Part shown: positions 1 through 64,000 of the stretch, one piece after another | Numbering within the stretch: position 1 is the first letter of the stretch | Layout of the letters: each line of letters begins with the position of its first letter | Source: a virus | IMG/VR virus record: IMGVR_UViG_3300045988_145033 | Location: 32,001 to 96,000 of that record | Direction: 5' to 3' (one strand) | DNA: 64,000 nt | The notes under the pieces: generated by a model | Databases searched by the model: none | Told to the model about the DNA's origin: nothing | What the model saw: only the letters and a program-made list of their open reading frames with translations | Program-made: the position numbers and the translations under genes

Positions 1-36
1 TTAAAGATTCACCGTTATTAACTTTTCTTTTTGCTT
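1..36 (-). CDS. 5' end of a minus-strand gene; the body lies upstream of the window
   Basis: ATG at 34-36 on the minus strand preceded by AAGGAGGAAGAA; the frame stays open to the window edge. Confidence 0.35.
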   Translation of the reverse strand, partial: KQKEKLITVNL

Positions 37-75
37 TTCTACCCATTTTCTTCCTCCTTAAAATTTTAAATATAT

Positions 76-97
76 TGGGTAGGTTTCCCTACCCAAT
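76..97. terminator. GC-rich hairpin (ttgggtagg-tttc-cctacccaa) next to a TATAATATATA motif
   Basis: perfect inverted repeat in an AT-rich intergenic region; same family as the atggtaggc-tttc-gcctaccat hairpins. Confidence 0.4.
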
Positions 98-118
98 TCT
101 TAGTTTATAATATATAAG

Positions 119-760
119 TTATTTTTTATCCTTTGCTTCAGCCTTTTCTTTAGGTGGTTCTATCTTTTCAATTAAAGACTTAATTTCAGCTTCGATAGTC
201 TTTACATTAGGAAGATTTTCTTTAAATAGACTTTGTAAAATTCTTGCATAAATCTTCATTTCTTTTAGTTTTCTTACTAAGTCTTTCTTATCATCTTCTG
301 ATAAGTCTTTTAATGATTTGTCTGATTGTAAACTATCAGAAACTTCAGTTATGAGTTTGATATTAAGAGATGCTCCTTGTAGTTCAGATAAGTAGTAATC
401 TATCTTACCAAACTCAGATGCAACTTTAGGTTCTTCAGGAATAACTCCTTTTAAACCATTCTTTAAACCTTCAATCATAGAAATAATTTTATCTCCTCTT
501 CTTTTAGATAAAACCTTTTCTTTAACCGGACCTATTAAATATTGAGAAACATAGTCAGCAAGTATTTTCGCTGTTTTCTTTTCTTCAATATCATTAAGCA
601 TCTCCATAACTGCTTCAGGTTCATGTTTTAATACATCTTCCTTTTTACCTTCTTTTGAAAGTAACTTATCTAGCATTAGTTTTGCAAACATTACTAAACC
701 TACTTTCATATTCACTTCTCTTGGTGTTAATTCCTTCTTTTCTTTTAATTCTTTAGACAT
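119..760 (-). CDS. hypothetical protein, Lys/Glu-rich, probable coiled coil
   Basis: 213-aa ORF; SD AAGGAGGAATTAAAA upstream of the ATG. Confidence 0.75.
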   Translation of the reverse strand: MSKELKEKKELTPREVNMKVGLVMFAKLMLDKLLSKEGKKEDVLKHEPEAVMEMLNDIEEKKTAKILADYVSQYLIGPVKEKVLSKRRGDKIISMIEGLKNGLKGVIPEEPKVASEFGKIDYYLSELQGASLNIKLITEVSDSLQSDKSLKDLSEDDKKDLVRKLKEMKIYARILQSLFKENLPNVKTIEAEIKSLIEKIEPPKEKAEAKDKK

Positions 761-790
761 TTTTAATTCCTCCTTATTTATTTTATAATC

Positions 791-1060
791 TTATCTGTCT
801 TTATATCTTTTTAGAAATCTCGTAAGCTTTTCTTCGTAAGCGTCAAGAATAGAATCTTTAGTCTCATCAGAAAGCTTCTCAAATCTCAATCTACTTTTTA
901 GTTTACTAAAATCTTCGATTAAGTATTCTAAATCTTCCACAAATGGTGTTTTAGGTTTAGAAACTAATATACTTCCTACTGGAAGTTTATTATCGGTTTC
1001 ATCAACTACTTTAAGTCCATATCTGTCTCCAATGTTTAAAAATGTAGCGTTTTCTTTCAT
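791..1060 (-). CDS. hypothetical protein
   Basis: 89-aa ORF with AAGGAGGAACAAA SD; ATGA overlap with the upstream small ORF. Confidence 0.65.
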   Translation of the reverse strand: MKENATFLNIGDRYGLKVVDETDNKLPVGSILVSKPKTPFVEDLEYLIEDFSKLKSRLRFEKLSDETKDSILDAYEEKLTRFLKRYKDR

Positions 1061-1200
1061 TTTTGTTCCTCCTTTTTATTCTTATCTATTAAAACCATAG
1101 TTAAAAACTTTGCCATTTCCTTTATAGGAATTTTATCTTTACCTTCCCTTGCTGCTTCTCCTGTATAGGTATTTAGTCTTGGAATTCTGTGTAGGTTCAT
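1057..1200 (-). CDS. unannotated 47-aa ORF translationally coupled on both sides
   Basis: translation MNLHRIPRLNTYTGEAAREGKDKIPIKEMAKFLTMVLIDKNKKEEQK; its ATG overlaps the TGA of the 113-aa gene (ATGA) and its TGA overlaps the ATG of the 89-aa gene (ATGA). Confidence 0.45.
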   Translation of the reverse strand: MNLHRIPRLNTYTGEAAREGKDKIPIKEMAKFLTMVLIDKNKKEEQK

Positions 1201-1538
1201 AGAATATCACCTCTTATTGATTGTGTATAATATTCTCTTAATATTTCTGAATCGCTTTTACCATCGTCCTTTCTACCTTGCTTAAGTTCTTCTATTAAAT
1301 CTTTATGAATAACTCTTACTATATCATCTTCTATTGTAGGTGGTCTAAATACCACCTCATCTTTCTTGGGTTCTTTATACCCAATATATTCCTTTACAGC
1401 TTCCCCTTGTTCTATCCATTTTTGAGCAAGTTCACCTTCAGGGTGTGTTATGAATTCCATTATATTTTCTTCATTTTCTACCATAAATTTATTTATCAAA
1501 CTCATTACTAATTTATTACTCATTTCTGTTACCTCCAT
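1197..1538 (-). CDS. hypothetical protein
   Basis: 113-aa ORF with good SD. Confidence 0.65.
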   Translation of the reverse strand: MEVTEMSNKLVMSLINKFMVENEENIMEFITHPEGELAQKWIEQGEAVKEYIGYKEPKKDEVVFRPPTIEDDIVRVIHKDLIEELKQGRKDDGKSDSEILREYYTQSIRGDIL

Positions 1539-3444
1539 TTTTCTTATTATCTTCTTCTATTTCCTTTTTGTATTTTTCTTCATAAGCTTTCTTGTATGCT
1601 TCATGGTTACTTCTATCGGCATATAATACATCATAGTTCATATGTGATACAGGTTTAAAGTTATCAGGAGATGTCATAACCTCATCAAAGTATCCATAAC
1701 ATAACTTATTTACTATTCCTGTATTATTAACTATACCCTTTTTGTATCCTACAAATGTATAAGACTCATCATCTCTTAAATCTCTTGACCAATCAGGCTT
1801 ATACATTTCTTTGTCTTTATTAGTCACAAATAGACAGTTCTTTAATACAGTTTCTCCAACTATGTATGGAGATTTTAAAAGCTTATTAAGTTCAGCTACT
1901 GGGTCTTTAAACTTAGCTGGATTTTCAAATATAGCCTTTATTTCATTGTATACTTTAGACTTTCTTTTGTTCTTATATACAACGTGCAAGAAGTTATCAT
2001 CTCTTAGCTCAAGTACACCGTCAGTTTCTACAGGGTACACCATTCCATTTACTTCTACGTCAAATCCGTTATAGCATACTCTTTGACTGTCTTTTCTTGG
2101 GTCATCTATTCTATACTTTTCATTTATCACAATAGTACCATTACAGTATATAATATCTGTGTGCTTAACTTGGACATCGATAGTATTATCGTGTCTAAAT
2201 ATTATATTTTCTATAATAGTTATCATATTGTGCTTAGATGATAGATAGTTTTGACCCTCTGGTGCAATGTACTGCTTTACAAACTGAACTCCTAAATTCA
2301 TATTAGCACCAAGTGGTCCTTTTACATTATCAAAATATGTATGCTCTCCTGTACAGTATCTACATATACCTTCTTTAGAATTACAAGTAAAAGGACTTCT
2401 AACCTTAATAGTTTTCCCAATTAAGTCAGTTCTATCTTTAGTTATAAGCTCGATATCTCTTGGGTGATTACTGTCGTGTATCATATATCTATCATTTAGC
2501 TTATCAAGAACTTCTTGTGATTCTACAAAGTATTCTACATATGCTTTTGAATCACACATATAATCTGGATTAGGATTTAAGTAGTTTGGATTGTTAAGAT
2601 ATGATATAGTCTTTTGAAATGCACCCGGGTCTTTTATCTCAAGTTTAGTTATTATAGTTGCACATCTTGAGATATATGATTCATAATAGAAGCTCTCAGG
2701 TGTTGATATTCCACGAAGCCAAGACTCTTTCTCTATATTAGGTATAACTTCATCTTGGTCGGGACGAGAACCTATCATAAACAGACAGTCAACAAACTGT
2801 GCAAGACGAAGTCCAGTTCCTGCTTTTACAAGAGAACGCAAAGGTTGTATATCTTTTTCTTCGACTACTTTTGATATGTAATCAAGTGTGTGCTTTTTAA
2901 GTTCTTCCACTTCAAATAAACTCATATCGTCTCTTTTAACTGGACCGTTTATAATCCAGTCTTTAAGGGTTTCATCAGCATCACAAAGTTCAAATATATC
3001 AAGCATTGATATATCTATCATCTTTTTATTATCGACTACCCAAGCAAACTGAACAAACGCTTCTTTTATTTCACCTACGATAGATGCTACGTCAAAGAAC
3101 TTCATATTCATTCTATTAAAGCACTCATCTTTCACCATTTCCACATATTCATTTTGACTATCAACATTACCAGAACCCGTGAATATAAAATCCTCAAGTC
3201 TTTGCTCTTGTCCGTCGAGTATATGGTGCTTATCAAGAGTTGTAAATAAAAGCCAGTTCATAATAGCTTTAGCAAACTTCATTTTAGCTATCTTCTCACC
3301 TTTATAAGTTACAGTAACTCTAGTTTCAAGCTTTCCTATATCCCAGTAATCATCAACAAACAACTTTGGTGAAAACTCTGCAATAAGTGGTAAACCTAGT
3401 TCATTTACCTTACTCCAGACATCTGCCATTACTTCATTCTTCAT
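1516..3444 (-). CDS. multisubunit RNA polymerase beta-prime-like subunit, C-terminal part
   Basis: KVRSPFTCNSKEGICRYCTGEH aligns to the bacterial beta-prime RSPLTCetrhGvCakCYG segment; GANMNLGVQFVKQYIAPEGQ follows where beta-prime has GEAVGVIAAQSIGEPGTQ. Confidence 0.65.
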   Translation of the reverse strand: MKNEVMADVWSKVNELGLPLIAEFSPKLFVDDYWDIGKLETRVTVTYKGEKIAKMKFAKAIMNWLLFTTLDKHHILDGQEQRLEDFIFTGSGNVDSQNEYVEMVKDECFNRMNMKFFDVASIVGEIKEAFVQFAWVVDNKKMIDISMLDIFELCDADETLKDWIINGPVKRDDMSLFEVEELKKHTLDYISKVVEEKDIQPLRSLVKAGTGLRLAQFVDCLFMIGSRPDQDEVIPNIEKESWLRGISTPESFYYESYISRCATIITKLEIKDPGAFQKTISYLNNPNYLNPNPDYMCDSKAYVEYFVESQEVLDKLNDRYMIHDSNHPRDIELITKDRTDLIGKTIKVRSPFTCNSKEGICRYCTGEHTYFDNVKGPLGANMNLGVQFVKQYIAPEGQNYLSSKHNMITIIENIIFRHDNTIDVQVKHTDIIYCNGTIVINEKYRIDDPRKDSQRVCYNGFDVEVNGMVYPVETDGVLELRDDNFLHVVYKNKRKSKVYNEIKAIFENPAKFKDPVAELNKLLKSPYIVGETVLKNCLFVTNKDKEMYKPDWSRDLRDDESYTFVGYKKGIVNNTGIVNKLCYGYFDEVMTSPDNFKPVSHMNYDVLYADRSNHEAYKKAYEEKYKKEIEEDNKKNGGNRNE

Positions 3445-3697
3445 TTGAATCCTCCCAATTATTAAATATTACTCTTTTTATAATCTTACTAAGCTTTTGA
3501 TTAAAAGCCTTTTTAACAAGATTATTCTCCGATAGAAGCTCTTTTCTATACTTTACAAAAGCTTCTCTTTCATATTCAGACTCCTCAGCCTGAATATCCT
3601 TCCAATCTTTCATAAACTCATCATAATCCTTTTCAATATCAAGGTTCATAATTCTCTCATTGAATTTCCTTACAATTTCTTTAGTTACTTTCTTCAT
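3434..3697 (-). CDS. hypothetical protein
   Basis: 87-aa ORF; SD AAGGAGGAATTAAA. Confidence 0.65.
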   Translation of the reverse strand: MKKVTKEIVRKFNERIMNLDIEKDYDEFMKDWKDIQAEESEYEREAFVKYRKELLSENNLVKKAFNQKLSKIIKRVIFNNWEDSNEE

Positions 3698-3736
3698 TTT
3701 AATTCCTCCTTAAAATTTGTATTATTTAATCGTTTG

Positions 3737-3755
3737 CTACATTTATAATATATAT
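3737..3755 (-). promoter_or_regulatory. class A AT-rich promoter-like motif (ctacatttataatatatat on the + strand)
   Basis: one of about 14 copies of a CTAC-N-TATAATATATA motif found only upstream of minus-strand genes. Confidence 0.4.
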
Positions 3756-3780
3756 GTCAAATATTGTTATTTTGGAACAT

Positions 3781-3812
3781 AAAAAAAAATAAAGGTGAGG
3801 ATAAACCCCACC
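3781..3812 (-). terminator. rho-independent terminator (ggtgagg-ataaa-ccccacc hairpin plus U-run on the minus strand)
   Basis: this element (aaataaaggtgaggataaaccccacca) recurs almost identically at 6449-6479 and 46742-46772. Confidence 0.6.
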
Positions 3813-3819
3813 AATATCT

Positions 3820-4479
3820 TTATTCTTCTTCAATATCATCTTCATCATCACAACCAAAGAAATCATCAAAGAAGTATTGAGGCTCTATATATTCATACCC
3901 TCTTTTGATTTCTCTAGTCAGTCTATGACTATCTTTGATTGTGAACCAGTACACATTGCCCACATCAAATACTTGTCCATTTGAAAGGACTATAAGTTCG
4001 TCCCATTCTCCAGAACCATATCTGATTTTCTTATGTCCATTAGGCATGTAGAAATAATGTTCAGTACCATCACTGAAAGTGTACTTTTCCCACTTCTTTG
4101 AATTGTGTGGGTTGTACAAACCTCTTATAGTTTTCCAGATGTACTTACTATTAATAATACAATAGTCATCTGGATGATTTGTATATTTCAACTTTTCTGC
4201 ACCACTTAATATCTTGCCATAGTCTCCAATCCATAGATACGGACTTAATACTGTGATTGCAGAAATATTGAATTTTTCACATTCCTTTATTATTAAAGAA
4301 ACGTACTTCATATTTCTGCTGTGATATTTCTTTAGAGAAGCTCTGTACTTTCTATCTCTGTCTGATATAACTTCTCCAAAGTAACTTACATCGAATCCAG
4401 CAATCTTTGCGATTTTTCTGAATTCTTTAACTAATTTTTCATCTTCCCATTTTTCTTTTAAGTTTGCAAATTTGTTCAT
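3820..4479 (-). CDS. hypothetical protein with an acidic C-terminal tail (FFDDFFGCDDEDDIEEE)
   Basis: 219-aa ORF with strong SD and its own promoter, leader and terminator. Confidence 0.7.
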   Translation of the reverse strand: MNKFANLKEKWEDEKLVKEFRKIAKIAGFDVSYFGEVISDRDRKYRASLKKYHSRNMKYVSLIIKECEKFNISAITVLSPYLWIGDYGKILSGAEKLKYTNHPDDYCIINSKYIWKTIRGLYNPHNSKKWEKYTFSDGTEHYFYMPNGHKKIRYGSGEWDELIVLSNGQVFDVGNVYWFTIKDSHRLTREIKRGYEYIEPQYFFDDFFGCDDEDDIEEE

Positions 4480-4590
4480 AATTAAAACCTCCTAAGTTTT
4501 ATTAAAATTAAATTATGGCTTCTCCCCGTTGGATTGCCTTATCTACGAATATAATATATAAACAAAAAAAAAATAACGTGAATAGGATAA
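4480..4590 (-). promoter_or_regulatory. conserved 5' leader plus class A motif, copy 1 of 2
   Basis: about 110 nt nearly identical to 5198-5310 (shared core aaaacctcctaa-gttttta-attaaattatggcttctcccc-ttggattgcctt ... tataatatataaacaaaaaaaaaa). Confidence 0.5.
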
Positions 4591-4591
4591 T

Positions 4592-4622
4592 AAAAAAAAA
4601 ATAAAGGCTAGGAAAACCTAGC
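4592..4622 (-). terminator. rho-independent terminator (ggctagg-aaaa-cctagcc plus A/T runs)
   Basis: perfect hairpin flanked by A10 and T-rich tracts. Confidence 0.55.
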
Positions 4623-4630
4623 CAATATCT

Positions 4631-5197
4631 TTACTTATTTGGTATTAGATTGCTGTGTCTCTTTTTGTGTCTAAGAGACTTATAAAGAATAAGAAAGCTT
4701 GATAACTTAACTTTAACCTTCTTATTCTTTTTAAAGCAAATTTTAGCACTATTTAAGCCTTGAGGGATTTTTGTAAGAATATACCCCTTTCCAGCTTTAT
4801 ATTCTAAAGTTTCCCAGTCAGGAACAGCCTTTTCAACTTTGTTCCCGATTTTAAAAGTTTCTGTGAAGTTAGTAGCAACTCCACGTTTCAAATCTACAGA
4901 ATAGTAACCACCGTGTTGCCATAGTGATACTATGTCGGCAGTTTTTAATTCTTTCTCAAAATATTTTATATCACGAATGTACCCGTCCCAAACCATTTGA
5001 AATGGTCCTTCGTAGTAGATACAATCGTAGTCTTGATAACAAGTTTCAGGCTTGCCTCTGTATATACAAGACTTTTTGCTGTGTCTTATACTTCTTTTAC
5101 CGAAGTATAAATCGAATGTAGGCTCAACCCTTGTAGCCTCATCGAACATGATTTTCCCTAACTTTCTCATTTTTGCAACCAATTTAATATTTCTCAT
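4631..5197 (-). CDS. hypothetical protein
   Basis: 188-aa ORF with strong SD. Confidence 0.7.
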   Translation of the reverse strand: MRNIKLVAKMRKLGKIMFDEATRVEPTFDLYFGKRSIRHSKKSCIYRGKPETCYQDYDCIYYEGPFQMVWDGYIRDIKYFEKELKTADIVSLWQHGGYYSVDLKRGVATNFTETFKIGNKVEKAVPDWETLEYKAGKGYILTKIPQGLNSAKICFKKNKKVKVKLSSFLILYKSLRHKKRHSNLIPNK

Positions 5198-5310
5198 TTC
5201 TAAAACCTCCTAAAGTTTTTAAATTAAATTATGGCTTCTCCCCATTGGATTGCCTTTGTCTTAGTATATAATATATAAACAAAAAAAAAAATACTGTAAG
5301 AATAATAAAT
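5198..5310 (-). promoter_or_regulatory. conserved 5' leader plus class A motif, copy 2 of 2
   Basis: see 4480-4590. Confidence 0.5.
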
Positions 5311-5348
5311 AAAAAAAAAAAATAAGAGGACGGGCGTAGCAAACCCGT
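5311..5348 (-). terminator. rho-independent terminator (gacgggcgtagcaaacccgtc)
   Basis: GC-rich hairpin after an A10 run, immediately downstream of the radical SAM gene stop. Confidence 0.55.
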
Positions 5349-5359
5349 CGTTATTTATA

Positions 5360-6112
5360 TTAGAAGATTTCGAAACCACCTTTCCAGTAGTTTCTAGTCC
5401 CTATCTTAAGAGTAGGAAACTCTTCCTTTATCGCTTGTGCGATATGAGTAACATCGTCCATTTCGGGCACGGGGAAATCACACCCTTGGACTTTATTATA
5501 CTTTCTAAGCGTCCAGAATACATTATCGAACTTAGATATGACACTTGCGATTTCTCTAAGTTCGTCAAGGCTTGTGTCTCCGAATACTGGAGTTCTTATA
5601 TCAACTAAAACTCCATTTTCTTGACACAATTTAATAATTCTTTCTTGGTCCATAACTGGTTTGGCAACTCCAGTTATTTTAACCAATCTGTCACTATAGA
5701 ATGCCTTGAAATCTATAGCAACATAGTCTAGGTATTTTACTAGACTTTTAACTAGCCCATAACTGCTACCATTATGAGCTATTGATATTTTTTGTCCAAA
5801 TTTGTTCATTACATATTGGGCTATATGTAATGATTCAGAAGGATAAGCCGCGGGGTCTCCCCCGCTTAATCTAATCCTTCTTCCTTTAGAAGCTTCAATA
5901 TCTATCAAAGCTTCTAAGTCACTCATTTTAATGTCGTGAGTGTTGATGACGTTGCCAGCATCATCGTAGAATTGACAGTCCCTTTTACAGTAAGGACAAC
6001 TGTAATTACAATCACCAAAAGAAACGATTGCCATTTCTTCTGGTGTTCTATTGAATGCTTGTAGGAAGTAAGCCTTTCTCACTTCCAAATTTTTTCTTTT
6101 AATTAATTTCAT
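5360..6112 (-). CDS. radical SAM enzyme (activase, QueE or viperin-like size class, 250 aa)
   Basis: CNYSCPYC (CxxxCxxC) cluster motif near the N-terminus and an SGGDP (GGEP-like) motif; no SPASM extension. Confidence 0.8.
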   Translation of the reverse strand: MKLIKRKNLEVRKAYFLQAFNRTPEEMAIVSFGDCNYSCPYCKRDCQFYDDAGNVINTHDIKMSDLEALIDIEASKGRRIRLSGGDPAAYPSESLHIAQYVMNKFGQKISIAHNGSSYGLVKSLVKYLDYVAIDFKAFYSDRLVKITGVAKPVMDQERIIKLCQENGVLVDIRTPVFGDTSLDELREIASVISKFDNVFWTLRKYNKVQGCDFPVPEMDDVTHIAQAIKEEFPTLKIGTRNYWKGGFEIF

Positions 6113-6124
6113 TTTGTTACCTCC

Positions 6125-6215
6125 TCAGGTATATTAAATTTAGACGGTGAGCTCTTAAGCCTTCTTAAGTTTACTCTTGTCCCTACATTTATTATATATA
6201 ATTGAAAAAAAAACG
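6125..6215 (-). promoter_or_regulatory. class A promoter plus a roughly 90-nt conserved leader containing a CTTAAG-loop-CTTAAG hairpin (copy 1 of 3)
   Basis: near-identical to 19078-19170 and 40096-40190; copy 2 carries the compensatory pair cttaaC/Gttaag. Confidence 0.55.
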
Positions 6216-6249
6216 TAGAAATTACAGCTAATGATTAAAGGAACATAGA

Positions 6250-6297
6250 AAAAATAAGAGAAAGTATACTCTTATATCACCTCCTTGAGTATCTTTC
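6250..6297 (-). terminator. long hairpin terminator (aagagaaagtatactc ... gagtatctttctctt) followed by a U-run on the minus strand
   Basis: imperfect inverted repeat of about 14 bp downstream of the 22-aa peptide gene. Confidence 0.45.
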
Positions 6298-6307
6298 TCT
6301 TAAAAAG

Positions 6308-6376
6308 TTAAAGCCTAGTAATTGTCCAAATTGCCGCTATGGCGTAAGCCGCCAACATTAATACTAATGCGAACAT
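6308..6376 (-). CDS. unannotated 22-aa hydrophobic peptide (MFALVLMLAAYAIAAIWTITRL)
   Basis: perfect SD AAAGGAGGTGCCAT before the ATG; own class A promoter at 6424-6447 and terminator at 6250-6297. Confidence 0.45.
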   Translation of the reverse strand: MFALVLMLAAYAIAAIWTITRL

Positions 6377-6448
6377 ATGGCACCTCCTTTAAATTATCCC
6401 GGTGGAACTTTCATTCCGTGGGTTCTACATTTATTATATATAATTAAA

Positions 6449-6479
6449 ATAAAAAATAAAGGTGAGGATAAACCCCACC
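6449..6479 (-). terminator. rho-independent terminator, second copy of the ggtgagg/ccccacc element
   Basis: identical to 3781-3812. Confidence 0.6.
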
Positions 6480-6488
6480 AATATTTCT

Positions 6489-7229
6489 TTATTCTATACA
6501 ATACATCTTCGCACAAATATCTAAAATTGTTGCAATCATTTCTATGAAGTAGTCTTCCTTATCTAATAAGTAATCATCTACTAATGTCTCAAGGTCTTCA
6601 CTATCATAACTGTGTCCAAAATAGCTATCAACTACCTTATCTCTTATTTCGTAGATATTTTGCTCTGATATTCTTTCAGTAAATAATCCAAACCATATTC
6701 TTTCAGCTTGAGCTTTAATATCACTATAACCATATTTATCTCTTAAATCTTTATTAGATGTGTAATCACGTTCACAGAATTCTTTATACATCCTCTTAGC
6801 ATTTACTATAAGTGTAGTATCTATATCCCAAGGTTTCTTGTTAAGTTTTGCTACAGTTTGTTTATCTTTCCAAGGTTCGCAGATATTACATACAGTTTGT
6901 AAAAGAGCAAGTCCAACAACAGCAGATGTTGAATATATCTCAGTTTCTCCATTATCAAAATAATTCTTTGAGTATCTCTCTAAATCTGAAGCTTGTAAAT
7001 AATCATCTCTGATTTCATTGTCGATTACTTCATTACATATATAGCTTATAGCATTACTATCTAATCCTCTAAATAAAGAATTCCATAAATAATGTACCTC
7101 ATCTCTAAATTCTTCAAACTCGTGTGCACATTCTACCCAAGCTACTTCATTATTTGGTTTATCCCATACTCCAAATAGATACATTCCTTTTTCAAATAAC
7201 TCCTTCTTTAACACTGCTTTAATTTTCAT
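6489..7229 (-). CDS. hypothetical protein
   Basis: 246-aa ORF with strong SD. Confidence 0.7.
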   Translation of the reverse strand: MKIKAVLKKELFEKGMYLFGVWDKPNNEVAWVECAHEFEEFRDEVHYLWNSLFRGLDSNAISYICNEVIDNEIRDDYLQASDLERYSKNYFDNGETEIYSTSAVVGLALLQTVCNICEPWKDKQTVAKLNKKPWDIDTTLIVNAKRMYKEFCERDYTSNKDLRDKYGYSDIKAQAERIWFGLFTERISEQNIYEIRDKVVDSYFGHSYDSEDLETLVDDYLLDKEDYFIEMIATILDICAKMYCIE

Positions 7230-7265
7230 TTCAATTCCTCCTTAAAAATTTTAATATGACTTTCG

Positions 7266-7285
7266 TCTACTTATATAATATATAG
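7266..7285 (-). promoter_or_regulatory. class A motif (tctacttatataatatatag)
   Basis: motif family member upstream of 6489-7229. Confidence 0.4.
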
Positions 7286-7296
7286 AAGAAAAGAAT

Positions 7297-7316
7297 AATG
7301 GTGGCTAAGCCACCAT
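7297..7316. terminator. hairpin aatggtggc-taa-gccaccat
   Basis: member of the aatggtgg...ccaccatt hairpin family (also at 14485, 39137, 49108). Confidence 0.5.
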
Positions 7317-7321
7317 CTTAA

Positions 7322-7696
7322 TTATTCTGGATTTTTAAGTTTATTAATAGTTTCTTGAATATTAACTCTTAAGTCTGCGACCTCAGCTCCAAACTTATCT
7401 TTCAGCTTTTGAATTGAGTTTGTGTAAAGCATATAGTATTTAGACGCATCTTTTAAATCATCATCATCTATATCTTTACCTTTAGCAACTGCTACAGCAA
7501 GAGTTGTATCAACCCCGTAATCAAGCGTTTTCTTTACATCTTCCCTAGCTTCTTCCATTATTTGCTTTACTATATTAGATGGTGTATTATATAAGTTACA
7601 TAAAGTTTCTAATTTGTCAAGTGACAAAGGAACACCTGTTTCTCTTTCATCAGCAAGAACTATAGTAGCTACAACAAGAGCATTATTTTGTGCCAT
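7322..7696 (-). CDS. hypothetical protein
   Basis: 124-aa ORF; SD GGAGGTTTTAAT. Confidence 0.7.
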   Translation of the reverse strand: MAQNNALVVATIVLADERETGVPLSLDKLETLCNLYNTPSNIVKQIMEEAREDVKKTLDYGVDTTLAVAVAKGKDIDDDDLKDASKYYMLYTNSIQKLKDKFGAEVADLRVNIQETINKLKNPE

Positions 7697-7733
7697 ATTA
7701 AAACCTCCTACATTTATATTAAAATCTATAATC

Positions 7734-7758
7734 GTGTTTTGAAAAACACCTTTTTGAT
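7734..7758 (+). promoter_or_regulatory. class B motif (gtgttttGAAAAACACCTTTTTGA), palindromic in this copy
   Basis: one of 8 copies of TGAAAAACAGCCTTTTGA-like sequence lying 20-45 nt upstream of start codons. Confidence 0.5.
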
Positions 7759-7784
7759 ATCTAAATAAGGGGGTTTTGGTAAAA

Positions 7785-10001
7785 ATGGAACTTAAAAATA
7801 CATATACATCTCAGATAGCTGAGATATTTAAAAGTAAAGAAACTTTAAAAGAAAACTGGATAAAATCAATAAAAAATAAGATAAGACTTGATGATATTAA
7901 ATCGCAAGAGTTATCAAGTATTTTTGATAAAGCATTCAAAGAAACTCGTATACAATATACAAACTCAGTACAAGGAAAGACAAGAACTCTAGGTGCACTA
8001 GAGTTTATTTATAATACATATAAAGACGAAAAGATACTTGTAGAAAACGGAGTAATATTTCGTAACTCAAGAGAAGTATTTGCTCCTACTGTGGAGTCTG
8101 AGATATATCTTTTCAAAAGAAGAAAGACAGTTAAGAAATTAGGTAACTATTGGCTTACAGAAGGGAATGACCCAATAGTTGGAGCGATATATGATAACTT
8201 GCAAAAGAATATAAAGATACTTATGAATACGTACTATGGGGTACTCACAAATCCATATTCGAGATTTTACAATAGAGATTTAGGAGATAGTATTACTATG
8301 CGTGGACGTTCATCTATATCAGTATCAGCTCTTTCTATGGAAGGAGCATTTGCTAAGAAGATACCACAAGAAACTGAAGCACTTCTTGCTTATTTTGATA
8401 GATGCTCGAAATCTCAGATAGATAAAGATATAATGTGTGATATGAGTTTTCTATATATGAATATTATGAAAGATAAAGATGAAATAGAAGAACTTTTAAA
8501 AGAGTTTCATTTAGAAAATCATTACGACAGAGAGCTTCTTGTAAGAATACTATGTGAATATACTACTCAAGATAGATGTAAGATATACTTTAAAAATAAC
8601 TTTAAAAGAATATCAGAACTTCACATATTTAAAAAGAATGTAATAGATTTCATGAAAGATAGTATAGAACTTAAGACACCGTTTCTTGACCCTAATGAAA
8701 TACCATTTGATAATGCTAAGGGTTATATAGAAGATTTAAGAAGAATAGTGTCTCAAGGACTTACAGGAATGTATTGGTATGGTGGAGATTATATCCAAGA
8801 AAGAGAGATACTTGTTAAGAACTCACAAGATGTAATACAAAGTATAGATAGAAAGGTTATACCGGTAATAGACACGGACTCTAACTTCTTATCTTATGAA
8901 ACTGAATATAATATATTATATGATATACTTAAAAATTCTATATCTTGTATGCCAGCAAAAGATGATGACAATACTTTCTACACTATATCTAATATATGTG
9001 CTATTGTGATGACAGAGGTTATAGATAGTGCTCTTGCGAGATATAAGACTTATGTAAATATACTTCCTGAGAAGAATGGTTGCTTGAAATTAAAGAATGA
9101 ATTTTTATATTTAAAACTTCTTATAACTTCAAGAAAGAAAAACTATATAGGACTTATATCATTAAAAGAGGGTAAACCTTATCCTAAACCTAAACTAGAT
9201 GTAAAAGGATTGGTATTTAAGAAATCGTCAGTAAACTCAAATATCGGTGAAGAGGTTGAATCTATTGTATCTAAACTTCTAAAAGATGATACTCTTAATA
9301 TAAATGATATACTTGCAAGAACTAGAGCAACTACAAATATGATACTAGATGCTCATAAAAACCAAAAGCTTTTAGATTACTGTGTAGCACTAAAGCTTAA
9401 GACTAAACTTGAAGAAACTGATATATCTGATTATAGATGCAAAATGGTAACTTTATGGAATGCTCTTGCTGAAAACGAAAGAGATATAATTATAACACCT
9501 GCAACTTTTTACTCTATTCCTATAAAGATTACAGATAAGTTTAGAAATAAATACCCAGAAATATATGGAAAAATTAAAGCGTGGCTTGACGAACGAAACA
9601 CAATTTTGATTAAAACTCAGATAAATGAGATACTTTCGGACTCTAAGAATAAGAAGTTTCGATTCCTTTCCTTTATGGACCAAAACTTTGACTTGTCTAC
9701 TATAGACTCAGCAGACTCGTGGGTACAAATGCGAAAAGACGCAATGAAACTTAAAAGAGATAAAGGTATAAAGATGCCTTCCGAAGATGTATCTTACTGG
9801 AGTGAAGACGATATATCAAAGATAGCATACCCTATAACGTCAGAAGTAGTTCCAGAATTTATCTTAGATTTAGTGAACGCCGACAATTCATTAGTTCTTG
9901 TCAATTCCCTTTTAGCACCTGTAATTCAAGAGCTTCATGTTTTATGTCCAAGAAATAGTGATGGTAAAAGACTTGTAACTAATATTGTCGAAAGATACTA
10001 G
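7785..10001 (+). CDS. family B DNA polymerase, C-terminal half (palm motifs B and C plus thumb)
   Basis: KILMNTYYG (Kx3NSxYG, motif B), VIDTDS (motif C), KKNY (KKRY-like); the likely start is the ATG at 7785 (the listed ORF begins at a TTG at 7776). Confidence 0.8.
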   Translation: MELKNTYTSQIAEIFKSKETLKENWIKSIKNKIRLDDIKSQELSSIFDKAFKETRIQYTNSVQGKTRTLGALEFIYNTYKDEKILVENGVIFRNSREVFAPTVESEIYLFKRRKTVKKLGNYWLTEGNDPIVGAIYDNLQKNIKILMNTYYGVLTNPYSRFYNRDLGDSITMRGRSSISVSALSMEGAFAKKIPQETEALLAYFDRCSKSQIDKDIMCDMSFLYMNIMKDKDEIEELLKEFHLENHYDRELLVRILCEYTTQDRCKIYFKNNFKRISELHIFKKNVIDFMKDSIELKTPFLDPNEIPFDNAKGYIEDLRRIVSQGLTGMYWYGGDYIQEREILVKNSQDVIQSIDRKVIPVIDTDSNFLSYETEYNILYDILKNSISCMPAKDDDNTFYTISNICAIVMTEVIDSALARYKTYVNILPEKNGCLKLKNEFLYLKLLITSRKKNYIGLISLKEGKPYPKPKLDVKGLVFKKSSVNSNIGEEVESIVSKLLKDDTLNINDILARTRATTNMILDAHKNQKLLDYCVALKLKTKLEETDISDYRCKMVTLWNALAENERDIIITPATFYSIPIKITDKFRNKYPEIYGKIKAWLDERNTILIKTQINEILSDSKNKKFRFLSFMDQNFDLSTIDSADSWVQMRKDAMKLKRDKGIKMPSEDVSYWSEDDISKIAYPITSEVVPEFILDLVNADNSLVLVNSLLAPVIQELHVLCPRNSDGKRLVTNIVERY

Positions 10002-10013
10002 GAGGTGATAATT

Positions 10014-10433
10014 ATGACAGGTATGAAAGACTTTATTGTACATACAGTAAAAGAGATTAAGGATATATTCGGAAGCATACTAGCTAAAGTTCTATTCTTC
10101 TACATATCGTATAAAGCGAAGAAGCTTTTATCTCTTATATCGACTGTATATATAGACGGAGTTAAATATCTCATCGAGTCAAGAGACACGATAAATGGTA
10201 AATTAAAGCTTTTCTCTAAAGATAAAGGATATTTAAACTTAGAACAAGATATCCTTTTAAGTGCTATAAAAGGAGCATTAGAAAAGCAAACTAATCCATT
10301 TGTCCTCAATGACAAAGATGTTCAGCTAACGTCCCTTAATATAATAAAAGAAAAAGTATCAAAACCGTTAGCTGATTTTATAAATATAAAGAATAAAAGA
10401 GTTACTCTTGATTTCAAGAGTATAGATAAATAA
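10014..10433 (+). CDS. hypothetical protein
   Basis: SD GGAGGTGA 5 nt before the ATG at 10014 (the listed ORF begins at a GTG at 10005). Confidence 0.65.
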   Translation: MTGMKDFIVHTVKEIKDIFGSILAKVLFFYISYKAKKLLSLISTVYIDGVKYLIESRDTINGKLKLFSKDKGYLNLEQDILLSAIKGALEKQTNPFVLNDKDVQLTSLNIIKEKVSKPLADFINIKNKRVTLDFKSIDK

Positions 10434-10445
10434 GGAGGCTTTAAA

Positions 10446-11324
10446 ATGAAAGGTGCAATGAAAGAAAACTTTTTTGGGGATATAATGGAATTTATAAATG
10501 GTTCGAAAGAACCATTTATAAATCTTTCAGATTACAATAAAAAGGATAAACTATTCTTTTTTGATATGTCTTTATATCTTTTTATATCAAATAAACTTAA
10601 TTCATCATTTAAAGAAAAGGGACAAGATAAGATTGAGTTTACAAAAAATAGTCCTGAGAAAGATTGGTTTAAATCAAATAATATAAATTCTTGGATAGAG
10701 TTTGTATTCTTTATGAAAGAATGGAGAGAAAAGAATAATAATACTAAGAGTGTAATAGATATGGAAGAAGTATCTCATATAGGTTTATTTAAAGGATACT
10801 ATGATGAGTTCTTCTTGCTTTACAAGAAGTTCCCTAAGATACTATGGGTTACAGCTCTTAGTAATCATAAGATAGAAAATATAGACGGAACTCAATACTA
10901 CTTCATAGATGAACTAGAAGAAATTACAGTTCTTATAGCTATGAATGCTTGGGTGAGACACTTAATGGATAAACACGATAGATACTTTGCTGAGCTTATA
11001 AATACAGAATCTGAGGGACAAGAAAGATTTATAGAATACATAAAAGACTATGTTAAAAATGGATTACCTGAAAATCACGATAGTATTTTAGATTATATAG
11101 GTTACGCTATCTTTATGTCGGGAGTTCAATATTCTAATAAGTTCTTAAGTGAGAATAAGGATTTAATAGGAATGAAACTAGATAAGTATTCAAATAAGGC
11201 TATATCTAAAAGGCTTATAAACGTATTTAAAGAATATATGTGTAATATGCCTAAAGAAGATAACCCTACAAGACCTCGTGAGCTTATAGATAAAATAAAA
11301 GAAATAGAGCATAATGTAAAGTAA
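10446..11324 (+). CDS. hypothetical protein
   Basis: 292-aa ORF; SD AAGGAGG. Confidence 0.7.
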   Translation: MKGAMKENFFGDIMEFINGSKEPFINLSDYNKKDKLFFFDMSLYLFISNKLNSSFKEKGQDKIEFTKNSPEKDWFKSNNINSWIEFVFFMKEWREKNNNTKSVIDMEEVSHIGLFKGYYDEFFLLYKKFPKILWVTALSNHKIENIDGTQYYFIDELEEITVLIAMNAWVRHLMDKHDRYFAELINTESEGQERFIEYIKDYVKNGLPENHDSILDYIGYAIFMSGVQYSNKFLSENKDLIGMKLDKYSNKAISKRLINVFKEYMCNMPKEDNPTRPRELIDKIKEIEHNVK

Positions 11325-11330
11325 AGAGAT

Positions 11331-11352
11331 ATGGTAGGCTTTCGCCTACCAT
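11331..11352 (+). terminator. hairpin atggtaggc-tttc-gcctaccat, copy 1 of 3
   Basis: perfect 9-bp stem directly after the stop codon of 10446-11324; identical copies at 11631-11651 and 33092-33112. Confidence 0.5.
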
Positions 11353-11992
11353 AAAACTGATATTTATTGCGATAAATAAAGGACGCCTGAAATATATCCG
11401 AAAGGATTTCTATAGCAAATTAAAAGCAGTACCAAATCTTTGTTGTTAGATTATGGCTGGGCTCCATGCCCCAACCATAATCCGTCCTTACATGATTAAT
11501 GTTATGAAAGTAATATCTCTGAAAAAATAGAATTTTCATGAATATTTCAAAAAATGCAACGGGACACCCAAAATAATGAATAATATTCAAATTAGTTACA
11601 CCATAGTGTTCTGTAAAAATGCAAAGACTTATGGTAGGCTTTCGCCTACCACTTGTCACCTCTTAATTTGTATAAAGATTAATCATACAATAGCTTACAA
11701 TAGGACGCCTAAAATGTATATTACAATCAATACACTTTTGTGTTACGTATTTAATTAAAAATGTGAGTGTAGTTGATGTATCTATAACGATGAACTTAAC
11801 TATCAATATCATTAGTTTGGTAAAGGACGCCTAAAAGCAGTAACCAAAAATATACTTTGCGTAGCGATACTACGCCTATTAGCCATATCTATTTACTGAA
11901 AGGAGAAAATACAATACACACTCACATTCAAGAAAGTGTTGTGTAATTTGTCAATATTTGGAACAATTTTTTGATAAATGGAGGTGAACTTA
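11353..11992. other. 640-bp non-coding region with three copies of AGGACGCCTRAAA, a second copy of the atggtaggc hairpin and an 11-bp-stem hairpin (ttatggctggg...cccaaccataa)
   Basis: no credible ORF (the two listed 60-79-aa ORFs lack SDs); repeats at about 11380, 11702 and 11824. Confidence 0.5.
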
Positions 11993-12748
11993 ATGGTTAC
12001 TAATGAAGAATATGAACATAAAGCACATTATAATACTATGGATTTTTATACAAAAGCTGATGCGGCTCATATGGGAGACCATGTAGAGCTTGTAAAGCAA
12101 AGAGCTCTTGATATGTATAATTGGTTAAAGGAAAAGAAAGGAATAGAAGCTGACCTCAAATGTGTAATACTTGCGGCTTCATTTCATGATACAGGTTCTG
12201 CTATACAAAGAGAAGACCATAATGTAATATCTTATAACTTATTTAAAGCTGGTAAATTAACTGACGGTATTGAGCTTACAGATGATGAAAAGATTATTAT
12301 AGCAAATGCTATACTTCAGCATTCGTCTCATTTTAAAGGAAACTATTATTCTATAGAAGCTGAGATAGTAGCATCAGCTGATAGAGATGAACCTGACATA
12401 TATGCGATACTTTCTCGTAGTGTAGACTATGCTAGAAAACATAATCCAGATGATATAATAGATAGTGTAGCTGAATATAATATCAAAAGATATGCTAGTT
12501 TTCCGAGCTCTGACTATAGAGTTCCTGATTGGCACTTCGAGTATTGGAATGATATAATGCCGAATTGTTTTACATATATTAATAAATTTTTCCAAAACGA
12601 AGATATAGTTAAAAAGGTTGTGAATTCTATAGCAGACGATAATACTGAAAGATATGTACGAGAGATGATAGATAGCTATATACACAGTGATACTAAACCA
12701 AATTTATTCTCCGAAAGTGTATTCAGGAGATTTAAAGGAGAGATGTAA
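11993..12748 (+). CDS. putative HD-domain phosphohydrolase
   Basis: AASFHDTG plus flanking His residues (AAHMGDH, QHSSH); SD GGAGGTGA before the ATG at 11993. Confidence 0.5.
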   Translation: MVTNEEYEHKAHYNTMDFYTKADAAHMGDHVELVKQRALDMYNWLKEKKGIEADLKCVILAASFHDTGSAIQREDHNVISYNLFKAGKLTDGIELTDDEKIIIANAILQHSSHFKGNYYSIEAEIVASADRDEPDIYAILSRSVDYARKHNPDDIIDSVAEYNIKRYASFPSSDYRVPDWHFEYWNDIMPNCFTYINKFFQNEDIVKKVVNSIADDNTERYVREMIDSYIHSDTKPNLFSESVFRRFKGEM

Positions 12749-12750
12749 TT

Positions 12751-13260
12751 ATGAAAGAAATTTTAAAAACTGAAGACGGAAGAACTATTGAAAACGATAC
12801 AGTTAAATCTGGTAAACCAGTTTATGAAGCTCATAAGTATAACTGCCTTATGAGAGATAAGCATATGGGAAAACTTATAAGAGATACTAAGATACCTAAG
12901 TGTACTATATCTAAGAAGTTCTATAGAGAGCTTGTATATAATAAGACTGGAGATTGTATGTATGAAAGGCTTGTAGACTGGAAGACAGGAAGAACTTTGC
13001 ATTCAGAAGGTTCTATAACACAAGAACCTATAGGATATAGAGTTAGACTTACCTGTCCTAATAATGATACAAAACTTTCATATCAAGTTAATTATTCTAA
13101 ATGGTGGTCATCAGAAGAATATTATATGGATTTATTCAAGATAGATAAAGTTACAGAAAATCTATACTTTGATGACTTCTACGTATACGATTACTATGGT
13201 AAAGTATGTAAGGTTTTATGTGTAAGAAAAGAGTACGGAAAACAATATTCACGTGGGTAA
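12751..13260 (+). CDS. hypothetical protein
   Basis: 169-aa ORF; SD AAAGGAGAG overlaps the upstream stop codon. Confidence 0.7.
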   Translation: MKEILKTEDGRTIENDTVKSGKPVYEAHKYNCLMRDKHMGKLIRDTKIPKCTISKKFYRELVYNKTGDCMYERLVDWKTGRTLHSEGSITQEPIGYRVRLTCPNNDTKLSYQVNYSKWWSSEEYYMDLFKIDKVTENLYFDDFYVYDYYGKVCKVLCVRKEYGKQYSRG

Positions 13261-13270
13261 TACCCACGTG
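13250..13270 (+). terminator. hairpin cacgtgggtaa-tacccacgtg overlapping the stop codon
   Basis: perfect palindrome. Confidence 0.4.
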
Positions 13271-13288
13271 AAAAACAATTTTTTGGAT
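13268..13288 (+). promoter_or_regulatory. class B motif (GTGAAAAACAATTTTTTGGA)
   Basis: motif family member 27 nt upstream of the ATG at 13315. Confidence 0.45.
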
Positions 13289-13314
13289 AATTTAATAATA
13301 AAAGGAGGCAAGTA

Positions 13315-14481
13315 ATGATTAATGATAGCAGAATAATAAGACCTTTTATAACTGATGCTGATGATATGTACTCATTTGATGATTTAGACCAAATGAAATC
13401 AGAGATACAATCTATACTAGGTTTTGATTTAAAAAAGATAATAAGAGTTAATAGATTTTCAAATGCTGATACTAAAGGTAGAATACATTGGAGATACTTA
13501 AGTGATACTCAAGATGATACTTCTGTAGAAGTTAGAGTGAATCTATCAAATGATATAGTACACCCAAATAAAGTTAAAAAATATGCAAATGTTGTAGTAG
13601 GTATACCTTTTATGAATAACGACGGTACAGCACTTCAATATTGGAATGGTTCAGCTTATGAAACTGTGCCTAAGAAACTACAAATAGGAAGACAGTTTGT
13701 AGCATCAGGAGATAACATAGAATGGACTAAAATACCAGTTCTTTTAAAGACAGAAGATGAATTAAAAGCACTCGATAATATAGTATCAGGAGATATATTT
13801 ATAATTCCTAATATGCCAACAGCAACGACAGCTGGTTCTATATCTATGTATTTTGCATCTGTAAAAGAATCAACAGAATTTCCATATAATACAGAGATAG
13901 AAACAGCTACGACTGGTATACACGTTTACAGAATATCATCGTTGGATTTTAGCTACATATCAGACGGTGAAGAAAATAATACTACTGGAAAGCTTACAAT
14001 AGAAGATACAGCAGTTGCAAGCGGTAAAGCTTTAACTTATGTACAAGATAATGTAGTTAATAAGAAAGCTATAATATCTGTAGTATCACAAGCATCGGCT
14101 GATACCGTACATTCATCTGAAGTTACTAAAATGATAGATGATAAGGCAACTCTTGCTTTAAAGAATAGAAGAATAATTTATGATACTGGCAATGGTAAAC
14201 CTAAGAGCTACATATATACAGAAAGAACTTTATACAAAAGACAGCTACAAGCTGGTACTAATACGTTCGTATTTAAAATAGAAGATAGTGCAGAATCGGT
14301 TGCTATACTTGCAGATATATGCTCTTGGACTATAAATAGAGATGTAAGTGCTACATCTAAATATGAATTTACTTTTGATACTACTAAGAAAGAATTAAAG
14401 CTTACTTATGTAAAAGATGCAAGTGATACAAATACTCATATAAAGGTAAATCTATTCCATGGATATAAAGTAGTTGAATAA
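13315..14481 (+). CDS. hypothetical protein (possibly structural)
   Basis: 388-aa ORF; SD AAAGGAGG. Confidence 0.7.
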   Translation: MINDSRIIRPFITDADDMYSFDDLDQMKSEIQSILGFDLKKIIRVNRFSNADTKGRIHWRYLSDTQDDTSVEVRVNLSNDIVHPNKVKKYANVVVGIPFMNNDGTALQYWNGSAYETVPKKLQIGRQFVASGDNIEWTKIPVLLKTEDELKALDNIVSGDIFIIPNMPTATTAGSISMYFASVKESTEFPYNTEIETATTGIHVYRISSLDFSYISDGEENNTTGKLTIEDTAVASGKALTYVQDNVVNKKAIISVVSQASADTVHSSEVTKMIDDKATLALKNRRIIYDTGNGKPKSYIYTERTLYKRQLQAGTNTFVFKIEDSAESVAILADICSWTINRDVSATSKYEFTFDTTKKELKLTYVKDASDTNTHIKVNLFHGYKVVE

Positions 14482-14484
14482 AGA

Positions 14485-14510
14485 TAATGGTGGCACAACG
14501 CCACCATTAT
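14485..14510. terminator. bidirectional terminator hairpin ataatggtggc-acaa-cgccaccattat between convergent genes
   Basis: 12-bp perfect stem. Confidence 0.6.
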
Positions 14511-14512
14511 CT

Positions 14513-16426
14513 TTATAATTGTCCGTTTTTAAAGCTTTCTACATCGTATTGGTCCGGCATAGTTATTTGGTTAGTACCAAGTAGTGCTATAACTGCTCCA
14601 GTTGCCGCATCAAGTATTTTCTTTTCAGCGTCAATAGAGTTAAGTACCTTAAATGTAGTTATGTCTTTTAAAGTGCAAGTTTCACCTTTATATAACTTAT
14701 CAAGTAACACTCTTAAATCAAATGATTCTCTTATAATAAGTTTAGGGTCTTTATCTTCCATTCTATCAAAGTATTCGTTAAGTTGAGACGTTTCGTGGTT
14801 TTCAGATTCATACACTGCTTCGGTTAGATTAAATCCTACACTTTCAAATAGTATTTCTACTAAGTGAATATAAGCCATATTGATTCTATTAGCTATAGCT
14901 CTTTTTATCTTATCCATTGAATTTCCTGTCATTTTATATTTTAGATATACTTCTAAATAAGTTTTAGGAATTATAGTAGACATACCACCACAAACTCCTG
15001 AAGCTACAGCTGATTTTATAGCTCCTACCGCATCATCAACAGCTCCTAGTTTTCTATCTACTTCCCAAGAGTTATCAGCTCCAACTACTATTTCAGCATA
15101 CTTTCCATTTATTCTTCTTATTCTTGCTTTTATAGCATCAGCTCTTCCTTTATCATCTTTTACAAGAGCTAATTCTTCTTCAAGCTCTTTTACGTGTCCC
15201 TCGGCTCTTACTTTATCAAAACCAAATAAAGTAACTTGAGTTTTACTCATAATAGCATCTACTGGATTTATTGCTCCAACTTTTAATAGATTTTCTACAT
15301 ATGAAGAAACTGTGAAATCTAACTCTTCTTCTGTAAATTCTTCTATATTATCAGGGAATATATCTCTAAGTTTCTTATCAAGTTCATATGCTTGTGGTTG
15401 TCCTATCAAATATTCAAAGTCTTTATGTTCTTCTTGCGATAGTATTGTTCCAGTATAAGCATACTCGAGTATATAGATAGGTAAGAAGTCTACATTATAT
15501 TTAGTCTTATACCAATTTCTAACTTGTAGTATTTCTCTTTCAACTACATCTTTATATTGAAGATTATAAGTTATAAATACAACTGGAGACATATTTTCAA
15601 TACCAACACCGTGACCATTCATAAACTCTATCATATTATAAGCAACTTTAGCATATAGTTTCATAAGAGCTCTTATACTATCAGCCGATGCAATATTATT
15701 ATCAACTATAACTGGTATTATCTTCTTTCTTAAAACTGCTTTAGGAAATCCTAAAGGTCCTTGTTGTATAGTATATCCTTCTTTTACAGAATAGTTAGTT
15801 TTAGCTTGAGTTCCGTCTGCTTTATAAGTTACAGAGATATTAGATAAGTCTTCTCCGTCTCTTGTAATCTCTTTTAAAGCTCCTATTAAAGCATCTTTAA
15901 GTTCTGTATCATTATTTACAGAAGTTTCTATAATACCTATTAAATCACTTAAATCAGCTTGAGCAAACACTTTATGGTCGTCCATTTCTTTTTTGAAAGA
16001 TTCCACTACATCTTTAATTAAATCATTAAAGAATTGTGCTGGTAAGTTACTTTTATCTCTAAGCTCAGCTAAAGACTTATATAAATCAGCTATAAGTATT
16101 GTAGTAGTTGTAGTACCGTCTCCAGCTGTTGATAGAACTCCTAGCATAGATGATAATACAAGTTGCTTTAAAGCTTGTGCTACAGGGTGAAAGTATTTAG
16201 TTTTAGATAAAAGAGTATATCCGTCTTTTGTAATAGATGCAAGCACTGCACCATTATCTCCTGATTTTTGTATCATAAGAGTTGAAGCACCTATTGGACC
16301 ATAACTCTTTTTAACTACATCTGCCATATCATCAAGTATATGAGATATGTGCTCACTATTCATCACTGTGTGATTTGTCTCCAAAAGTATTTTCTTCGGT
16401 TGTTCCACTTTCTCTGTCATGTTCAT
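14513..16426 (-). CDS. GroEL-like (Hsp60) chaperonin
   Basis: [16 protein letters not shown] matches the GroEL ATP-binding motif GDGTTTATVLA; N-terminal [32 protein letters not shown] matches GroEL [36 protein letters not shown] near the C-terminus. Confidence 0.8.
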   Translation of the reverse strand: [637 protein letters not shown]

Positions 16427-17102
16427 TTTTAAATTCCTCCTTATTTTTATCTTCTTCTTTAGGTTTATCTAGCACCCAAGTTTCTACAGCAACAACAGCT
16501 TTATCCTTTATCCAAGGAAAGTTAATAGGTGCAAGCATTACAAAGTCATCATGCAAGGCATCTAAAAGTAGTTCATTTGCTGTAAATATAGAAGAACGTT
16601 CTTCTTTGGTACTATATTGTAGTTTCTCTCTTTTTAATCTATTTCCCATTTCTTCATCAGTTATAAGATTAGGTAAAACTCCTAATAAGTTTAGTTTCTT
16701 TAATACTAAAAGCTCTACTGTATTTGTAGGTTGATAAACGCATAAAACTTCGGGTACTCCTATTATAGCCATTATTCCCGAAACTCTTACAGGAATATCT
16801 TCTATATTTGTAAATTTAGAAAGTAACCAGTTTAAAAACTCATCATCTACATTAAGATACGCCCACATAAATCTTGTCATAAAAGCATTAAATAATGAGT
16901 ATCTATCAAGATTACGTTCGTCTTTTAATGTTATCTCAAGTAAAGCCTTACAAACTAAGAAGTTTTCTTTATCTTCTTCAGTTACCATTTTATCAGGGTT
17001 CTCACACCAATCGACATATAGCTTCCCCATAAGCTCAGCTATAACAAGCTGAGTTGAGTAGCATACGTCGTCGAGAATTAAATATTTAGTATTAGATGCC
17101 AT
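16356..17102 (-). CDS. hypothetical protein; its 3' end overlaps the chaperonin gene by about 70 nt
   Basis: 248-aa ORF; SD GGAGGGTATAGTAT. Confidence 0.65.
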   Translation of the reverse strand: MASNTKYLILDDVCYSTQLVIAELMGKLYVDWCENPDKMVTEEDKENFLVCKALLEITLKDERNLDRYSLFNAFMTRFMWAYLNVDDEFLNWLLSKFTNIEDIPVRVSGIMAIIGVPEVLCVYQPTNTVELLVLKKLNLLGVLPNLITDEEMGNRLKREKLQYSTKEERSSIFTANELLLDALHDDFVMLAPINFPWIKDKAVVAVETWVLDKPKEEDKNKEEFKNEHDRESGTTEENTFGDKSHSDE

Positions 17103-17105
17103 ATA

Positions 17106-17339
17106 CTATACCCTCCACATACTCATCATATACATTAAAGCAACAATAGAAAAACCTATTACAAATGCTATTCCTCTTGCTTTTCTTTTATTACCTTTTT
17201 TGATATGCTTTTTGTATCTTTTTATATTAAGTAGTACAGCATATTGTAGCATCACCATAAATATACCTGTCTTCATAATAGACGTGAATATAGTAGCGAT
17301 AACGTATTTTAAATAAGCATCACTCATTATCTTCATCAT
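17106..17339 (-). CDS. small membrane protein (two hydrophobic segments)
   Basis: 77-aa ORF. Confidence 0.55.
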   Translation of the reverse strand: MMKIMSDAYLKYVIATIFTSIMKTGIFMVMLQYAVLLNIKRYKKHIKKGNKRKARGIAFVIGFSIVALMYMMSMWRV

Positions 17340-18822
17340 AATTAGAACCTCCTTTTTTATGAGTTATATCTATTTCTTTCCAGTCTTTGAATTCTTCATC
17401 AAAGAACTTATAAAGCTTTCTATAATATCTTTTAGTTTCAGAAAAACTCTTATCCACAGCTTTAATGTATATTCCAGTTTCTCCACCAACCCGTCCGTTT
17501 CTTCCTGTAGCTTGTTTAAATATCGAGCCCCCTGCATAAGTTTCCATATCTATTGTAAGTTTAATCTTAGATATATCAAGTCCTCTACCAATACTGTCAG
17601 TAATTGATATTATAAAAGGTTTTGTAAGAGCATTCGCTCTTTCTCCTTTTGGGAGTTCTGAATGAAACTCAGATACATGCTTTGCTGGGATATTAAACTT
17701 ATCCATTACCCATTCCTTTATAAGCTTACAATTTTCTATCTTACCTGTCATTATAACTATCTTATATCCCTTGTCCATTTCATATATAGGTATAGCGTGA
17801 GTTTTTATTATCTTCTCTAGTATATTAAAATACCCTTCCGATGCTATAGCTACAGCCATATGCTTATCAGGAACAAACTGTCCTTTGAAATTATAACAAG
17901 ATTGTCTTACTTTTTGTAAAGGTTTTGACTCCCAACCATAAACGTAAGCTATTCTATTTGGCTTTTCTGTATAAAACTCTTTACCATATTTTGGTATAGT
18001 TTTAATCATCTTTTGAAAAGCACTATCATCAAACTGTCCATTTTTAAATGTAGTTGCTGATAAATATAAGTTATATCTCACAGAAGTTGTAAAGTCTAGC
18101 TTTAGCATACTGTCTACTTCTGTATCAAACTCATCAAATATCTTAAGTCCTATTTTATTTTTAATACACCATTCAGCAACGAATGGAGAACCTTTTTGCT
18201 CTATTATAGAACGTAGAGTTGCGTGAGTGGTTACAAATACTTTATATCCTAAATCTTCTTCATAGGTAGATAAAAACCATTTAGAACCATTCATAGCACA
18301 CACGTATCTTTGACGAAGCTTTGTATGATTAGCAAATGAACCTTTCTCTCCTGCCCATTGATTTAAAAGAGTATTTGTCTTAACTAGAACCAGTATATTA
18401 CAACCAAGTTCTGATGCTATAGCAGTTGCTGTAAATGTCTTACCTCTTCCTGTAGGCATATCTATTATAACTTGAGTTTCCCCACGTCTAAATTCCTTTA
18501 AAGCTAGAGTTATAACTTTCATTTGCTCAGGAAACGGCTTTTTATTAACATTAAAGAATTTCTTATTATCACAAGGGAATGCAAGTCCTTTATGAATACT
18601 TCCATATACATTCAATTTATTCATAAGAAATGTATCTCCTATACCTCTTGGAACTCTTAAGTTATCAGGAGATAATAGATAACAAAATGGTTCTTTTTCT
18701 TCTGTGATATAGTTTACTGTCGATAAAGAATCCATTAAATCTTGAGCATAAAACATTTCTCTTTTCTTATTATTTTTATCAAATTCTATTTTATAAAAAG
18801 TGGTAAATTTAGTAATCTTCAT
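17320..18822 (-). CDS. SF2 (DExD/H-type) helicase
   Basis: Walker A MPTGRGKT, motif II DEFD, SAT motif (YLSATT). Confidence 0.75.
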   Translation of the reverse strand: MKITKFTTFYKIEFDKNNKKREMFYAQDLMDSLSTVNYITEEKEPFCYLLSPDNLRVPRGIGDTFLMNKLNVYGSIHKGLAFPCDNKKFFNVNKKPFPEQMKVITLALKEFRRGETQVIIDMPTGRGKTFTATAIASELGCNILVLVKTNTLLNQWAGEKGSFANHTKLRQRYVCAMNGSKWFLSTYEEDLGYKVFVTTHATLRSIIEQKGSPFVAEWCIKNKIGLKIFDEFDTEVDSMLKLDFTTSVRYNLYLSATTFKNGQFDDSAFQKMIKTIPKYGKEFYTEKPNRIAYVYGWESKPLQKVRQSCYNFKGQFVPDKHMAVAIASEGYFNILEKIIKTHAIPIYEMDKGYKIVIMTGKIENCKLIKEWVMDKFNIPAKHVSEFHSELPKGERANALTKPFIISITDSIGRGLDISKIKLTIDMETYAGGSIFKQATGRNGRVGGETGIYIKAVDKSFSETKRYYRKLYKFFDEEFKDWKEIDITHKKGGSNYDEDNE

Positions 18823-18832
18823 TTATTTCACC

Positions 18833-18852
18833 TCAAAAGGCTGTTTTTCACA
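18833..18852 (-). promoter_or_regulatory. class B motif (sense TGTGAAAAACAGCCTTTTGAGGTG)
   Basis: motif directly abuts the SD of the helicase gene. Confidence 0.5.
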
Positions 18853-18879
18853 ATTTTAAAACAAAAAAAAAAGAGGAAC

Positions 18880-19068
18880 TTAATCCCCTTTGTGTTTGTT
18901 GAAGTAGTACCATGCGTCTGCCCACATAGTAAGCAGAGCACCACTCCATCTTAGACTAGCTAAGACTTTGATTCCGGCGATTGCTGTCGCCAAAGTTATA
19001 ATACCGAAATATATCACAGTCATTATAGTGGCTGCGATAAGCATAGCAATGATTTGTAGATTTTTCAT
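18880..19068 (-). CDS. small membrane protein (62 aa, two TM segments)
   Basis: hydrophobic; preceded by the conserved class A leader. Confidence 0.6.
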   Translation of the reverse strand: MKNLQIIAMLIAATIMTVIYFGIITLATAIAGIKVLASLRWSGALLTMWADAWYYFNKHKGD

Positions 19069-19077
19069 ATTGTACCT

Positions 19078-19170
19078 CCTTAAGGTATTAAATTAAGACT
19101 GTAAGCTCTTAACCCTTGTTAAGTTTACTCTTGTCTTCTACTATTATTATATATAATTGAAATGAAAAAT
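19078..19170 (-). promoter_or_regulatory. class A promoter plus conserved leader, copy 2 of 3
   Basis: see 6125-6215. Confidence 0.55.
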
Positions 19171-19202
19171 TAAGGAACGTAGATAAAAAAAATAGAATAT
19201 CT

Positions 19203-19463
19203 TTACGGGCAGAAGATATCTATTATATCGTCCAAGCAGTCAAGAATAACCGCAGCTATCTTTCCGATGAACGATTTCTTTTGAAGTTTCTTTATCACCC
19301 TGTCCTTTCTTGCGTCCATTTTGTCTATATAATTGAAGATAAACCTAGCCAATGGACTCCATCTAAGTCTCTTCTTTAAAACCTTGTACGCGTAACTCTT
19401 AACAATGTCGCCCGCAGCATATGTCAGAGCTTTACGTACGAATAAACCGAATAGATACCACAT
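19203..19463 (-). CDS. hypothetical protein
   Basis: 86-aa ORF with class A motif at 19491-19516. Confidence 0.6.
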   Translation of the reverse strand: MWYLFGLFVRKALTYAAGDIVKSYAYKVLKKRLRWSPLARFIFNYIDKMDARKDRVIKKLQKKSFIGKIAAVILDCLDDIIDIFCP

Positions 19464-19539
19464 GATATCACCTCCTTTTAACTCGGCTATTCCTATTATT
19501 ATTATATATAATTGAAAGAAAAAATTGCGAATTTTATAT

Positions 19540-19555
19540 ACTCCCCGAAGGGAGT
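19540..19555. terminator. hairpin actcccc-gaa-gggagt
   Basis: short GC-rich palindrome. Confidence 0.35.
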
Positions 19556-19562
19556 ATAATAT

Positions 19563-19910
19563 TTAACTTATAGTAACTGTGCCATCTAGCTTAATTTTAA
19601 CTGTTGCTATAACACCAGTTGAACCGTCGAATTTACCCACAAATGTTAAGTGCTCAGAATCTGATAGTTTAAAATCATAAGCGACACCAGCACCAGTATA
19701 TACAGAAGTAGTACCTTTTAAAGTTACAACTTCATATATCGGCATACCGTCCGAATCTGTTCCAGTTCTTCTTCTTTCATTTGTATCAAACGCTGTTCTT
19801 GCACAACCGTTTATTTGTAAAACTGATACCATTTCTACTTTCTTATCTTCGATTGAACCATCAGTTTTCATATTCTTAACCATAGCTTCTCTTAGAACTT
19901 TTATAAGCAT
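19563..19910 (-). CDS. hypothetical protein
   Basis: 115-aa ORF. Confidence 0.65.
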   Translation of the reverse strand: MLIKVLREAMVKNMKTDGSIEDKKVEMVSVLQINGCARTAFDTNERRRTGTDSDGMPIYEVVTLKGTTSVYTGAGVAYDFKLSDSEHLTFVGKFDGSTGVIATVKIKLDGTVTIS

Positions 19911-20956
19911 TATAAATCACCTTCCCCTGAAGAAGAATACGAAAGTACCGCTTCGCATCTTTTTGAAAATTCTTCTATAGGATACATATCAAAGTCATCA
20001 AGTAAATATCCAAAAGTTATAATACCATAAGTTGCAACTCCTAAGAATGCTTTAGTAGTATCATTAACTTCTTGTCCATCTTTTAAAGACTCAAATACAT
20101 ACTTAGAAACTGAGTTCTTAATTCTGTATACGAAGTTCTTATAAAGTTCTTGTGCATATTTTACTCGAACGGACTCTGCGTAAACTTCTCCGTCGTCTCC
20201 TGCGATTGCTGATTTATCGTCTGGTTCATCTTTTGGGACTTCTTCTCCCTCATTCGTGCTATTATCTTCCGTTTTATTTTCTTCGCCACTATCTTTATTA
20301 TCGTCTTTATTGCCATCTTCACCAGAAACTGTATCGCCATCGCTAGAGCCGCCAGTATCACCGGCATTTTCGTCTCCAGTGTCCGTATCATCATCTTCAT
20401 TGTCATTATAAACTGCATTATCATCATCACCTGTTGCTGTGTTTATAAGGTTAGTTTCATTTTGTTCAATTTTCTCAAGTTGTTCATTTGACTTTTTAAC
20501 CTCTCCTTGAACTTTAGCTGCTATAGCCTTTAATATATTAGGTACAGCGTCTTTATTTAAAATATCAGTTAAATCCTTAGTTGTGTCTTTAACTTCTTCT
20601 TCAGTTTCAGCCTCAGCAATAAGTTTTATATTTTCTTCTTTAACTACCTCTTTTATAGACTCTACTGTCAGAATATCATATAATTCTTGCATATCTGATT
20701 GTCTAGCATTTATAGCGTCAGATAACCTTTTTGAAAACTCATCTTCTCCTACAAATTTAGGTAGTATATCTTTTAAAATATCTAAAACTTTTACATCATC
20801 AAGAAGCACTGTACCGTTTGCGTCTTGTGTTAGCTTAGCTTTGATATTTTGTGGTATCGCTTTCCATACAAGAGTTGCTAGAAATACAGAGTATGATTCA
20901 GCATCAGCATTCTTATAAGCTATCTCTTTTAAATCTTCTAATTTATTTACATCCAC
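19910..20956 (-). CDS. hypothetical protein with a D/E/G/N-rich low-complexity acidic central region
   Basis: 348-aa ORF. Confidence 0.65.
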   Translation of the reverse strand: MDVNKLEDLKEIAYKNADAESYSVFLATLVWKAIPQNIKAKLTQDANGTVLLDDVKVLDILKDILPKFVGEDEFSKRLSDAINARQSDMQELYDILTVESIKEVVKEENIKLIAEAETEEEVKDTTKDLTDILNKDAVPNILKAIAAKVQGEVKKSNEQLEKIEQNETNLINTATGDDDNAVYNDNEDDDTDTGDENAGDTGGSSDGDTVSGEDGNKDDNKDSGEENKTEDNSTNEGEEVPKDEPDDKSAIAGDDGEVYAESVRVKYAQELYKNFVYRIKNSVSKYVFESLKDGQEVNDTTKAFLGVATYGIITFGYLLDDFDMYPIEEFSKRCEAVLSYSSSGEGDL

Positions 20957-20967
20957 TTTGTAACCTC

Positions 20968-21240
20968 CTATCCATATAATTTTATATTTTTTACTATTGT
21001 TGATAATTGATTTTTAAATACCTCTTCAAAGTATTTACTGTCCTCTATATACTTTATAGTCTCATTATCTTTTATTACTGGTATATTTGCTAGTAATAGT
21101 CCTCTTTTAATAACAGCCTTATTTAAAAGGGATTTGACATTTTTACTCTCAACAGCAGATATCGCATCAGCAGGATTTTCATTTGCAATGAAAGATGCTA
21201 TGTGACACGCTATGAGATGTAATTTATCGTGCTCCATCAT
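20968..21240 (-). CDS. hypothetical protein
   Basis: 90-aa ORF. Confidence 0.55.
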   Translation of the reverse strand: MMEHDKLHLIACHIASFIANENPADAISAVESKNVKSLLNKAVIKRGLLLANIPVIKDNETIKYIEDSKYFEEVFKNQLSTIVKNIKLYG

Positions 21241-22133
21241 TTAAGCCTCCTTGGTCTTTTCTTAGACATATAGAAATCTCCACGTATCACAGCTTCTCTT
21301 ATAGTGAGAGTATTATCAACTCTTGTCTTAACTGGTTCTTTAAGATAAGCAGTTAAAAGTTTTATATCCTCAGCACTATATAAAGATAATATACTTTCTA
21401 CCTGCTTACCAGTTAAATCACATTTTCCTATATTATCGAAAAATACTTGTGGAAATTTGGCTCTCGATATACCCTTTATATTAAAGATATACTTAGGATA
21501 TATTCTTGCCTTTCTATACGTTGCTAATTTTTTAATATGCTCCATATACGGAGCAAAATATTTACTTTCTTTTGATAGCATAGTATCACTTGGGTAATGC
21601 ACTTCTATAACTATTCTTGGGTCTATAGAATACATTTGTATAGTTTCATTGAATGAGACAAGTCTATCATCTAAAATGACAGCGTATTTCTCATCTTGCA
21701 GAACGTCCCAGTGCACTTTTTCTATGTTATCGTTATCTTTTTGTTTTATAGAGATTGATAACTCGTCTAAAATAGCCTCTCCTATAGCCTTTTTTACTTT
21801 GTTTTCTGGTGTTACAAACGAACGTATTCTCATACCCAAAGGTCTTTCTATAAGAGTAGATTGTAAAAGTTTATCTTGCTCATAAACTGGTTTAAATACT
21901 CTCATAAGAAATGCTTTGTGAGGATTGTAAGTTCCATCTCTTTCCTTTAAATATCTTGGACGACTATCAGCTATAGGCTCTCCATATACAGTTATTACAA
22001 GTCTTTCATCAAAGAATTTAAAAAGCTTCTCATCTTCTGGTACTTTTTCTATATAAGCAGGAGTATATCTCTCTTTTGTGTATTCAACTCTTGCTTTAGC
22101 TTTCGCTCCACTAAATTTAAGCAAACTTATCAT
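21237..22133 (-). CDS. hypothetical protein
   Basis: 298-aa ORF. Confidence 0.65.
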   Translation of the reverse strand: MISLLKFSGAKAKARVEYTKERYTPAYIEKVPEDEKLFKFFDERLVITVYGEPIADSRPRYLKERDGTYNPHKAFLMRVFKPVYEQDKLLQSTLIERPLGMRIRSFVTPENKVKKAIGEAILDELSISIKQKDNDNIEKVHWDVLQDEKYAVILDDRLVSFNETIQMYSIDPRIVIEVHYPSDTMLSKESKYFAPYMEHIKKLATYRKARIYPKYIFNIKGISRAKFPQVFFDNIGKCDLTGKQVESILSLYSAEDIKLLTAYLKEPVKTRVDNTLTIREAVIRGDFYMSKKRPRRLK

Positions 22134-22137
22134 CTCC

Positions 22138-23886
22138 TTATAGCATATTAACTATGTACGCTTTCATTTGTCCTGCACTATCCATAAATCTACGTCTTAT
22201 CCCAGCCCAGTTTCTTGTAGGTGAAATCATATTCTTAAGTGATGCTAGCACATTAGGACCTGCAAATTTAGTCCAGTCAAGAAGCACAGCATTTGCTCCA
22301 GCAAGTCCACCAAGAATAGACATATATCCTACAGCGTTTAAAGGTGCAAGTCCATTATTGTGATGTGGTAGTGCTACAACTGGTGTCATATCTCTTACAG
22401 TTACAGTAAGTGTCATATCTGTCATAAGTCCCATACCTGTCATAGTCTTAGGGTCTACAGTAGCAGATAAGGAAGTTATCATACCTACGTCCATACTAGG
22501 TAAACCTTTTGAGTACATTCTACATAGAAATGGTGCAGAAAATCCAAAGTTACCCACAGAGTGTATAGGAAGTGCCATAGGTAATATATGAGCTAGAGGC
22601 TTTAATACGTGGAAAGCATAACCTTCGGGAGTCCCTTCAGCTGTTGCGAGTCTAAATTGAAGCTGGTGCTCTCTTGCATTAGATGAAGCATCTTTCCATA
22701 TATCAGGAACTATGGTTTTAATTCCCCATCTTTTTGATTTTAAGAAATTACTCCCTGTCATCTTTTGGTCTTTATTTGATACATCTTCTTCAGCATTTAT
22801 AGTTTCATAAGATTTACCAGTTAAGAATGCTAGTTCTCTTCCTAAATCTCCAAGTCCTCCAAATGTATTAAGTTTTGCTCCAAGTTCAGACTCTCCTGCT
22901 TGGTTATCAACACCTATCGCACTTTGAACAGGACCGTCGTGATAAAATGGTACAAATGATTGGAAACTTATTTGCTCTGTAAGCATAAGTTCAACCTCTG
23001 GGTTTCCTATAGCTCTATATAAAAGCTTACCTAAAGTATCTCCAGCTGACACCTTATCCCAATATATATCAAGAAGTGTAGAACCGGGTTTTCCAGTGTA
23101 AGCTGATGCCACCCTTGATTTATACGACTGAAGTCCCGCAAGAATTATAAGATGTTGCCATATAGCATTTACATATTTCCAATAAGTATTATTAGAGGGT
23201 CTAAATTCATAAAATCTCCCTTCTCCTTTTTCACCTATTTCTCCTTGTAGTTCAGCTGTTTTTTGCTCTGCATCTTCTGCATTATTAACAGCCGCATTTA
23301 AAAACGCATCTGATATCTTAGATGATATTCCGGGTAAAAGCATAGCTATACCGGGAGTAAATGTAACTATTTGTCCATTTGATAAGAAGTTATCAAGATA
23401 GGTTCTACCGAATGAAGCATTTGTATACGGTGGGTCATCAGTTACTGAATATTTAAAAGGTTCAGCCATAAGCCCATGAATACTAAAATTCGTTTCAGTT
23501 GGATTTTGTCCTTTACCTGATAAATCATCTACCGTTGAACGCTTTAAAGCTGTGTATAAATCTCCTCCACCAATTTGTGCTTTAAAAATCTTTGTAAAAT
23601 CACTTTGTGCTATTCCGGATAAGTTTTTAAATCCGTCTGTTGCTGTTGCCATTGCCGCAGTTACATTAGCTACAGCGGCTACGGCTGGACCACCAAGTAA
23701 ACCAGCCGCTTGAAGTCCTCCACTCATAGCTTGTGGTGATATACCACCAGCACTATTTGTATTATTATTTTTTCTTACAGATTTACCTAAAGATGAAGTA
23801 GCCGCTTTAACTCCACCTGCTATAGCACCCATAGGTTTATTTGCTCCGCCAGATTTATTTTTTAAACTAGAACCTTCGTCTAACAT
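22138..23886 (-). CDS. hypothetical protein, probably virion-associated (immediately downstream of the giant gene)
   Basis: 582-aa ORF with a Gly/Ala-rich N-terminus. Confidence 0.65.
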   Translation of the reverse strand: MLDEGSSLKNKSGGANKPMGAIAGGVKAATSSLGKSVRKNNNTNSAGGISPQAMSGGLQAAGLLGGPAVAAVANVTAAMATATDGFKNLSGIAQSDFTKIFKAQIGGGDLYTALKRSTVDDLSGKGQNPTETNFSIHGLMAEPFKYSVTDDPPYTNASFGRTYLDNFLSNGQIVTFTPGIAMLLPGISSKISDAFLNAAVNNAEDAEQKTAELQGEIGEKGEGRFYEFRPSNNTYWKYVNAIWQHLIILAGLQSYKSRVASAYTGKPGSTLLDIYWDKVSAGDTLGKLLYRAIGNPEVELMLTEQISFQSFVPFYHDGPVQSAIGVDNQAGESELGAKLNTFGGLGDLGRELAFLTGKSYETINAEEDVSNKDQKMTGSNFLKSKRWGIKTIVPDIWKDASSNAREHQLQFRLATAEGTPEGYAFHVLKPLAHILPMALPIHSVGNFGFSAPFLCRMYSKGLPSMDVGMITSLSATVDPKTMTGMGLMTDMTLTVTVRDMTPVVALPHHNNGLAPLNAVGYMSILGGLAGANAVLLDWTKFAGPNVLASLKNMISPTRNWAGIRRRFMDSAGQMKAYIVNML

Positions 23887-23919
23887 ATTTAAACCTCCTT
23901 TATTTATGTATTAAAATAC

Positions 23920-23939
23920 GGAGTGGGAAACCCCACTCC
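23920..23939. terminator. hairpin ggagtggg-aaa-ccccactcc
   Basis: perfect 8-bp stem followed by a TATATTATATA motif. Confidence 0.45.
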
Positions 23940-23945
23940 AATATA

Positions 23946-26900
23946 TTATATAGATTTTCCTTTACAAATTCTATCAATAAGTTTATAAAAGTCATCATTA
24001 GAATTCATACCAGAACTTCCCATTGTAACTGGAGTAGGGTTACCATTGACCGTAGTCATTACATTGTATCCATTTAGTGCAAGATTTGTCTTCTTACCAG
24101 TTACAGCTTCTATGAATGTAGCAAATAGCTTATTCATATTACGTAACTCTCCTAAAATAGCTTCAAGTAATTTAGTTTCACCATTTTGTTCCATACCTTG
24201 AGAACGATTTATGAATTTTACCAAGTTTTCATTTATTTCATTTAAAATACCAGTCTGAGTTTGACTATGTTTTGCTGATGCTTGTATACCAGCTTTTATC
24301 TTATCTGTAGATAAAGCAATAGAGTTTGATGATTTAGCAACACCATCATCACTACCTTTTCCAGATAAGTTCATAGTCTTTGTATATTGCTCTGCCGCAT
24401 TATATGTCATATCACGAGATACACGTCCATATCCTGCAAGAACTGGCTCAACCACTTTTTCTTTAAATGTACCATAAGCTCCTTTTATGATATCTACCAT
24501 AGAAGCAGTTTTCTTTGCAAGTTTTACAGATGCTTTTTCTTTGTATATCAAAATTGCTTTTGCCATACGAAGACGTTTGTCATTTACTGAAACTTGCTCA
24601 GATGAGTTCTTTTCCGGGTCATTTATATAAATCTTACCATTTACCATCTCTTTACCTATTATGAAATGTGGTGCACCAGTTGATGATACTGTAAGAAGTA
24701 TAGGAGAACGTCCGGCACGTAGTTCACTTACAAATCTTGCAAGTACCTTATCATTAAATATAACAGAACGTATTTTATGCTCAGCTAGTATATTTACGAA
24801 ATACTTCATAGGCGTACCAGCTTTAGGTGATGATTTCATAGCAACAGCTTTACGTACTAAATCTTCCATATTGTATCTTATCTTTAACTTATCAAGAAGC
24901 ATAGCCATAACAGCAGGACCACAACCAGCTTCTCTAAATCTAAGTCCTCCACCCATTCCAAGTTTATTCCACTTTCCTGAGTTTTGTGATACGTGTTTCA
25001 TAGGTCCAAAACCTTCGTTACCAGCTTTTAATCCTTCTTGTTGCTTTGCTGACGTTTTAACTTTTTGAGTTACGCTATATGGGTCAAAGGCATCAACAAC
25101 ATATCCGTCAAACCCCATAAATTGTGCTGCTTCTTTTGTAGACGGATATTTAGATGCTGAGAAATTAGCAACTTCTCTTCCTCTTACGTGTCCATCTCCA
25201 TCTTTGTCCATTCCGTGATTTGCTTTATATTCCGCTGAACCACGCGAATAAACTGGCTTATCTGGATGATATCCTAAAGACTTAGGATAATGTAAGTAAG
25301 AATATAAGTTATATAGGTTAGGAGGATATTTACCCAAGCCTTTTATCCATCTAGGTCCAACTCTTTTTAATTGCTCAAGTGGCGTGAAACTTCCCGGAAG
25401 TTCATTAGGTGCAAACCCCCAACCTTTTCTGTAACTCTTCATTACTTGGAAAAGTCCAGATGCTCCACCGTTACTATTATATGCGTCAGGTTGCCAAGTT
25501 GACTCAGAATAAGATACAGCTAACATATTTCTCGCAACATCTACTCCCCATTGAGAAACAGCATAATCCCACATTTCTTTCATTTGCTTCCTATATTGTG
25601 GGTTCTTAGCTTTTTGCATAAGCCCCATATTCTTAGTGACTCCAGTTATAACATTTCCACCACTAAAATCTCCTGAACTTGAATCTTCTGCTACAACATT
25701 GCCGTTTTCATCTAGGTTAAATCCTAAAGATGTTGCTAAATTTTTCACAGTAGCACCTATATCGAAGTTTTTGATAAATTCATATCTATCTCCAAATTTA
25801 GAAGCATTGTCATCATCTATCATAGCTTGCATATCAGATTTAGCTTTTGTAGCTTCTTGAGTTGTTGTATCAACTTTTGTAAGCTTACCGTCTGGAGTTA
25901 CAGGTCCAAATCCTTGATAAGCTCCATATCCGTCACTATCAGTTTTATATTTATCATACAACTTACTATTCTTTTTAGCTATGTCTTCTTTTTCTTTTTT
26001 ATCTTTCTCTTCTTGTTGCTTTTTAAGTTTTTCTTGATTTTCTTTTCTCTTCTTTGCATCTTCGTCACGTTTCTTCCAATAATCTGGGTCTTTTAAATCA
26101 TAATCGCTATCAGCATCTGGGTCATATCCATAATCAGTCTTATCAACATCACCATTTGCTTCTTCTTCACGCTTAGCTTTATATTCTTCATATTTGCTCT
26201 TACCCCATTCTTTTAATTCTTCTTCTTCTCTCTTCTTAGCTTCTTCTTTATCACTTTCTTCTTTATTAAAAGCTTCTAGTGCTTCTTTTGATTTCCATTC
26301 GGATTCATCAACACCAGATACCCATTCGTAGAACCACACAACCATATCATCTATAGGGATAGCAGCAAGCCACCATACTTTAGATGATGCTAGTCCCCAT
26401 AATAGTTCCACAAAACCTGATGCAAATTTCATACCAGTAGTTATGTAATCAGAACCTACGTTGAAATAATCTCTTGCGTGTCTCCAACCATGAATAAAAT
26501 CATATATTGCAAATATTCCGTCTACTATAGCTCCTACTGGTGGTAATGCGTAAGATGCAGAACGAGTAACATTTTTAGCTGTCTTCTTAGCGGCTTTCTT
26601 TGCAGCCTTTTTACTCATCTTTTTAGCAACAACTTCTATTCCGCCTTTCTTTAAAAGTTTTTCAGCAAATGCTTTAGTAAGCTTATAATTAAGAAGTTTT
26701 CTTAACATCTTTTCTATAAACTCTTTAAACCATTTACCAATAGCGGTTTCTGTTATTTGCTTTACTCCACGTTCAGCCAGATTTTGAGCACCTTTTCTAA
26801 ACGCTTCGTTTTTAAATAAACCATTTTTAGCTATTCTAAGTCCAGTTTGTTGAATATTATGAGTTACAGTTTCTCCAGTTCTTCCAGTAGAGTTTATAAA

Positions 26901-29900
26901 GTTTTCGTATTGTTGTCCATAAGAAGAATTAGCAAACGCAACAAGTGCTCCACCACCAACAAGTGCTCCTATTGCCGGAAGTGCTTTTACTATAGCTCCA
27001 CCCATAATCTTAGAACCAAGTCCTTGCATTCCAAGTTTTGTGAATATATTACCTAAGAATTTAGAACCTCCACCACCAGAACCAAACATAGATGCCGCTG
27101 CTCCAGCTATAGTTCCTAATACACCATTATCTTTCACTTGTTGTACTAAAGTTACCTTACCATCTTTATCCTTTTTCTCCTTATCTTTTTTGTCTTGTCT
27201 TTTATCAATGTCAGCATATTCTGCACCGTCTTTCATCTTAGGTGATTTACCTTTTCTTCTCTTTCCAGACATAGCAGATTTGAAGTCTTCTTTATATCCA
27301 AGCTTATTATACATAGATTCAGCATATTCTAAATCTACTGCACCAACAGCTTTTACAACTTCAACTACTCTTACATTATCTATTATACCGCCTTCAACCC
27401 AAACTTTATTAGTTCTATTCTTTCTACCAAATAGAATATTCCATACACCGGTTACTAAGTCTTTACCTCTTTGATATATCCAGTCAAATACCTTACCAAC
27501 TGAAGTTACAAGCCAAGTAATACCTCTACCTATCTTATCAAGACCTTTATCTATGATAGTTCCTATTCTATCAGCCGCACCCATAACTATAGCAGGAAAA
27601 TTAGATATAAGTTTCCAAGCAAGTCCAAAAGTAGCATTCCATAAAGTTCTACCGAATATCTTAATACCACCCCATATCTTGCCAGCAAACATTCTAAGTC
27701 CTAAAAGCATTTGAGTTCCCCAATACTTAATAGATGAGAATACCCCTTTTACGAACCCACCTATTCTTGAAAGCACTGGTAGTGCCATATGTTTCCATAT
27801 AGATTTAGCTATCCATAAAGGAAACTTAATAAACATAAGCTTCATAGCACCTAATGTTTGCATAGTTGCTGATACGACAGGTCTTACAAGTTTATTATAA
27901 AGTCCAGAAAGTAGAGCTCCCGGTAAAGCCTTAAGTCTTCTCCAACCGTTTTTGAATTTTTGTCCAAGCCAAGAGAAGTGCTTATTCTTTACATTCTTCG
28001 CACCAAAGCCGGGAATAGGTCCATATTTACGAACAAGAATTCTTTTAATATACTCAGCATTATATGCAAGAGATGAGGTTTGAAGATTTATAGTATCACG
28101 AAGTTTTTCAGCTTCTTCTAAATACTTCTTTCTCCAATTCTTTATAAGGATATAAAGTTCGGAACGTTTACCTAAATACTTAGCAAGAGCCGACCTTTGT
28201 GTCATATTCTTGTCAAAGGCTTGTATACCACCTTTTATCTTTTGAGCAACATTTACAACACCATCTCTCATCTTCTTAATCATAGATACCTTTATTGGAT
28301 TTCCATTCTCATCTAAAACTTCAGGTTCGTCTTCATTTGGGTCTTTTTTTCCAAATTTAGATTTAAGCCAACCTTTTATAGCGTTGACATAACCTTTCTT
28401 TCCTTCTTCTACATTTATACCTTCTTTGTGAAGAAATTCTTCAGTAGTTTCACCTTTCTTCAAAGCCTCGGCTTCAGGCATAGTTTTACCTATGACTTCT
28501 CCTATTTTATTTACATATGCTTTCTTTCCTTTTTCTAGCATATCCTTTATATTCTCATCTGTAGTAGATGAAACTACAGCTTCTTTAGGACCTACTTCCT
28601 CAGCTTTAGCCCCAGCTAACATAGTTCCAATAGTTATCTTTTCTTCATTTGTTAATGTCTTCCATTGTTTTTCTTTAAAGAATATCGCTTGCTTTGCGTG
28701 TGCTTCTAAAGTAGCAATATCCACTGTCATATCAGGTTTTCTATCAGGGTCTGCATATTCTACAGTTCCTTGAGAAGATATAAAGTATACCACAATATAA
28801 TGAAGATTATCAGTTTCAAAATCTGATAACTCTACTATTACACAATTTCCAGAAAAAGCACCTTTCATAAATGACATAAATGTACCAGCTTTAGGATTTA
28901 CAACATGGGTTGCATCTATTCCAAATTTTCTAGCGACGCTCATTATATATGAAGCTGGAACTCCATTTGTAGAACCTGTCCAACCAAATGATTTCTTAGT
29001 TAGATATTCAGGTTTTATAGAAAATCCTGTAGCACGAGATAAAGCCGTTGCAAGAGCTGATAGTCCACATAAAGTTCCATCTCCACCAATATTTGGTATG
29101 ACTTTACTTTTTATAGATTTCGCTATATCTTTTGCAACTCCTTTTAGATTAAGTGCTCCACTTCTTCCTTTTATACCCTTTCCTGATTGCCCTTCTTCTT
29201 CTTTAGCTTTGGCTTTTTGAGCTTCATCGACTTTAGCATCCGCTTCAGCTTTCTTCTTAAGATAATCAGCTTGAATTTCTTTACCTCTTTTCTTAAGTCT
29301 AAAAGCTTCGAGTCTTTCATCTAAAGTTTTATCTTTTACTTCTTGTACGTCTTGACCTTCCATACGTTTAGCAATAGCAGCCTTTTTAGCATCTTTTGCT
29401 CTCATCTTAAGTAAAAGCTTTTTATCACTTTCAGAAAACTCTGAAGCTTCTTGTACGTCTTTATCTGTCATACCTTCAGAACGCATATAAAGGTCTTCTT
29501 TACGTCTTGTAGCATTTTCATAAGCTTCAACATTTTTAACACCTTCTGGAGTTTTAGCTGTATGAGAAGCACTAAATGAAGCTCTTCTATCAGCTATATC
29601 GTCAGCGTCCGTTCTTCCAGTTACTAGAGTTCTAAACATTTTAAACGGAGCCGCAATTATTCTACCTATGAATTTAAACATTCCACCGAATATCTTTTTA
29701 AATACTCCAGCAATAGGGTCTATTACCTTTTCTTTCATAGTTTTAAAGAATGGTTTTACAAAGTCATTTGTAAATGAACCCGTAAGTTCTCCTTTTATAC
29801 CAGTTATAGTTTTAAATATACCAGAAGCTGTATTTGACATAAATTCCTTAATAGGAGTAAATGTTTGCGAAAGTGGCTTCCATATATCTTTTCTAAACCA

Positions 29901-32900
29901 TATAGCCATCTTTCTAGGAGCTTCTTTTATAAATCCAGTAAATCCTTTTGTAGCTTTTGTAAGTATTCCTTCTTTACCAGACTCTTTATCTCCTATAAGC
30001 CAAGTCTTTAAGTTTCCTAAGAAAGTTCCTTCTTCAGTTCCAAAAAGCATTTTTCTAAAACCTTTAGATTCCCCAGCTATAGATACAGCAAGTCCAGCAA
30101 GAGCCGCATTAACTGGTCCTATAAAACCAAGAGGTGTTGCAGCCGCAAGTATTCCAGAAAGTCCAGCAATAGCTCCACCTGTAACAAGTGCTCCTTTTGT
30201 AATTCTCATCATCTTAGCACGTGCTTCTTTAGCTTTTTCACTATTTCCAAATAATCTTTCAAATAAGTTAGACTTATAAGCATACACTCCAACTCCTAGA
30301 GCGAGAGCACCTAAAGCTAGAGGAGATGCAAGTCCTGTAAGTCCTATTATTGGACCAAACATTGACTTCTTCAAGAACTTGAAAGCTCCTATACCTGCCG
30401 CACCTATCATTGCGGCTTTTGATGCTTTCCATATAGTATCTTTATTATCTTCGTAAAAGTTCTTAGCTTTATCTTTCATATCTCCCATTTTTTCTTTAAA
30501 AGACTTAGCTGTATTTTCTACTCTTTCTTTCATTCTATCGACAGCTTCTGATTTACCAGATTCTATACCGTCAACAGTTCCATCATCTTTTAATTTAATA
30601 GAAGAAGCAACTGATGATACTGAATTTTTAGCATCTTTCCAAACAGACTTCGCTTTATCTATTTTTCCGTCAACGTTAATATCAGACCTTACTTGAAATC
30701 TATCTTTTAACTCAACTATCTTCTTTTTAAACCAGTTAGACGAATATATTATATCTTTAATTTCTTTTCTTATATCTTCGTCTTTCTTTTCTGGGTCTGT
30801 AAGTATTTCAAGTATTCTATCTTTATCTTTATCAGTCACATCGAATTTATCAAGTTCCATTTTAATAGATTCTATTTCTAAATTTCCGCCTATTATAGCA
30901 TCTATTGTAGCTTGGTGTCCTAGAATAGTATCAATAGAAAATACATCTGTATCCATCATATTTTTAAACCACTCTTTATCTTGAACTCCTATTCTTTCTC
31001 CAAGTTTAGTATTTCCTATATCAACTATAAAGTCCTTTATCTTATTTTTGAACATAGTTCCAGCTCTTCTATTATCTTTATAGAATTCATCTATAGATTT
31101 AATAGCATCTGGAGTTAGAGTTTCTCCTAATATATTTCCAACAAGTCCATCTTTATTCTTAAGAGATACCTTACCTTCATTCTTTAAAAGATATTCATAC
31201 TTAAACCCTAAAGATTCAAGTATCTTTTTCTTATCTTCTTCCGATACATTGCTACCGCCTCCAACTCCACCAGTTAGAAGTTGTTGAAATATAGCTTTAA
31301 GTCCTACGGCAGAACCTTCGTCTATAGAACCTGAGTTATTTAAAAGATGGATAACTCCATTATTTCTTGACTCTAAACTTTGCTCTCTAAAGAAATTATT
31401 AGAATCTCTTATCCAAGTTTCCATAGATTTATCAAGTGATGCGAACTGGTCGGCTCTATTTTTCTCAGCTTTATTCATCAAATCCACGAACTTATAAAAA
31501 TCTGATTTTGAAAGTTCATCAGACGATAAATTAAGATTTGATAGCAGTTGTCCGTAATCGTGTTCCTTGAAGTTAGTTAAAGTGTAACCCTTTTTAGATA
31601 GTTCTTCCATTACGATTTTAGTAAAATCATTAAGTCTTTGCTCATCTAAATTCTTCTTATCACCATCAGACATTTGAGATTTGAGCATTTCAGCTAGTTG
31701 TCTGTATTCGTACTTCATTGTAGGTCTATTATCTTCAAATTCTTTACGAACTGTAGATAATGTCTTAAACTGTCCTTTATTATAATCATACGTAGTTCTC
31801 TCATTTCCAGTTAAAGCTGAAGCAATAGATGATAGATATGTAGGAATTACTGTAACTATAGCTTCTCTTGTTATGCCATCGAAAAATACATGCTTTGATT
31901 TATCATACTTATCTGTACGAAGATTAGATTCAACGTCAGGTTTTATCATAACAGACCTACCGAAAGTAGATAAAGTTGCATTAGATGATAAAGATGCAGT
32001 TCTTGCTTGTTTATTAATAAAGTCTTGAGTTGTTCCAAATACTCTTTCTACCTTTTTAGCAATTTTATCTAGTCCAAATAGTTTATTAAGCTGATTGTCT
32101 ATAGCAAAGGCACGAAGTGCTGCAAATGGATTTGAACCGAATGCTTGCATAAGCATAGGAAGTGCAGCCATAGCAAGTCCCCAAGTTCCTTGAAACTTTT
32201 CTTGGTCGATAGCTCTACCTAATTCTCCACCTAAAGCCTTTACACCTTGTCCCATTTCCCCTTTACGAATAGCTTTATACCATTCTGGAATATAGTCTCC
32301 ACCTCTATCATCTTCTTTATTTATCTTAGGTAAATAGTAATCTGATAGCATTTCTTTTAATGCTTTATGCTCTGTAAGCATCTCTGTTTGTATAGCAAGT
32401 AACTTTTGTTGTATACCGACAGATTGAGTTAAGCTATCAGCCATAGTTCTATAATACATTTCATTTTTAAGCATTTGAGATTTAATATCAGAACTTGTAG
32501 CTACGAGTGTATTATTTATGGAAGTTGCTGTTTGCATAAATCCTTCCATCATCATCTTTTGCGATGCTTTAGTACCACCTTGTATACTTTTAGATAATCT
32601 TCCTACAGCGGCATATGTCGCTATACCGTTGGTAGCACCAACGGAAGGAGAGCTTTGTGAACTACTATCAGAAGACTCGCTATCTCTACTCGAATCCCCA
32701 CTCTCGAAGAAAAAGTCATCTTCACCAAAATCAAAGTCTGCATCAAGTCCATACATCTCATCTTCAGATTTATAGAATTTACCAGATTTAAGTCCAGCAA
32801 ACGCATTCTTTGTAAGAGATGATACGAATTGATAAAGAGATGATTGTTTTATTTTATTTTTAATTCCGGAAAAACCAGACGTATTTCTACTATCATTAAA

Positions 32901-33035
32901 CGCCTTATATCCAGCACGAACGTCTTTTGAGAAATTCATAGTATTTCCAAATGTATCTGACATATAATCAGCATACACATTTCTCATTGACATCTTGGCG
33001 TTATACATATAAGTCGATTCTTTTTTACCAGCCAT
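23946..33035 (-). CDS. giant (3029 aa) virion or tape-measure-like protein with one lytic transglycosylase domain and two papain-like peptidase domains
   Basis: SLT motif YSESTWQPDAYNSNGGASGLFQVM (about nt 25440-25530); Cys-His peptidase signatures DGTLCGLSALA...NLHYIVVY...DPD (about nt 28700-29100) and AGCGPAVMAMLL (about nt 24450-24940); long Lys/Glu coiled-coil tracts and Gly-rich hydrophobic segments. Confidence 0.8.
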   Translation of the reverse strand: MAGKKESTYMYNAKMSMRNVYADYMSDTFGNTMNFSKDVRAGYKAFNDSRNTSGFSGIKNKIKQSSLYQFVSSLTKNAFAGLKSGKFYKSEDEMYGLDADFDFGEDDFFFESGDSSRDSESSDSSSQSSPSVGATNGIATYAAVGRLSKSIQGGTKASQKMMMEGFMQTATSINNTLVATSSDIKSQMLKNEMYYRTMADSLTQSVGIQQKLLAIQTEMLTEHKALKEMLSDYYLPKINKEDDRGGDYIPEWYKAIRKGEMGQGVKALGGELGRAIDQEKFQGTWGLAMAALPMLMQAFGSNPFAALRAFAIDNQLNKLFGLDKIAKKVERVFGTTQDFINKQARTASLSSNATLSTFGRSVMIKPDVESNLRTDKYDKSKHVFFDGITREAIVTVIPTYLSSIASALTGNERTTYDYNKGQFKTLSTVRKEFEDNRPTMKYEYRQLAEMLKSQMSDGDKKNLDEQRLNDFTKIVMEELSKKGYTLTNFKEHDYGQLLSNLNLSSDELSKSDFYKFVDLMNKAEKNRADQFASLDKSMETWIRDSNNFFREQSLESRNNGVIHLLNNSGSIDEGSAVGLKAIFQQLLTGGVGGGSNVSEEDKKKILESLGFKYEYLLKNEGKVSLKNKDGLVGNILGETLTPDAIKSIDEFYKDNRRAGTMFKNKIKDFIVDIGNTKLGERIGVQDKEWFKNMMDTDVFSIDTILGHQATIDAIIGGNLEIESIKMELDKFDVTDKDKDRILEILTDPEKKDEDIRKEIKDIIYSSNWFKKKIVELKDRFQVRSDINVDGKIDKAKSVWKDAKNSVSSVASSIKLKDDGTVDGIESGKSEAVDRMKERVENTAKSFKEKMGDMKDKAKNFYEDNKDTIWKASKAAMIGAAGIGAFKFLKKSMFGPIIGLTGLASPLALGALALGVGVYAYKSNLFERLFGNSEKAKEARAKMMRITKGALVTGGAIAGLSGILAAATPLGFIGPVNAALAGLAVSIAGESKGFRKMLFGTEEGTFLGNLKTWLIGDKESGKEGILTKATKGFTGFIKEAPRKMAIWFRKDIWKPLSQTFTPIKEFMSNTASGIFKTITGIKGELTGSFTNDFVKPFFKTMKEKVIDPIAGVFKKIFGGMFKFIGRIIAAPFKMFRTLVTGRTDADDIADRRASFSASHTAKTPEGVKNVEAYENATRRKEDLYMRSEGMTDKDVQEASEFSESDKKLLLKMRAKDAKKAAIAKRMEGQDVQEVKDKTLDERLEAFRLKKRGKEIQADYLKKKAEADAKVDEAQKAKAKEEEGQSGKGIKGRSGALNLKGVAKDIAKSIKSKVIPNIGGDGTLCGLSALATALSRATGFSIKPEYLTKKSFGWTGSTNGVPASYIMSVARKFGIDATHVVNPKAGTFMSFMKGAFSGNCVIVELSDFETDNLHYIVVYFISSQGTVEYADPDRKPDMTVDIATLEAHAKQAIFFKEKQWKTLTNEEKITIGTMLAGAKAEEVGPKEAVVSSTTDENIKDMLEKGKKAYVNKIGEVIGKTMPEAEALKKGETTEEFLHKEGINVEEGKKGYVNAIKGWLKSKFGKKDPNEDEPEVLDENGNPIKVSMIKKMRDGVVNVAQKIKGGIQAFDKNMTQRSALAKYLGKRSELYILIKNWRKKYLEEAEKLRDTINLQTSSLAYNAEYIKRILVRKYGPIPGFGAKNVKNKHFSWLGQKFKNGWRRLKALPGALLSGLYNKLVRPVVSATMQTLGAMKLMFIKFPLWIAKSIWKHMALPVLSRIGGFVKGVFSSIKYWGTQMLLGLRMFAGKIWGGIKIFGRTLWNATFGLAWKLISNFPAIVMGAADRIGTIIDKGLDKIGRGITWLVTSVGKVFDWIYQRGKDLVTGVWNILFGRKNRTNKVWVEGGIIDNVRVVEVVKAVGAVDLEYAESMYNKLGYKEDFKSAMSGKRRKGKSPKMKDGAEYADIDKRQDKKDKEKKDKDGKVTLVQQVKDNGVLGTIAGAAASMFGSGGGGSKFLGNIFTKLGMQGLGSKIMGGAIVKALPAIGALVGGGALVAFANSSYGQQYENFINSTGRTGETVTHNIQQTGLRIAKNGLFKNEAFRKGAQNLAERGVKQITETAIGKWFKEFIEKMLRKLLNYKLTKAFAEKLLKKGGIEVVAKKMSKKAAKKAAKKTAKNVTRSASYALPPVGAIVDGIFAIYDFIHGWRHARDYFNVGSDYITTGMKFASGFVELLWGLASSKVWWLAAIPIDDMVVWFYEWVSGVDESEWKSKEALEAFNKEESDKEEAKKREEEELKEWGKSKYEEYKAKREEEANGDVDKTDYGYDPDADSDYDLKDPDYWKKRDEDAKKRKENQEKLKKQQEEKDKKEKEDIAKKNSKLYDKYKTDSDGYGAYQGFGPVTPDGKLTKVDTTTQEATKAKSDMQAMIDDDNASKFGDRYEFIKNFDIGATVKNLATSLGFNLDENGNVVAEDSSSGDFSGGNVITGVTKNMGLMQKAKNPQYRKQMKEMWDYAVSQWGVDVARNMLAVSYSESTWQPDAYNSNGGASGLFQVMKSYRKGWGFAPNELPGSFTPLEQLKRVGPRWIKGLGKYPPNLYNLYSYLHYPKSLGYHPDKPVYSRGSAEYKANHGMDKDGDGHVRGREVANFSASKYPSTKEAAQFMGFDGYVVDAFDPYSVTQKVKTSAKQQEGLKAGNEGFGPMKHVSQNSGKWNKLGMGGGLRFREAGCGPAVMAMLLDKLKIRYNMEDLVRKAVAMKSSPKAGTPMKYFVNILAEHKIRSVIFNDKVLARFVSELRAGRSPILLTVSSTGAPHFIIGKEMVNGKIYINDPEKNSSEQVSVNDKRLRMAKAILIYKEKASVKLAKKTASMVDIIKGAYGTFKEKVVEPVLAGYGRVSRDMTYNAAEQYTKTMNLSGKGSDDGVAKSSNSIALSTDKIKAGIQASAKHSQTQTGILNEINENLVKFINRSQGMEQNGETKLLEAILGELRNMNKLFATFIEAVTGKKTNLALNGYNVMTTVNGNPTPVTMGSSGMNSNDDFYKLIDRICKGKSI

Positions 33036-33091
33036 TAAATTACCTCCTTTAAAAGCTTATTTCATCAAAAAAATGTTTCTGACGAGTTTAA

Positions 33092-33112
33092 ATGGTAGGC
33101 TTTCGCCTACCA
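33092..33112. terminator. hairpin atggtaggc-tttc-gcctaccat, copy 3
   Basis: identical to 11331-11352. Confidence 0.45.
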
Positions 33113-33120
33113 AAATATAC

Positions 33121-35538
33121 TTATTCTTCTTGCCCTTCTTCTTTAAGATTATCTTTAAATGTAAGTTTATGAACTTTCCATTTTTCTTCAATTTGTTCAA
33201 GCTCTTCTGAATGGTCGTATGCTGGGAATAGTTCTTTTATAAGCTCTCTTCTTATAAATAGTTTCTTCTCAGCAGATAATGTGTCTTCTTCTCCATAATA
33301 CATTTTCATTATATTATTTAAACTTTCTTCAAACTTCTGAGCATTTTCGTTAGATATATTAGAAGTTAAAAGTTTAGGAACAGGGAATGTTATATCAACA
33401 TGTGTATCATCTTCTCCAGTTTCATATCTTGCTATCTTAGTTGCAAGTTCTGTAGCCATAGGAGCATAATGCACTTGAAGATTAGTTATCATTTGTACAA
33501 GTCTTCCGTCTTGAGCTATAATAGATGTAGCATAATCGTATGTCTTTTCTGCTTGATTAAGAGTTGACATAGGGAAACCTACTATATCTTCTATTATAGT
33601 TTCAAGGTTTTTCATAAAATCATCATTTGAATTATCATACTTTTGACCTTCTATTCTGTCTACTGAGAATAACTCATTACCAGCTTTATCCACAGGAATT
33701 AAAAGTCTTCCAATAGTTGCCATAGATGAGTGTACTCTTGTGAAATCTGTAAGCTCAGACGGTAGCGGAAATAAATCTGTAAATATCTCCATGGCATCAT
33801 TTCTATCATTGAATAAGCTTTGTGCAAAAGTAGTTCTGTATTTTATAGCAAGTTTATCCTTTTCATAGAATAGTTTTGTCATCATCTTATCTTGTTGTAA
33901 AAGTGTCCAGAATAGAATAGGAATTCTTGCGTATAAAAGTTTAGATTTTCCTATACCATTATTTGATTCTTCATTTTGAAAAGGAACTAAATATTTTCTA
34001 GGTATAAATCTTATTCTAAATTGAGACTTATACATATCGTTTTCTTCTAGCACTTTAAGCATAGAACCTAGTATTCTTCTATTTTCTGTAACGAAGTTAG
34101 CATCCATATGCTCAGTTAATATATTAGAAAGTCCTTCTATTATATCCTTTCTTACTATAGGATTATCTTTGTAATCTCCACTATCTCCAAACTTATTAGA
34201 ACCTAATACGTTATTTATAGTATTAGAATATGATTTATTAGCAGCATAATCCATAAATGTATCTATATAGTAAACTCCTATAAGTTCCTTATTTACTATA
34301 ACTGGATAAGTCTTCTCATCATCAAGAGGAGATACATAACAACCAGTCATATCTTTTATCTTAGATTTTCTTTTAGACTTTGTACTTCTTTTAAGCTCAG
34401 CCAGTGCCTTTTTGTATTCAGCATCATCAGTTGCTTCAGCATATAGTTTACTTATTTTAGCTTGTTTTACAACTTCTCTTTTATCAGCTCTTGTTGTCAA
34501 AAAGCTTTCATTTGACTCTCCCATAAGTCTCATATGAATACTATGAGCTATCTTTTCTTTATGATTAGGAGAATATACAGATTCTGTAAAGAATTGAGAA
34601 GCTAACTTTTCTTTTGTTTCCACACTCTTGTCTATAGGTTTTGCAAATGATTCCGAATAAGTCTCGTAAACTCTACTATATTTTCCCATACCAAAAGCTT
34701 CATCTATAGCATCGTATAGAGTTGACATTATCTCTCTTCTTTGAGTAGAAGTTCCATTATATGATTCTCTATATAGTTTTACATAATTTGCAGGAATTAC
34801 GATATTTTCACTTTCTCCATAAAAAACTACGTCTTCTATCTTATCTATATGAGACATACCATAAAGTTGTGGTTGCCCACCCGGTATAACTCTTTGTCCT
34901 TGAGCCATCTTACCCTCTATTATTTGTCTTTGCTCAACCTTACTTCCTGATACTCTATCAAGTAATTTCTTTGCTACATTTTGTAAAGGTATGAGTTCTA
35001 TAAATCTATAACCTAGCTCTAAACTTGCAAGTATGCTATCGTTTACAAGTTTATATAAACCTCTTTCTTCAAGTATTGCATTTATATCAGATTGTGTAAA
35101 AGCACTATCAGATTTTAAATAAATGTCTTGTATAAGTTCTTCTTCTGAGTAGTTATCAGGAGACATAATAAATTTAGTTAGGTTTGCAAATGTATTATGT
35201 AGCTGAGGCATTTGAGTAAGCATATAGTTTGACTCACGAATAAGTCTAGTTCTTTCATTATAAGGAATAGAGTGTACATATCTTTTACCCATATTCTCCA
35301 TAACTTCTACAAATTGATTTTCAAGGTCAGTTTCCTTTCCTCTTATTCTTGAACGTGCTTCTACTATATTACCTTGTCCTGCTGTTGATTCTATTGACGA
35401 TTGTACAAAATTAAAGCCTATATCATCTGAACTATCCATAAGCTTACCTATATCTGTAGTAATACCAAAAACTTTAGACGTCGTTTTATCCCTAAGTTTT
35501 AGGTATTGTTCTTCATTCTCTTGTCTATTAAGTGGCAT
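33121..35538 (-). CDS. hypothetical protein (805 aa)
   Basis: long ORF with SD AAAGGAGGAAATAAT. Confidence 0.7.
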   Translation of the reverse strand: MPLNRQENEEQYLKLRDKTTSKVFGITTDIGKLMDSSDDIGFNFVQSSIESTAGQGNIVEARSRIRGKETDLENQFVEVMENMGKRYVHSIPYNERTRLIRESNYMLTQMPQLHNTFANLTKFIMSPDNYSEEELIQDIYLKSDSAFTQSDINAILEERGLYKLVNDSILASLELGYRFIELIPLQNVAKKLLDRVSGSKVEQRQIIEGKMAQGQRVIPGGQPQLYGMSHIDKIEDVVFYGESENIVIPANYVKLYRESYNGTSTQRREIMSTLYDAIDEAFGMGKYSRVYETYSESFAKPIDKSVETKEKLASQFFTESVYSPNHKEKIAHSIHMRLMGESNESFLTTRADKREVVKQAKISKLYAEATDDAEYKKALAELKRSTKSKRKSKIKDMTGCYVSPLDDEKTYPVIVNKELIGVYYIDTFMDYAANKSYSNTINNVLGSNKFGDSGDYKDNPIVRKDIIEGLSNILTEHMDANFVTENRRILGSMLKVLEENDMYKSQFRIRFIPRKYLVPFQNEESNNGIGKSKLLYARIPILFWTLLQQDKMMTKLFYEKDKLAIKYRTTFAQSLFNDRNDAMEIFTDLFPLPSELTDFTRVHSSMATIGRLLIPVDKAGNELFSVDRIEGQKYDNSNDDFMKNLETIIEDIVGFPMSTLNQAEKTYDYATSIIAQDGRLVQMITNLQVHYAPMATELATKIARYETGEDDTHVDITFPVPKLLTSNISNENAQKFEESLNNIMKMYYGEEDTLSAEKKLFIRRELIKELFPAYDHSEELEQIEEKWKVHKLTFKDNLKEEGQEE

Positions 35539-35584
35539 ATTATTTCCTCCTTTTGAGTTACTTTAAAACTAAAGTGGTGTTTGT

Positions 35585-35606
35585 GATACTCCCGCTAGGG
35601 AGTATC
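35585..35606. terminator. hairpin gatactccc-gcta-gggagtatc
   Basis: 9-bp stem. Confidence 0.45.
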
Positions 35607-38012
35607 ATATTGTAGGGTTTTACTTTCTATAGATATATGAAAATTACCAACTTTTGGAACTTTTACATCATACTCAAATACGAATACATCATCAGAATGT
35701 ACAGTACAAGTAACTTCATCTGACAGGAATATATGCGTTCTTGCCGTTACATCTATCTTCTTATTATCCATTTTAATAGTAGTTATAATATTAGGATTTT
35801 TAGATACTTCATCTATTGTATCTTTATTTATGAATTTACAAGATACTATTTCTTTCTTTAAAAATCTATTAGGTTTTATATAGTCTTCTATATGGTTTTT
35901 ATATTCACCATCTATTTTAACTATATAACCGTCTTCATCTTCTTTTAAAGTAAATAATTCTCCTAATGATTTATAAGGAAATTTACTATCGGGAGTGAAT
36001 GTAACTTCATATAGTGAACCATTTATAACTTGACGAGATACATTATTTCTTATATGAAATGATGATAAATTAGATACAACTCCCGCTTTAATATCAGAAG
36101 CATCTACTTTTGTATTATCAAGTCTTCCTAAAACCTTTCTTACAGCTTCGGCATATTTAAACTCATCTTTTCCTAAGAATAATGTATATGCTGGAGTTTC
36201 TTCTCTTACATATGGTTTATTTGTAGCTATATTATATGTAAACGATGCTATCTCTTTTGCTGTAGGAAGATTAAAGAATGCTGTTCCTATTATATCTACG
36301 TCTTTATCAATAAGTGCTTGTATCCCTTTTTCTACAGGTATTTCCTTTTCTTCATTTAGTTCTATTTTTTCTATTCTACCGTCTAAGCTATCTTTTGATA
36401 CATTAGTGTGCTCAACTATCATAGGATACATAGACAGAGCATCTGCGTCCATGACTTTATTTAAGAATTTATTATTAGGTAAATCATCTAAAAATGGAGT
36501 CATTTCCTTTTTAAATTTATTAGGGTCAGAACATAATCCGCCTGCTATTTGTATTCTATTTGTAAGAACGTCATATGTACTTTCAATAGCATCATCTACT
36601 TCACGTAGTCTTTCTATTATTCTCTCAGCAGATTCATTCTTTGTCATAATAAGCTTATTAACATCATTAGACATTATATATCCCATTCTCTTACATAAGT
36701 GGAAGAATGTATTGGTAACTGAAGTCATAGGAGAGTAAACTCTATCAAACTCAGTTCTTACTATAAATCTTCTAGTTAAAAGTGAAGATATATCATCTGT
36801 CTTTATATCATTAAATGCCATAACTATAACGTCAATCATATTGTACATTACATAAACCCAATAATCTTCATAAGGAAGTTTACCGATAAAGTCAGTTATG
36901 TGAGCATATGATAGTTTACCAAAACCTAACTCATGCTTTGATATAGCGTCTAAGCTCTCTCTTTCTAATTGGTCTTGTGGACGAAGTCCAAAGTAACTTT
37001 GTTGTACATCTACTATCTTAGTAAAAGACTCTGAATTATAATTGTGTCTTCTCTTAGCGGCTTTAGGGTCTTCGTTTCTATAGTTAAAATCAAATCTATT
37101 TCCAACTTTAGGGTGACAGAATAGCTTATGCTGAGGAATTCCTAATTTGTCTGCTCTATATTGTGTATGACGAACGTCGTATACAGCATTAAATATTCCA
37201 AGATACATAGGTTTATAAACTTGTATCATTTGATACCAACTGTCTTCTATCATCTCTTTTTCTGTATTATACCAAGATATAATAATCTTCATTTCTTCTA
37301 CAATCTTTTTAAATCTAGGAGCTAGAAGATTTCTAGTTTTATCGTCCATTTGAGCTTCATCTATTATCTTTAAAAGCATAGATTTAAACTCATCTTTAAA
37401 TTTATCTTCATTTTCTTTTATTTCGTGAAGTCTTTTAAAATCGTCTCTTATTATAGAAAATACATGACAAGTATTTGTACTATCATCATAATAAGTAGAG
37501 CAGGTAATAGGTTGAAGTTCTTCTATATCTGTATTTAAAACATCAGTTTCTATATCGTAATAACCTTTCTTTAAATTCTTAATAGGTGGTAAGTCATTAT
37601 AATCCTTGACTCCATCTTTTTCTTCATAACCTAAACTATCAAGATAATCCATTATTGCTAAATCTTCTATAAATAAGTCTGAGCCAATAGTTCTTCTATC
37701 TAAGAAAATATGGTCATATTTTATCTTCTTTTCTTTAAGTCCTCTTTTAAACTTATCTCCCATATTTAAAATCTTAGCTATATCGAAACCTCTCCATTTA
37801 TAAGATACTTTTTGTATAACTAGATTACCAAGAGATATAGTCTCTCTATAGTAATCTGGAGCATCTCCCTTTACAAAGTAAGCTGGTACTTTAGGGTGCT
37901 TTATTTTCTTTACATATTGCTTACCAGTTTCTGTATCGTACATAAATATATTATAAACATCTTCATCTTTATTATAATATGAGTTATAGAATAAATCTTT
38001 TGCTTTCTCCAT
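35595..38012 (-). CDS. family B DNA polymerase, N-terminal half (3'-5' exonuclease domain plus palm motif A)
   Basis: Exo I YYDIETD, Exo II-like IFNAVYD, Exo III YNMID, motif A DADALSMYPMI (DxxSLYPS); likely start is the ATG at 38012 after GAGGTGATTGAT (the listed ORF begins at a GTG at 38021). Confidence 0.75.
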   Translation of the reverse strand: MEKAKDLFYNSYYNKDEDVYNIFMYDTETGKQYVKKIKHPKVPAYFVKGDAPDYYRETISLGNLVIQKVSYKWRGFDIAKILNMGDKFKRGLKEKKIKYDHIFLDRRTIGSDLFIEDLAIMDYLDSLGYEEKDGVKDYNDLPPIKNLKKGYYDIETDVLNTDIEELQPITCSTYYDDSTNTCHVFSIIRDDFKRLHEIKENEDKFKDEFKSMLLKIIDEAQMDDKTRNLLAPRFKKIVEEMKIIISWYNTEKEMIEDSWYQMIQVYKPMYLGIFNAVYDVRHTQYRADKLGIPQHKLFCHPKVGNRFDFNYRNEDPKAAKRRHNYNSESFTKIVDVQQSYFGLRPQDQLERESLDAISKHELGFGKLSYAHITDFIGKLPYEDYWVYVMYNMIDVIVMAFNDIKTDDISSLLTRRFIVRTEFDRVYSPMTSVTNTFFHLCKRMGYIMSNDVNKLIMTKNESAERIIERLREVDDAIESTYDVLTNRIQIAGGLCSDPNKFKKEMTPFLDDLPNNKFLNKVMDADALSMYPMIVEHTNVSKDSLDGRIEKIELNEEKEIPVEKGIQALIDKDVDIIGTAFFNLPTAKEIASFTYNIATNKPYVREETPAYTLFLGKDEFKYAEAVRKVLGRLDNTKVDASDIKAGVVSNLSSFHIRNNVSRQVINGSLYEVTFTPDSKFPYKSLGELFTLKEDEDGYIVKIDGEYKNHIEDYIKPNRFLKKEIVSCKFINKDTIDEVSKNPNIITTIKMDNKKIDVTARTHIFLSDEVTCTVHSDDVFVFEYDVKVPKVGNFHISIESKTLQYDTP

Positions 38013-38022
38013 ATCAATCACC

Positions 38023-38042
38023 TCAAATCGCTGTTTTTCACA
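38023..38042 (-). promoter_or_regulatory. class B motif (sense TGTGAAAAACAGCGATTTGAGGTG)
   Basis: same motif as upstream of the other polymerase half. Confidence 0.5.
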
Positions 38043-38093
38043 TCTAAAATATTAAAAACACCAAATTATTATAAAAATAAGGAGGTTTTATAA

Positions 38094-39137
38094 ATGCTTA
38101 TAATTCCTAGAAGTATAAGAAATACAAATGACACTTATGGTAGTGGATACTTTGGAACTTTAAAAGTATCCGTTGATAATACTAAGCAAATGTCTGAGAT
38201 AGAAAAGAAGTATGCACCTTATATAGCGAAGATGAATACTCTTGTTAAAGAAATAGATACAGAAATTAAAAAGTCTGAAAGAAGAGCAAAAGAAATACTT
38301 GAAGCTTTTCCTAAGAAAGTTGAGATAGAAACAGAGTCTACAAAAAATAGAGTTTCTTTATACACAACTAAGATGAATGCTTTAAAGACTATTATGGGTG
38401 CTATAAAAGAGATTAAAGAAACTGAAATGAAAGAGCAGAAAATGGTTTATGATATGACAGGGAAGAATGTAGATATTAAGGGTGGTAATGTCAATATGAA
38501 AGCAAACATTGCATCTTTATATGATTCTAATATAACTTCCGCTCCTAGAACTATACACTCTTTGCAAGGATATGGTAAACCAATACCTTCAAGTAATGGA
38601 GAATTTGTTCCTAATCCTACTACAGCACAAAATGTAGATAATAGCGATATGGTAGAAGAAGGAGCAATGGAAGAAAATTACTCAAGAGATGTAAAAACTG
38701 ACGGAGCTTTCACTTCTTTATTTGGGAAAGTAGAAACTCCTGATAGTTCTAAATATATTCAAGGTAATAATACTATGAAAGATTACGAAAAGGTTGATAA
38801 TAGATTCTCGTATGGTGCTGCACAAACTGGACTTAAAGCTAAGTATTTAGAAGATACAGAAGTTAAATGTCATTGGGACGATGACGAGAAGATAGGTTGG
38901 CTTAGAACTTATTCAAAAGACACAGGGAATATAGTATCAGAAGAAGCCTTTATTTCACCAGCATATCACGGAGTTTTAAATAAAATGGTATCAGGAGGAC
39001 TGACTTATGCTATATCTGAAACTGATGATACTTACTCTATCGTACCTGATAAAGTAGACAATGCTCCTATAGCTATAGTAGATGATTTACTTGAAACTTA
39101 TAAAAGACAAGATTTAAGAGATAGACTTAAAAAATAA
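38094..39137 (+). CDS. hypothetical protein
   Basis: 347-aa ORF; SD AAGGAGG. Confidence 0.7.
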   Translation: MLIIPRSIRNTNDTYGSGYFGTLKVSVDNTKQMSEIEKKYAPYIAKMNTLVKEIDTEIKKSERRAKEILEAFPKKVEIETESTKNRVSLYTTKMNALKTIMGAIKEIKETEMKEQKMVYDMTGKNVDIKGGNVNMKANIASLYDSNITSAPRTIHSLQGYGKPIPSSNGEFVPNPTTAQNVDNSDMVEEGAMEENYSRDVKTDGAFTSLFGKVETPDSSKYIQGNNTMKDYEKVDNRFSYGAAQTGLKAKYLEDTEVKCHWDDDEKIGWLRTYSKDTGNIVSEEAFISPAYHGVLNKMVSGGLTYAISETDDTYSIVPDKVDNAPIAIVDDLLETYKRQDLRDRLKK

Positions 39138-39158
39138 ATGGTGGCGTGACGCCACCAT
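39137..39158. terminator. bidirectional hairpin aatggtggcg-tg-acgccaccat between convergent genes
   Basis: perfect stem. Confidence 0.55.
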
Positions 39159-39159
39159 A

Positions 39160-39471
39160 TTATTCTTCGACTAAATCAGCATTTGACTTATCTAAATCAA
39201 ATCCAGCATCTTTTAATACTCTTTTTAAAAACTCGTATCTTTCTAAATCAAACTTATCTAAAAAGCCTTCATCTTCGTTTCTTATTTCCATAGCATCAAG
39301 TACCCCTCTTACAACAGCTTGTCCAGCTATTTGAAATTCTGTATAGGGCAGTTGTTCTAGTGATTCTACAATAGTTGCTACAAGAGTAGTTATCTGCGAT
39401 AGAAGTCTTACATCGAACTTATGATTTATTTTTGTTGCTTGTGATGGCATATTAAAAACGTCCAGTTTCAT
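39160..39471 (-). CDS. hypothetical acidic protein
   Basis: 103-aa ORF; SD AAGGAGAG overlaps the end of the upstream 50-aa ORF. Confidence 0.65.
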   Translation of the reverse strand: MKLDVFNMPSQATKINHKFDVRLLSQITTLVATIVESLEQLPYTEFQIAGQAVVRGVLDAMEIRNEDEGFLDKFDLERYEFLKRVLKDAGFDLDKSNADLVEE

Positions 39472-39473
39472 AG

Positions 39474-39626
39474 TTATTTCACTCTCCTTAAAAAAAATAA
39501 AGGATGTGCAGTCCCTTATCTTTTGGTTTATAGACTTATGATAATAAGAACTACTACCATAAATCCAAGTCCGACAGTTACTACTTGGACTTCACTGTCA
39601 GACAAAATTGATTTTAAGTGTTTCAT
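39474..39626 (-). CDS. unannotated 50-aa membrane peptide (MKHLKSILSDSEVQVVTVGLGFMVVVLII...)
   Basis: ATGA overlap with the upstream 36-aa ORF; SD GGGAGGTAGAAT. Confidence 0.45.
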
Positions 39627-39733
39627 ATTCTACCTCCCATAATCGCGTGTGCGATAGAATACAAAATTATTAGGACAATGATGATAAATACTGAAAACAT
39701 CTTGTCCTCTAAATCTAAATGTGGGGCTTTCAT
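39623..39733 (-). CDS. unannotated 36-aa membrane peptide (MKAPHLDLEDKMFSVFIIIVLIILYSIAHAIMGGRI)
   Basis: ATGA overlaps at both ends; SD GGGGTGG. Confidence 0.45.
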   Translation of the reverse strand: MKAPHLDLEDKMFSVFIIIVLIILYSIAHAIMGGRI

Positions 39734-39948
39734 ATAGTCCACCCCACTACAATTAAACTAGCAAAGAATGCACATACAGAAAACAAACCGAAGTACATTT
39801 GTTTTCTTATTGCATCCTTTCTTTTACGAGCTACTATTTTTCTTCTAATAGCTCTATTCGCTCTGCATTCTTCAGAATGTTGATATGCAGAACGAGCTTT
39901 GTTGTAATTGGCATTTATTTCTTTTTCAAAAGGAACGTCTAGTCTCAC
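39730..39948 (-). CDS. 72-aa basic protein with a C-terminal TM segment (GTG start)
   Basis: its GTG overlaps the TAG of the upstream 47-aa ORF (TAGTG); the listed 84-aa ORF begins at a TTG with no SD. Confidence 0.45.
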   Translation of the reverse strand: MRLDVPFEKEINANYNKARSAYQHSEECRANRAIRRKIVARKRKDAIRKQMYFGLFSVCAFFASLIVVGWTI

Positions 39949-40091
39949 TAGAACCACGCTCCTTTCATTGAAGCTATTGCACAAGCAATTATTGCTATAG
40001 CAAAAGCTCCTAAAGAGATGATAGTACCATAAATGGTATCTAACTCTCTTTCTCTTTCCTTGTTATAAATTTTCTTTTCTTTCTTTTTCAT
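39948..40091 (-). CDS. unannotated 47-aa protein with a basic N-terminus and one TM segment (MKKKEKKIYNKERERELDTIYGTIISLGAFAIAIIACAIASMKGAWF)
   Basis: ATG at 40089-40091 preceded by GGGAGGTAAAACT; first gene after the conserved class A leader. Confidence 0.5.
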   Translation of the reverse strand: MKKKEKKIYNKERERELDTIYGTIISLGAFAIAIIACAIASMKGAWF

Positions 40092-40095
40092 AGTT

Positions 40096-40190
40096 TTACC
40101 TCCCAAGGTATTAAATTTAGACGTCGGAACTCTTAAGCCCTCTTAAGTTTATTCCTTATCTCTACTTTTATTATATATAATTGAAATGAA
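40096..40190 (-). promoter_or_regulatory. class A promoter plus conserved leader, copy 3 of 3
   Basis: see 6125-6215. Confidence 0.55.
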
Positions 40191-40203
40191 AAATGCAGAT
40201 ATT

Positions 40204-40713
40204 TTACAACTTTTTCTCAAGAGTTGCTTTAAATGATTTTGTACGTTCCTTTTCCTTATATCCAAGCTTCTCATATAGACTTCTCGCTTCGGTATTAAAG
40301 TCGTACACATCTAGCGATATAGTATTACAACCCTTTTCTTTAGCATAAACCGATGCTACATTCATAAGACGAGTCGCAACACCTTTTCCTCTTGCTTCAG
40401 GGGTTGTCCATAATGCACGAATATAACAAGTTCTCTTTTCTCTATCAGCTCTTATTTCTATAAATCCTACATAGACTGAACTTATAGAAGTCTTAAGAGA
40501 TGCTAGAAATACTGTACTATAATGAGTCTTAAAATCCTCTTTTATTCTATCAAGAAGGTCTCCCTCATCTTCTAAAGGAAAGGATACTCTATCAGCGTGA
40601 TACTTATATATTGCGTGATGAAATTTTAATAGTGTATCGCTATCTTTTATATTTGCTTCCCTTATTACTATTCTCTCAATCATATCATTTTGTGCTTCAC
40701 CGTATAATATCAT
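40204..40713 (-). CDS. GNAT-family N-acetyltransferase
   Basis: motif A ARGKGVATRLM and a typical C-terminal YEKLGYK. Confidence 0.75.
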   Translation of the reverse strand: MILYGEAQNDMIERIVIREANIKDSDTLLKFHHAIYKYHADRVSFPLEDEGDLLDRIKEDFKTHYSTVFLASLKTSISSVYVGFIEIRADREKRTCYIRALWTTPEARGKGVATRLMNVASVYAKEKGCNTISLDVYDFNTEARSLYEKLGYKEKERTKSFKATLEKKL

Positions 40714-40721
40714 AATATCAC

Positions 40722-41285
40722 CTAAAATATCTTGTCTTTATAAAAAGACATTCTTTCTCTTAATATATCAGCATACTTTGTAGAATATTCTTTTTGCTTA
40801 TCTACAAGCTCTTTTTCTTTTTTGTCCATTTTAAACCAATCATCAGAACGTAAGAAAGTTTCAAGTGCTACAACTCTTACAGATATTTCATTATACTCTT
40901 CTTCCAGTTTTTTAACTTTCTTTTTATACTCTTCATTATCGGCTTTCATTTTAGTTCTATCTTCGCTATCATAAGATAAAGATATTTGCTTCACTTCATT
41001 TATATTAGCTATAAGATTTATCATCTCATCAGCTATTATACCCTTTTGCTCTTCCGTTAGCTTTACATTGTGAACTTCATCTTTTTCACAGTTATTTTCT
41101 ATTACAGATGATATAGCAGATGATAGTTTAGTAGCATTTTCTTCACCTTTTATAAACTTTGCTATTTTAGCATCTTTCTTTAAATCCTTTTTTACATAAT
41201 CACTTACTGCGATTATAAGTCCATTTATCTTTTTCTTTTCAAGTCCTTTATTTATTATAACCTTTAATTCATTTTTATCTGCCAT
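40722..41285 (-). CDS. hypothetical coiled-coil protein
   Basis: 187-aa ORF. Confidence 0.65.
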   Translation of the reverse strand: MADKNELKVIINKGLEKKKINGLIIAVSDYVKKDLKKDAKIAKFIKGEENATKLSSAISSVIENNCEKDEVHNVKLTEEQKGIIADEMINLIANINEVKQISLSYDSEDRTKMKADNEEYKKKVKKLEEEYNEISVRVVALETFLRSDDWFKMDKKEKELVDKQKEYSTKYADILRERMSFYKDKIF

Positions 41286-41305
41286 TTATTGCCTCCTTTA
41301 TATAA

Positions 41306-41446
41306 TTAAAACTCGTCTATCTTTATTGTATTTTGTATAAGTTTATTTTTACCTTTACTTTCCTTTAAAAGAGTAGAACCTTTTATAAATTTCTTATTTT
41401 CTTTACTCTGTTCTAATAAGCCTAACTTCTTTTTATATTTGCTCAT
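41306..41446 (-). CDS. unannotated 46-aa basic protein (MSKYKKKLGLLEQSKENKKFIKGSTLLKESKGKNKLIQNTIKIDEF)
   Basis: SD AAAAAGGAGACAGT before the ATG. Confidence 0.4.
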   Translation of the reverse strand: MSKYKKKLGLLEQSKENKKFIKGSTLLKESKGKNKLIQNTIKIDEF

Positions 41447-41470
41447 ACTGTCTCCTTTTTCATATTAAAA

Positions 41471-41489
41471 GGCAGGGTTTCCCCTGCCA
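41471..41489. terminator. hairpin ggcaggg-tttcc-cctgcc
   Basis: GC-rich palindrome directly after the stop of 41495-42154. Confidence 0.5.
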
Positions 41490-41494
41490 TATAT

Positions 41495-42154
41495 TTATTC
41501 TTCCCATGGATATTCGTCGCCGTCACTACTTTCGTAATCTTCTTGAATTTCCACTTTCTTATTACCATAGTTTGCACTATTCTTTTTAGCTAGTTTTTCT
41601 TGGTGAAAACTCATAACTGTAGAAGTACCATTAAGTATCGCTTCTAACATATTTACAAATGTATTAGTTTCAGATGGTCCACCAAGTCTTACCATATCTT
41701 CCATTCCACCATCACTTGCAAATAGTTTTACTCTATTTGTATCCATAAATGGACATATGATTTTAGAATTTTGTATAACTTGTCCGTCTACTACCGAGTA
41801 TATAGCTGTACCAGTTACATACTTATCTTCTACATTCATTCCAAGAATTCCAAATGCTGTTTCTTTTCCTTGCATTACAAACTCAAATGGAACTTTATCT
41901 ACCATTTTCTTTCTAGCTTGTCTTACCATCATAGTTAAATCTTCAAAATCATTATTAGAAATGAAGTGAGATTTCTCAGGTTTTTTAGCAAAAGGACCTT
42001 CTTCAGTTCTTTTGTAAACTGAGAATAACATTCCTCTTTCAAATAATTTAACACTCATTCTTTTACAATTTTCAATTTCCTTTGTAAAAAATACAAATGA
42101 GATAAGGTGTGTTGATACTAAATCTTCCGGATTTTTCTTTTGTTGTTCTGCCAT
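41495..42154 (-). CDS. hypothetical protein
   Basis: 219-aa ORF. Confidence 0.7.
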   Translation of the reverse strand: MAEQQKKNPEDLVSTHLISFVFFTKEIENCKRMSVKLFERGMLFSVYKRTEEGPFAKKPEKSHFISNNDFEDLTMMVRQARKKMVDKVPFEFVMQGKETAFGILGMNVEDKYVTGTAIYSVVDGQVIQNSKIICPFMDTNRVKLFASDGGMEDMVRLGGPSETNTFVNMLEAILNGTSTVMSFHQEKLAKKNSANYGNKKVEIQEDYESSDGDEYPWEE

Positions 42155-42202
42155 TTTTAAGCCTCCTATTTAAAATTAATCTAAAGTCGTGTTCCTAATT
42201 CT

Positions 42203-44737
42203 TTAGATTTTTTGTATATTTATCTTATATGATTTATTCTTATCATATTCTATATTAACTATTTCTGGTATTACAGATGGGTCATCTGGGTCATAATTTG
42301 CTTCTATGTATTGATAGTCTGAGTTGTAACCATTTATACCTACAAACTCTATCTTTGTAACGTCAACTATATCATCTCTTACCTTTCTTATTAAATCTGA
42401 TACGTGGAAAGTCTCATCATTTATAAAGTCTATCTTAGAGAAGTAATCTCTTATATAATCCTTCACATAGTTCATATCTACTGTAGCATTATAAGCAAGA
42501 GCAACTTTGAAGTTTAAAGATATATTAGTTTTATCAAGTCTTTCATTATCATTTCCGATAATATGGTTTTTAGAAGTACCATACGTGTTTGCAAACTTTA
42601 AAGTTGACACGAAATTAGTTTGAGTTTCAAGCCACTTAGTATGAATATAGTCCATTTGAGCATATACATCATTGTATACAGTATACCCATTATTTTCTAC
42701 ATAATCATATCCAAATAAAGGGATAGATAAAAGTTTTAACTTATTAGCATCTATATCTTCTATTTGTACATATGAGTTATCTGTATACTGTCTTATAAGT
42801 GATATATCATTAAGTGAGAATACATTTATAAGTCCTTTTCCTACTATATTAGGAACACCATAATCACTTGCTTGAACTGTATCATTCTCTTGGTCATCTT
42901 GTACTATTATCTTTATAGATTTAAAGTTTATCTTAGTTGTAACCTCATTTAAAACTCCCGCATTCATAAGTTTTAAATCTATTTTACCATCTCTTATAAA
43001 GTATGCTGTTTCTATCTCAGCTTCATATAAATACATATCATTCTTTTCATTATACGATTTCATGACACAAGGAATATAACCTATATAGTTTGTATCTTCT
43101 GCTTGGAAAGATACATTTATCTTAAGTATTCCTTTGTCATTTATTGAACCGTCTGGAAGCTTTTCGTGAAACTTAACTAAGTCATCTTTATTTTCAGATG
43201 CTAAATTCGTCATAATATTAAAGTGAAGCTTTATATTTCCTTTAGGTTCTCTTGTTATATACACAGCATTTGCCATAAATGAATATTTCGATTTATCATA
43301 GTTATATTCAAACTCACAAACTGAACGTCTATCTATATAAGTTTCATAAGTTTCTACAACTCTTTTGATTCTATTTATAATATACAGTAAAGATGGTGTG
43401 TAATCAAATATGTCATTTGTTTCTTTTGTATCCCTGTGAAATGCTGTATCAGAACCAAGCGGTGCACGGAAATGTGCCATTTCAGGAACTTTATACCAGT
43501 TATCAAGCTTCTCAAGAGTTGATATATCTATAAGACAATTTAAAGTATTAGTAGGAACTAAATACTTGTCATCTACGGTTGTAAGAGGAGCAAATATAGA
43601 ATATACTCTCATCTTCCAATCATCACGAGTTTTTATAACTTTATAATTCTTTTTATTTGCTGAGAAGTGTAAAGATAAATCATAGTCTGTAATTAGTGAG
43701 TTTCTTGTGTGAAGTGAATCTATTATCTTCTTTCTTAAAGATTCTAAATCATCTTCATCAGAACCCGGAGTAGAATACTTCTGAGCTGTATCTGCTGTTA
43801 TATAAAATGGTAGTTCTTCTCCGTCACTATCTTCTACTATTATATCATCACCGATATATTCAAAGTTTGCTTCCTTACCTTTTGTAAGATACATAGAAAG
43901 CTCTATTATGCTATCTCTTACAGGTACGAAATTTCCTCTATATCCGCGATTTGTAAGAGTTATTTTATTTTGGTTCAAATCATAGTATATAGTAGGTTTA
44001 TCAGGAATTGACTTATCATAATACATAGACTTCTGAAGTCTTTTGACTTCATTTGTAAATTCAGACACTCTATAATATGGAGTAAAATCTATAAGCTCAT
44101 CTTTATAAGTTATAGGATATACGTCAGTTGTAGAATCTATATAACGATAAGTTTCTATCTGTCTTTTATATTGATAAAGTATTAAAGATAGTATCATTCT
44201 CTTACCTTGCTTTATAACTTTTATATTTGGATTTACTACTTTAGATATAGGATTATATAAAGCTTCTTTATCATATCTTGCAGTTATAGCCATTTGACCT
44301 TCTGGGTCATATATTTGTATATTTATAGGATAATCAAGAGAATATATAAATTTCCCTATCTTTACTTCTAAAGTGTGAGGTATAGTATATCTGTAAAGTT
44401 TAGGATTTATTCTTTCAGCATTTTTAAGTACATCTTCTATAAATATTGTAAATGTAAATACACGAGAAGAAGGTGTAGCTAGTTGAAAGGATACATCTGC
44501 AACTTTATTCCACTTAAATAAACTATCTTTAAACTCAGCAGTTACTGGAAACATCTCACGAGAAGATATATAAGATGAATATGATACTATATCATATAAT
44601 TCTCCCAAACCTTGAGTTTGATAAAAGGCTGTAGATAAAGCGTGTACTCTATCAGGGGGTAAACCTAAAGTATCTAAAACCACAGCCATAGATTTTAGAA
44701 ACTCCTCTTTTGTCGAGGTAAATTTATCACTTAACAT
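42203..44737 (-). CDS. hypothetical protein (844 aa), possibly structural
   Basis: long ORF with strong SD. Confidence 0.7.
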   Translation of the reverse strand: MLSDKFTSTKEEFLKSMAVVLDTLGLPPDRVHALSTAFYQTQGLGELYDIVSYSSYISSREMFPVTAEFKDSLFKWNKVADVSFQLATPSSRVFTFTIFIEDVLKNAERINPKLYRYTIPHTLEVKIGKFIYSLDYPINIQIYDPEGQMAITARYDKEALYNPISKVVNPNIKVIKQGKRMILSLILYQYKRQIETYRYIDSTTDVYPITYKDELIDFTPYYRVSEFTNEVKRLQKSMYYDKSIPDKPTIYYDLNQNKITLTNRGYRGNFVPVRDSIIELSMYLTKGKEANFEYIGDDIIVEDSDGEELPFYITADTAQKYSTPGSDEDDLESLRKKIIDSLHTRNSLITDYDLSLHFSANKKNYKVIKTRDDWKMRVYSIFAPLTTVDDKYLVPTNTLNCLIDISTLEKLDNWYKVPEMAHFRAPLGSDTAFHRDTKETNDIFDYTPSLLYIINRIKRVVETYETYIDRRSVCEFEYNYDKSKYSFMANAVYITREPKGNIKLHFNIMTNLASENKDDLVKFHEKLPDGSINDKGILKINVSFQAEDTNYIGYIPCVMKSYNEKNDMYLYEAEIETAYFIRDGKIDLKLMNAGVLNEVTTKINFKSIKIIVQDDQENDTVQASDYGVPNIVGKGLINVFSLNDISLIRQYTDNSYVQIEDIDANKLKLLSIPLFGYDYVENNGYTVYNDVYAQMDYIHTKWLETQTNFVSTLKFANTYGTSKNHIIGNDNERLDKTNISLNFKVALAYNATVDMNYVKDYIRDYFSKIDFINDETFHVSDLIRKVRDDIVDVTKIEFVGINGYNSDYQYIEANYDPDDPSVIPEIVNIEYDKNKSYKINIQKI

Positions 44738-44747
44738 TTATTCCTCC

Positions 44748-46679
44748 TTATTTCTTAATATAGTCTACGACATCATTATAAGTATTTTGTACAGAATTTG
44801 CGTATCCTGTTACTTTATCTTTAACAGCTCCCGCCATACTTTGTGCTTTAGAAACCGCCGCATCATATGCTCCAGACGCCGTATCCATACCTTTATTCAT
44901 AAGTTTTTCAGCCGTTCCTCTTGGGTCTTTTATAGCATCTAGTATACCACCAGTTACAGTTTTAAAGAATCCGTCTTTCTTAACTACTGTAGCTTTAACT
45001 TTAGGTGCAACTTGAGCTGATGAGAATGGTACAAGTTTATATCTTCCTGTAGCATTATCATATATTACTTCAGCACCATTAGTCCAATAGTATTGTAAGT
45101 CTCTGTCTTCTTTTGGAAGCCACCTGTCATAATATTTTTTAGGCACATATCTTTTTTGCATTTCGTTAAACTCATACAAAGCATTTATATCAAATGGCTT
45201 AAATACAGAAGACGCAAAAGACACAGTTATTTCTCTTATTTCTCTATTTATCATACCTTGATTTGAAAATACCGAAAACGGTATAGTCTTAGGAAAGTTT
45301 CCTACAAGTTTTGCCCAGTATGTAATAGATAAGTCATCTTCTTCTGTACAGAATATAAATATAGGACAGCTATAACTCATTCTATTGGCAACTGTATCAT
45401 CTGGGTGCTGTATTATAAGTCCGTCTTTAACTCTATCTATATATGTAACCCAAGCGTATATAAGCTTAAATGCTTCTGCTTGTCTATCCATAGCAAAAGT
45501 CAAGTTTATTGGTATATTTATCATAGATGAACCGTACGATATCCCATACTCTTGAGCTGAACCATATCTATTCGCAGGAGAGTTAGAAACGTCAAGAGAA
45601 GCATCTTGGAATGATATTCCAACTATTCTATTTTGAAGAGATGTCATCCAAGGAGTAGCACCGTCTATTCTTCCATTAAGTTGTAAGAATAAATCGTAAT
45701 CTCTTAGAATGAACTCAGCAAGGTTATAGTCATTTCTTACACTTTCTGCAAGTTTATTTGTATCTTCCTCTTGCAAGTTACAAGTAGGCTTTCCTATAAA
45801 AATATGAGTTCTTGTATGAGCAAGAGTATTATCTATAAGTGTAACACCTAGCCTATTTACGAAGTTACGTTCCAAATCTTTACCTTTTGATATATTGCCA
45901 GTCATACCATAAGAGTTTTTAATAGTTTCTGCAAGAGATGCAAAGGTATCATCTGAGAATATATCAAATCCGTCATATGAAGGATATGAAGCCGCAGGAG
46001 AATATCCAGAAGCATTCCAGAATCTTTGGAAGGCGTCTATTTTAGGTTTTCCTGTTGTCTTACCATTCATAGCTCCAGCTTCTCCCCAGCCACTTAGTGA
46101 AGCACCACGAAGAGCAGCCATAAGTTTATCCTTATCGTCTTTATTTCCTGAAAGTCTATCCATATCTTGAGCATCAGGTCCTGTATATATTTCATGATAA
46201 GGGTCTCTATTTTTAAGAAGTTCTGATTTCATAGAGCCTATAAGTCCACCAAATGTACTATTAAGTGCCATACCTAGTGGATTTCCTAAGAAATTATTTA
46301 TTTTACCTAATATTCCTCTTTGCAGTTTTGACTCTATCTTTCCTATGGTTGAGTTAATTTTATTATTTATTCTTTCTTCGACTCCACCTACTACACTATT
46401 TATTCTACCTTGAACTAAACCTTCTATATTTGAACTTCCGGTTCTTATGGCATTATCTACAGCACTACCTATACTACCTATGGCGTTATTAACAAAGTTA
46501 CCCGGTATCTCTTGAGCATTTTGCCATACTTCATTTAATCTATCAGTACCGAAGTTTGATTTAAGCTTATTTGCGTAAGTATCATATGTCTCTTTTGCTG
46601 TCTCTTGGTTCTTTTTAAACTGTGCCGTTGCGACGTCAGATAAACTTCCACCAGCTGATTTTTGGTTATCATCTGCCAT
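44748..46679 (-). CDS. hypothetical protein (643 aa), possibly structural
   Basis: long ORF; SD AAAGGAGGTTTTACA. Confidence 0.7.
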   Translation of the reverse strand: MADDNQKSAGGSLSDVATAQFKKNQETAKETYDTYANKLKSNFGTDRLNEVWQNAQEIPGNFVNNAIGSIGSAVDNAIRTGSSNIEGLVQGRINSVVGGVEERINNKINSTIGKIESKLQRGILGKINNFLGNPLGMALNSTFGGLIGSMKSELLKNRDPYHEIYTGPDAQDMDRLSGNKDDKDKLMAALRGASLSGWGEAGAMNGKTTGKPKIDAFQRFWNASGYSPAASYPSYDGFDIFSDDTFASLAETIKNSYGMTGNISKGKDLERNFVNRLGVTLIDNTLAHTRTHIFIGKPTCNLQEEDTNKLAESVRNDYNLAEFILRDYDLFLQLNGRIDGATPWMTSLQNRIVGISFQDASLDVSNSPANRYGSAQEYGISYGSSMINIPINLTFAMDRQAEAFKLIYAWVTYIDRVKDGLIIQHPDDTVANRMSYSCPIFIFCTEEDDLSITYWAKLVGNFPKTIPFSVFSNQGMINREIREITVSFASSVFKPFDINALYEFNEMQKRYVPKKYYDRWLPKEDRDLQYYWTNGAEVIYDNATGRYKLVPFSSAQVAPKVKATVVKKDGFFKTVTGGILDAIKDPRGTAEKLMNKGMDTASGAYDAAVSKAQSMAGAVKDKVTGYANSVQNTYNDVVDYIKK

Positions 46680-46712
46680 TGTAAAACCTCCTTTTAATTA
46701 TAATTTTTAAAC

Positions 46713-46733
46713 TAAAGGGCTGTTTTTCACACT
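46713..46733 (-). promoter_or_regulatory. class B motif (sense GTGTGAAAAACAGCCCTTTAG)
   Basis: motif family member. Confidence 0.45.
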
Positions 46734-46741
46734 TTTGCGAC

Positions 46742-46772
46742 AAAAAAAAAAATGGTGAGGATAAACCCCACC
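46742..46772 (-). terminator. rho-independent terminator, third copy of the ggtgagg/ccccacc element
   Basis: identical to 3781-3812. Confidence 0.6.
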
Positions 46773-46779
46773 ACTTATA

Positions 46780-48105
46780 TTATATTAAATACATAGGACC
46801 GCAAACATTAAGCCAGAAGCCTGCTGTAGTTTCTACATTTATATTAGGAATAGCAAATCCTCTTGTAGCTTTCTCTACACTTTGTAGATGTGTTAAAAGC
46901 TCTTGCAAATTCTTCTTTATATTAGAACCTAAGTTACTATCAATAAATATTATACGTGCTTTTTCTTTCACAATGACATCTGTTAGTCTAGCTACATCAA
47001 AATCTTCTTCTACTGCATATTCTACATAATCGTAATCGTACTTGTATTTAGATTTAAGAGCTTCTCCTCTTTTAGTTATTATAATGGCAGTATCTAGTTT
47101 CTTAGTATAGATATTTATTATGCTATCTATACTATTAGCACTTTCACAATCATATCCTACAACTTTAACGGTATTCAGCCATTTTATAAACTTTTCATAT
47201 CCATCAATTTGTATATAATGTTCTGTAGATTTACGATTAGTTGTGAAGAAGTTAAATATAGCCATTATAGTTTGTCTATTTGTTACATATGCGATTTTAG
47301 GTTCAGTGATATGTAGAACATGAGTTATAAACTCATCCATTGTGAATTTGATTCTATCTAATACATTTCGATTATCTATATAATGTACAAGTTCTATGTG
47401 TCCTTCATCGTTCATAAACACTATATCGAAGTTATTTTCTTTACCGTCCACAACCTTTATGTCTATTTCAGGCAGTATAACACAAGAAGCTGTCATCTTT
47501 CTTACCGCTTCTCTTGCTTTATCTTGAGATTCTTTAAAAGCTACTCCTTTTACTCCTGCCATAAAGTCTCTAAATCTATCTCCTACTAGAAGCTCTCTTT
47601 GATAAGTAGTAACCTCAGGAATTTTAAATCCGTTATCTATTGCTATATGTTGTAAATAGAATACATCTTGTAAGTTCTTCATAAATCTTGCAACCATAGC
47701 GTGAGCTTCAGGAAGTTTTTCTTCATCACTATCAGCCACAAGTTGTGTAAGATATCTCATAGTCTCAACCGAAGTTTTGCTGAATGCAGTTTTTGTGTAT
47801 CTATTAGTTGGAGCATTTTCAAGACATCTTGCACAGTTTTCTAAAAACTCTACAGGATTTTGATAGACATTAAATTTAGCAGTGCTGTCCATCATTCTTT
47901 TGATTCTTTCTATTTCCTCATTATATTTCATAACGTCACTTAATATATGCGACATATGATATATAAAGCAATAGTCATCAAAACTACCATCATTTTGATG
48001 TAAAACAACATCACATCTTATAGGAGAATCTGCTGCTCCTACCACTAATTTACTCATACCTATTGTCATAAATTTCATTCCATTTTCTTGTCTATATTTT
48101 ACCAT
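46780..48105 (-). CDS. hypothetical protein
   Basis: 441-aa ORF. Confidence 0.7.
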   Translation of the reverse strand: MVKYRQENGMKFMTIGMSKLVVGAADSPIRCDVVLHQNDGSFDDYCFIYHMSHILSDVMKYNEEIERIKRMMDSTAKFNVYQNPVEFLENCARCLENAPTNRYTKTAFSKTSVETMRYLTQLVADSDEEKLPEAHAMVARFMKNLQDVFYLQHIAIDNGFKIPEVTTYQRELLVGDRFRDFMAGVKGVAFKESQDKAREAVRKMTASCVILPEIDIKVVDGKENNFDIVFMNDEGHIELVHYIDNRNVLDRIKFTMDEFITHVLHITEPKIAYVTNRQTIMAIFNFFTTNRKSTEHYIQIDGYEKFIKWLNTVKVVGYDCESANSIDSIINIYTKKLDTAIIITKRGEALKSKYKYDYDYVEYAVEEDFDVARLTDVIVKEKARIIFIDSNLGSNIKKNLQELLTHLQSVEKATRGFAIPNINVETTAGFWLNVCGPMYLI

Positions 48106-48144
48106 TTTTCTTCCTCCTTAAAATTTTTAAAATATAAAATAAAA

Positions 48145-48165
48145 GGGTGAGAACAACTCTCACCC
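48145..48165. terminator. hairpin gggtgag-aacaact-ctcaccc
   Basis: 7-bp stem. Confidence 0.45.
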
Positions 48166-48172
48166 ATATAAA

Positions 48173-49027
48173 CTATTTGCTGATAACTGAACCTTCAGGA
48201 ACTATTTTATTTCTGTCTTGTCCCATTATAAGTTCAAAACCTATGCTATTTAATACATATAATGCAACTTCATCTTCATTGTACGAAGTTTTCATTTCAC
48301 ACAATATGTCAGTTAAATACTTTGTAGCCCCTTGGAACGCAGATATCGAGTTCATATCCACAACTACTGTAACTCCATTTAAAGCATCATAGCTATTTAT
48401 AAACTTTGCCATATCAGGACCTTCATAATCAAGTCTTACAACTTTAGCCTTGATATTCTTAGTCTTTTGTAAGAATATATCATTACTTACTTGATATGAA
48501 GTTATGAACAAAACTTCTTCTTCCTTTTTGACTTCCTCTTCGGTTTTCATAAGATAAGCTTGACCTAAATCCTTTGCATTCCAGTCAGGTCTTGAGAACT
48601 CTCTTGATGCTGGGATATATTTTAAACTTGCTATAAATCCACAAATTTCATTTAATCCTTGCATAACGGCATCATCTTTAACATTGTATCTGTCAAGAAA
48701 TTCTTCCATGATATGTTTAGGTACATACTTGTCAGCTAGTACAGGTAAATCAGGTAAAGCATCTATATTGTGCTCTACTATACTATCTATTAATTCCTTT
48801 AAAGAATATTCTTTAACATGTCCTACAGCTTTACCATCTTCAAATCTTTGAAGTTGTACAAATCCTCCATTTGTATTCCAAGTTGTTATAGCTGTGAATG
48901 TTTGATAAATTCCTTTATCATTTACCTTACCAATTTTTCCAGTCATGATGTCCATAAGTCCATCGAGCATATCTTCCACACCTATAACAATTCCAAATCC
49001 TATTCCTTTTACTTCTTTTTTGTTCAT
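48173..49027 (-). CDS. hypothetical protein
   Basis: 284-aa ORF. Confidence 0.7.
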   Translation of the reverse strand: MNKKEVKGIGFGIVIGVEDMLDGLMDIMTGKIGKVNDKGIYQTFTAITTWNTNGGFVQLQRFEDGKAVGHVKEYSLKELIDSIVEHNIDALPDLPVLADKYVPKHIMEEFLDRYNVKDDAVMQGLNEICGFIASLKYIPASREFSRPDWNAKDLGQAYLMKTEEEVKKEEEVLFITSYQVSNDIFLQKTKNIKAKVVRLDYEGPDMAKFINSYDALNGVTVVVDMNSISAFQGATKYLTDILCEMKTSYNEDEVALYVLNSIGFELIMGQDRNKIVPEGSVISK

Positions 49028-49107
49028 TTTTGAACCTCCTTTAAATTTTAAATTTTAGCATCTAGTTATTCCTATTGCTAGGTTTATAATATATAAGAAA
49101 TAATGTG

Positions 49108-49129
49108 AATGGTGCACGAAGCACCATTC
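49108..49129. terminator. hairpin gaatggtgc-acga-agcaccattc
   Basis: 9-bp stem; class A motif at 49083-49100. Confidence 0.5.
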
Positions 49130-49138
49130 TACATATTA

Positions 49139-49981
49139 TTATCTGAAGTGTACATTGTATTCATATTCAGCTTCTTTATTTTGTTTTAAATACTCTTCTT
49201 CTATATTAAGCTGATTAGCACATAGAAGATTTCTGTGGTCTTGATAAGTAGAACCATTTATAAGCACATTAACTGTATTACCTATAAATAAGCAAATAGT
49301 TGAGAACTTTCTTCTTACGTTTTCTCCTATACTTCTGTAGTATTCAGTTAAGTCTTGTAATGTTATAGAAAACTCAGTTTGAATTACAGTCTCAACTGCA
49401 ACTGAACCAGATAAACTATTTTCTGGTCTATTTGTAAGCTTTTGCTCACCATCTACAGTTCTATTAACCCAATCTAGTTTCTTTAACTTTTTAAGATAAT
49501 ATTTTACATCATTTCCTTCAACGCTTCTACAAGCATAAGTTTGATATAAAGTATTAGGGTCATCAGCTGATTTTTTAACCATTCTCCAAGGAATTCTTGT
49601 AGCAGCCGTAAATCCCGGAGCATATCTATTAACGGCTTTTACGACAGCTCCGTCTGCTCCACCATTACATAGCATTACTCCACAATAGTTTAAATCGTTT
49701 TTAACTATAGATGAAGTTGCTGTAATTGTCGATTCTAAATCTTTATCAAGAGTTAGAACTTCAATCTTATTAGTTCTCTTACCAGTTAGAAACTCAGCTA
49801 CAAGTTGAGTTACACCAATAAGCATAGTATTTTCTCCTTCTTTTCTTCTTCTAAATAAAGTTCTACCAGAAGGAAGTGTTATATTTTCTTCTTTTCTTAT
49901 AAGAACTCCTCTTACCTGATTTCCAGTTGAGGCGTGATTTATATCTGAAGATATACTTACTATATCACTAAATCTTTTCAT
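49139..49981 (-). CDS. hypothetical protein
   Basis: 280-aa ORF. Confidence 0.7.
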   Translation of the reverse strand: MKRFSDIVSISSDINHASTGNQVRGVLIRKEENITLPSGRTLFRRRKEGENTMLIGVTQLVAEFLTGKRTNKIEVLTLDKDLESTITATSSIVKNDLNYCGVMLCNGGADGAVVKAVNRYAPGFTAATRIPWRMVKKSADDPNTLYQTYACRSVEGNDVKYYLKKLKKLDWVNRTVDGEQKLTNRPENSLSGSVAVETVIQTEFSITLQDLTEYYRSIGENVRRKFSTICLFIGNTVNVLINGSTYQDHRNLLCANQLNIEEEYLKQNKEAEYEYNVHFR

Positions 49982-49983
49982 TT

Positions 49984-52659
49984 TTAACCTCCTATGTTTA
50001 TAATATCTACAATATCTGTTTGTAAACGTCCGCTCTCACGCTTTATAAGCGTATCATAAACCCTTAAATCTGAATATAATCTTTTCTTAGTTTTATTCTT
50101 TAAAGTATCATAAAAACCTAACTTTGCGTGTCTATCCCAGAAATAAGTCTTATACTTGTCGTTTAATATATCAAGAGTTATAACGTCATCATTTTCAAAT
50201 TCACGGAACTTCTTTTGAAAAGCATAATCATCTATGATTATTTCTCTATCGTGTTCCCATACCTTTACTCTCACATGCGGTATAGTGTCTTCTATATAAA
50301 AATAATCATTATCGTACTCTTTATACCACTTTTGAAAACCATCATCATATGTAAACTCATTAAGGTCAGGTCTTATGTATTCTACTGTATTAGGAACTGT
50401 AATCCAAGGTGGATATAAAACTTTACTTCTATCTCTTTCTCCCTTTCTATGTAGTAAGTCAGTCACTTCAAGATATGAGTGTAGTCCTGACATTTTAACT
50501 GTCATTGTAGCTTCTTCAAAAGTTGTAGTAGTTACTCTATCCCAAAGCCACACATGGTTTTTAATTAAAGTCTCAGATAGTATTCTTTCGTAATCATCAA
50601 ATACATAAGAAGTACCCGAAAGTCTCAAATCTACAGTATACGATTTTAAAAAGGCTATCATCTTAAACATTGTCGTTTTAATAGTTTGAGCTTCATCTTC
50701 TTTTATCTTAGATAAAAAAGATAAAAGATTGTCTCTCGCTGCAAGATGCGATGGATTACAATAATTATATAAATCTTCTATAACTGATAGTAATTCTTCA
50801 TTCATATTAGATTCAACATTTGCTCCAGTTGCACGAAGTGACTCAAGATGAGTATACAAAGCTGGATTTGTATGAGATAACCATTCTGAGTAAGTATTGT
50901 AGTTTTTAATATCTTTATAGTAATGATTTATAGCCATAGTTCCAACCATATGCTCAAGCTTCATAAGTTCTTTCATTATATGATAATCAAAATGCTCAGT
51001 TTCTATCATTTTACGTAGAACACCTAGTGCATTTCTATTATGTAAAAGTACATCTAAGAAATCTACAACTGACATAGATGAGTTTACAGTTTTATAATAA
51101 GTTAGATATTCCATATCTTTTGGTATATTTCTTTGAAAGGCATCCACTATATCAGCACTTAATTTAAAATGGTTATCTATTCCATATATGTAAACTAAAC
51201 CTTCTGTATCTTTTATTATATCATCTTCAAAGCCATTCTTATTTATAATAAGTATCATAGCATACACAAATGCTTCCCATAAGGTTGCTGGTAGTTGAGC
51301 CTTTGTAAGAGTTAGTTTAAAGTCCCCTAGTCTTTCTTTATTTCCAAATAAAAAAGACATAAACTCAGATTGAGTAAAAGCGTTCTCAGTTAGAGATACA
51401 ACGTTATCAACTCCTATATATTTAGTAGTAAGAAATGAGAAGTTTTCCTTAAGTACCATATCTTCAAGCTTATCACGTCCTAATCCCCATCTTTTATCAT
51501 TTGCTACAAATTCATTAAATGGTATTTTAGCCTTAGTATCTCCCTCTCTTATATTGTAGATATAATTATGTAAATCTGATGCTCCTATAGGAACTCTTAC
51601 AAAAGATAACTTATAATTTTCGCTTAAAGATTTAGTCTTATCATATCCCTTTTCAAAGTCTACATATTCTTTATAAAGAATATATTGATAAACGTCTTTA
51701 ATACCAAAAGCTTCTACTATATTTATAATAGACGATTTATCTCCTTTAAATCTTAGAACTCTATTTATTTTTTCAGCAAATGCTATTCTTACATTCTTAG
51801 GTAAATCAGCCACATATGGAATTGAAAATGTCTTATAAAGACTATCAAGTATATCATCTGACGTAAAGTCAAACTCCAAAATATTCATAGGGTTTTCAGC
51901 AAGTATCACATACATTGTAGCACAGATAAGATAAGTAGCCATTATAGGTTCATAGTATTCATATGAATCATTATAATACTCATTAAAGATAGTTCTTGCA
52001 AATGCAAGTCTTAAGTATTCGTATACTTCTGCAACTCTATATCCAATATTATAATTTACTGTATCTATATATAAAAGTCCAAACTTATCTGAAGTTCTTG
52101 TCACATAAAAGGGTATTCTTCTTTGAATAAAGTTAAGATACTCTTTATCTTGATTTTTCTTTATTATCTCCTCAAGTAGTCCTTTATTCTCTAATATTGA
52201 TAGCTCCCCTTGACTCATAAGATGAAGTGGAGTATTATCTGTAATACCATCTATATGATACCCTAAGTATATGTAATCTTCCTCTCTATAAGGATAACCC
52301 ATTAGAGTTAGCACATATCTATTTTCTTCTTTATACTCAGCTATTATCTTACGTCTTTTATTTGCGTGTAATTGCTCTCTTTGAGCAAGTGTTGTGAACC
52401 TAGATAGTTCACGTACATCTCTTTGTATTATTATAATATCATTACTATCATATATTCCTATTGCGTTTAGTTCTTCTGTAGTGTAGTCATACTCGTAAAC
52501 TGTATCAGTTCCGTTATACGCATTTTTATATTTATTAAATCTAACCTTCATTTCTTCCGTGTCCCATATCTCAAGTTCTTTTTGTCTTTTTATGACAGCG
52601 GTTTTGAGACAGTTAAGAATATCTCGGTTATCAGTTACAAAATCATCAATCCGTAACAT
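49984..52659 (-). CDS. hypothetical protein (about 891 aa)
   Basis: the internal Met at 52659 is preceded by AAAGGAGGTGTACT; the listed N-terminal 13 codons cover a class B motif and are probably not translated. Confidence 0.65.
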   Translation of the reverse strand: MLRIDDFVTDNRDILNCLKTAVIKRQKELEIWDTEEMKVRFNKYKNAYNGTDTVYEYDYTTEELNAIGIYDSNDIIIIQRDVRELSRFTTLAQREQLHANKRRKIIAEYKEENRYVLTLMGYPYREEDYIYLGYHIDGITDNTPLHLMSQGELSILENKGLLEEIIKKNQDKEYLNFIQRRIPFYVTRTSDKFGLLYIDTVNYNIGYRVAEVYEYLRLAFARTIFNEYYNDSYEYYEPIMATYLICATMYVILAENPMNILEFDFTSDDILDSLYKTFSIPYVADLPKNVRIAFAEKINRVLRFKGDKSSIINIVEAFGIKDVYQYILYKEYVDFEKGYDKTKSLSENYKLSFVRVPIGASDLHNYIYNIREGDTKAKIPFNEFVANDKRWGLGRDKLEDMVLKENFSFLTTKYIGVDNVVSLTENAFTQSEFMSFLFGNKERLGDFKLTLTKAQLPATLWEAFVYAMILIINKNGFEDDIIKDTEGLVYIYGIDNHFKLSADIVDAFQRNIPKDMEYLTYYKTVNSSMSVVDFLDVLLHNRNALGVLRKMIETEHFDYHIMKELMKLEHMVGTMAINHYYKDIKNYNTYSEWLSHTNPALYTHLESLRATGANVESNMNEELLSVIEDLYNYCNPSHLAARDNLLSFLSKIKEDEAQTIKTTMFKMIAFLKSYTVDLRLSGTSYVFDDYERILSETLIKNHVWLWDRVTTTTFEEATMTVKMSGLHSYLEVTDLLHRKGERDRSKVLYPPWITVPNTVEYIRPDLNEFTYDDGFQKWYKEYDNDYFYIEDTIPHVRVKVWEHDREIIIDDYAFQKKFREFENDDVITLDILNDKYKTYFWDRHAKLGFYDTLKNKTKKRLYSDLRVYDTLIKRESGRLQTDIVDIINIGG

Positions 52660-52671
52660 AGTACACCTCCT

Positions 52672-52727
52672 TTGATTTTTCAAATAGCTGTTCGTCATAA
52701 AACCCCCAGAAACAGCTTAAATAGAAG
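52672..52727. promoter_or_regulatory. divergent region with two class B-like motifs (minus sense GAACAGCTATTTGAAAAATC; plus sense AGAAACAGCTTAAATAGAAG)
   Basis: AACAGC cores 25-40 nt from each divergent start codon. Confidence 0.4.
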
Positions 52728-52757
52728 AAAAATATTAACTTTAGGAGGTATAAACAT

Positions 52758-53681
52758 ATGGAACTTACTATTATAAGTTTGATAGTTATGGTAAATTTAA
52801 TGCTATTTGGTGGAGCTACATTATTTGTAATGTATATGCTTAAATCAAAGGAAATGGAAGATAAAAGAATAGAAAATGAAAGGCAATTTATGCTTGAGCA
52901 AACGAGACTTTCAATAGAGCAAACCGAGAATAAACGAAAGGAAGAAGAAAGGGTAAGACGGTATTTACTCGATAAGGAAAAGCAACTTGCAGATATTAAA
53001 CTTCGTGAAAAGGAAATAGATTATAACGCCTCTCTTGATGTCAAGAAAGAAGTTTATAATCCTTTAGAAGAAATGATAGAAACTGTTGTAGAACCTTATT
53101 TGAAATTCAAATATACTAATATAGAAAAAGACCCTAAAGACTTTGTAATGGAAGATATAATAATTCCTAGATTTGGACCGCATAGAGAAAATGATATAAA
53201 AGATATTTATAAAACTATAGTTTCTGATATGTCTCCTACTATGAGAAATATACTAGGTAAATATTTAAAAGATGAAAATTTAGATATAATGATAGATAAG
53301 ATGATAAGACTATACTACAATAGAACTCTTGATACATTAACTAAATATAAAAATGAGCTAGCACTTCGTGAACAAGCTGTAATGTCAAGAAAAGACCCAC
53401 TATTTATAAATGGTAAGCTTAATAGAAAGGCAAGAGGACTTTCAAAAGAAGCGGCTGATGCAATAGAATATTATAAGATACATAATGTAAAAGACTTAGT
53501 AGAAGCACAAAAACTTATGCGTGATGAAGAACACGCTGACTTATATATAAATGCACGTTATGAAAATGAAATACGTAATGGATTTGACCACGGAGTTAAT
53601 ATACTAAAAGTTGACCCTTCACAATATGATGACTTTTTAAGGTGGAAATTCCCAGACAATTACGGTTTATATAATAGATAA
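52758..53681 (+). CDS. hypothetical protein with an N-terminal TM segment and coiled coil
   Basis: 307-aa ORF; SD TTTAGGAGGTATAAACAT. Confidence 0.7.
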   Translation: MELTIISLIVMVNLMLFGGATLFVMYMLKSKEMEDKRIENERQFMLEQTRLSIEQTENKRKEEERVRRYLLDKEKQLADIKLREKEIDYNASLDVKKEVYNPLEEMIETVVEPYLKFKYTNIEKDPKDFVMEDIIIPRFGPHRENDIKDIYKTIVSDMSPTMRNILGKYLKDENLDIMIDKMIRLYYNRTLDTLTKYKNELALREQAVMSRKDPLFINGKLNRKARGLSKEAADAIEYYKIHNVKDLVEAQKLMRDEEHADLYINARYENEIRNGFDHGVNILKVDPSQYDDFLRWKFPDNYGLYNR

Positions 53682-53692
53682 AGGAGAAGATT

Positions 53693-56485
53693 ATGGAAAT
53701 ATTTAATATAGATAAATTCATAAGAGCAAGACAAGTAAAAGAAGTTACGACAACTAACCTCTTTCTCGCATCAGGTTCACCAGACCCTGAAGGACTTGTA
53801 TCTCAAGTTATATTTGGTACGTCTACAATAGATAGACAATCAAGATATGGGTATATACAACTTCATGGAAAGTTTATGCACCCTATAATATACAAAAGAA
53901 TATTTAAAAGAAGTTATAGAAAGATAGACGGTATTATAGCTGGAACTGATTACTATAATATTACTGAAAAGGGAGAACTTGTAAAAGACCCCGAAGGATA
54001 TACTGGACTTGAATGGCTTTATAAGAATTTTGAGAGAATAAAGTTTCAGAATATAAATTTAGAAGAAGATGGTGATGATATAGAACTATCTTTATTTAAA
54101 GAGGACGTAAGAGCAGTTATGAAGAAATATACAAAGGACCAGTTATTTATTGATAAGATTATAGTTATACCTATAGCTTATCGTGATATAGATATAAGAG
54201 ACGGTCAAATGGGTATTGATGAGCTTAACTCTTTATATCGTTCTATTATGAATAAAGCTAGAATGCTACAAGATAATAAGAATGTAAAACTGTTTGATTT
54301 GAATAGGCTTATGTTTCAGATGCAACTACAGATAGCTCAACTATCTGACCACTACAAAGCTATAATAAGTGGTAAGTATGGACTTCAAAGAAAAAGAGCA
54401 CTATCTAAAAACGTTGACTATGGTTCAATAGTTGTATTATCAGGACACGAGTTTGACGGAGATAAGTTTTATGATGAAAAGGTAAATGTTGATAAAACAG
54501 GTTTCCCTTTAACTGCTATAGTTACTAATATGCAATTATTTATAATACGTAGAGTAGAAGATTTCTTAAGACAACTTCCTATGACAAAGAAAAATGGTGA
54601 GCAGTTCTCTTTAAGAGAAAAGGAAATGTATTATGACGGTGAGAAGATAAAGGAATACATACAAACTTATGCTCACTCTATATCAGAAAGATTTAACTTT
54701 GTTGAAACTCCAGACGGTGGTAATGTTACTTTCACATATAAAGTAGCTGGAAAAGAAAAGACAAGATTTATGACAATAACTGACGTTTTGTATATGTTTG
54801 CTTATAGTGAAGCTGAGCTTGCAGAACGTCATATGCTTATAACACGTCACCCTACTATGGATAGCTTTAACGTTATACCTACGCTTATTCACGTTCTATC
54901 TACTATTAAGACAATAGAAGTCGAAGCGTATGGTATGAAATATCCTTACTATCCCGATATAGATTATATCTTTGATAAGTATGGAGATTTAAGAGTAAGA
55001 GAAAATGCAATAAAGGCAGAAAGAGAATTATCAGGTTACTTTACAGAATCTGAAAAGATATCCACTTTACAACTTGAGGGAATGGACGGAGACTTAGACG
55101 GAGATAAAAATATAGCAAGACCGGTATTTTCAGATGAAGCCAACGAAGAATGCAGGCAAAAAAGAGAGGCACTTGCGTCACACTTTAATATGAGAATGGA
55201 GAATATGAAGATACTTGGAACTGATAGTGTACAAGCTTTATATTCATTTACAGTATTTAGAAAAGACGCACCTTATGCTAAACCTGCTACAATAGAAAAG
55301 TTAAAGAATGCTAAATCAGATGATATTACTGTAACTTATTTATTTAAAGAACTAAGACTTGCAGATACTACTAAATTTAAAAGAGAAAATGATATAAGAG
55401 ATTTAATACCTATTAAAAATGGTGAGTTTGGTTATAAAGGAAAAGATACAGTTTGTACAATAGGACAATTCATAGCTTGGAAGCTTTTATTTGAAGATTG
55501 TAAAATACCAATTCTTACAGAAGTTCTAACTAAGAAAGTCATAGAAAGAACTTTTACAGAAATAGGAGTTAAGATACAACATAAAGAAATTACAATAGAC
55601 GATTTCAAGAAATGTGTAAATAGATATGAAGCGTTCTCACTTCGTATGACTTCATTTGTAAATCCTTCTGTATCAACTGAAATGCTTATTCTTACACCAG
55701 AGATAAGAGAATTAAAATCGAAACTTATAGAAGAAAATAAAGCTGGTATTGAAGCTAATGACCCATATGCCGCTGCTAAGGTTGAAAAGCCACTAATTGA
55801 TAAAGTAGAAGAAGTGTATGGAGATAAACCTGAAATGGAAACTTATCGTTCAGGGGTTGTAACTCTTGATAATAACTATAAGGTACTTGCACTTATGGCA
55901 GGAGCACTACCACAAGATGAAGACTTCAATAAGTTTAAAGTAGTTACAGATTCTTTATCAGACGGACTACAAAAGAAAGACTTATCTTACTTTGGTAATA
56001 TGGGACTTGTGGGTGGATACTCAAGAGGTAAAGCACCAGAAGTCGGTGGAGCTATGGCAAAACTTGCAGGGTATGTGTATCAAACTATGAGACTTGATAA
56101 GTTTGGTACTGATTGTGGAACGAAAGTATATTGTGAAATATATGTAGACCCTAAAGCAGAAGTTGAATATTATGGAAGATATGTTCCTGAAGGGAATGAG
56201 CTTGTAATGATAACTAAAGAAAACTTCTCAAAATATGCTGGAAAGAAAGTTCCTATGCGTTCAGTTCTAACTTGTAAGACACCTCTTGTATGCAATAAAT
56301 GTGCAGGAGATGGAATATACAATATCTTAGGAATATATGATAGACCTGTAGATTTCGGACTTAAGCTTAATAAACAACAGCACGAGCTTGTACAAAAGAG
56401 ACTTAAACTTTCTCACGATACTTCAGTTAAATTCAAGCACTTAGATTTTGACTGTATAGTACCTAGTAAGAAGAAAGGAAAATAG
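53693..56485 (+). CDS. multisubunit RNA polymerase beta-prime-like subunit, N-terminal part including the catalytic region
   Basis: YGYIQLHGKFMHPII resembles MGHIELAAPVAHIWF; LSKNVDYGSIVVLSG resembles LLGKRVDYSGRSVIV; ITRHPTMDSFNVIPTLIHV resembles LNRAPTLHRLGIQAF; MDGDLDGD is a candidate DxDGD metal-binding loop. Confidence 0.7.
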   Translation: MEIFNIDKFIRARQVKEVTTTNLFLASGSPDPEGLVSQVIFGTSTIDRQSRYGYIQLHGKFMHPIIYKRIFKRSYRKIDGIIAGTDYYNITEKGELVKDPEGYTGLEWLYKNFERIKFQNINLEEDGDDIELSLFKEDVRAVMKKYTKDQLFIDKIIVIPIAYRDIDIRDGQMGIDELNSLYRSIMNKARMLQDNKNVKLFDLNRLMFQMQLQIAQLSDHYKAIISGKYGLQRKRALSKNVDYGSIVVLSGHEFDGDKFYDEKVNVDKTGFPLTAIVTNMQLFIIRRVEDFLRQLPMTKKNGEQFSLREKEMYYDGEKIKEYIQTYAHSISERFNFVETPDGGNVTFTYKVAGKEKTRFMTITDVLYMFAYSEAELAERHMLITRHPTMDSFNVIPTLIHVLSTIKTIEVEAYGMKYPYYPDIDYIFDKYGDLRVRENAIKAERELSGYFTESEKISTLQLEGMDGDLDGDKNIARPVFSDEANEECRQKREALASHFNMRMENMKILGTDSVQALYSFTVFRKDAPYAKPATIEKLKNAKSDDITVTYLFKELRLADTTKFKRENDIRDLIPIKNGEFGYKGKDTVCTIGQFIAWKLLFEDCKIPILTEVLTKKVIERTFTEIGVKIQHKEITIDDFKKCVNRYEAFSLRMTSFVNPSVSTEMLILTPEIRELKSKLIEENKAGIEANDPYAAAKVEKPLIDKVEEVYGDKPEMETYRSGVVTLDNNYKVLALMAGALPQDEDFNKFKVVTDSLSDGLQKKDLSYFGNMGLVGGYSRGKAPEVGGAMAKLAGYVYQTMRLDKFGTDCGTKVYCEIYVDPKAEVEYYGRYVPEGNELVMITKENFSKYAGKKVPMRSVLTCKTPLVCNKCAGDGIYNILGIYDRPVDFGLKLNKQQHELVQKRLKLSHDTSVKFKHLDFDCIVPSKKKGK

Positions 56486-56498
56486 AAAAAAAAAAATA

Positions 56499-56518
56499 GG
56501 AAGGGGCGTCCCCCTTCC
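56499..56518 (+). terminator. terminator hairpin ggaagggg-cgtc-ccccttcc followed by a T-run
   Basis: 8-bp GC stem after an A11 run and before atatattttt. Confidence 0.6.
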
Positions 56519-56520
56519 AT

Positions 56521-56600
56521 ATATTTTTAATGGGATTATGTCTTTACTATATAGTATAATGGGATTTGTCTAATATTGGGATTATAGACTTATACTGTAT
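56521..56600. repeat. three direct copies of (A)TGGGATT(N)TNTCT in a convergent intergenic region
   Basis: aatgggattatgtcttta, aatgggatttgtctaata, attgggattatagactta. Confidence 0.4.
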
Positions 56601-56619
56601 ATTTTTCCAAGTGTTTCCG

Positions 56620-57603
56620 TTATAGGTAAGTATTTTCAAATACTTGTAAAAGAGCTTGTATACAATCAGCTGCATCGTATAAATCATCTTTTGACTCAAT
56701 ATGGAATAACTTACCTTCGCTATCAGCTGGAGCCCAAGACTCAGCATATGTAGAAAGTTTGGCAATTCTTGCCTCTGTATTCTTTCTTTCTTCTTCAGTT
56801 AGCGGTACATGGTCAAGTGTCCAATAAATCATTTGACAATCTTGTCCACCAAATGAAGCTGTTACAAATTCCAAGTCTCCTATTCTTGGAACAAAGTAAC
56901 CTATATCACGAACAGCTATCTCGTCACCTTTAACTCCAAAGTTTTCAGCTGAGATAACCAAGTGAATATCGTTCATATGGAAATACTTATTAAGCTTTCT
57001 AATGATACGAGACATATACTCATAATTTTCAACACATACAGCGATAGACTCTTCCTTAACGTTTAAGAAAGTACCGTCTGTATGCTTAAGCATATCAGCT
57101 CTTAAGTTTCCAATGTATTCAGCACATATCATAAAATCTTTCCACCCATCAGGTAGAGCGAAATTAGATACGACTGGAATATGTTTTCCAATATCATTAT
57201 AGATTTCTGGATTAGTAGTTACATAAGATGAAATAAATCTCTCGATTTTATTATCTCTTATTCCTACTTCTCTAAAAGGTACTTTATATACCCAACCAGA
57301 ACCTTCAGCCATAAAGGCAATTCTATTTTGTCCTCTTCCAAGGTATTTAAAACCTGCACCCATTATAAGTCTTTTGAATCTCTCAGCAACTTCATCTGGA
57401 GCAGATTCGCTCACAAATACTTCAGCAAGTTCTTGAGCTAGTTCTACTACTCTTTCTTGAACTTCATCATTATCGCCCATTCTTTGTTGACGTCCGAATG
57501 GACTTTCACCAAATGGAGAACTAGATTCTCCGAATCTTCCATTACCACTTAAACTATTACTTCTCTTTAAAACGTTTCCTACTTCTTTAATATTAAATGC
57601 CAT
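56620..57603 (-). CDS. hypothetical protein with a disordered FG/Ser-rich N-terminus; possible protein-kinase-like fold
   Basis: LGRGQNRIAF...VYKV (Gly loop plus Lys), HMNDIHLVISAEN (catalytic-loop-like), VRDIGYF (DFG-like); weak. Confidence 0.6.
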   Translation of the reverse strand: MAFNIKEVGNVLKRSNSLSGNGRFGESSSPFGESPFGRQQRMGDNDEVQERVVELAQELAEVFVSESAPDEVAERFKRLIMGAGFKYLGRGQNRIAFMAEGSGWVYKVPFREVGIRDNKIERFISSYVTTNPEIYNDIGKHIPVVSNFALPDGWKDFMICAEYIGNLRADMLKHTDGTFLNVKEESIAVCVENYEYMSRIIRKLNKYFHMNDIHLVISAENFGVKGDEIAVRDIGYFVPRIGDLEFVTASFGGQDCQMIYWTLDHVPLTEEERKNTEARIAKLSTYAESWAPADSEGKLFHIESKDDLYDAADCIQALLQVFENTYL

Positions 57604-57658
57604 TTTCTTCCTCCTTAAAATTTTATAATTTTATAATAAGTTAAATTGCTAATTATTT

Positions 57659-58762
57659 TTACCACCATTTATTTACTGTAGAACCTGTTCTAGGCTTCAA
57701 CGGAACGTAAGGTTTTGATTCCACCGCCGCACCCGGTGTAACCCAAGGTCTTACCCCGCCATTTGAAGAACTACCACCGCCTGTATTTCCTCCAAATATT
57801 GATGCAAACCCTTTCTTACCACTACTTCCTCCGCTACCACTGTTTCCATATCCTAAGCCGTTATTTGGTTTGTACTTATCGGCGTATGTATTATTCTTTT
57901 CACCGAATGTAGACTTTTTCTTGCCGAATGGACTATTACTGTTATATCCACTTCCGTAGTCATCGTTAAATAATCCGCCACCGAATGAACCAAATCTACC
58001 GAAACTTCCATCATCTACAAAGTAATCATCTTCATTTTCTTCTTTCTTGAACTTTGCAAATGACGAAGTCTTTTCTTCTTTCTTACCAGCTGTATAGAAC
58101 CCACTTACTGTACCCGGAATAAGTTTTCCAGTTTTCTTTTCATTCTTCTTCATATTTTGTAAGAAGTATTTATCAGCGTCTGGGTCAGGTCTATCAGGTT
58201 CAATCTTAAATCCTAAATCTTGAATAGCTGCCACAACTTCTGGAGCTATTAGTTCTTCGTCTACTGCCGCAGTTAGAGTCTTAACTAATTTATCCAAGTT
58301 ATTAGTAACTAGCTTTAGAACCTTAGTAAGCATAAATGTGTCTACACCGTATCTTGAAAGTTTTAGCTCACTATCAATAGTAGTGATTTGACTGATACCG
58401 GTAGTATCTACTATTTCATTGATTTGCTTTAATTGCTCTTTATCAAATCTAGTTCTGAAGTCAGTCATACCGTCGTTCCACTTGTCTCTCATTCTAATCC
58501 ATCTAGTCAAGTTTTCCCCAACGCTTTCTTCTTCTCTACCGAAATACGCAGCCGTTTTATTTAGGAAATCACAATCTGTGAATTTACCTAAATCGTTTGT
58601 CATGTAATTTTCAAGTGCCATCATTGTTTGTTGCCATTGCTCTTCGTAGTTTGCAGCAACTTTTAAATCGTGACTTAAAAATACACCTTCCGGAACCATA
58701 GAGTTCCATTTGTTCTTTCCATTCTTTCCATACTTTTTACCGTATTGTGTTACATCAATCAT
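57659..58762 (-). CDS. hypothetical protein with a roughly 130-aa Gly/Ser/Asn/Phe/Tyr-rich low-complexity C-terminal tail
   Basis: 367-aa ORF; class A motif at 58803-58821 upstream. Confidence 0.65.
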   Translation of the reverse strand: MIDVTQYGKKYGKNGKNKWNSMVPEGVFLSHDLKVAANYEEQWQQTMMALENYMTNDLGKFTDCDFLNKTAAYFGREEESVGENLTRWIRMRDKWNDGMTDFRTRFDKEQLKQINEIVDTTGISQITTIDSELKLSRYGVDTFMLTKVLKLVTNNLDKLVKTLTAAVDEELIAPEVVAAIQDLGFKIEPDRPDPDADKYFLQNMKKNEKKTGKLIPGTVSGFYTAGKKEEKTSSFAKFKKEENEDDYFVDDGSFGRFGSFGGGLFNDDYGSGYNSNSPFGKKKSTFGEKNNTYADKYKPNNGLGYGNSGSGGSSGKKGFASIFGGNTGGGSSSNGGVRPWVTPGAAVESKPYVPLKPRTGSTVNKWW

Positions 58763-58852
58763 TTTGATTCCTCCTTAAAATTTTTTATTTTTACCTCTCG
58801 GTCTACATATATAATATATAGTATAAAAAATGAAAGTTGCACTAAGGCTACT

Positions 58853-60502
58853 TTATTTGAACTGGTCTGTAACTCCAAGTAGTTCAAGTGTAGCCTTTCT
58901 AGCTTCTTCCATTTGTTGCTCTAACTTCTTCTTATTTTCTTCAGATATATTAAATTCCCATTCATTCTTAGAACCACCGAATATCTTAGTTAGAAGTCCG
59001 TCTGGGTCTCCCGGTGCCGCATCTTGAATATTATCATAAGCGTCTTCGGGATTTGGTGATATTCTAAAATAGTTCTCAGTAAACTTAAAGAATTTAAGTT
59101 GTCTTTCGTTTGAGTTATTTTCCCCTTCAGATGCGTTATCTCTGTCTTTATCAAGAAGCATATGAAGTATAGGAATACCATTATAATATCCTCTAAATTG
59201 TATTATAAGAGTTTCTACGTGGAACTTAATTCCAAATCCACCAGCAACATGAGCCGCTGTTAGTTGTCCACCCATAAGTGGACTTGGATATCTTTTAGTA
59301 GCTATAGCTTCTCTTGCAACTCTTTCTCCGTCTCTGTTGAATTGTCCTGCTGTTATAATAGGGACATTAAGTCTTTGAGCGGCTAGTTTCAAAGCTTCAA
59401 ACTTTCTAACTAAAAGTGGTTTATTTCTATCTTCCATTTCATCTTTACTATATGGTGGGTCTTTTATAAGGTCAGCATAGTCTACTACTATTGCAACTAT
59501 TCTTTGTCCACCATTTCTATAATCTGCAACTAAATCGTCTAAATCTTCAGCTCCAAATTTATATCTTGAATATTGCTTAACTATTATACCCATTTCTTTA
59601 TCATCTTTAGGAGCAAGACGAGCAACTGCAAGTTCTCCTATTTCTTCATTAGACCTACCGTCAAGTGTACGAGAAAACATCTTCTCAGCTGATGACCAGT
59701 CCATGAATCTTTTAAATACTTGTAATACATCGTTTTCAAATGTTATATGTAAAACTGTATTTTCAAGTCCGGGTATATTATCAGCATTAGGATTAAACTT
59801 AGATATACCCATAGTTACATTTTCTAAAAATCCAGATTTGAATCCACCTGATAAAGCTATAGTACAATATAGCTTTTGTGGTTTAAATTTACCTATGAAT
59901 TTATCGAGTTCTGGTATACCCATAGATAGTGCATTCTTTTCTTCATAACGAAGTTTATGTATTATAGTTTCCATACCTTCTATCTTACCACCACGACGAA
60001 ATTGCACAGTAGTTACATCTTCTATAGATTCTGCATTTATCGTATTTCTCGCAAACACTTTCATTCCGCCTAGTAAGTCTTTAAAATTGTCTACCATATT
60101 CGTAACGGAAGAACCTTGAAATTTATATACATTTTCTATTAAGTTTTCAGCATCTGCAATTACCTTAGCATTAAGTGCAGTAAAGTTTACAAGATTTAAG
60201 GACGCTTGTCTATTCTCTTCAGTTAGAGCTTGATATCCAGCATACAAATCATCTGCCATTGCATTATCATAAGCTGATTGATATATCAAAGCTTCTTCAT
60301 CAAATGATACTCCATTTTTTATAAACTCAAGCATCTTCTCCATACAGCTTAGCATATTCTGCTCTCTTACATCTTGTACATTTTTATTCCATATTTCAAC
60401 GCACTCTCTACAATTTTTTATAAATCTAGCATTAGTACGAAAGTACGGTATAGTTGTGGTTATAAGGTTTAGTATAGCATAGTTTATTGGTAATATCCTC
60501 AT
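58853..60502 (-). CDS. DnaB-like replicative helicase
   Basis: GIPELDKFIGKFKPQKLYCTIALSGGFKSGF (DnaB Walker A region), IVAIVVDYADLI (resembles DnaB IDYLQLM), VRKFEALKLAAQRLNVPIITAGQFNRDGER (resembles SRsLKaLAkEL-vPViaLSQLNR). Confidence 0.7.
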   Translation of the reverse strand: MRILPINYAILNLITTTIPYFRTNARFIKNCRECVEIWNKNVQDVREQNMLSCMEKMLEFIKNGVSFDEEALIYQSAYDNAMADDLYAGYQALTEENRQASLNLVNFTALNAKVIADAENLIENVYKFQGSSVTNMVDNFKDLLGGMKVFARNTINAESIEDVTTVQFRRGGKIEGMETIIHKLRYEEKNALSMGIPELDKFIGKFKPQKLYCTIALSGGFKSGFLENVTMGISKFNPNADNIPGLENTVLHITFENDVLQVFKRFMDWSSAEKMFSRTLDGRSNEEIGELAVARLAPKDDKEMGIIVKQYSRYKFGAEDLDDLVADYRNGGQRIVAIVVDYADLIKDPPYSKDEMEDRNKPLLVRKFEALKLAAQRLNVPIITAGQFNRDGERVAREAIATKRYPSPLMGGQLTAAHVAGGFGIKFHVETLIIQFRGYYNGIPILHMLLDKDRDNASEGENNSNERQLKFFKFTENYFRISPNPEDAYDNIQDAAPGDPDGLLTKIFGGSKNEWEFNISEENKKKLEQQMEEARKATLELLGVTDQFK

Positions 60503-60516
60503 ATCGTTTACTCCTT

Positions 60517-61662
60517 TCAGTTATCGCTAATAGTTGGTTTTTCAAATTCAGGAATATCTAGTAGCTCTTTTATCCTCGATATGTCGATATTCACATCATA
60601 TATTTCCTCTATAGTTTTTTGTATCTTGTCAGTTAAAGGTATAGTAGGAGACAGTACATACTCTGCATCTTCTTCTATTGATTTAACTTCTGATACCTTT
60701 ACTTCTCTTTCTATCTTAAATTTAAAAGTTCCTTTATAAGATGACATAATAAGTGATAGATTTTTATACTCCTCATCGGAGTATCTATTAGTATCTACAT
60801 CTATTCTTATTTCATCTTTATCAGTTTTGTCAAGCTTTAAATCATTAAAGAAAGCTTTCATTTTCTTTATTGATTGTCTGCATATCTCAGTACCATCAAT
60901 TATTGTATATCTCCTACATTTCTTATTTTCTATAAATTTACAATCATAAGTTCCATTTTCTAAATCTATTGTAATATCATCAAAACCTTTCTTTACTCCT
61001 GCGTCTGTAAATGATTTAGAAGAATATGAACCTGTATACCAAATATTATCAGCAACTACTATTCTATTATGTATATGACCACACACTGTATATAATCCTG
61101 TAGTTTCTATTATATCTTTATCTTTAAGTATTTGAGCTGACTTGTGAGTTTCAGCTTTATAAGCTTTAGCATAAGGCATAGCAGATTCTATCGAACCGTG
61201 GTATACAGTTACATCAGCCATAGTAGTTAAAGCCTTTTCTTTTAGCTCTTCGTAATCATTTGAGTAATACTCAGGGATGAATCTAAATAAAAGTCCTTCG
61301 TATTCATAGAAAGTTACGTCCTTTATTATAAATAAATTTGTATTATCTTCAAGTGGAGCAAATATATCAAGTTGTGTACTATCGTGAGATTGTGTACCTT
61401 TAACTATGAATATTTTAAAATCGTATATCTTAGCACGATTATAAAGTATCTTTATAAATTCTACTGCTATTTGTATAGCTTTATGGTTAGCCGGATAAAC
61501 TCTATCAAATAAATCTCCAGCTATAGTTAGTATATCTAAATTATCTTTTATTTTATCTATATAATAAATGATATCCATAAGTTCCTCTACATAATCAGTC
61601 GGTTCTTTATAGATTGATATATGAATATCTGAAATATTAATATGTCTTACAAAATGCTTCAT
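60517..61662 (-). CDS. SbcD/Mre11-like metallophosphoesterase nuclease
   Basis: motifs ISDIHIS, GDLFD, GTQSHD, VYHGS and CGHIHNR; likely start is the ATG at 61662 after GGAGGTGTTT (the listed ORF begins at a GTG at 61707). Confidence 0.65.
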   Translation of the reverse strand: MKHFVRHINISDIHISIYKEPTDYVEELMDIIYYIDKIKDNLDILTIAGDLFDRVYPANHKAIQIAVEFIKILYNRAKIYDFKIFIVKGTQSHDSTQLDIFAPLEDNTNLFIIKDVTFYEYEGLLFRFIPEYYSNDYEELKEKALTTMADVTVYHGSIESAMPYAKAYKAETHKSAQILKDKDIIETTGLYTVCGHIHNRIVVADNIWYTGSYSSKSFTDAGVKKGFDDITIDLENGTYDCKFIENKKCRRYTIIDGTEICRQSIKKMKAFFNDLKLDKTDKDEIRIDVDTNRYSDEEYKNLSLIMSSYKGTFKFKIEREVKVSEVKSIEEDAEYVLSPTIPLTDKIQKTIEEIYDVNIDISRIKELLDIPEFEKPTISDN

Positions 61663-61667
61663 AAACA

Positions 61668-61690
61668 CCTCCGAAACAGCCTTTTGATTA
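61668..61690 (+). promoter_or_regulatory. class B motif (CCGAAACAGCCTTTTGATTAAA)
   Basis: motif family member upstream of 61753. Confidence 0.45.
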
Positions 61691-61752
61691 AATTTGGTGC
61701 TACGCACCCAAAATTTTGTTAATGAAATTTTGACTAATTAGGAGGTATAAAA

Positions 61753-62700
61753 ATGATAAAAACTAACAAAGCTAAGTTCTCTGATTTATCATCTCTATGG
61801 GTACAAATGGATAAAGTAGATAACTTATCATCAAAAGTTATAGAGCTTATAAGTGGACAAGATGTCAATGCTGAAACAGCTCCTGAATCTTTTCTTCTAT
61901 ATGAAGCGAACTCGAACAAAATGTTCAAAAGAGATATATTTAGACTATTAAATGAAGGTAAAATAAAAATCAAATACAATCCTATGGTTGCTATAGGAAT
62001 GTATCTACCTTACGCTCCTCTAATTGATAAGAATTCAGGTTCTGTACAAGTTATAGTAAATGCTACTTCTTATTGTGTGGAAGAAGATGGTAAATTAAAG
62101 ATTAATATAAATGATTTAATCGGACTTTGTCAAGGAGCTTATGCTGTTTATACATCTCTTATTAACTATACTAAGATATGTACTAATTTTAAGATGAGAT
62201 ATGAACTTATTGAGTTATATTTCAAGATTATGACTATTGCTATATCAGGTTCTCCTATATTTGCAAGCGGAGCTAACTCAAGATATCTTAAATATATCTG
62301 TGCAAGATTTTTGCTAGGACATCACTTTGGACTTGATAAAAATGTGCACGAAAGTGCAATGAACCAAGCGAAGATAGAAATGGATAATGAAAAAGCTTTT
62401 ATAAACCAAATGGTTTTAGAAACTCCAAAAGAAAACTGGCACTCATTTCACGGTATAGTAGAAATACTAAAGGCTAACTTCTTATCTTTAAAAGATAAAG
62501 TATCAGTAGAAAGTATAAGACAAAGAATTGCAATTATACTAGGTTCTCCTAATACATTTGTGATAGATTATGTCCCTTATCTTTGTGCACTATCAGCTGG
62601 ATATTATACTAACTATATCATCTACAGAAGCTCTACTATTAAATCAGAACTTCAGCCTTATTGTATGATGGTAGCAAAAGATGTATTGCAAGCACTTTAA
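61753..62700 (+). CDS. hypothetical protein
   Basis: 315-aa ORF; SD TTAGGAGGTATAAAA. Confidence 0.7.
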   Translation: MIKTNKAKFSDLSSLWVQMDKVDNLSSKVIELISGQDVNAETAPESFLLYEANSNKMFKRDIFRLLNEGKIKIKYNPMVAIGMYLPYAPLIDKNSGSVQVIVNATSYCVEEDGKLKININDLIGLCQGAYAVYTSLINYTKICTNFKMRYELIELYFKIMTIAISGSPIFASGANSRYLKYICARFLLGHHFGLDKNVHESAMNQAKIEMDNEKAFINQMVLETPKENWHSFHGIVEILKANFLSLKDKVSVESIRQRIAIILGSPNTFVIDYVPYLCALSAGYYTNYIIYRSSTIKSELQPYCMMVAKDVLQAL

Positions 62701-62712
62701 AGGAGGTTTAAT

Positions 62713-64000
62713 ATGAAAGCCTTTATTGATAGCTCAGATGGAAGAAAGACTTCCTTTTTCGAGCATATAACTCCACATATGGCAAGTCTCATAGAAATAG
62801 ACGGAATAGTAGGAGTTCATAAGTTTACTTTAAATAAGCTTACAAATCCTACTATGGAATTTTTAGATACATTAAATTTAGGTAAGGGACACTTTCAAAC
62901 TATGTATGATGTGTACCAGTTTCCCGATTTACAATTCACACCAGACTTTGGTAAGTATCAAATAATGTTTGAAAATACTACTGGATTTAGAGATTATAAA
63001 TCGTACTGTGATTTAAAAGGAGCTAAATACTTCTATGTAGATGAAAGTCTATTCTTTGTAGTACCTAAAGGAGAAATATTTCTAACTTCTGGGGTACTTC
63101 TTATATCTTCAGGTAATGACGTAGTTAGATTTACAACTACAAAAGAAACTGACAGTATTCATCTGTATTCTAATCTGTATCTTAATACAGCTCTCAAAAA
63201 TATAGAAGTATTTTCAGATAAAAAACCCATAGACCAGTATGAGATATGTCACGGTGTATTTGAAGATGATGAAGCTAAGTTTAAAAACGGTATAGCAAGA
63301 GGAGTAGTTATAAAAGCTCCTACAAATGGAATATTATCATCTATAGGAATTATAGTATACGAGAAAGCTGGAGTTACAGGATTTGAGTTTAGAGAGATTA
63401 ACTATGCTTCTTGGAATCAAAAGATAGCAGTTCTTAATCTAAATCATTTAGAAGATGAAATAGGAGCAGGTACTACTATAACTAAGCTATTTATACTATA
63501 TGATATAAATACAGCAGAGAAAACTACAGTAGATAAGTTATTTCCGGGTATAATAGATATAGCTTCTAAAAAACCTGCACTTCATTTTGTAAAAAATGAA
63601 AACGCATCTCTTGTACCTATGATACAAGATGACCCAAGACTATATATGAACTTTGGAGCAGACAGTGAATACTTTTCAAATATTAAATCTATATCTAAAA
63701 GACTAGCACTTGATTTAATATCAGAAGAGTATTCAAAAGTCAGAAATATATTAGAAATACCAAAAGACGAAACTTTAGATACTTGGGTTTTCTACGTTCC
63801 TAATAGATACTCACAAGTAATATCTTTATACGTAAATGGTTTATTCTATCACCACGAGTTTTTAAGAGAAGATAGACTTGGACTTTCTAAGATTACAATA
63901 GAAAAAGAGCACTTAAAAGAATACGGTGAAATAAAGACATTAGAGGCTTGTGTTGAGCCTTTATTTACGAGAAGGTATGATTTAGTTATAGATGATGATA
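62713..64000 (+). CDS. hypothetical protein, 3' end beyond the window (at least 429 aa)
   Basis: ATG at 62713 after AAGGAGGTTTAAT; open frame with no stop to the window end; absent from the supplied ORF list. Confidence 0.6.
   Translation, partial: MKAFIDSSDGRKTSFFEHITPHMASLIEIDGIVGVHKFTLNKLTNPTMEFLDTLNLGKGHFQTMYDVYQFPDLQFTPDFGKYQIMFENTTGFRDYKSYCDLKGAKYFYVDESLFFVVPKGEIFLTSGVLLISSGNDVVRFTTTKETDSIHLYSNLYLNTALKNIEVFSDKKPIDQYEICHGVFEDDEAKFKNGIARGVVIKAPTNGILSSIGIIVYEKAGVTGFEFREINYASWNQKIAVLNLNHLEDEIGAGTTITKLFILYDINTAEKTTVDKLFPGIIDIASKKPALHFVKNENASLVPMIQDDPRLYMNFGADSEYFSNIKSISKRLALDLISEEYSKVRNILEIPKDETLDTWVFYVPNRYSQVISLYVNGLFYHHEFLREDRLGLSKITIEKEHLKEYGEIKTLEACVEPLFTRRYDLVIDDD

Follow-up and report, generated by a model that had tools for sequence, protein, structure and literature searches.

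The repeated ~90-nt cassette analyzed here contains a real, previously undescribed RNA element, a three-tier hairpin that is absent from Rfam and whose helices are maintained by compensatory change, with selection acting on the RNA structure. From promoter to start codon, the module is ordered as promoter, three-tier hairpin, AAUUUA, SD mini-hairpin, and ATG. It is best explained, with a probability that we put at roughly 0.45, as an early promoter, specific to the phage, joined to a 5′-terminal module that would protect or mark early mRNAs. A preliminary description of the window (the whole 64,000-nt stretch of viral DNA analyzed) had reported three minus-strand copies, at 6125–6215, 19078–19170, and 40096–40190, and all three are real at these positions. 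The family to which they belong comprises ~100 instances, 78 of them distinct, in Fusobacterium nucleatum phages of ~180 kb (JD-Fnp1/4/6/7-like) and in human oral viral contigs, with 7–8 full hairpins per genome and high sequence identity among paralogous cassettes. Rfam returned 0 matches at gathering score for the whole window, and a search of 6080–6230 at E values up to 10 gave best scores of 12–18 bits versus thresholds of 35–100. No tRNA or tmRNA genes were found within the window.

Architecture of the cassette

The promoter has the form TTCAATTATATATAATAA-N3-TAG and is AT-rich and near-invariant; a T-tract precedes it, and it lacks a −35 element. All three copies carry its 18-mer, TTCAATTATATATAATAA, without a mismatch (6189–6206, 19144–19161, and 40168–40185), and this 18-mer includes a perfect TATAAT. 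With three or fewer mismatches allowed, the 18-mer matches the window seven times versus 1.4 expected by chance, and the hairpin pattern AGTAAACTTAAGNNNNCTTAAGAGC matches three times versus 0.00 expected. The hairpin lies 6 ± 1 nt past the promoter and stacks three helices (P1, P2, and P3); its internal loop, UAAA/A, is invariant, and its loop reads NNGG. This three-tier architecture was missed in the preliminary description, as were the small hairpin that encloses the SD and the extra promoter copies without a full hairpin (6431–6448, 19499–19516, and the looser core). The downstream genes are as it had listed them: a radical SAM ORF, a 62-aa two-segment protein, and an operon of small ORFs. 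The features of the three copies and of two further promoters are as follows.

6189–6206, minus strand: copy 1 promoter 18-mer TTCAATTATATATAATAA, with TATAAT inside, a T-tract upstream, and no −35; missed by a sigma-70 scan
6183–6185, minus strand: copy 1 TAG, 3 nt past the 18-mer; predicted start at the invariant A at 6184
6142–6182, minus strand: copy 1 hairpin, with P1 GGAC/GUCU, P2 GAGU/GCUC, internal loop AAA/A, P3 CUUAAG/CUUAAG, and loop AAGG (MFE −16.4 kcal/mol, z −2.65; covariance-model match 66.1 bits)
6135–6141, minus strand: copy 1 tail AAAUUUA, single-stranded, abutting the hairpin
6118–6131, minus strand: copy 1 SD mini-hairpin UACCU-GAGG-AGGUA, enclosing GGAGG (6120–6124); start codon at 6110–6112
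5360–6112, minus strand: radical SAM protein of 250 aa behind copy 1 (Pfam PF04055, E = 2.6e-11; PHROG radical SAM / QueE-like)
19144–19161, minus strand: copy 2 promoter 18-mer; TAG at 19138–19140
19095–19137, minus strand: copy 2 hairpin, with P1 AAGAC/GUCUU, P2 GAGU/GCUU, P3 CUUAAC/GUUAAG, and loop AAGG (MFE −15.0 kcal/mol, z −3.05; covariance-model match 66.5 bits)
19073–19094, minus strand: copy 2 AAUUUA tail (19089–19094) and SD mini-hairpin (19073–19087); GGAGG at 19075–19079, ATG at 19066–19068
18880–19068, minus strand: 62-aa protein with two hydrophobic segments behind copy 2, followed by the terminator 18870–18891
40168–40185, minus strand: copy 3 promoter 18-mer; TAG at 40162–40164; missed by the sigma-70 scan
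40119–40161, minus strand: copy 3 hairpin, with P1 AGAU/GUCU, P2 GGAAU/GUUCC, P3 CUUAAG/CUUAAG, and loop AGGG (MFE −15.7 kcal/mol, z −1.56; covariance-model match 65.6 bits)
40097–40117, minus strand: copy 3 AAUUUA tail (40112–40117) and SD mini-hairpin (40097–40110); GGGAGG at 40099–40104, ATG at 40089–40091
39160–40091, minus strand: operon behind copy 3, ending at the bidirectional terminator 39138–39158
6398–6448, minus strand: the same promoter with one mismatch (6431–6448), a truncated leader, an SD, and a 22-codon ORF
19499–19516, minus strand: the same 18-mer, ahead of an 86-aa ORF (19203–19463); leader short and unstructured

The copy 3 operon contains four or five small ORFs, of which several encode a single hydrophobic segment: a 47-aa ORF (ATG at 40091), two or three single-segment peptides of 22–39 aa, and a 103-aa ORF. 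The truncated leader at 6398–6448 folds into P1′ CCC/GGG and P2 GGAAU-GAAA-GUUCC, in which a GAAA loop takes the place of P3, and continues into AUAAUUUAAA; its JD-Fnp4 counterpart (L011 32710–32746) scores 24 bits in the covariance model.

Compensatory change and placement of the hairpin

The preliminary description drew its case for selection on RNA structure from one compensatory change, CTTAAG/CTTAAG to CTTAAC/GTTAAG in copy 2. That change is real. The adjoining helix holds a second one, which it had overlooked: copies 1 and 2 have GAGU/GCUC where copy 3 has GGAAU/GUUCC. Additional copies with non-compensatory stem changes had been named as what would overturn the case; in the additional copies the changes are compensatory, not disruptive. 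To score covariation, 82 distinct leaders were aligned with MAFFT; in this alignment 90.6% of cells are paired, 11 of the 14 pairs show double-sided changes, and the double-change cells number 119. In 500 shuffles, the values seen for covariation score, percent paired, and double-change cells were never reached, and sliding the 3′ partners by 1–3 columns lowers pairing to 22–44%. An alignment fitted to the covariance model gives the same picture. P3 occurs in 25 distinct arm combinations, and P2 switches from AU to GC (46 versus 30 sequences). Positions with G·U exceed those with A·C (73–77 versus 20–21), and the fold is therefore on the mRNA-sense strand. RNAalifold applied to the MAFFT alignment returns 5 bp of P3 only; P1 and P2 were recovered by explicit structure and pair counting, which they need because indels misalign the fourth P2 pair. 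The helix totals 14–16 bp in three tiers, separated by internal loops of 2/3 nt and 3/1 nt. Across the 78 distinct copies, A14, A15, and A35 are each found in 78/78 and the loop GG in 74–77/78; in the tail AAUUUA, the AA is present in 78/78 and the UUUA in 71–77/78.

The hairpin keeps a fixed place relative to the promoter. A promoter lies 5–8 nt upstream of the hairpin in 98/98 covariance-model matches, none of which is a promoter-less hairpin; the strong matches in the window and three complete genomes have the promoter upstream in 25/25 cases. The distance from hairpin to SD varies; counted from the first base of the 18-mer, the SD begins 76–90 nt downstream. Elsewhere in the window, unrelated hairpins come directly after promoters of this class, namely a 10-bp GAAA hairpin (z −4.4), two-tier hairpins with AAYGG loops, and GNRA mini-hairpins that are individually not significant; the leaders of two or three promoters of the class are unstructured. 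Because promoter spacing is fixed, SD spacing is variable, and the class includes these unrelated 5′ hairpins, a role linked to the 5′ end or to transcription is favored over an SD-overlapping operator. The flanks of the SD mini-hairpin gave 4.65 versus 4.28 ± 0.06 in a permutation test, a significant but weak result resting on four or five sequence types, and their co-variation is suggestive only. An AU-rich stretch ahead of the SD is present in all leaders in the phage, including those that lack a hairpin.

A probable early promoter and its putative polymerase

The reading of the cassette as a promoter plus a transcribed leader, as put forward in the preliminary description, is supported. 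A sigma-70 two-hexamer scan called 0 of the cassette promoters. The A of TAG is invariant in the 82-sequence alignment, and transcription probably starts at this A (or at the G), a placement chosen because the geometry matches the AR9 early consensus AAATATATATTAT-(6N)-G (PMC5312081) and because the A is invariant. A leader peptide at ATGTAG in the start region was rejected, since the ATG varies (ACATAG, ACGTAG, and AAGTAG). With two or fewer mismatches, the 18-mer occurs five times in the window and 9–10 times per genome; a looser promoter core marks ~13 intergenic sites in the window, all oriented with the genes. Of the promoters with the extended 18-mer, roughly three in four carry the conserved structured leader. 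In a 208-kb lineage, the same 18-mer is paired with another leader. In L040, a tRNA-Gln gene begins 8 nt downstream of a variant motif. Among 185,579 genomes, the matches listed for the exact 18-mer are single chance occurrences in unrelated AT-rich taxa.

The lineage carries five jumbo-phage RNAP beta/beta′-like genes (PHROG E = 1e-13 to 1e-110), two in the window and three tested on JD-Fnp4. The window ORF 1516–3444 matches the AR9 non-virion RNAP (nvRNAP) chain 7S00_D with E = 6e-23, and the AR9-nvRNAP-like gene sits behind a promoter of the class (core at 3754), as the nvRNAP genes of AR9 likewise sit behind early promoters of this kind. Pfam searches for RNAP and phage-nucleus shell families with the RNAP-like proteins and hypothetical proteins of 530–600 aa gave essentially no matches; the RNAPs were recognized through PHROGs and a sequence search of the PDB. 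We infer that this Fusobacterium phage is a large myovirus of the AR9/phiKZ type that encodes RNAPs, and by analogy the cassette promoter would be the early promoter of a virion RNAP. Every RNAP-encoding jumbo phage has a conserved ~10-nt AT-rich motif near −10 of its early operons (PMC7598289), and in phiKZ a T-rich tract lies upstream of the early motif (PMC8244752). Similar to the early promoters of AR9 and phiKZ, the cassette has a conserved AT-rich motif near −10, a T-rich tract upstream, and no −35; the core TATATAT(T/A)AT, its repetition ahead of small-gene operons, and a conserved purine 6–8 nt past the motif are also common to them, as is the presence of several split beta/beta′-like RNAP genes in the phage. 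The main differences are that the invariant block is longer (18–24 nt) than in AR9 and phiKZ and that, unlike jumbo phages, this phage has a genome of ~180 kb, under the 200-kb cut-off, and a Fusobacterium host. The host sigma-70 RNAP may also read the promoter, because the 18-mer holds a perfect TATAAT. The preliminary description had proposed a co-regulated, perhaps early regulon of three members; an early class fits, by analogy only, since jumbo phages that encode RNAPs have early promoters that are likewise AT-rich, and the set is larger than the three members named.

Breakpoints in gene content relative to JD-Fnp4/6/7 coincide with promoters and terminators of this class. Indels or replacements adjoining them are found at 18875–19492 (the copy 2 unit, replaced in JD-Fnp4/6/7), at 3836–6488, at 39934–40075, and at 7285/7321, the site of a JD-Fnp6/7 insertion; the indel 40714–41452 adjoins no such promoter or terminator.

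Nothing has been published, as far as the literature shows, on gene expression in large F. nucleatum phages, which are therapy candidates against a cancer-associated bacterium. The lineage is now shown to carry jumbo-phage-type multisubunit RNAPs, and its probable early promoter yields a predicted early regulon, together with a new covariation-supported RNA motif. Compact and portable by nature, the ~90-nt module offers an immediately usable expression part for Fusobacterium, a genus with few genetic tools, and is a clean system for studying the protection or marking of early phage mRNA in a host without Hfq, ProQ, and CsrA. The occurrence of repeated regulatory cassettes at gene-content breakpoints extends the PeSL idea from T4 to unrelated phages with a different polymerase.

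Readings of the leader and comparison with known systems

In the preferred reading, an injected virion RNAP would read the motif and start at the A or G of TAG, placing the hairpin ~3–4 nt from the 5′ end of each early mRNA. There it would act as a 5′ protective structure that limits access of RppH-type pyrophosphohydrolase and RNase J, while the AU-rich tail would hold the ribosome-binding site open. Since unpaired bases are kept invariant, the three-tier form may also be recognized by a specific, putative partner. Being repeated 7–8 times per genome, the ~90-nt module also acts as a movable unit of expression and supplies homology for recombination where variable early genes begin and end. 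An mRNA is stabilized by structure at its 5′ end because RppH and the RNases that depend on this end require it to be single-stranded (PMC3997798), and the nucleases of F. nucleatum include RNase J, RNase III, RNase R, and PNPase (PMC11039985). If transcription starts at the A or G of TAG, the hairpin would lie 3–4 unpaired nt from the 5′ end, and stabilizers are placed within ~4 unpaired nt of it. Stabilizers lengthen transcript half-life through pairing and not through sequence; in the cassette pairing is selected, but unpaired bases are invariant too, which exceeds the definition of the family. Against the protective model, a start at the A of TAG would give a 5′ AGA with three unpaired nt and G at position 2, and an end of this type is a good substrate for B. 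subtilis RppH (PMC3997798). A stabilizer also explains only part of the conservation, because the loop GG, the internal-loop A's, and AAUUUA are needless for protection. Also against it are the two or three promoters of the class with unstructured leaders, and the leaders of seven annotated AR9 early promoters, in which folding gave a comparable 5′ hairpin in 0/7; a 5′ hairpin is thus not general to virion-RNAP transcripts.

As to function, the preliminary description had suggested that a translational regulator binds the leader or that the leader is processed. Its promoter and leader and its RNA-level selection hold up, and neither of these two functions is established. Conceivable but doubtful is an operator at which a phage or host RNA-binding protein would read both the NNGG and the A-rich internal loop and might also recognize the SD presented by the second mini-hairpin. 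Such a protein would modulate or switch off early-regulon translation, like T4 RegA or CsrA/Rsm dual-site binding, and would account for unpaired bases (A14, A15, A35, loop GG, and AAUUUA) that are invariant while the stems turn over and for the regulon-like spread of 7–8 copies per genome. As in CsrA/RsmA sites, two hairpins with G-rich loop bases lie ~25–35 nt apart, the second of them holding the SD. However, the hairpin is anchored to the promoter and not to the SD, the host is without CsrA, Hfq, and ProQ (PMC11039985), and tblastn with approximate CsrA and T4 RegA queries against the window and three genomes gave no match better than E = 0.5. In addition, the base that follows the NNGG, the fifth loop-adjacent base, varies and is part of the stem, leaving no constant GGA; judged by sequence, the hairpin is not a member of the CsrA/Rsm class of binding sites.

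Rather unlikely, in our view, is that the hairpin serves as an identity tag on virion-RNAP transcripts, read by a dedicated factor or by the polymerase itself. Tagged early mRNAs would then receive a privileged fate, be it terminator read-through, 5′-end modification, or selective routing, translation, or timed destruction, and the hairpin, if this is true, would belong to a new class of elements for recognizing early phage mRNAs and would not be a generic stabilizer.

Improbable as well is an endonuclease processing site, formed by hairpin and tail, that would mature or inactivate early mRNAs on schedule through cleavage by RNase III on the ~15-bp interrupted coaxial helix or by an RNase Y/E-like or RegB-like enzyme at AAUUUA. 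Conserved internal loops interrupt the stack, as in phage RNase III sites; the R-sites of T7 and the sites of SP82 have such interrupted stacks and serve in early-mRNA processing. The host has RNase III (PMC11039985), and the invariant AU-rich single strand flanking a structure fits the features of RNase E/Y sites (PMC3997798). Nevertheless, 14–16 bp in three tiers is short for RNase III when compared with the T7/SP82-type site (about two turns, at least 20 bp, of mostly continuous helix), truncated relatives retain 3–8 bp only, and the AU-rich stretch, which precedes the SD in all leaders, may be a plain open ribosome-binding region.

We regard as very improbable a promoter-proximal element that would act on the polymerase in the style of lambda nut/boxB or HK022 put and enable terminator read-through. 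The strict coupling to the promoter at fixed spacing would suit it, as would the strong terminators (unrelated to the cassette hairpin) directly upstream of each promoter and the long operon, without a recognizable promoter of the class, that lies past the copy 2 gene and its terminator. Most hairpin-led units, however, are short and end at a terminator before a new promoter, so that read-through is not obviously needed, and the leader has no boxA-like element, nut/put similarity, or Rfam match. Conservation without any RNA function, as a PeSL-like recombination and expression repeat under gene conversion or as a DNA operator or cruciform, is hardly credible: cassettes at indel breakpoints between close relatives, the identical terminator that flanks a 2.65-kb variable module, and the high identity among paralogues agree with it, but it is largely refuted by covariation, since gene conversion would not make 25 differing complementary P3 helices or the P2 AU-to-GC switch, and the DNA operator or cruciform is rejected because the diverse helices offer no constant half-site of the sort on which a dimeric DNA-binding protein depends, and because the bias of G·U over A·C points to the mRNA sense only.

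Several known systems share some properties with the cassette. The leaders of AR9 early transcripts, from a phage with two multisubunit RNAPs, contain an unexplained conserved motif (PMC5312081, Lavysh 2017 Fig. S3); the seven AR9 leaders folded share no hairpin. The PeSL cassettes of T4-type phages have a sigma-70 promoter (−35 and −10) with a terminator stem-loop just upstream (PMC2839356, PMC4122927). Similar to PeSLs, the cassettes are small promoter units, repeated genome-wide, whose 3′ end holds the SD and start codon, and the ties of PeSLs to ORFans and to indels or replacements of non-core genes between relatives are seen here too. The cassette differs in that it has no −35, and so its promoter is not of the sigma-70-like PeSL type, and in that its hairpin is located 5–8 nt downstream, in the transcript, with no GC-rich stem and no U-run, and is not a terminator. 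Stem-loops that stabilize the 5′ end are found in the leaders of T7 phi10-gene 10, B. subtilis aprE, and phage SP82. As in these stabilizers and those of E. coli ompA/papA, the cassette hairpin is positioned a few nucleotides from the predicted 5′ end and is followed by an AU-rich stretch and then a strong SD. The stabilizers have no sequence requirement, whereas the loop and internal-loop bases of the cassette are invariant across 78 variants.

Leader cassettes and covariation

The three copies of a promoter-plus-leader cassette claimed in the preliminary description are all present, each on the minus strand. Their alignment spans ~95 nt, beginning in a T-rich tract and ending at the start codon, and they share an identical 18-nt promoter block, TTCAATTATATATAATAA (the 18-mer). 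In the window, the 18-mer at ≤3 mismatches has seven matches (1.4 expected), and the hairpin core has three (0.00 expected). RNA folding of each leader gives one common picture in all three copies, a hairpin of three stacked helices (P1, P2, and P3), with leader free energies of -15 to -16.4 kcal/mol and z-scores of -1.6 to -3.1:

6125-6215, minus: cassette 1
19078-19170, minus: cassette 2
40096-40190, minus: cassette 3
P1: AGAC/GUCU
P2: GAGU/GCUC; in copy 3, GGAAU/GUUCC
Unpaired parts of the hairpin: internal loop AAA/A; terminal loop AAGG or AGGG
Tail: AAAUUUA, single-stranded, 3′ of the three-tier hairpin
SD mini-hairpin: small hairpin around the Shine-Dalgarno (SD) sequence, 3′ of the tail

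The stem switch described for copy 2, from CTTAAG/CTTAAG to CTTAAC/GTTAAG, is confirmed, and the P2 of copy 3 is a second compensatory change within the window.

Beyond the window, the family far exceeds three members. The complete genomes of three relatives, JD-Fnp4, 6, and 7, contain 9-10 copies each of the 18-mer at ≤2 mismatches, compared with five in the window; every copy runs in the same direction as the gene it precedes and is followed by N3-TAG, leader, SD, and ATG. An exact scan of IMG/VR returned ~100 loci, some of them on contigs of 174-178 kb; human oral metagenomes are the main source. Downstream of the 18-mer lie 141 unique sequences, ~85 of which have the hairpin leader. A covariance model built on the hairpin region only finds three matches in the window and eight, seven, and seven in JD-Fnp4, 6, and 7, at 55-73 bits, with next-best scores in these sequences of ≤24 bits. 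Over all fetched DNA there are 98 matches, every one with the promoter 5-8 nt upstream and none promoter-less; the three missed by the 18-mer search carry the variant core TATATATTATAA. In five IMG/VR contigs of another phage group (L047, L055, L078, L083, and L095; 147-208 kb), the exact 18-mer precedes a wholly different leader, AGGTGTATCAATATATC..., which has a GC-rich hairpin immediately 5′ of the SD, so the promoter is more widely shared than the hairpin.

To score the three-helix structure, an unbiased alignment of 82 distinct leaders was made with MAFFT. In this alignment, 90.6% of cells are paired, two-sided changes occur in 11 of 14 pairs, and 119 cells are double changes versus 28±4 in shuffles, none of 500 reaching the observed value. 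Sliding the 3′ partners by 1-3 columns reduces pairing to only 22-44%. P3 is 96% paired, with covariation in all six pairs and 25 distinct arm combinations, almost all complementary; P2 is 94% paired, one of its pairs being AU in 46 leaders and GC in 30; and P1 is 80% paired, a value for which alignment noise is partly responsible. A model-fitted alignment gives the same numbers, and RNAalifold by itself recovers P3 only. The double changes and the diversity of P3 arms bear out the earlier proposal of selection on RNA structure. Because G·U/U·G cells (73-77) exceed A·C/C·A cells (20-21), the fold is assigned to the mRNA-sense strand, and a DNA cruciform or template-strand hairpin is ruled out.

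The stems vary while specific unpaired bases stay invariant. Among 78 distinct sequences, the two internal-loop A's and the single 3′ bulge A are present in all, the final two loop bases are GG in 74-77 (loops AAGG, AUGG, AGGG, ACGG, and others), and the tail AAUUUA is kept in 71-78. The element has no match in Rfam. It is a new structured leader motif with good support, joined to what is probably a virion-RNAP early promoter.

The promoter and the phage RNA polymerases

The Fusobacterium nucleatum phages JD-Fnp1, 4, 6, and 7 (175-180 kb), myoviruses from saliva, are ~90% identical to the window. Five proteins of this lineage match PHROG jumbo-phage RNAP β/β′ families (E=1e-13 to 1e-110), and the window ORF 1516-3444 (minus) matches chain 7S00_D of the solved AR9 non-virion RNAP structure (E=6e-23). 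The RNAP-like proteins are invisible to Pfam, the published description of the JD-Fnp phages makes no mention of transcription, and a literature search found no paper connecting Fusobacterium phages with multisubunit RNAPs; the group is previously unrecognised as RNAP-encoding. The window holds two β/β′-like genes, 1516-3444 (minus) and 53693-56485 (plus). No early-class promoter precedes the latter, an arrangement compatible with a virion-RNAP subunit gene expressed late.

The promoter motif comprises ~24 almost invariant nucleotides, with a T-tract upstream and a perfect TATAAT. It lacks a -35 box and is never called by a two-hexamer scan. Host sigma-70 RNAP, which would recognize the hexamer, may be an alternative reader. 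One review reports that in every RNAP-encoding jumbo phage the presumed early operons have, near -10, a highly conserved AT-rich motif of ~10 nt that the virion RNAP reads (PMC7598289). In AR9 the early consensus reads AAATATATATTAT-(6N)-G and transcription starts at the G (PMC5312081); the early motif of phiKZ includes a T-rich tract upstream of -19 (PMC8244752). By this analogy, the motif is probably the promoter of the phage's virion RNAP, which would read it early in infection and start at the TAG 3 nt downstream of the 18-mer. In a 244-kb viral contig (L040, 233-333), a tRNA-Gln gene lies 8 nt after the promoter variant TTTAATTATATATTATAA, consistent with a start in TAG. A looser core, TATATAT(A/T)AT(A/T)(A/T)-N2-4-TA(G/A), recurs between genes on the minus strand at ~13 positions in the window. 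The core at 3754 heads the operon with the AR9-like gene 1516-3444; in AR9, non-virion RNAP subunit genes are likewise preceded by early promoters. The interpretation offered previously is supported in part: the structured leader on a promoter and RNA-level selection hold up, and early expression is something we infer.

Sister leaders and gene-content breakpoints

Comparison of ~12 promoter-led leaders in the window shows the three-tier hairpin in three, GNRA mini-hairpins, individually not significant, in two, and no structure in three. Individual leaders and SD mini-hairpins are as follows:

Cores 4560 and 5277, minus: two paralogous leaders, two-tier hairpin, AACGG/AAUGG loops, AUAAUUUAAUUU tail
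Core 6442, minus: P1′ and P2 kept, P3 replaced by a GAAA loop
Core 116 (60-116), minus: perfect 10-bp hairpin AUUGGGUAGG-GAAA-CCUACCCAAU, -17 kcal/mol, z -4.4
6118-6131, 19073-19087, and 40097-40110, minus: SD mini-hairpins with flank co-variation

From this survey, the common design is a hairpin right after the start, an AU-rich stretch next, and finally a strong SD; the three-tier hairpin is this design at its most elaborate and best conserved. The paralogous leaders belong to a second cassette family (4476-4605 and 5194-5322, minus), ordered as T-run, TATATATTATAT, N3-TAG/TAA, two-tier hairpin (GGC-AA-UCC-AAYGG-GGA-GAA-GCC), AUAAUUUAAUUU, SD, and ATG. This family is not detected by the main hairpin's covariance model; the two share a loop-end GG, an A-rich internal loop, and AAUUUA. 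In the core-116 leader, an AU-rich stretch and then an SD follow the hairpin, and on the plus strand its palindrome scores as a terminator (74-97).

The distance from hairpin to SD is variable, the SD beginning 76-90 nt past the 18-mer start. The GGAGG flanks co-vary with the 5′ arm (TCG with GACU in 33 of 34; TA with UACC or AACC; TAC with GUAC), a modest permutation signal from few types. Across ~86 leaders, the 2-3 nt 3′ of GGAGG co-vary with that arm (GACU...GGUC, UACC...GGUA, GUAC...GUAC, AACC...GGUU). These flanks place the SD in or beside the loop of a 4-5-bp mini-hairpin, and the co-variation, with its few types, may reflect either compensation or inherited modules.

Synteny with JD-Fnp4/6/7 breaks at cassette promoters and terminators. 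In all three of these phages, other sequence takes the place of the unit 18875-19492 (86-aa ORF, cassette 2, and 62-aa ORF), with breaks 6-11 nt past the 18-mer at 19499-19516 and at terminator 18870-18891. A 2.65-kb module, 3836-6488, which carries the radical SAM gene as well as cassette 1, is absent from JD-Fnp6/7 and is flanked by identical minus-strand terminators (3794-3812 and 6461-6479), GGTGGGGTTTATCCTCACC plus a T-run; the same terminator precedes a cassette in JD-Fnp4 (L010, ~7700), which together suggests terminator-mediated module exchange. In addition, JD-Fnp6/7 have an extra cassette and gene at window position 7285/7321, a small additional ORF lies downstream of cassette 3 in this comparison, and the indel 40714-41452 has no cassette association.

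Several neighboring features were also recorded. Between a convergent 347-aa ORF (plus) and the cassette-3 operon (minus) lies a bidirectional terminator (39138-39158), a GC-rich palindrome of 9 bp flanked on either side by T-runs. A 500-aa ORF (17320-18822, minus), annotated "Cas system-associated" in JD-Fnp4, begins 48 nt past the terminator that ends the 62-aa gene of cassette 2 (region 18822-18891) and heads a long operon including a chaperonin-like gene; no early-class promoter is visible before it, which points to either terminator read-through or an unrecognised promoter class. A 3029-aa ORF (23946-33035, minus) has a C39-type cysteine peptidase domain (residues 2701-2811), a weak SLT lytic transglycosylase match (residues 2493-2537), and a middle that diverges from JD-Fnp relatives (83% identity, gaps).

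Function of the hairpin and related systems

The observations to be interpreted are the promoter motif, the covarying hairpin, its strict promoter coupling, its invariant unpaired bases, and its breakpoint association. The favored reading, tentatively held at a probability of about 0.45, is that the hairpin is a 5′-terminal protective or marking element. Its position follows the 5′ end and not the SD, and behind sister promoters the same place is taken by unrelated hairpins. F. nucleatum has RNase J, RNase III, RNase R, and PNPase and lacks Hfq, ProQ, and CsrA (PMC11039985), and structure at the 5′ end is a known barrier to RppH and 5′-end-dependent RNases (PMC3997798). Protection alone leaves the invariant unpaired bases unexplained, which keeps three rivals alive. 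Recognition by a specific RNA-binding protein would account for those bases and is the strongest of these, though unlikely; tblastn of the window and three genomes with CsrA and T4 RegA gave no homologue. The same bases could mark a site of RNA processing, by RNase III or an AU-specific endonuclease, which is less probable still, or a nut/put-like element whose target is the polymerase, which is improbable. A function-less repeat or DNA operator is essentially excluded by helix diversity and strand bias.

None of seven sampled AR9 early leaders has such a hairpin, indicating a lineage-specific element; for AR9 early transcripts, the authors reported a 5′-UTR motif that is unexplained (PMC5312081). 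In breakpoint-associated mobility, the cassettes resemble the PeSL (promoter-early stem-loop) cassettes of T4-type phages. Unlike the cassettes described here, PeSLs have sigma-70 promoters with a -35 box, and their stem-loop is the upstream terminator (PMC4122927).

Follow-up and report, generated by a model that had tools for sequence, protein, structure and literature searches.

The AACA motif that recurs upstream of genes in the 64,000-nucleotide stretch of viral DNA analysed here (the window) is, with a probability that we put at roughly 85%, the promoter of the phage's own AR9-type non-virion multisubunit RNA polymerase (nvRNAP). Its functional core is AACA-N6-T(A/G), in which AACA would occupy positions -11 to -8, followed by six (occasionally seven) bases, a T at -1 and a purine at +1 as the start of the RNA. 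The motif itself, its spacing, placement, orientation and conservation, its purge from genes, the homology of the polymerases and the reciprocal wiring of early and late genes are direct observations.

The window comes from a ~180-kb phage of Fusobacterium nucleatum, to which phage JD-Fnp1 is ~91% identical, and which is a distant relative of the Bacillus jumbo phage AR9. The AR9 late promoter, read by the nvRNAP with gp226, is A(-11)ACA-(6N)-T-A/G(+1), the last base being the start (Lavysh 2017, PMC5312081; Sokolova 2020, PMC7598289; Fraser 2022, PMC9209446). The original prediction had taken AACA for the AR9 nvRNAP element, and indeed the published late consensus is enriched in the window with its exact pattern and spacing.

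Sites of the motif

Eight copies of a "class B" 18-mer, TGAAAAACAGCCTTTTGA, had been described. All eight exist, 0-8 nt from where they had been placed, but the set was incomplete and the 18-mer too narrow. With a threshold of <=3 mismatches it has five matches (7740+, 18833-, 38023-, 46712- and 61670+), for a chance expectation of 0.11 and a number reached by 0 of 100 shuffles, while 13269+, 52680- and 52706+ deviate at 4, 4 and at least 7 positions and are copies only by a shorter definition. AACA-N6-T[GA] fits seven of the eight, the remaining one (52705+) being AACA-N7-TA. The supposedly invariant AACAGC core shrinks to AACA alone, since 7745 reads AACACC and 13274 reads AACAAT. Gene-proximal sites absent from the earlier list are found at 7738-, 11962+, 33077-, 35581-, 38057+, 42193- and 61720-, and four more AACA-N6-TG sites lie on the minus strand of the ORF-free stretch 11325-11990. 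The 18-mer is the best-consensus form of positions -16 to +2, and "class B" the best-consensus subset of a larger promoter class. The predicted promoters are given below (copy numbers are those of the original prediction; "new" means unlisted there).

7740..7757, plus strand: AACA-N6-TG promoter (-16 to +2) of the PolB catalytic half (7785-10001); copy 1; AACA at 7745, 40 nt ahead of the ATG, block conserved across clades
7726..7743, minus strand: AACA-N6-TA promoter of 7322-7696 (124 aa); new; conserved across clades; back-to-back with the preceding one, AACA boxes 3 nt apart
11957..11974, plus strand: AACA-N6-TG promoter of the HD-domain gene 11993-12748, ATG 31 nt away; new; conserved across clades, with orthologous sites in L017 and L020
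11928..11945, minus strand: AACA-N6-TG site, first of four in the ORF-free stretch; candidate small-RNA unit
11732..11749, minus strand: AACA-N6-TG site, second unit of this stretch; predicted ~105-nt transcript terminating in hairpin GGTAGGCGAAAGCCTACC
11598..11615, minus strand: AACA-N6-TG site, third unit
11432..11449, minus strand: AACA-N6-TG site, fourth unit
13269..13286, plus strand: AACA-N6-TG promoter of 13315-14481 (388 aa); copy 2; hairpin CACGTGGGTAATACCCACGTG immediately 5'
18833..18850, minus strand: perfect 18-mer promoter of the SF2 helicase 17320-18822; copy 3; predicted 12-nt leader GAGGUGAAAUAA, T-run terminator 5' of the promoter
33065..33082, minus strand: AACA-N6-TG promoter of the 3029-aa gene 23946-33035; new
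35569..35586, minus strand: AACA-N6-TA promoter of the portal gene 33121-35538; new; hairpin right before
38023..38040, minus strand: AACA-N6-TG promoter of the PolB exonuclease half 35595-38012; copy 4; 12-nt leader
38052..38069, plus strand: AACA-N6-TA promoter of 38094-39137; new; divergent from the preceding one
42181..42198, minus strand: AACA-N6-TA promoter of 41495-42154; new
46712..46729, minus strand: AACA-N6-TA promoter of the 643-aa tail/baseplate-like gene 44748-46679; copy 5; right after terminator 46750-46776
52680..52697, minus strand: AACA-N6-TG promoter of the 891-aa gene 49984-52659; copy 6
52706..52724, plus strand: AACA-N7-TA variant promoter of 52758-53681 and the virion-RNAP beta'-N gene 53693-56485; copy 7
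61670..61687, plus strand: AACA-N6-TG promoter of 61753-62700; copy 8; hairpin within the 78-nt distance
61708..61725, minus strand: AACA-N6-TG promoter of the Mre11-like gene 60517-61662; new; divergent from the preceding one, one palindrome being common to both leaders

The placement of these sites relative to genes, for which a motif search had been suggested, is not random. Eighteen of the 25 AACA-N6-T[GA] matches in the window are intergenic and 7 lie within genes, where the intergenic share of the window is 8.6-9.4% (binomial P = 8e-14), and 14 of the 18 face a start codon 23-78 nt downstream. JD-Fnp1 has 51 of 69 (first gene calls) or 49 of 69 (spacer scan) in intergenic positions. With spacers of N2-5 and N8-10 merely 5-27% of the window matches are intergenic, and N7, with a weak intergenic pattern, is a minor variant. 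Weaker preferences, derived from 36 JD-Fnp1 sites, are T-16, A-14, R-12, C-6, T-3 and R+2.

Gene starts were taken from an ORF and Shine-Dalgarno (SD) caller, with the JD-Fnp1 annotation as the only cross-check. Measured from the first A of AACA, the start codon lies at a median of 42 nt (~41 nt in AR9 with the same script), and in the eight original copies at 40, 41, 23, 23, 45, 33, 47 and 78 nt, so that the range of 20-45 nt given for them suits six, and adjacency to the SD only the two 23-nt sites. The downstream shift of the start codon proposed for two genes agrees both with the SD-based calls (49984-52659, 891 aa; 60517-61662, 381 aa) and with the JD-Fnp1 annotation. Transcription would start at the purine 8 nt past the last A of AACA, giving short predicted leaders of 12-67 nt (median ~31) with a strong SD. 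Terminator-like hairpins are found just 5' of several AACA sites.

The 108 core positions compared are identical in the window and JD-Fnp1 (0 substitutions), with ~7% difference in the flanks, and orthologous sites have been retained in a clade whose RNAP identity is 65% and whose flanks have diverged. This speaks for purifying selection on the AACA sites.

Purge from genes

The motif is also avoided where it would be out of place. Compared with a synonymous-codon shuffle of the window CDS, AACA is observed 161 times on the sense strand (355 expected) and 137 times on the antisense strand (241 expected), and AACA-N6-TR 4 times (40 expected) and 3 times (20 expected), respectively. Overall, AACA is halved in genes and the full motif 7-25-fold depleted on both strands. 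The same in-gene depletion is seen in JD-Fnp1 and in the 65%-identity clade, and in JD-Fnp1 it is as strong on the antisense gene strand (3 vs 67.5 expected) as on the sense strand. Where AACA does occur in a gene, the share followed by T[GA] is 3.3% at N6 (12.6% expected) and 5.7% at N7 (16% expected), with no further drop at N5 and N8, and the purge is even across flanking bases and codon phases. The pattern points to counter-selection against stray copies across the genome: AACA, and above all AACA-N6/7-TR, would have been removed from both coding strands because so short a signal suffices.

RNA polymerases and early promoters

By homology to AR9, the window phage encodes both a virion (vRNAP) and a non-virion multisubunit RNA polymerase. 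The features concerned are:

1516..3444, minus strand: nvRNAP beta'-C subunit gene (AR9 homology), in the operon behind the early-type promoter
3744..3754, minus strand: early-type promoter core TATATATTATA, predicted to drive 3434-3697 and the nvRNAP beta'-C gene
53693..56485, plus strand: vRNAP beta'-N gene, homologue of AR9 gp145 (3e-42), behind the AACA-N7 promoter at 52706

The best PDB matches of the nvRNAP subunits are AR9 nvRNAP chains. The 1516-3444(-) gene matches chain 7S00_D (E 6e-23) and also AR9 gp154, and its product is proposed to be part of the enzyme that would read the AACA motif. In JD-Fnp1, homologues exist for AR9 beta-C and beta'-N, with JD_72 matching AR9 gp089 (2e-31) and JD_99 matching beta'-N; the matches of the vRNAP subunits are gp145 and gp189 of AR9. 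For the AR9 specificity subunit gp226, neither an HMM drawn from 143 diverse members of its family, nor a profile-profile comparison, nor two structure models revealed a homologue. Ugi, dCMP deaminase and deoxyribonucleotidase homologues were likewise not detected, and indirect evidence suggests that the DNA of the window phage contains thymine and not uracil. The AR9 nvRNAP strictly requires deoxyuridine at template positions -11 and -10 (PMC7598289; PMC9209446), so that with thymine DNA the chemistry of recognition would have to differ.

A second motif, TATATATTATA, is identical to the early consensus of AR9 and has (T)AG ~6-7 nt further on. It stands directly 5' of every recognised nvRNAP gene and also precedes small early genes, whereas AACA sites are found ahead of both vRNAP operons, structural genes and replication genes; the two classes (15 late, 10 early) share no gene within the window. 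This regulatory logic, early promoters for the nvRNAP genes and AACA for the vRNAP genes, matches that of AR9, and the companion class TATATATTATA shows that the AR9 programme is conserved in both its halves. The PolB genes have early promoters in AR9 but AACA sites here, so that "late" may mean middle plus late.

The infection might proceed as follows. The virion RNAP would come in with the DNA and read the early genes from TATATATTATA promoters, among them the split beta/beta' genes of the nvRNAP. Once assembled, and together with a putative specificity subunit, the nvRNAP would initiate at AACA-N6-TR sites of replication genes (both PolB halves, the helicase and the HD hydrolase), structural genes (the portal, the 3029-aa protein and tail proteins), the virion-RNAP genes and a few small non-coding units, with the short SD-carrying leaders as the result. 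We infer this pairing of enzyme and promoter, as well as the start site and the DNA strand that is read.

Alternative explanations

By eye, some sites could be read as host sigma-70-type promoters, with TTGAAA or GTGAAA just 5' of AACA serving as -35 and, ~17 nt further downstream, an A/T-rich hexamer serving as -10 (TTGAAA-17-TAAATA at 7740, GTGAAA-17-TTTAAT at 13269). However, the supposed -10 of 18833 and 38023 adjoins the ATG, which puts the start inside the gene and past the SD, and the hexamers differ from the conserved bases AACA, T-1 and R+1. Sigma-70-like sites are not enriched between 33 and 53 kb (117 vs 108 +/- 11.5 expected), the best ones being intragenic; the phage has two RNAPs of its own; and JD-Fnp2, a temperate phage of the same host that depends on the host RNAP, has neither enrichment nor purge. 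We consider host initiation extremely improbable. Strand specificity and a fixed distance to the SD and start codon would be seen likewise in a signal that acts in RNA, i.e., an operator in the 5'-UTR bound by a translational repressor, or an RNase site, in transcripts that begin further upstream. This too we hold to be highly improbable, because several sites come right after terminator hairpins that leave no transcript from upstream, and many form back-to-back divergent pairs in short gaps without a spare promoter. Besides, an antisense depletion equal to that of the sense strand is not predicted for an mRNA signal, and the exact match to the proven promoter consensus of a related phage would be left unexplained.

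The lack of an identifiable gp226-like subunit and the two-fold depletion of AACA alone, without the downstream TR, would fit a DNA site for a phage factor acting with the virion or host RNAP, or an avoidance of AACA imposed by a nuclease or defence unrelated to transcription. We believe this very unlikely. A tetranucleotide nuclease fails to predict the second, N6/N7-specific layer of depletion, core, spacing and start dinucleotide are those that purified AR9 nvRNAP recognises, the chains of that enzyme are the closest homologues of the phage subunits among solved structures, and promoters for the vRNAP are already explained by the TATATATTATA motif.

Comparison with known systems

Like the AACA motif, the sigma-70 -10 element (TATAAT) is short, centred near -10 and nucleates melting, and AR9 gp226 is structurally sigma-like. 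However, the sequence of the -10 element is different, AACA has no -35 partner, AR9 reads the template and not the non-template strand, and a sigma-70 reading breaks down at the AACA sites with 12-nt leaders. The late promoter of Pseudomonas phage phiKZ, T(-3)ATG(+1), read by an nvRNAP with gp68, is similarly a minimal signal for a multisubunit phage RNAP of the split kind, whose fifth subunit is sigma-like, but has another sequence without a -10-like AACA element, and the phiKZ subunit matches are far weaker than those to AR9 (7OGP_C, E 0.0018 vs 7S00_C, 8e-28). In AR9-like phages the virion RNAP reads early promoters of the form AAATATATATTAT-(6N)-G (PMC5312081), and in the Staphylococcus jumbo phage MarsHill the form is TATATTAT (bioRxiv 10.1101/2020.12.14.422802). 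Their core is the same as that of the companion motif TATATATTATA, and they constitute another promoter class, distinct from the AACA motif.

AR9 itself differs in several respects. The window phage infects a Gram-negative anaerobe, has a genome of 180 kb vs 251 kb and proteins merely 22-37% identical to those of AR9, probably has thymine DNA, and lacks detectable homologues of the four AR9 proteins named above. Its promoters have the additional preferences from -16 to +2 and G/C at -7/-6 where AR9 has A/T, and it shows the strong in-gene depletion of both AACA and the complete motif, which is not found in AR9. The late promoters of both phages, however, are identical in their core, in the length of the spacer and in the start dinucleotide, with occasional spacing variants and a median of ~41-42 nt to the start codon. 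Both phages also have a homologous split beta/beta' nvRNAP whose genes stand behind early promoters, and a split PolB, an SF2 helicase and a GroEL-like gene in common.

Relatives of the phage

The phage has close relatives among the Fusobacterium phages: positions 7700-20000 of the window are 91% identical to JD-Fnp1 (Megablast), JD-Fnp4, 6 and 7 are further relatives, genomes measure 174-180 kb, and the window corresponds approximately to JD-Fnp1 from 143.2 kb through the origin to ~24 kb. Contigs of ~178 kb belonging to this JD-Fnp1-like family are common in metagenomes. The paper describing the JD-Fnp phages does not mention RNA polymerases, promoters or base modification, and our literature search found no paper linking Fusobacterium phages to Bacillus phage AR9 and nothing published on transcription in the ~180-kb F. 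nucleatum phages. About 20 proteins in all have AR9 counterparts, among them the two halves of the family B DNA polymerase (PolB), the SF2 helicase and the primase, at 22-37% identity. PolB is encoded by two genes lying 25 kb apart (window 7785-10001 and 35595-38012), and its AR9 homologues are likewise split, into gp152 (the catalytic part) and gp132 (the exonuclease and a partial catalytic part). As the PolB of the Fusobacterium phage is homologous to both, the gene was already split before the Fusobacterium and Bacillus phages diverged.

The late motif and its placement

The original prediction described an 18-mer, TGAAAAACAGCCTTTTGA, with an invariant AACAGC core and eight listed copies, and guessed that it was an AR9-like promoter. 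All eight copies are present in the window, 0-8 nt from where they had been placed, and the 18-mer is a real signal (allowing up to 3 mismatches there are 5 matches where 0.11 would be expected), although three of the eight sites are poor copies of it and, within the core, only AACA holds. Aligned in register, the eight sites reveal something shorter, AACA and a T(A/G) dinucleotide after a gap of six bases (AACA-N6-T(A/G), here the late motif). Judged by this pattern the listed class was only the best-consensus subset, which omitted 7 more gene-proximal sites and 4 in a stretch free of ORFs. There are 25 matches in the window, of which 18 (72%) are intergenic, while intergenic sequence makes up 9% (binomial P = 8e-14). 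Of the 18 intergenic sites, 14 point at a start codon that lies on their own strand 23-78 nt further on. The result in JD-Fnp1 is similar, with 51/69 matches intergenic by gene calls and 49/69 by a spacer scan (71-74%), and the median distance from AACA to the start codon is 42 nt.

The intergenic enrichment is specific to the six-base spacer. With other spacers (N2-5 and N8-10) only 6-27% of the matches were intergenic in the window and 5-17% in JD-Fnp1, N7 being a minor variant that takes in the listed site at 52705 and some six gene-proximal sites of JD-Fnp1. The N7 sites (window 52706-52724, plus strand; JD-Fnp1 13859, 93932, 104534 and 55727) lie upstream of both operons of the virion RNA polymerase (vRNAP; beta'-N and beta) and of a virion-protein homologue. 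These few sites may constitute a later or weaker subclass. A position matrix from 36 JD-Fnp1 sites revealed preferred bases beyond the core (T-16, A-14, R-12, C-6, T-3 and R+2), and the span from -16 to +2 is exactly that of the 18-mer. We also tried dividing the sites into AACAGC, AACACC and AACATT subclasses, or by an upstream TGAAA, and found no clean match to gene function.

Two individual sites deserve mention. One is intragenic, an AACA-N6-TG at window 9597 (+) inside a PolB gene, with good flanks (GAAACACAATTTTGA), kept in JD-Fnp1 (151949) and with the next gene 417 nt downstream; internal promoters have been reported in AR9, and this site could be one of that kind. The other is the divergent pair at 61675(+) and 61720(-), which has one common palindrome, GGTGCTACGCACC, at ~61696-61712 (within window 61686-61725), so that the same hairpin would appear in both predicted leaders. 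The palindrome could be a regulatory element common to the Mre11-like gene and its neighbour.

The ORF-free stretch at window 11325-11990 (-) holds four AACA-N6-TG units, with AACA at 11940, 11744, 11610 and 11444, and each of these has TTTWRGGYGTCC behind it, a sequence with 5 matches in the whole window, of which 4 fall in this stretch (0.89 expected). In three units the end is a GC-rich hairpin that lacks a T-run; GGTAGGCGAAAGCCTACC is present in two copies. RNAs made from the units are predicted to be ~105-185 nt long, with 3' hairpins that fold well (z about -3). Counterparts are found in JD-Fnp1 (87.3-89.0 kb) and in two metagenomic contigs, L017 (3042-3827, +) and L020 (3381-3929, +), of a clade of relatives whose RNA polymerase beta'-C protein is 65% identical (the 65% clade), in which the arrangement is kept. 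Neither this stretch nor its JD-Fnp1 counterpart contains a tRNA or a member of an Rfam family. We regard the units as candidate phage small RNAs, or possibly an origin region.

Conservation of the sites and their purge from genes

Between the window and JD-Fnp1, 18 intergenic sites show 0 substitutions in 108 core positions, whereas the flanks differ by ~7%. In the 65% clade the sites are found at orthologous positions in surroundings that have diverged, and the block made up of the back-to-back pair of sites between PolB and the adjacent gene is conserved across clades.

In both the window and JD-Fnp1, no other non-palindromic tetranucleotide is as under-represented as AACA/TGTT. Against a synonymous-codon shuffle that preserves each protein sequence and the codon usage of each gene, AACA was observed 161 times on the sense strand of the window CDS versus 355 expected, and 137 versus 241 on the antisense strand. 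The complete AACA-N6-TR was reduced much further, to 4 versus 40 (sense) and 3 versus 20 (antisense). N7 was depleted similarly to N6, while N5 and N8 dropped no further than AACA itself. The same depletion is found in JD-Fnp1 and in the 65% clade.

No such purge exists in AR9 (AACA obs/exp 0.95-0.99), and in JD-Fnp2, a temperate phage of the same host, sense-strand AACA stands at 0.99, the N6 intergenic enrichment is missing and the full motif dips only marginally. Host compositional bias is thus ruled out by the same-host control and codon usage by the shuffle, so the deficit reflects neither. A longer recognition site is also ruled out, as the deficit is equally strong whatever the flanking bases and in every codon phase. 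The simplest reading is that there is selection against spurious initiation, or against polymerase binding, on either strand. In the JD-Fnp1 genes, the Shine-Dalgarno-like GAGG and its complement CCTC are also depleted relative to the shuffle (obs/exp 0.59 and 0.46), which suggests that internal ribosome-binding sites are avoided.

Two RNA polymerases and the early motif

Genes for both AR9-type multisubunit RNA polymerases could be recognised (JD_n denotes JD-Fnp1 proteins and gp numbers those of AR9). Of the non-virion enzyme (nvRNAP), whose split beta/beta' subunits in AR9 are gp270, gp154, gp105 and gp089, beta'-C is encoded at window 1516-3444(-) (AR9 structure 7S00 chain D, E 6e-23; it also matches gp154), beta-C is JD_72 (gp089, 2e-31) and beta'-N is JD_99 (7S00_d, 1.6e-5). 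Of the vRNAP, beta'-N is the 930-aa protein of window 53693-56485, which is without a Pfam or PDB sequence match and is homologous to gp145 (3e-42, tblastn against AR9 DNA), and beta is JD_95, homologous to gp189. A phmmer search with gp105, which in AR9 has the pocket residues R363 and K375, returned no match for the nvRNAP beta-N. JD_69, a 434-aa early-operon protein encoded outside the window (JD-Fnp1 20204-21508, -), has two beta-N-like motifs, PRLINNVIRLNGNHYF resembling PKLIDSQYFIINGNRYY of gp105 and a C-terminal GTSTSDNVGLAGLL resembling GLTSTSAGDPGASGSL; the overall alignment score does not rise above shuffles (z 0.9). From this non-significant resemblance of motifs, JD_69 is probably the missing beta-N subunit.

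A second, early motif consists of TATATATTATA followed by (T)AG ~6-7 nt on. It is intergenic, frequently comes straight after a T-run terminator, and its core is also that of AAATATATATTAT-(6N)-G, the promoter of the early genes in AR9 (PMC5312081). Its copies in the window are:

3744-3754 (-), early motif, ahead of the operon 3434-3697 / 1516-3444 (nvRNAP beta'-C)
4550-4560 (-), early motif
5267-5277 (-), early motif
6188-6198 (-), early motif
6430-6440 (-), early motif
7274-7284 (-), early motif
40167-40177 (-), early motif
49085-49095 (-), early motif
58810-58820 (-), early motif

Apart from the beta'-C operon, the genes downstream are small. JD-Fnp1 has 24 gene-preceding copies, all on one strand, and the early motif stands immediately 5' of every recognised nvRNAP gene (JD_72, JD_99, JD_154/153). 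The AACA sites, for their part, lie upstream of both vRNAP operons (N7), the helicase gene and the two PolB genes, and also of the portal gene, tail genes and a gene of 3029 aa. No gene of the window has sites of both classes, the count being 15 with a late site and 10 with an early one. Such wiring matches the AR9 logic, in which the injected polymerase makes the second polymerase, and this one the rest.

What the late motif is

The consensus, the placement, the split nvRNAP and the two-polymerase wiring all agree with the AR9-type promoter that had been guessed, and we conclude, with a probability of about 0.85, that the late motif is the promoter of an AR9-type nvRNAP. By analogy with AR9, the first base of the transcripts would be a purine 8 nt beyond the final A of AACA, and the template strand would be the one read.

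Other explanations are much less likely. Sigma-70 hexamers (-35 and -10 boxes 16-18 nt apart) can be seen by eye at two sites, but there is no enrichment of sites resembling sigma-70 promoters, conservation falls on columns other than those of the hexamers, and at the 12-nt leaders of 18833 and 38023 a -10 box would abut the ATG, with no space for a start site ahead of the Shine-Dalgarno sequence; we therefore reject this reading. An operator acting at the RNA level would leave unexplained the depletion on the antisense strand, the divergent pairs and the terminator hairpins found right upstream of several sites. Recognition by a separate DNA-binding factor or nuclease explains neither the second, spacing-specific layer of depletion nor the identity of the motif with the recognition sequence of the AR9 enzyme.

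Specificity subunit and DNA base

In AR9 the specificity subunit is gp226, whose family comprises 510 cluster representatives. We searched for it with phmmer, with an HMM of 18 homologues and, following a profile search of 1.8 billion proteins, with an HMM of 143 diverse members, and none of the three gave a convincing homologue in JD-Fnp1 or the window. The best lead, JD_146 (177 aa), matched the C-terminal domain of gp226 with an i-E of 6e-4 (219-protein set), and hhalign of its family against that of gp226 gave only 6% probability. The AlphaFold2 models of JD_146 and JD_71, both of low confidence (pLDDT 55.5 and 55.9), had no fold match in the PDB (Foldseek), and PDB sequence searches with JD_71, JD_148, JD_69 and a 441-aa protein of the window gave no relevant match. 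However, gp226 and gp68 of phage phiKZ are themselves alike in structure only, so missing sequence similarity is no proof of absence.

Uracil and thymine are indistinguishable in sequence records, and the evidence on the DNA base is indirect. Homologues of Ugi, dCMP deaminase, 5'(3')-deoxyribonucleotidase, ThyA/ThyX and dUTPase were not found, and ten window proteins were without a match in NCBIfam. The nucleotide-metabolism-like domains that we found in the family were confined to a radical-SAM/4Fe-4S protein (a window ORF), an HD-domain hydrolase (window 11993-12748) and a MazG-like pyrophosphatase (JD_29). A standard TruSeq library served for the sequencing of JD-Fnp1, whereas the uracil-DNA Staphylococcus phages needed PCR-free libraries. 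Uracil DNA has also been reported to resist enzymes with A/T in their sites. The window has 0 GATC, 0 GCGC and 0 GGCC in 64 kb and 40 CATG against ~350 expected; JD-Fnp1 has 3, 4 and 0 of the first three in 180 kb, and JD-Fnp2 has 22 GATC in 41 kb. So extreme an avoidance of restriction sites suggests that the DNA is exposed and without base-substitution protection at those sites. Taken together, the missing homologues of Ugi, dCMP deaminase and deoxyribonucleotidase, the TruSeq library, the common full-length metagenome contigs and the GATC avoidance make thymine DNA probable, without being decisive.

Comparison with AR9

The AR9 late consensus, A(-11)ACA-(6N)-T-A/G(+1), comes from dRNA-seq together with in vitro transcription by the purified nvRNAP (PMC7598289, PMC5312081), and has the same core, spacer and start dinucleotide as the window pattern. 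Applied to AR9 (130-180 kb) as a positive control, our script recovered the N6-specific intergenic enrichment (58/213 matches, with 12% intergenic sequence) and a median distance to the start codon of ~41 nt, next to the 42 nt of JD-Fnp1. There are also differences. The T-16, A-14, R-12, C-6, T-3 and R+2 preferences of JD-Fnp1 are missing in AR9, positions -7/-6 are G/C in JD-Fnp1 but A/T in AR9, the PolB genes belong to the early class in AR9 and lie behind AACA sites in the Fusobacterium phage, and the motif is purged from genes in the window and JD-Fnp1 and not in AR9.

The AR9 nvRNAP requires deoxyuridine at template positions -11 and -10. We tentatively propose, at somewhat less than even odds, that the present family uses AACA-N6-TR on thymine DNA by means of a subunit without detectable relation to gp226 and that, without uracil as a mark of "self", the four-base element would be nearly sufficient, hence the purge of AACA and AACA-N6/7-TR from both gene strands. 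If true, a recognition mechanism that strictly needs deoxyuridine in AR9 would occur here in a natural form that accepts thymine, and this would offer a natural comparison for uracil dependence, in particular for how the -11/-10 pockets handle thymine, a question that comes from the AR9 structures.

The purge is a rare and clear case of genome-wide selection against a promoter element of a phage polymerase. Because stray copies have been cleared from the genome, the sites can be read directly, and the ~40 gene-proximal ones of JD-Fnp1 amount to a near-complete map, for phages of an oral, tumour-associated bacterium for which phage tools are wanted. The two-polymerase programme of AR9 and its late code have their reach widened from uracil-DNA phages of Firmicutes to the widespread ~180-kb phages of F. 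nucleatum. The motif is of the known AR9-type class, to which these phages add an extended consensus, a genome-wide purge, a probable thymine background and a specificity subunit not recognisable as such.

Follow-up and report, generated by a model that had tools for sequence, protein, structure and literature searches.

Two genes in the window analysed here, a stretch of 64,000 nucleotides, carry different parts of the motif set of family B DNA polymerases (PolB), which raises the question of whether they encode one polymerase in two pieces and how its active site would be put together. An earlier note on this DNA had proposed a two-subunit PolB broken within the palm. Our analysis confirmed that the two genes are complementary halves of one PolB, cut just after motif A (hereafter N-half and C-half). 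With a probability of roughly 85%, they encode two obligatory subunits of a replicative PolB, a divergent enzyme of the 'group 1 jumbo phage' (phiKZ/AR9) type.

Motif content of the two genes

Both open reading frames lie where the earlier note had placed them (Table 1). Translation from the ATG codons at 38012 and 7785 gave proteins of 805 aa (N-half) and 738 aa (C-half), which match JD-Fnp1_178 and JD-Fnp1_160, respectively, in annotated length. Residue numbers used here count from the mechanical ORF starts (38021 for the N-half and 7776 for the C-half); the ATG numbering is obtained by subtracting 3.

The N-half showed all three motifs (Exo I, II, and III) of a DEDD 3'-5' exonuclease; Exo I was also present in the AR9, phiR1-37, Phikzvirus, and Seoulvirus homologs, and Exo III paired with YNIIDV of RB69 in the alignment. 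Residues D525, D527, Y532, and P533 of motif A were invariant in 21 N-half homologs with identities down to ~20%, and were also kept in AR9, phiR1-37, Phikzvirus U5, and Seoulvirus SPFM11. The N-half matched PHROG 3011 'DNA polymerase' (E 4e-21), and RB69 gp43 was the best Foldseek match of its AlphaFold model. The C-half matched the Pfam families divDNApol (PF20286; E 2e-20, 72.9 bits, cut-off 25.7) and DNA_pol_B (PF00136; E 3e-13, 49.9 bits), one or both of which were found on all 42 of its homologs, and its AlphaFold model (pLDDT 89.7) had its best Foldseek matches in RB69/T4 gp43. The motifs quoted in the earlier note were all present and, with support from Pfam, PHROG, hhalign, and Foldseek, are not due to chance.

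The C-half had been described as starting with motif B. The motif is there, but approximately 143 residues precede it, namely a head of 65 residues, the NG hairpin, and the initial helix of the fingers. Within the fingers, R116 and K120 were invariant in 39 C-half homologs. The distance from K147 to D366 was 219 residues, vs. 61 in RB69, and a long helical insert has been described for this polymerase family (PMC7824862). Beyond motif A the N-half continues for 273 residues, in line with the earlier estimate of about 280. Motif A was found on the N-half and motifs B, C, and KKNY on the C-half. As had been claimed, neither gene holds the full set, and the profile check gave no complete A-B-C set in one gene; the suggested check for a nearby gene with the missing motifs gave no third PolB-like ORF in the window.

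Table 1. Features of the two polymerase genes and of their surroundings in the window (residues in ORF numbering).
Feature	Coordinates	Strand	Residues (aa)	Remarks
RNAP beta/beta' fragments	1516-3444 and 53693-56485			Split multisubunit RNAP
Promoter-like motif GAAAAACA-N6-TG	7741-7756	+		29 nt upstream of C-half ATG
C-half gene	7785-10001	+		Remainder of palm; fingers; helical insert (long); motif C and KKNY; thumb
N-terminal head	7785-7979	+	4-68	Three helices and hairpin; proposed docking partner of N-half tail
Motif B, KILMNTYYG	8214-8240	+	147-155	In fingers; K147, N151, G155 invariant in 39 homologs
Long multi-helical insert between motifs B and C	8358-8780	+		Helices aa 200-330 in model
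Motif C, VIDTDS	8865-8882	+	364-369	D366, T367, D368, S369 invariant in 39 homologs
KKNY	9135-9146	+	454-457	Equivalent of RB69 KKRY; K455, Y457 invariant in 39 homologs
GroEL	14513-16426
N-half gene	35595-38012	-		N-terminal domain of PolB; 3'-5' exonuclease; opening palm segment (motif A); conserved tail; C-terminal domain confined to clade
Clade-specific C-terminal extension	35598-36221	-	601-808	Mainly beta strands; ~210 residues
Conserved post-break tail	36222-36365	-	553-600	Three short helices, motif [FL]x[LM]P; proposed docking element
Motif A, DADALSMYPMI	36417-36449	-	525-535	D527 = RB69 D411; Y532 = RB69 Y416
Exo III, YNMID	36831-36845	-	393-397	Y393, N394, D397 invariant in 21 homologs
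Exo II, IFNAVYD	37176-37196	-	276-282	N278, D282 invariant in 21 homologs
Exo I, YYDIETD	37542-37562	-	154-160	D156, I157, E158, T159 invariant in 21 homologs
Promoter-like motif GAAAAACA-N6-TG	38024-38039	-		12 nt upstream of N-half ATG
DnaB-like helicase	58853-60502

Break point and assembly of the active site

In hhalign comparisons with RB69 gp43, the N-half family covered RB69 residues 25-433 (probability 99.1%, E 5e-19), and aa 69-593 of the C-half family fell on RB69 434-845 (probability 94.9%, E 5e-8). The two alignments were collinear, with neither gap nor overlap at 433/434, which bore out the earlier placement of the break in the palm between motifs A and B. The break lies ~20 residues past motif A, ahead of the hairpin leading into the fingers. 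The C-half was gapped where RB69 motif A lies, and the alignment of D527 with RB69 D411 upheld the identification of DADALSMYPMI as motif A, so that by alignment the N-half is not an exonuclease only. With the break at the equivalent of RB69 433/434, the two chains would have to build the catalytic site in trans, each contributing one metal ligand.

Subunit 1 (the N-half) would contribute the N-terminal domain together with the proofreading exonuclease (DEDD type) and the initial part of the palm; in this part, motif A would provide D527 as metal-binding Asp and Y532 as steric-gate Tyr. From subunit 2 (the C-half) would come the finger-leading hairpin, the fingers with motif B, the long insert of helices, motif C with D366/D368, the KKNY motif, and the thumb. 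The chains are predicted to associate, probably via the conserved tail of subunit 1 (aa 553-600) and the likewise conserved head of subunit 2 (aa 1-68). The tail has no counterpart in RB69, and for the head none was found there with confidence. The segment aa 490-550, which holds motif A, was the sole long low-confidence stretch (pLDDT < 50) in the AlphaFold model of the isolated N-half, which would fit a strand unable to fold without its partner. No solved structure of the phiKZ-type polymerase family was found in the PDB copy searched.

The literature of 2011 and 2021 views the enzyme of phiKZ-like phages as an exonuclease chain plus a complete polymerase chain. Accordingly, the N-half could be a stand-alone exonuclease with a vestigial or structural motif A, and the C-half a self-sufficient polymerase without a canonical motif A. 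We consider this improbable, although published work puts exonuclease and polymerase on separate chains and mentions a polymerase without a fused exonuclease, and the C-half model folds confidently alone. Both catalytic aspartates of phage EL (D229 and D398) were also assigned to the polymerase chain (Kazlauskas & Venclovas, 2011), a placement that conflicts with the in-trans reading. In OBP, a relative of EL, a residue 169 positions before motif C would lie past motif B, a location at which no PolB has its motif A. Against a vestige, DxDxxxxYP was invariant in all homologs examined, Phikzvirus and Seoulvirus included, as would not be expected at ~20% overall identity. Against a self-sufficient C-half, its alignment to RB69 begins exactly where that of the N-half ends, and no conserved acidic residue precedes motif B in the 42 C-half homologs, AR9, SPN3US, and OBP included (conserved acidic positions: E189, D366, D368, E442, E465, and D475). 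The AR9 annotation and literature likewise describe gp132 as "exonuclease and partial catalytic domain", the catalytic subunit being gp152. The reading as two obligatory subunits is thus preferred.

Separation and upstream motif of the genes

The two genes lie 25.6 kb apart on opposite strands, and the polymerase is not encoded as one polypeptide. In other phages there are PolB splits linked to inteins or homing endonucleases (MIJ3, Aeromonas phage 25), and phiR1-37 has a homing-endonuclease gene directly after its N-half gene. It is nevertheless very improbable that the pieces of the present enzyme are joined after expression, by a split intein or RNA trans-splicing, or that a mobile element recently disrupted a single gene. 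Hint, intein, LAGLIDADG, and HNH domains were found neither in the two proteins (Pfam, E up to 1) nor in the junction segments (E up to 10), so that the remnants for which the earlier note had advised a check left no trace. The first 100 residues of the C-half contain no histidine and hence no C-intein HN junction, and past motif A the N-half continues not as an intein but as a domain that is conserved and modelled with confidence. Each gene, moreover, comes with a promoter-like motif, a Shine-Dalgarno sequence, and a stop codon of its own, and the break point is ancient, being common to hundreds of phages.

The shared upstream motif, AACA-N6-T[A/G], equals the AR9 late-promoter consensus. The window holds 25 occurrences, 13 of them within 100 nt upstream of gene starts (0.9 expected). 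The motif had been taken as a sign that the two halves are co-expressed. It is real on both genes, but co-expression specific to the pair did not hold up: at least 13 genes carry the motif, and since structural genes (portal, tail-like, and giant ones) are among them, it does not single out the polymerase pair. Judging from the consensus, both genes may be transcribed from AR9-late-type promoters by the phage's own non-virion RNA polymerase.

Distribution and genome context

The window belongs to a Fusobacterium nucleatum phage of the phiKZ/AR9-like giant-phage group. Both halves were 95-98% identical at the protein level to those of JD-Fnp1, JD-Fnp4, JD-Fnp6, and JD-Fnp7, in which both genes are already annotated as "DNA polymerase". 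The genome context is that of a group 1 jumbo phage (phiKZ-like; Table 1). The halves co-occur, in that both were found on contigs matching in length, at 169,028 and at 155,191 bases.

Relatives were present in 305 phage records for the N-half and 322 for the C-half, with matching organism counts. Their halves are usually tens of kb apart and often on opposite strands, as in Erwinia AH06 (~49 kb, opposite strands); the distances are ~32 kb in Aeromonas D9 and ~30 kb in Klebsiella YC1. The break point is common to AR9 gp132/gp152, phiR1-37 g170, Phikzvirus U5, and Seoulvirus SPFM11, and the earlier belief that its position is unusual was mistaken. The split is an already recognised trait of phiKZ/AR9-like giant phages, and the finding is real but ordinary.

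Least credible of all is that the separation reflects an assembly artefact or a rearrangement in one sequence, or that one half is a decaying pseudogene. Nothing specific points to an artefact, although phiKZ-like genomes are known for rearrangements (PMC5105663). Gene order and orientation in JD-Fnp1 are as in the window, the high identity extends over four independently sequenced phages, and unlinked halves are the rule in relatives (Erwinia AH06, Aeromonas D9, Klebsiella YC1, and AR9). Decay is contradicted by the full length of both genes in homologs down to 43-46% identity.

C-terminal extension of the N-half

The beta-rich extension of ~210 residues is the only clade-specific feature of the system. 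Its residues 650-800 were modelled with pLDDT values of mostly 80-93, and it was kept in N-half homologs down to 43% identity. It is missing from the AR9, phiR1-37, Phikzvirus, and Seoulvirus homologs, and a search of 1.84 billion representatives gave none outside the same clade. Published surveys did not find a sliding clamp in phiKZ-like phages. Speculatively, the tail (aa 553-600) and the head (aa 1-68) might form a dedicated heterodimerisation module, with the extension as an added DNA-binding or processivity element replacing the clamp, a proposal that we regard as rather unlikely. If true, the Fusobacterium-phage clade would represent a natural variant of a polymerase with an active site always built from two chains, a point absent from both of the main domain maps published for the phiKZ enzyme.

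Comparison with known systems

The earlier note held that known split PolBs break only at the exonuclease/polymerase boundary or carry inteins; this is contradicted by the phiKZ enzyme, termed a 'split subunit DNA polymerase' (PMC5105663), and by the A-B split of 44RR. The same two-gene architecture and break point as here are found in gp132 and gp152 of AR9/PBS1 (Takahashivirus), at an identity of just ~23-24%. AR9 gp132 (554 aa) carries Exo I-III, motif A as IDFDLSSLYPS, and a ~70-residue tail with a conserved xLP element, and lacks the beta-rich extension; gp152 (641 aa) starts ~139 residues ahead of motif B. The AR9 genes are also unlinked, lying 15 kb apart, but on the same strand. AR9 is itself the source of the late-promoter consensus, whereas its polymerase halves have annotated early promoters and those in the window the late-type motif only.

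In the phiKZ group, the PF20286 polymerase (e.g., SPN3US YP_009153312.1) shares with the C-half the N-terminal boundary and, between motifs B and C, the long helical insert. Its partner is an exonuclease only in published descriptions, whereas motif A was present too, here and in the relatives tested: Exo I-III and motif A are all found on the partners of Phikzvirus U5 and Seoulvirus SPFM11, which end 79-89 residues after motif A. The N-half extends ~210 residues beyond this phiKZ/AR9-type chain end. The phage of the window further differs from the phiKZ group in its host (Fusobacterium) and in its genome size of 175-180 kb rather than > 200 kb.

The PolB gene is also in pieces in Pseudomonas phage MIJ3 and among archaeal PolBs, but there intein blocks are present and splicing yields a single chain, whereas the genes in the window are without intein features. 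In the T4-like Aeromonas phages 44RR and 25, PolB likewise has its break between motifs A and B and comes as two polypeptides, gp43A and gp43B. In 44RR these align to RB69 5-512 and 521-902, which places the break at the fingers tip (512/521) and not at 433/434. Their cistrons are adjacent and co-oriented, unlike the unlinked genes here, and the split, a recent event restricted to its lineage, is accompanied by an intron, an intercistronic element, and a homing endonuclease. The gp43A and gp43B halves of Aeromonas phage 25, of the same family as 44RR, co-purify and are active, which shows that two chains can reconstitute the active site of a PolB.

Two genes with complementary polymerase motifs

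ORF calling in the window recovered both genes where the earlier note had placed them, namely the minus-strand gene 35595-38012 (hereafter N-half) and the plus-strand gene 7785-10001 (C-half), and all the motifs of a family B DNA polymerase (PolB) that it quoted were found in the two proteins (see table). The mechanical ORF starts were a GTG at 38021 for the N-half and a TTG at 7776 for the C-half. In both genes, an ATG preceded by a Shine-Dalgarno sequence lies three codons downstream (38012 and 7785, respectively), giving proteins of 805 and 738 aa, the lengths annotated for the orthologs of phage JD-Fnp1. Residues are numbered here from the mechanical starts; numbering from the ATG is lower by 3.

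The C-half scored above the curated Pfam cut-offs for divDNApol (PF20286, 2e-20) and DNA_pol_B (PF00136, 3e-13). The N-half matched no Pfam family at E values up to 1 and was identified solely by PHROGs, profile-profile and structure searches, including a match to PHROG 3011 'DNA polymerase' (4e-21) over aa 31-592. When compared to PDB sequences with phmmer, the N-half aligned to the single-chain PolB RB69 gp43 around Exo III and motif A, and the C-half to an archaeal PolB around motif B. AlphaFold models, computed from alignments of 21 (N-half) and 39 (C-half) sequences, had mean pLDDT values of 79.3 and 89.7, respectively. The PolB motifs in both genes are genuine. Neither a third PolB fragment nor a complete PolB was present in the window, as a search of every six-frame ORF of 40 aa or more (430 in all) with HMMs of RB69 gp43 and of each half matched the two genes only, and tblastn returned one location per half in the JD-Fnp genomes.

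Polymerase motifs, upstream motifs and RNA polymerase genes in the window (nucleotide positions unless marked aa)
Feature	Position	Strand	Location
Exo I	aa 154-160	-	N-half
Exo II	aa 276-282	-	N-half
Exo III	aa 393-397	-	N-half
Motif A	aa 525-535	-	N-half
Motif B	aa 147-155	+	C-half
Motif C	aa 364-369	+	C-half
KKNY	aa 454-457	+	C-half
GAAAAACA-N6-TG	7741-7756	+	before C-half
GAAAAACA-N6-TG	38024-38039	-	before N-half
TATATATTATA class	3698-3760		upstream of minus-strand gene
TATATATTATA class	4480-4565		upstream of minus-strand gene
TATATATTATA class	5198-5280		upstream of minus-strand gene
TATATATTATA class	7230-7290		upstream of minus-strand gene
TATATATTATA class	49028-49100		upstream of minus-strand gene
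TATATATTATA class	58763-58825		upstream of minus-strand gene
Multisubunit RNA polymerase fragment	1516-3444		phiKZ-type 'group 1' hallmark
Multisubunit RNA polymerase fragment	53693-56485	+	phiKZ-type 'group 1' hallmark

Position of the break

The break was mapped by hhalign profile-sequence alignment of each set of homologs against RB69 gp43. The N-half family aligned from aa 66 to ~548 with RB69 residues 25 to ~433 (probability 99.1%), the alignment ending in DADALSMYPMIVEHTNVSKDSLDGRI, and the C-half family aligned confidently from ~aa 69 with RB69 residues ~434 up to 845 (probability 94.9%), opening with LGALEFIYNTYKDEKILVENGVIF against APLHDYINAVAERPSDVYSCSPNGMMY in RB69. Since the N-half stops at ~433 and the C-half begins at ~434, the two are exact complements, with no overlap or gap. 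The cut lies ~20 residues past motif A, within the first segment of the palm and ahead of the hairpin leading into the fingers, and this single position (RB69 433/434) was common to every homolog aligned here. The regions without an RB69 counterpart were aa 553-808 of the N-half and aa 1-68 of the C-half. In the AlphaFold model of the isolated N-half, the sole long low-confidence stretch was aa 490-550, which includes motif A, as would be expected for a palm strand that requires a partner chain to fold.

A duplicated or overlapping junction segment, left as a relic of gene duplication, was considered for the residues that flank the break. The N-half tail (aa 553-600) and the C-half head (aa 1-68) aligned to each other with an hhalign probability of 0.2%, and by this profile comparison they are unrelated. 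The remnants of an intein or homing endonuclease for which the earlier note had recommended a search did not materialize: no Hint, intein or homing-endonuclease domain was detectable in either protein, with no Pfam match in the whole proteins or the junction segments, and the C-half head has no His-Asn junction because it contains no histidine. In phage phiR1-37 (NC_016163.1, 111536-118080), a 561-aa 'homing endonuclease' gene (g171) directly follows the N-half gene g170; the window has nothing comparable. phiR1-37 has another 'DNA polymerase' gene (g167, 420 aa) on the other strand, at a distance of 1.7 kb, and the polymerase of that phage may be further fragmented.

Motif A and a probable composite active site

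Among 21 N-half homologs, down to ~20% identity, D525, D527, Y532 and P533 were invariant, as were the exonuclease residues. Across 42 C-half homologs, those of AR9, SPN3US and OBP among them, conservation of acidic residues reached 85% only at E189, D366, D368, E442, E465 and D475; none of these positions is upstream of motif B, and in the hhalign alignment the C-half is gapped where RB69 has motif A. The confinement of motif A to the N-half, together with the lack of any further PolB piece in the window, points to a catalytic site composed in trans. Both chains would contribute to it, motif A being supplied by the N-half and motif C by the C-half. Motif content and collinearity with RB69 support the core of the original proposal, and we consider it highly probable (about 0.85) that the two genes encode a PolB made of two subunits, with the break between motifs A and B.

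C-terminal extension of the N-half

The N-half runs ~210 residues past its conserved tail (aa 601-808). This extension was still conserved in homologs with as little as 43% identity, was predicted with good confidence by AlphaFold to be mostly beta, and was absent from the aligned AR9, phiR1-37, Phikzvirus and Seoulvirus homologs. A phmmer match to a collagen adhesin (6fwv, E 6e-5) raised the option of a Cna-B-like repeat; it was read as compositional because a search of 1.84 billion representative proteins returned only polymerase chains of the same clade and a few unrelated repeat proteins (SprB, Big_7, BTB). Any part of the extension in docking, or in the binding of DNA, is speculative; it offers a possible handle on how the chains dock, or on processivity without a recognisable clamp. 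Two more distant N-half homologs (P0012, 919 aa; P0013, 911 aa) carried a longer C-terminal extension with ~110 extra residues inserted, and four others (P0014-P0017) a different one of ~125 residues. It would appear that extra domains are repeatedly acquired at the C-terminal end of this chain.

Upstream motifs

The earlier note had also pointed to a shared upstream motif as a sign of co-expression. Both halves are indeed preceded by the same motif, but its reading as a mark of this specific pair, or of a replication-specific class, was not sustained, as it also precedes structural genes. The window contained five copies of the extended form GAAAAACA-N6-TR (0.87 expected), each lying 12-33 nt before a start codon and on the correct strand; besides the polymerase genes, it preceded those of an SF2 helicase, a tail-like protein and an unknown protein. 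The core AACA-N6-T[A/G] occurred 25 times on both strands of the window, with 13 copies at most 100 nt upstream of gene starts (0.9 expected), and was also found upstream of the portal gene, a 3029-codon gene, a tail-like gene and a helicase gene. A consensus identical to this core was mapped for the late promoters of AR9 (PMC5312081), and the motif would fit transcription of both halves by the phage non-virion RNA polymerase (RNAP). Both polymerase genes lie in divergent intergenic regions (7700-7784 and 38013-38093) in which each outward-facing gene has its own copy of the core; at 7733-7750 two copies overlap in a near-perfect palindrome, GTGTTTTGAAAAACAC.

A second class, TATATATTATA followed ~6 nt later by TAG, was located 55-86 nt upstream of several small genes and was not found before either polymerase gene. 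It resembles the early (virion RNAP) promoter consensus of AR9, AAATATATATTAT-N6-G. Taken together, the two motif classes suggest an AR9-like two-polymerase transcription programme in this Fusobacterium phage.

Phage lineage

Proteins of the window were 95-98.5% identical to those of the Fusobacterium nucleatum phages JD-Fnp1, 4, 6 and 7 (175-180 kb). The two annotated records, those of JD-Fnp1 and JD-Fnp4, already give both genes the label 'DNA polymerase', and in JD-Fnp1 they have the same order and orientation as in the window. Other hallmarks of 'group 1' (phiKZ-type) jumbo phages in the window were a GroEL-like chaperonin, a DnaB-like helicase and an SF2 helicase. These phages belong to the AR9/phiKZ lineage, with which they share the division of PolB and of the multisubunit RNAPs into separate pieces as well as AR9-like promoter motifs of both the early and the late type; the paper describing the JD-Fnp phages makes no mention of DNA polymerase, RNA polymerase, phiKZ, AR9 or jumbo. 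The 930-aa protein of 53693-56485 matched the RNAP beta-subunit PHROG 2986 at aa 2-294 and PHROG 2962 at aa 486-920, and may join two RNAP fragments catalogued as separate families. The 3029-codon ORF (23946-33035, minus strand), with AACA-N6-TG upstream, had no PHROG match; its JD-Fnp1 ortholog is annotated as 'papain-like cysteine protease'.

Comparison with known split polymerases

The split itself, whose position the earlier note had believed to be unusual, is nothing new. Split polymerases are known as a signature of phiKZ/AR9-like phages, whose standard polymerase this is, and near-identical genomes with both genes annotated are in GenBank. Thomas et al. spoke of a 'split subunit DNA polymerase' in phiKZ (PMC5105663). 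In phiKZ-like phages, Kazlauskas and Venclovas (2011) found the exonuclease and the polymerase to reside on different chains (PMC3201878). Iyer et al. (2021) described a divergent polymerase that contains a long helical insert, the exonuclease being encoded separately (PMC7824862); their SPN3US example (YP_009153312.1) is among the C-half homologs aligned here. By tblastn, P0021, a distant member of the N-half family, matched 305 phage records and the SPN3US polymerase chain 322, with near-identical organism counts for both halves (Pseudomonas 81, Erwinia 62, Vibrio 23, Serratia 21, Aeromonas 20, etc.). In these records, 30-50 kb typically separates the two genes, which often lie on opposite strands, for example in Erwinia AH06, Aeromonas D9, Klebsiella YC1 and Pseudomonas BRkr.

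Like the N-half, AR9 gp132, phiR1-37 g170 and the proteins of Phikzvirus U5 (638 aa) and Seoulvirus SPFM11 (594 aa) carry Exo I-III and a motif A of the form DxDxxxxYP; they end 77-89 residues past it, in a tail with a conserved [FL]x[LM]P. In phiKZ-type phages, as in U5 (Pseudomonas) and SPFM11 (Salmonella), the chain usually called exonuclease has an intact motif A as well. C-half homologs start 130-156 residues ahead of motif B, with one exception that has an unrelated N-terminal addition. The metagenomic homolog P0042 (876 aa) has ~130 extra N-terminal residues absent from the others, evidence that sequence can also be added at the polymerase chain's junction-proximal end.

Both PMC3201878 and PMC7824862 take the partner chain as exonuclease only, a description sharpened by the presence of motif A on this chain in every homolog aligned. 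In PMC3201878 both catalytic aspartates of phage EL (D229, D398) were placed on the polymerase chain, which the alignments contradicted for every relative tested; in the EL relative OBP, the residue 169 positions before motif C would sit past motif B. With OBP standing in for EL, the assignment of D229 to motif A does not seem to fit the alignments of its relatives. The present analysis adds minor refinements, namely the exact break point, the location of motif A on the 'exonuclease' chain and one clade-specific appended domain.

The earlier claim that known split PolBs break at the exonuclease/polymerase boundary or carry inteins is countered by Aeromonas phage 44RR, in which gp43A aligned with RB69 residues 5-512 and gp43B with 521-902. 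That break is at the fingers tip, likewise between motifs A and B. In phage 25, a relative of 44RR, the split products co-purify and polymerase activity is present (PMC2988022), a direct precedent for a PolB active site rebuilt from two chains.
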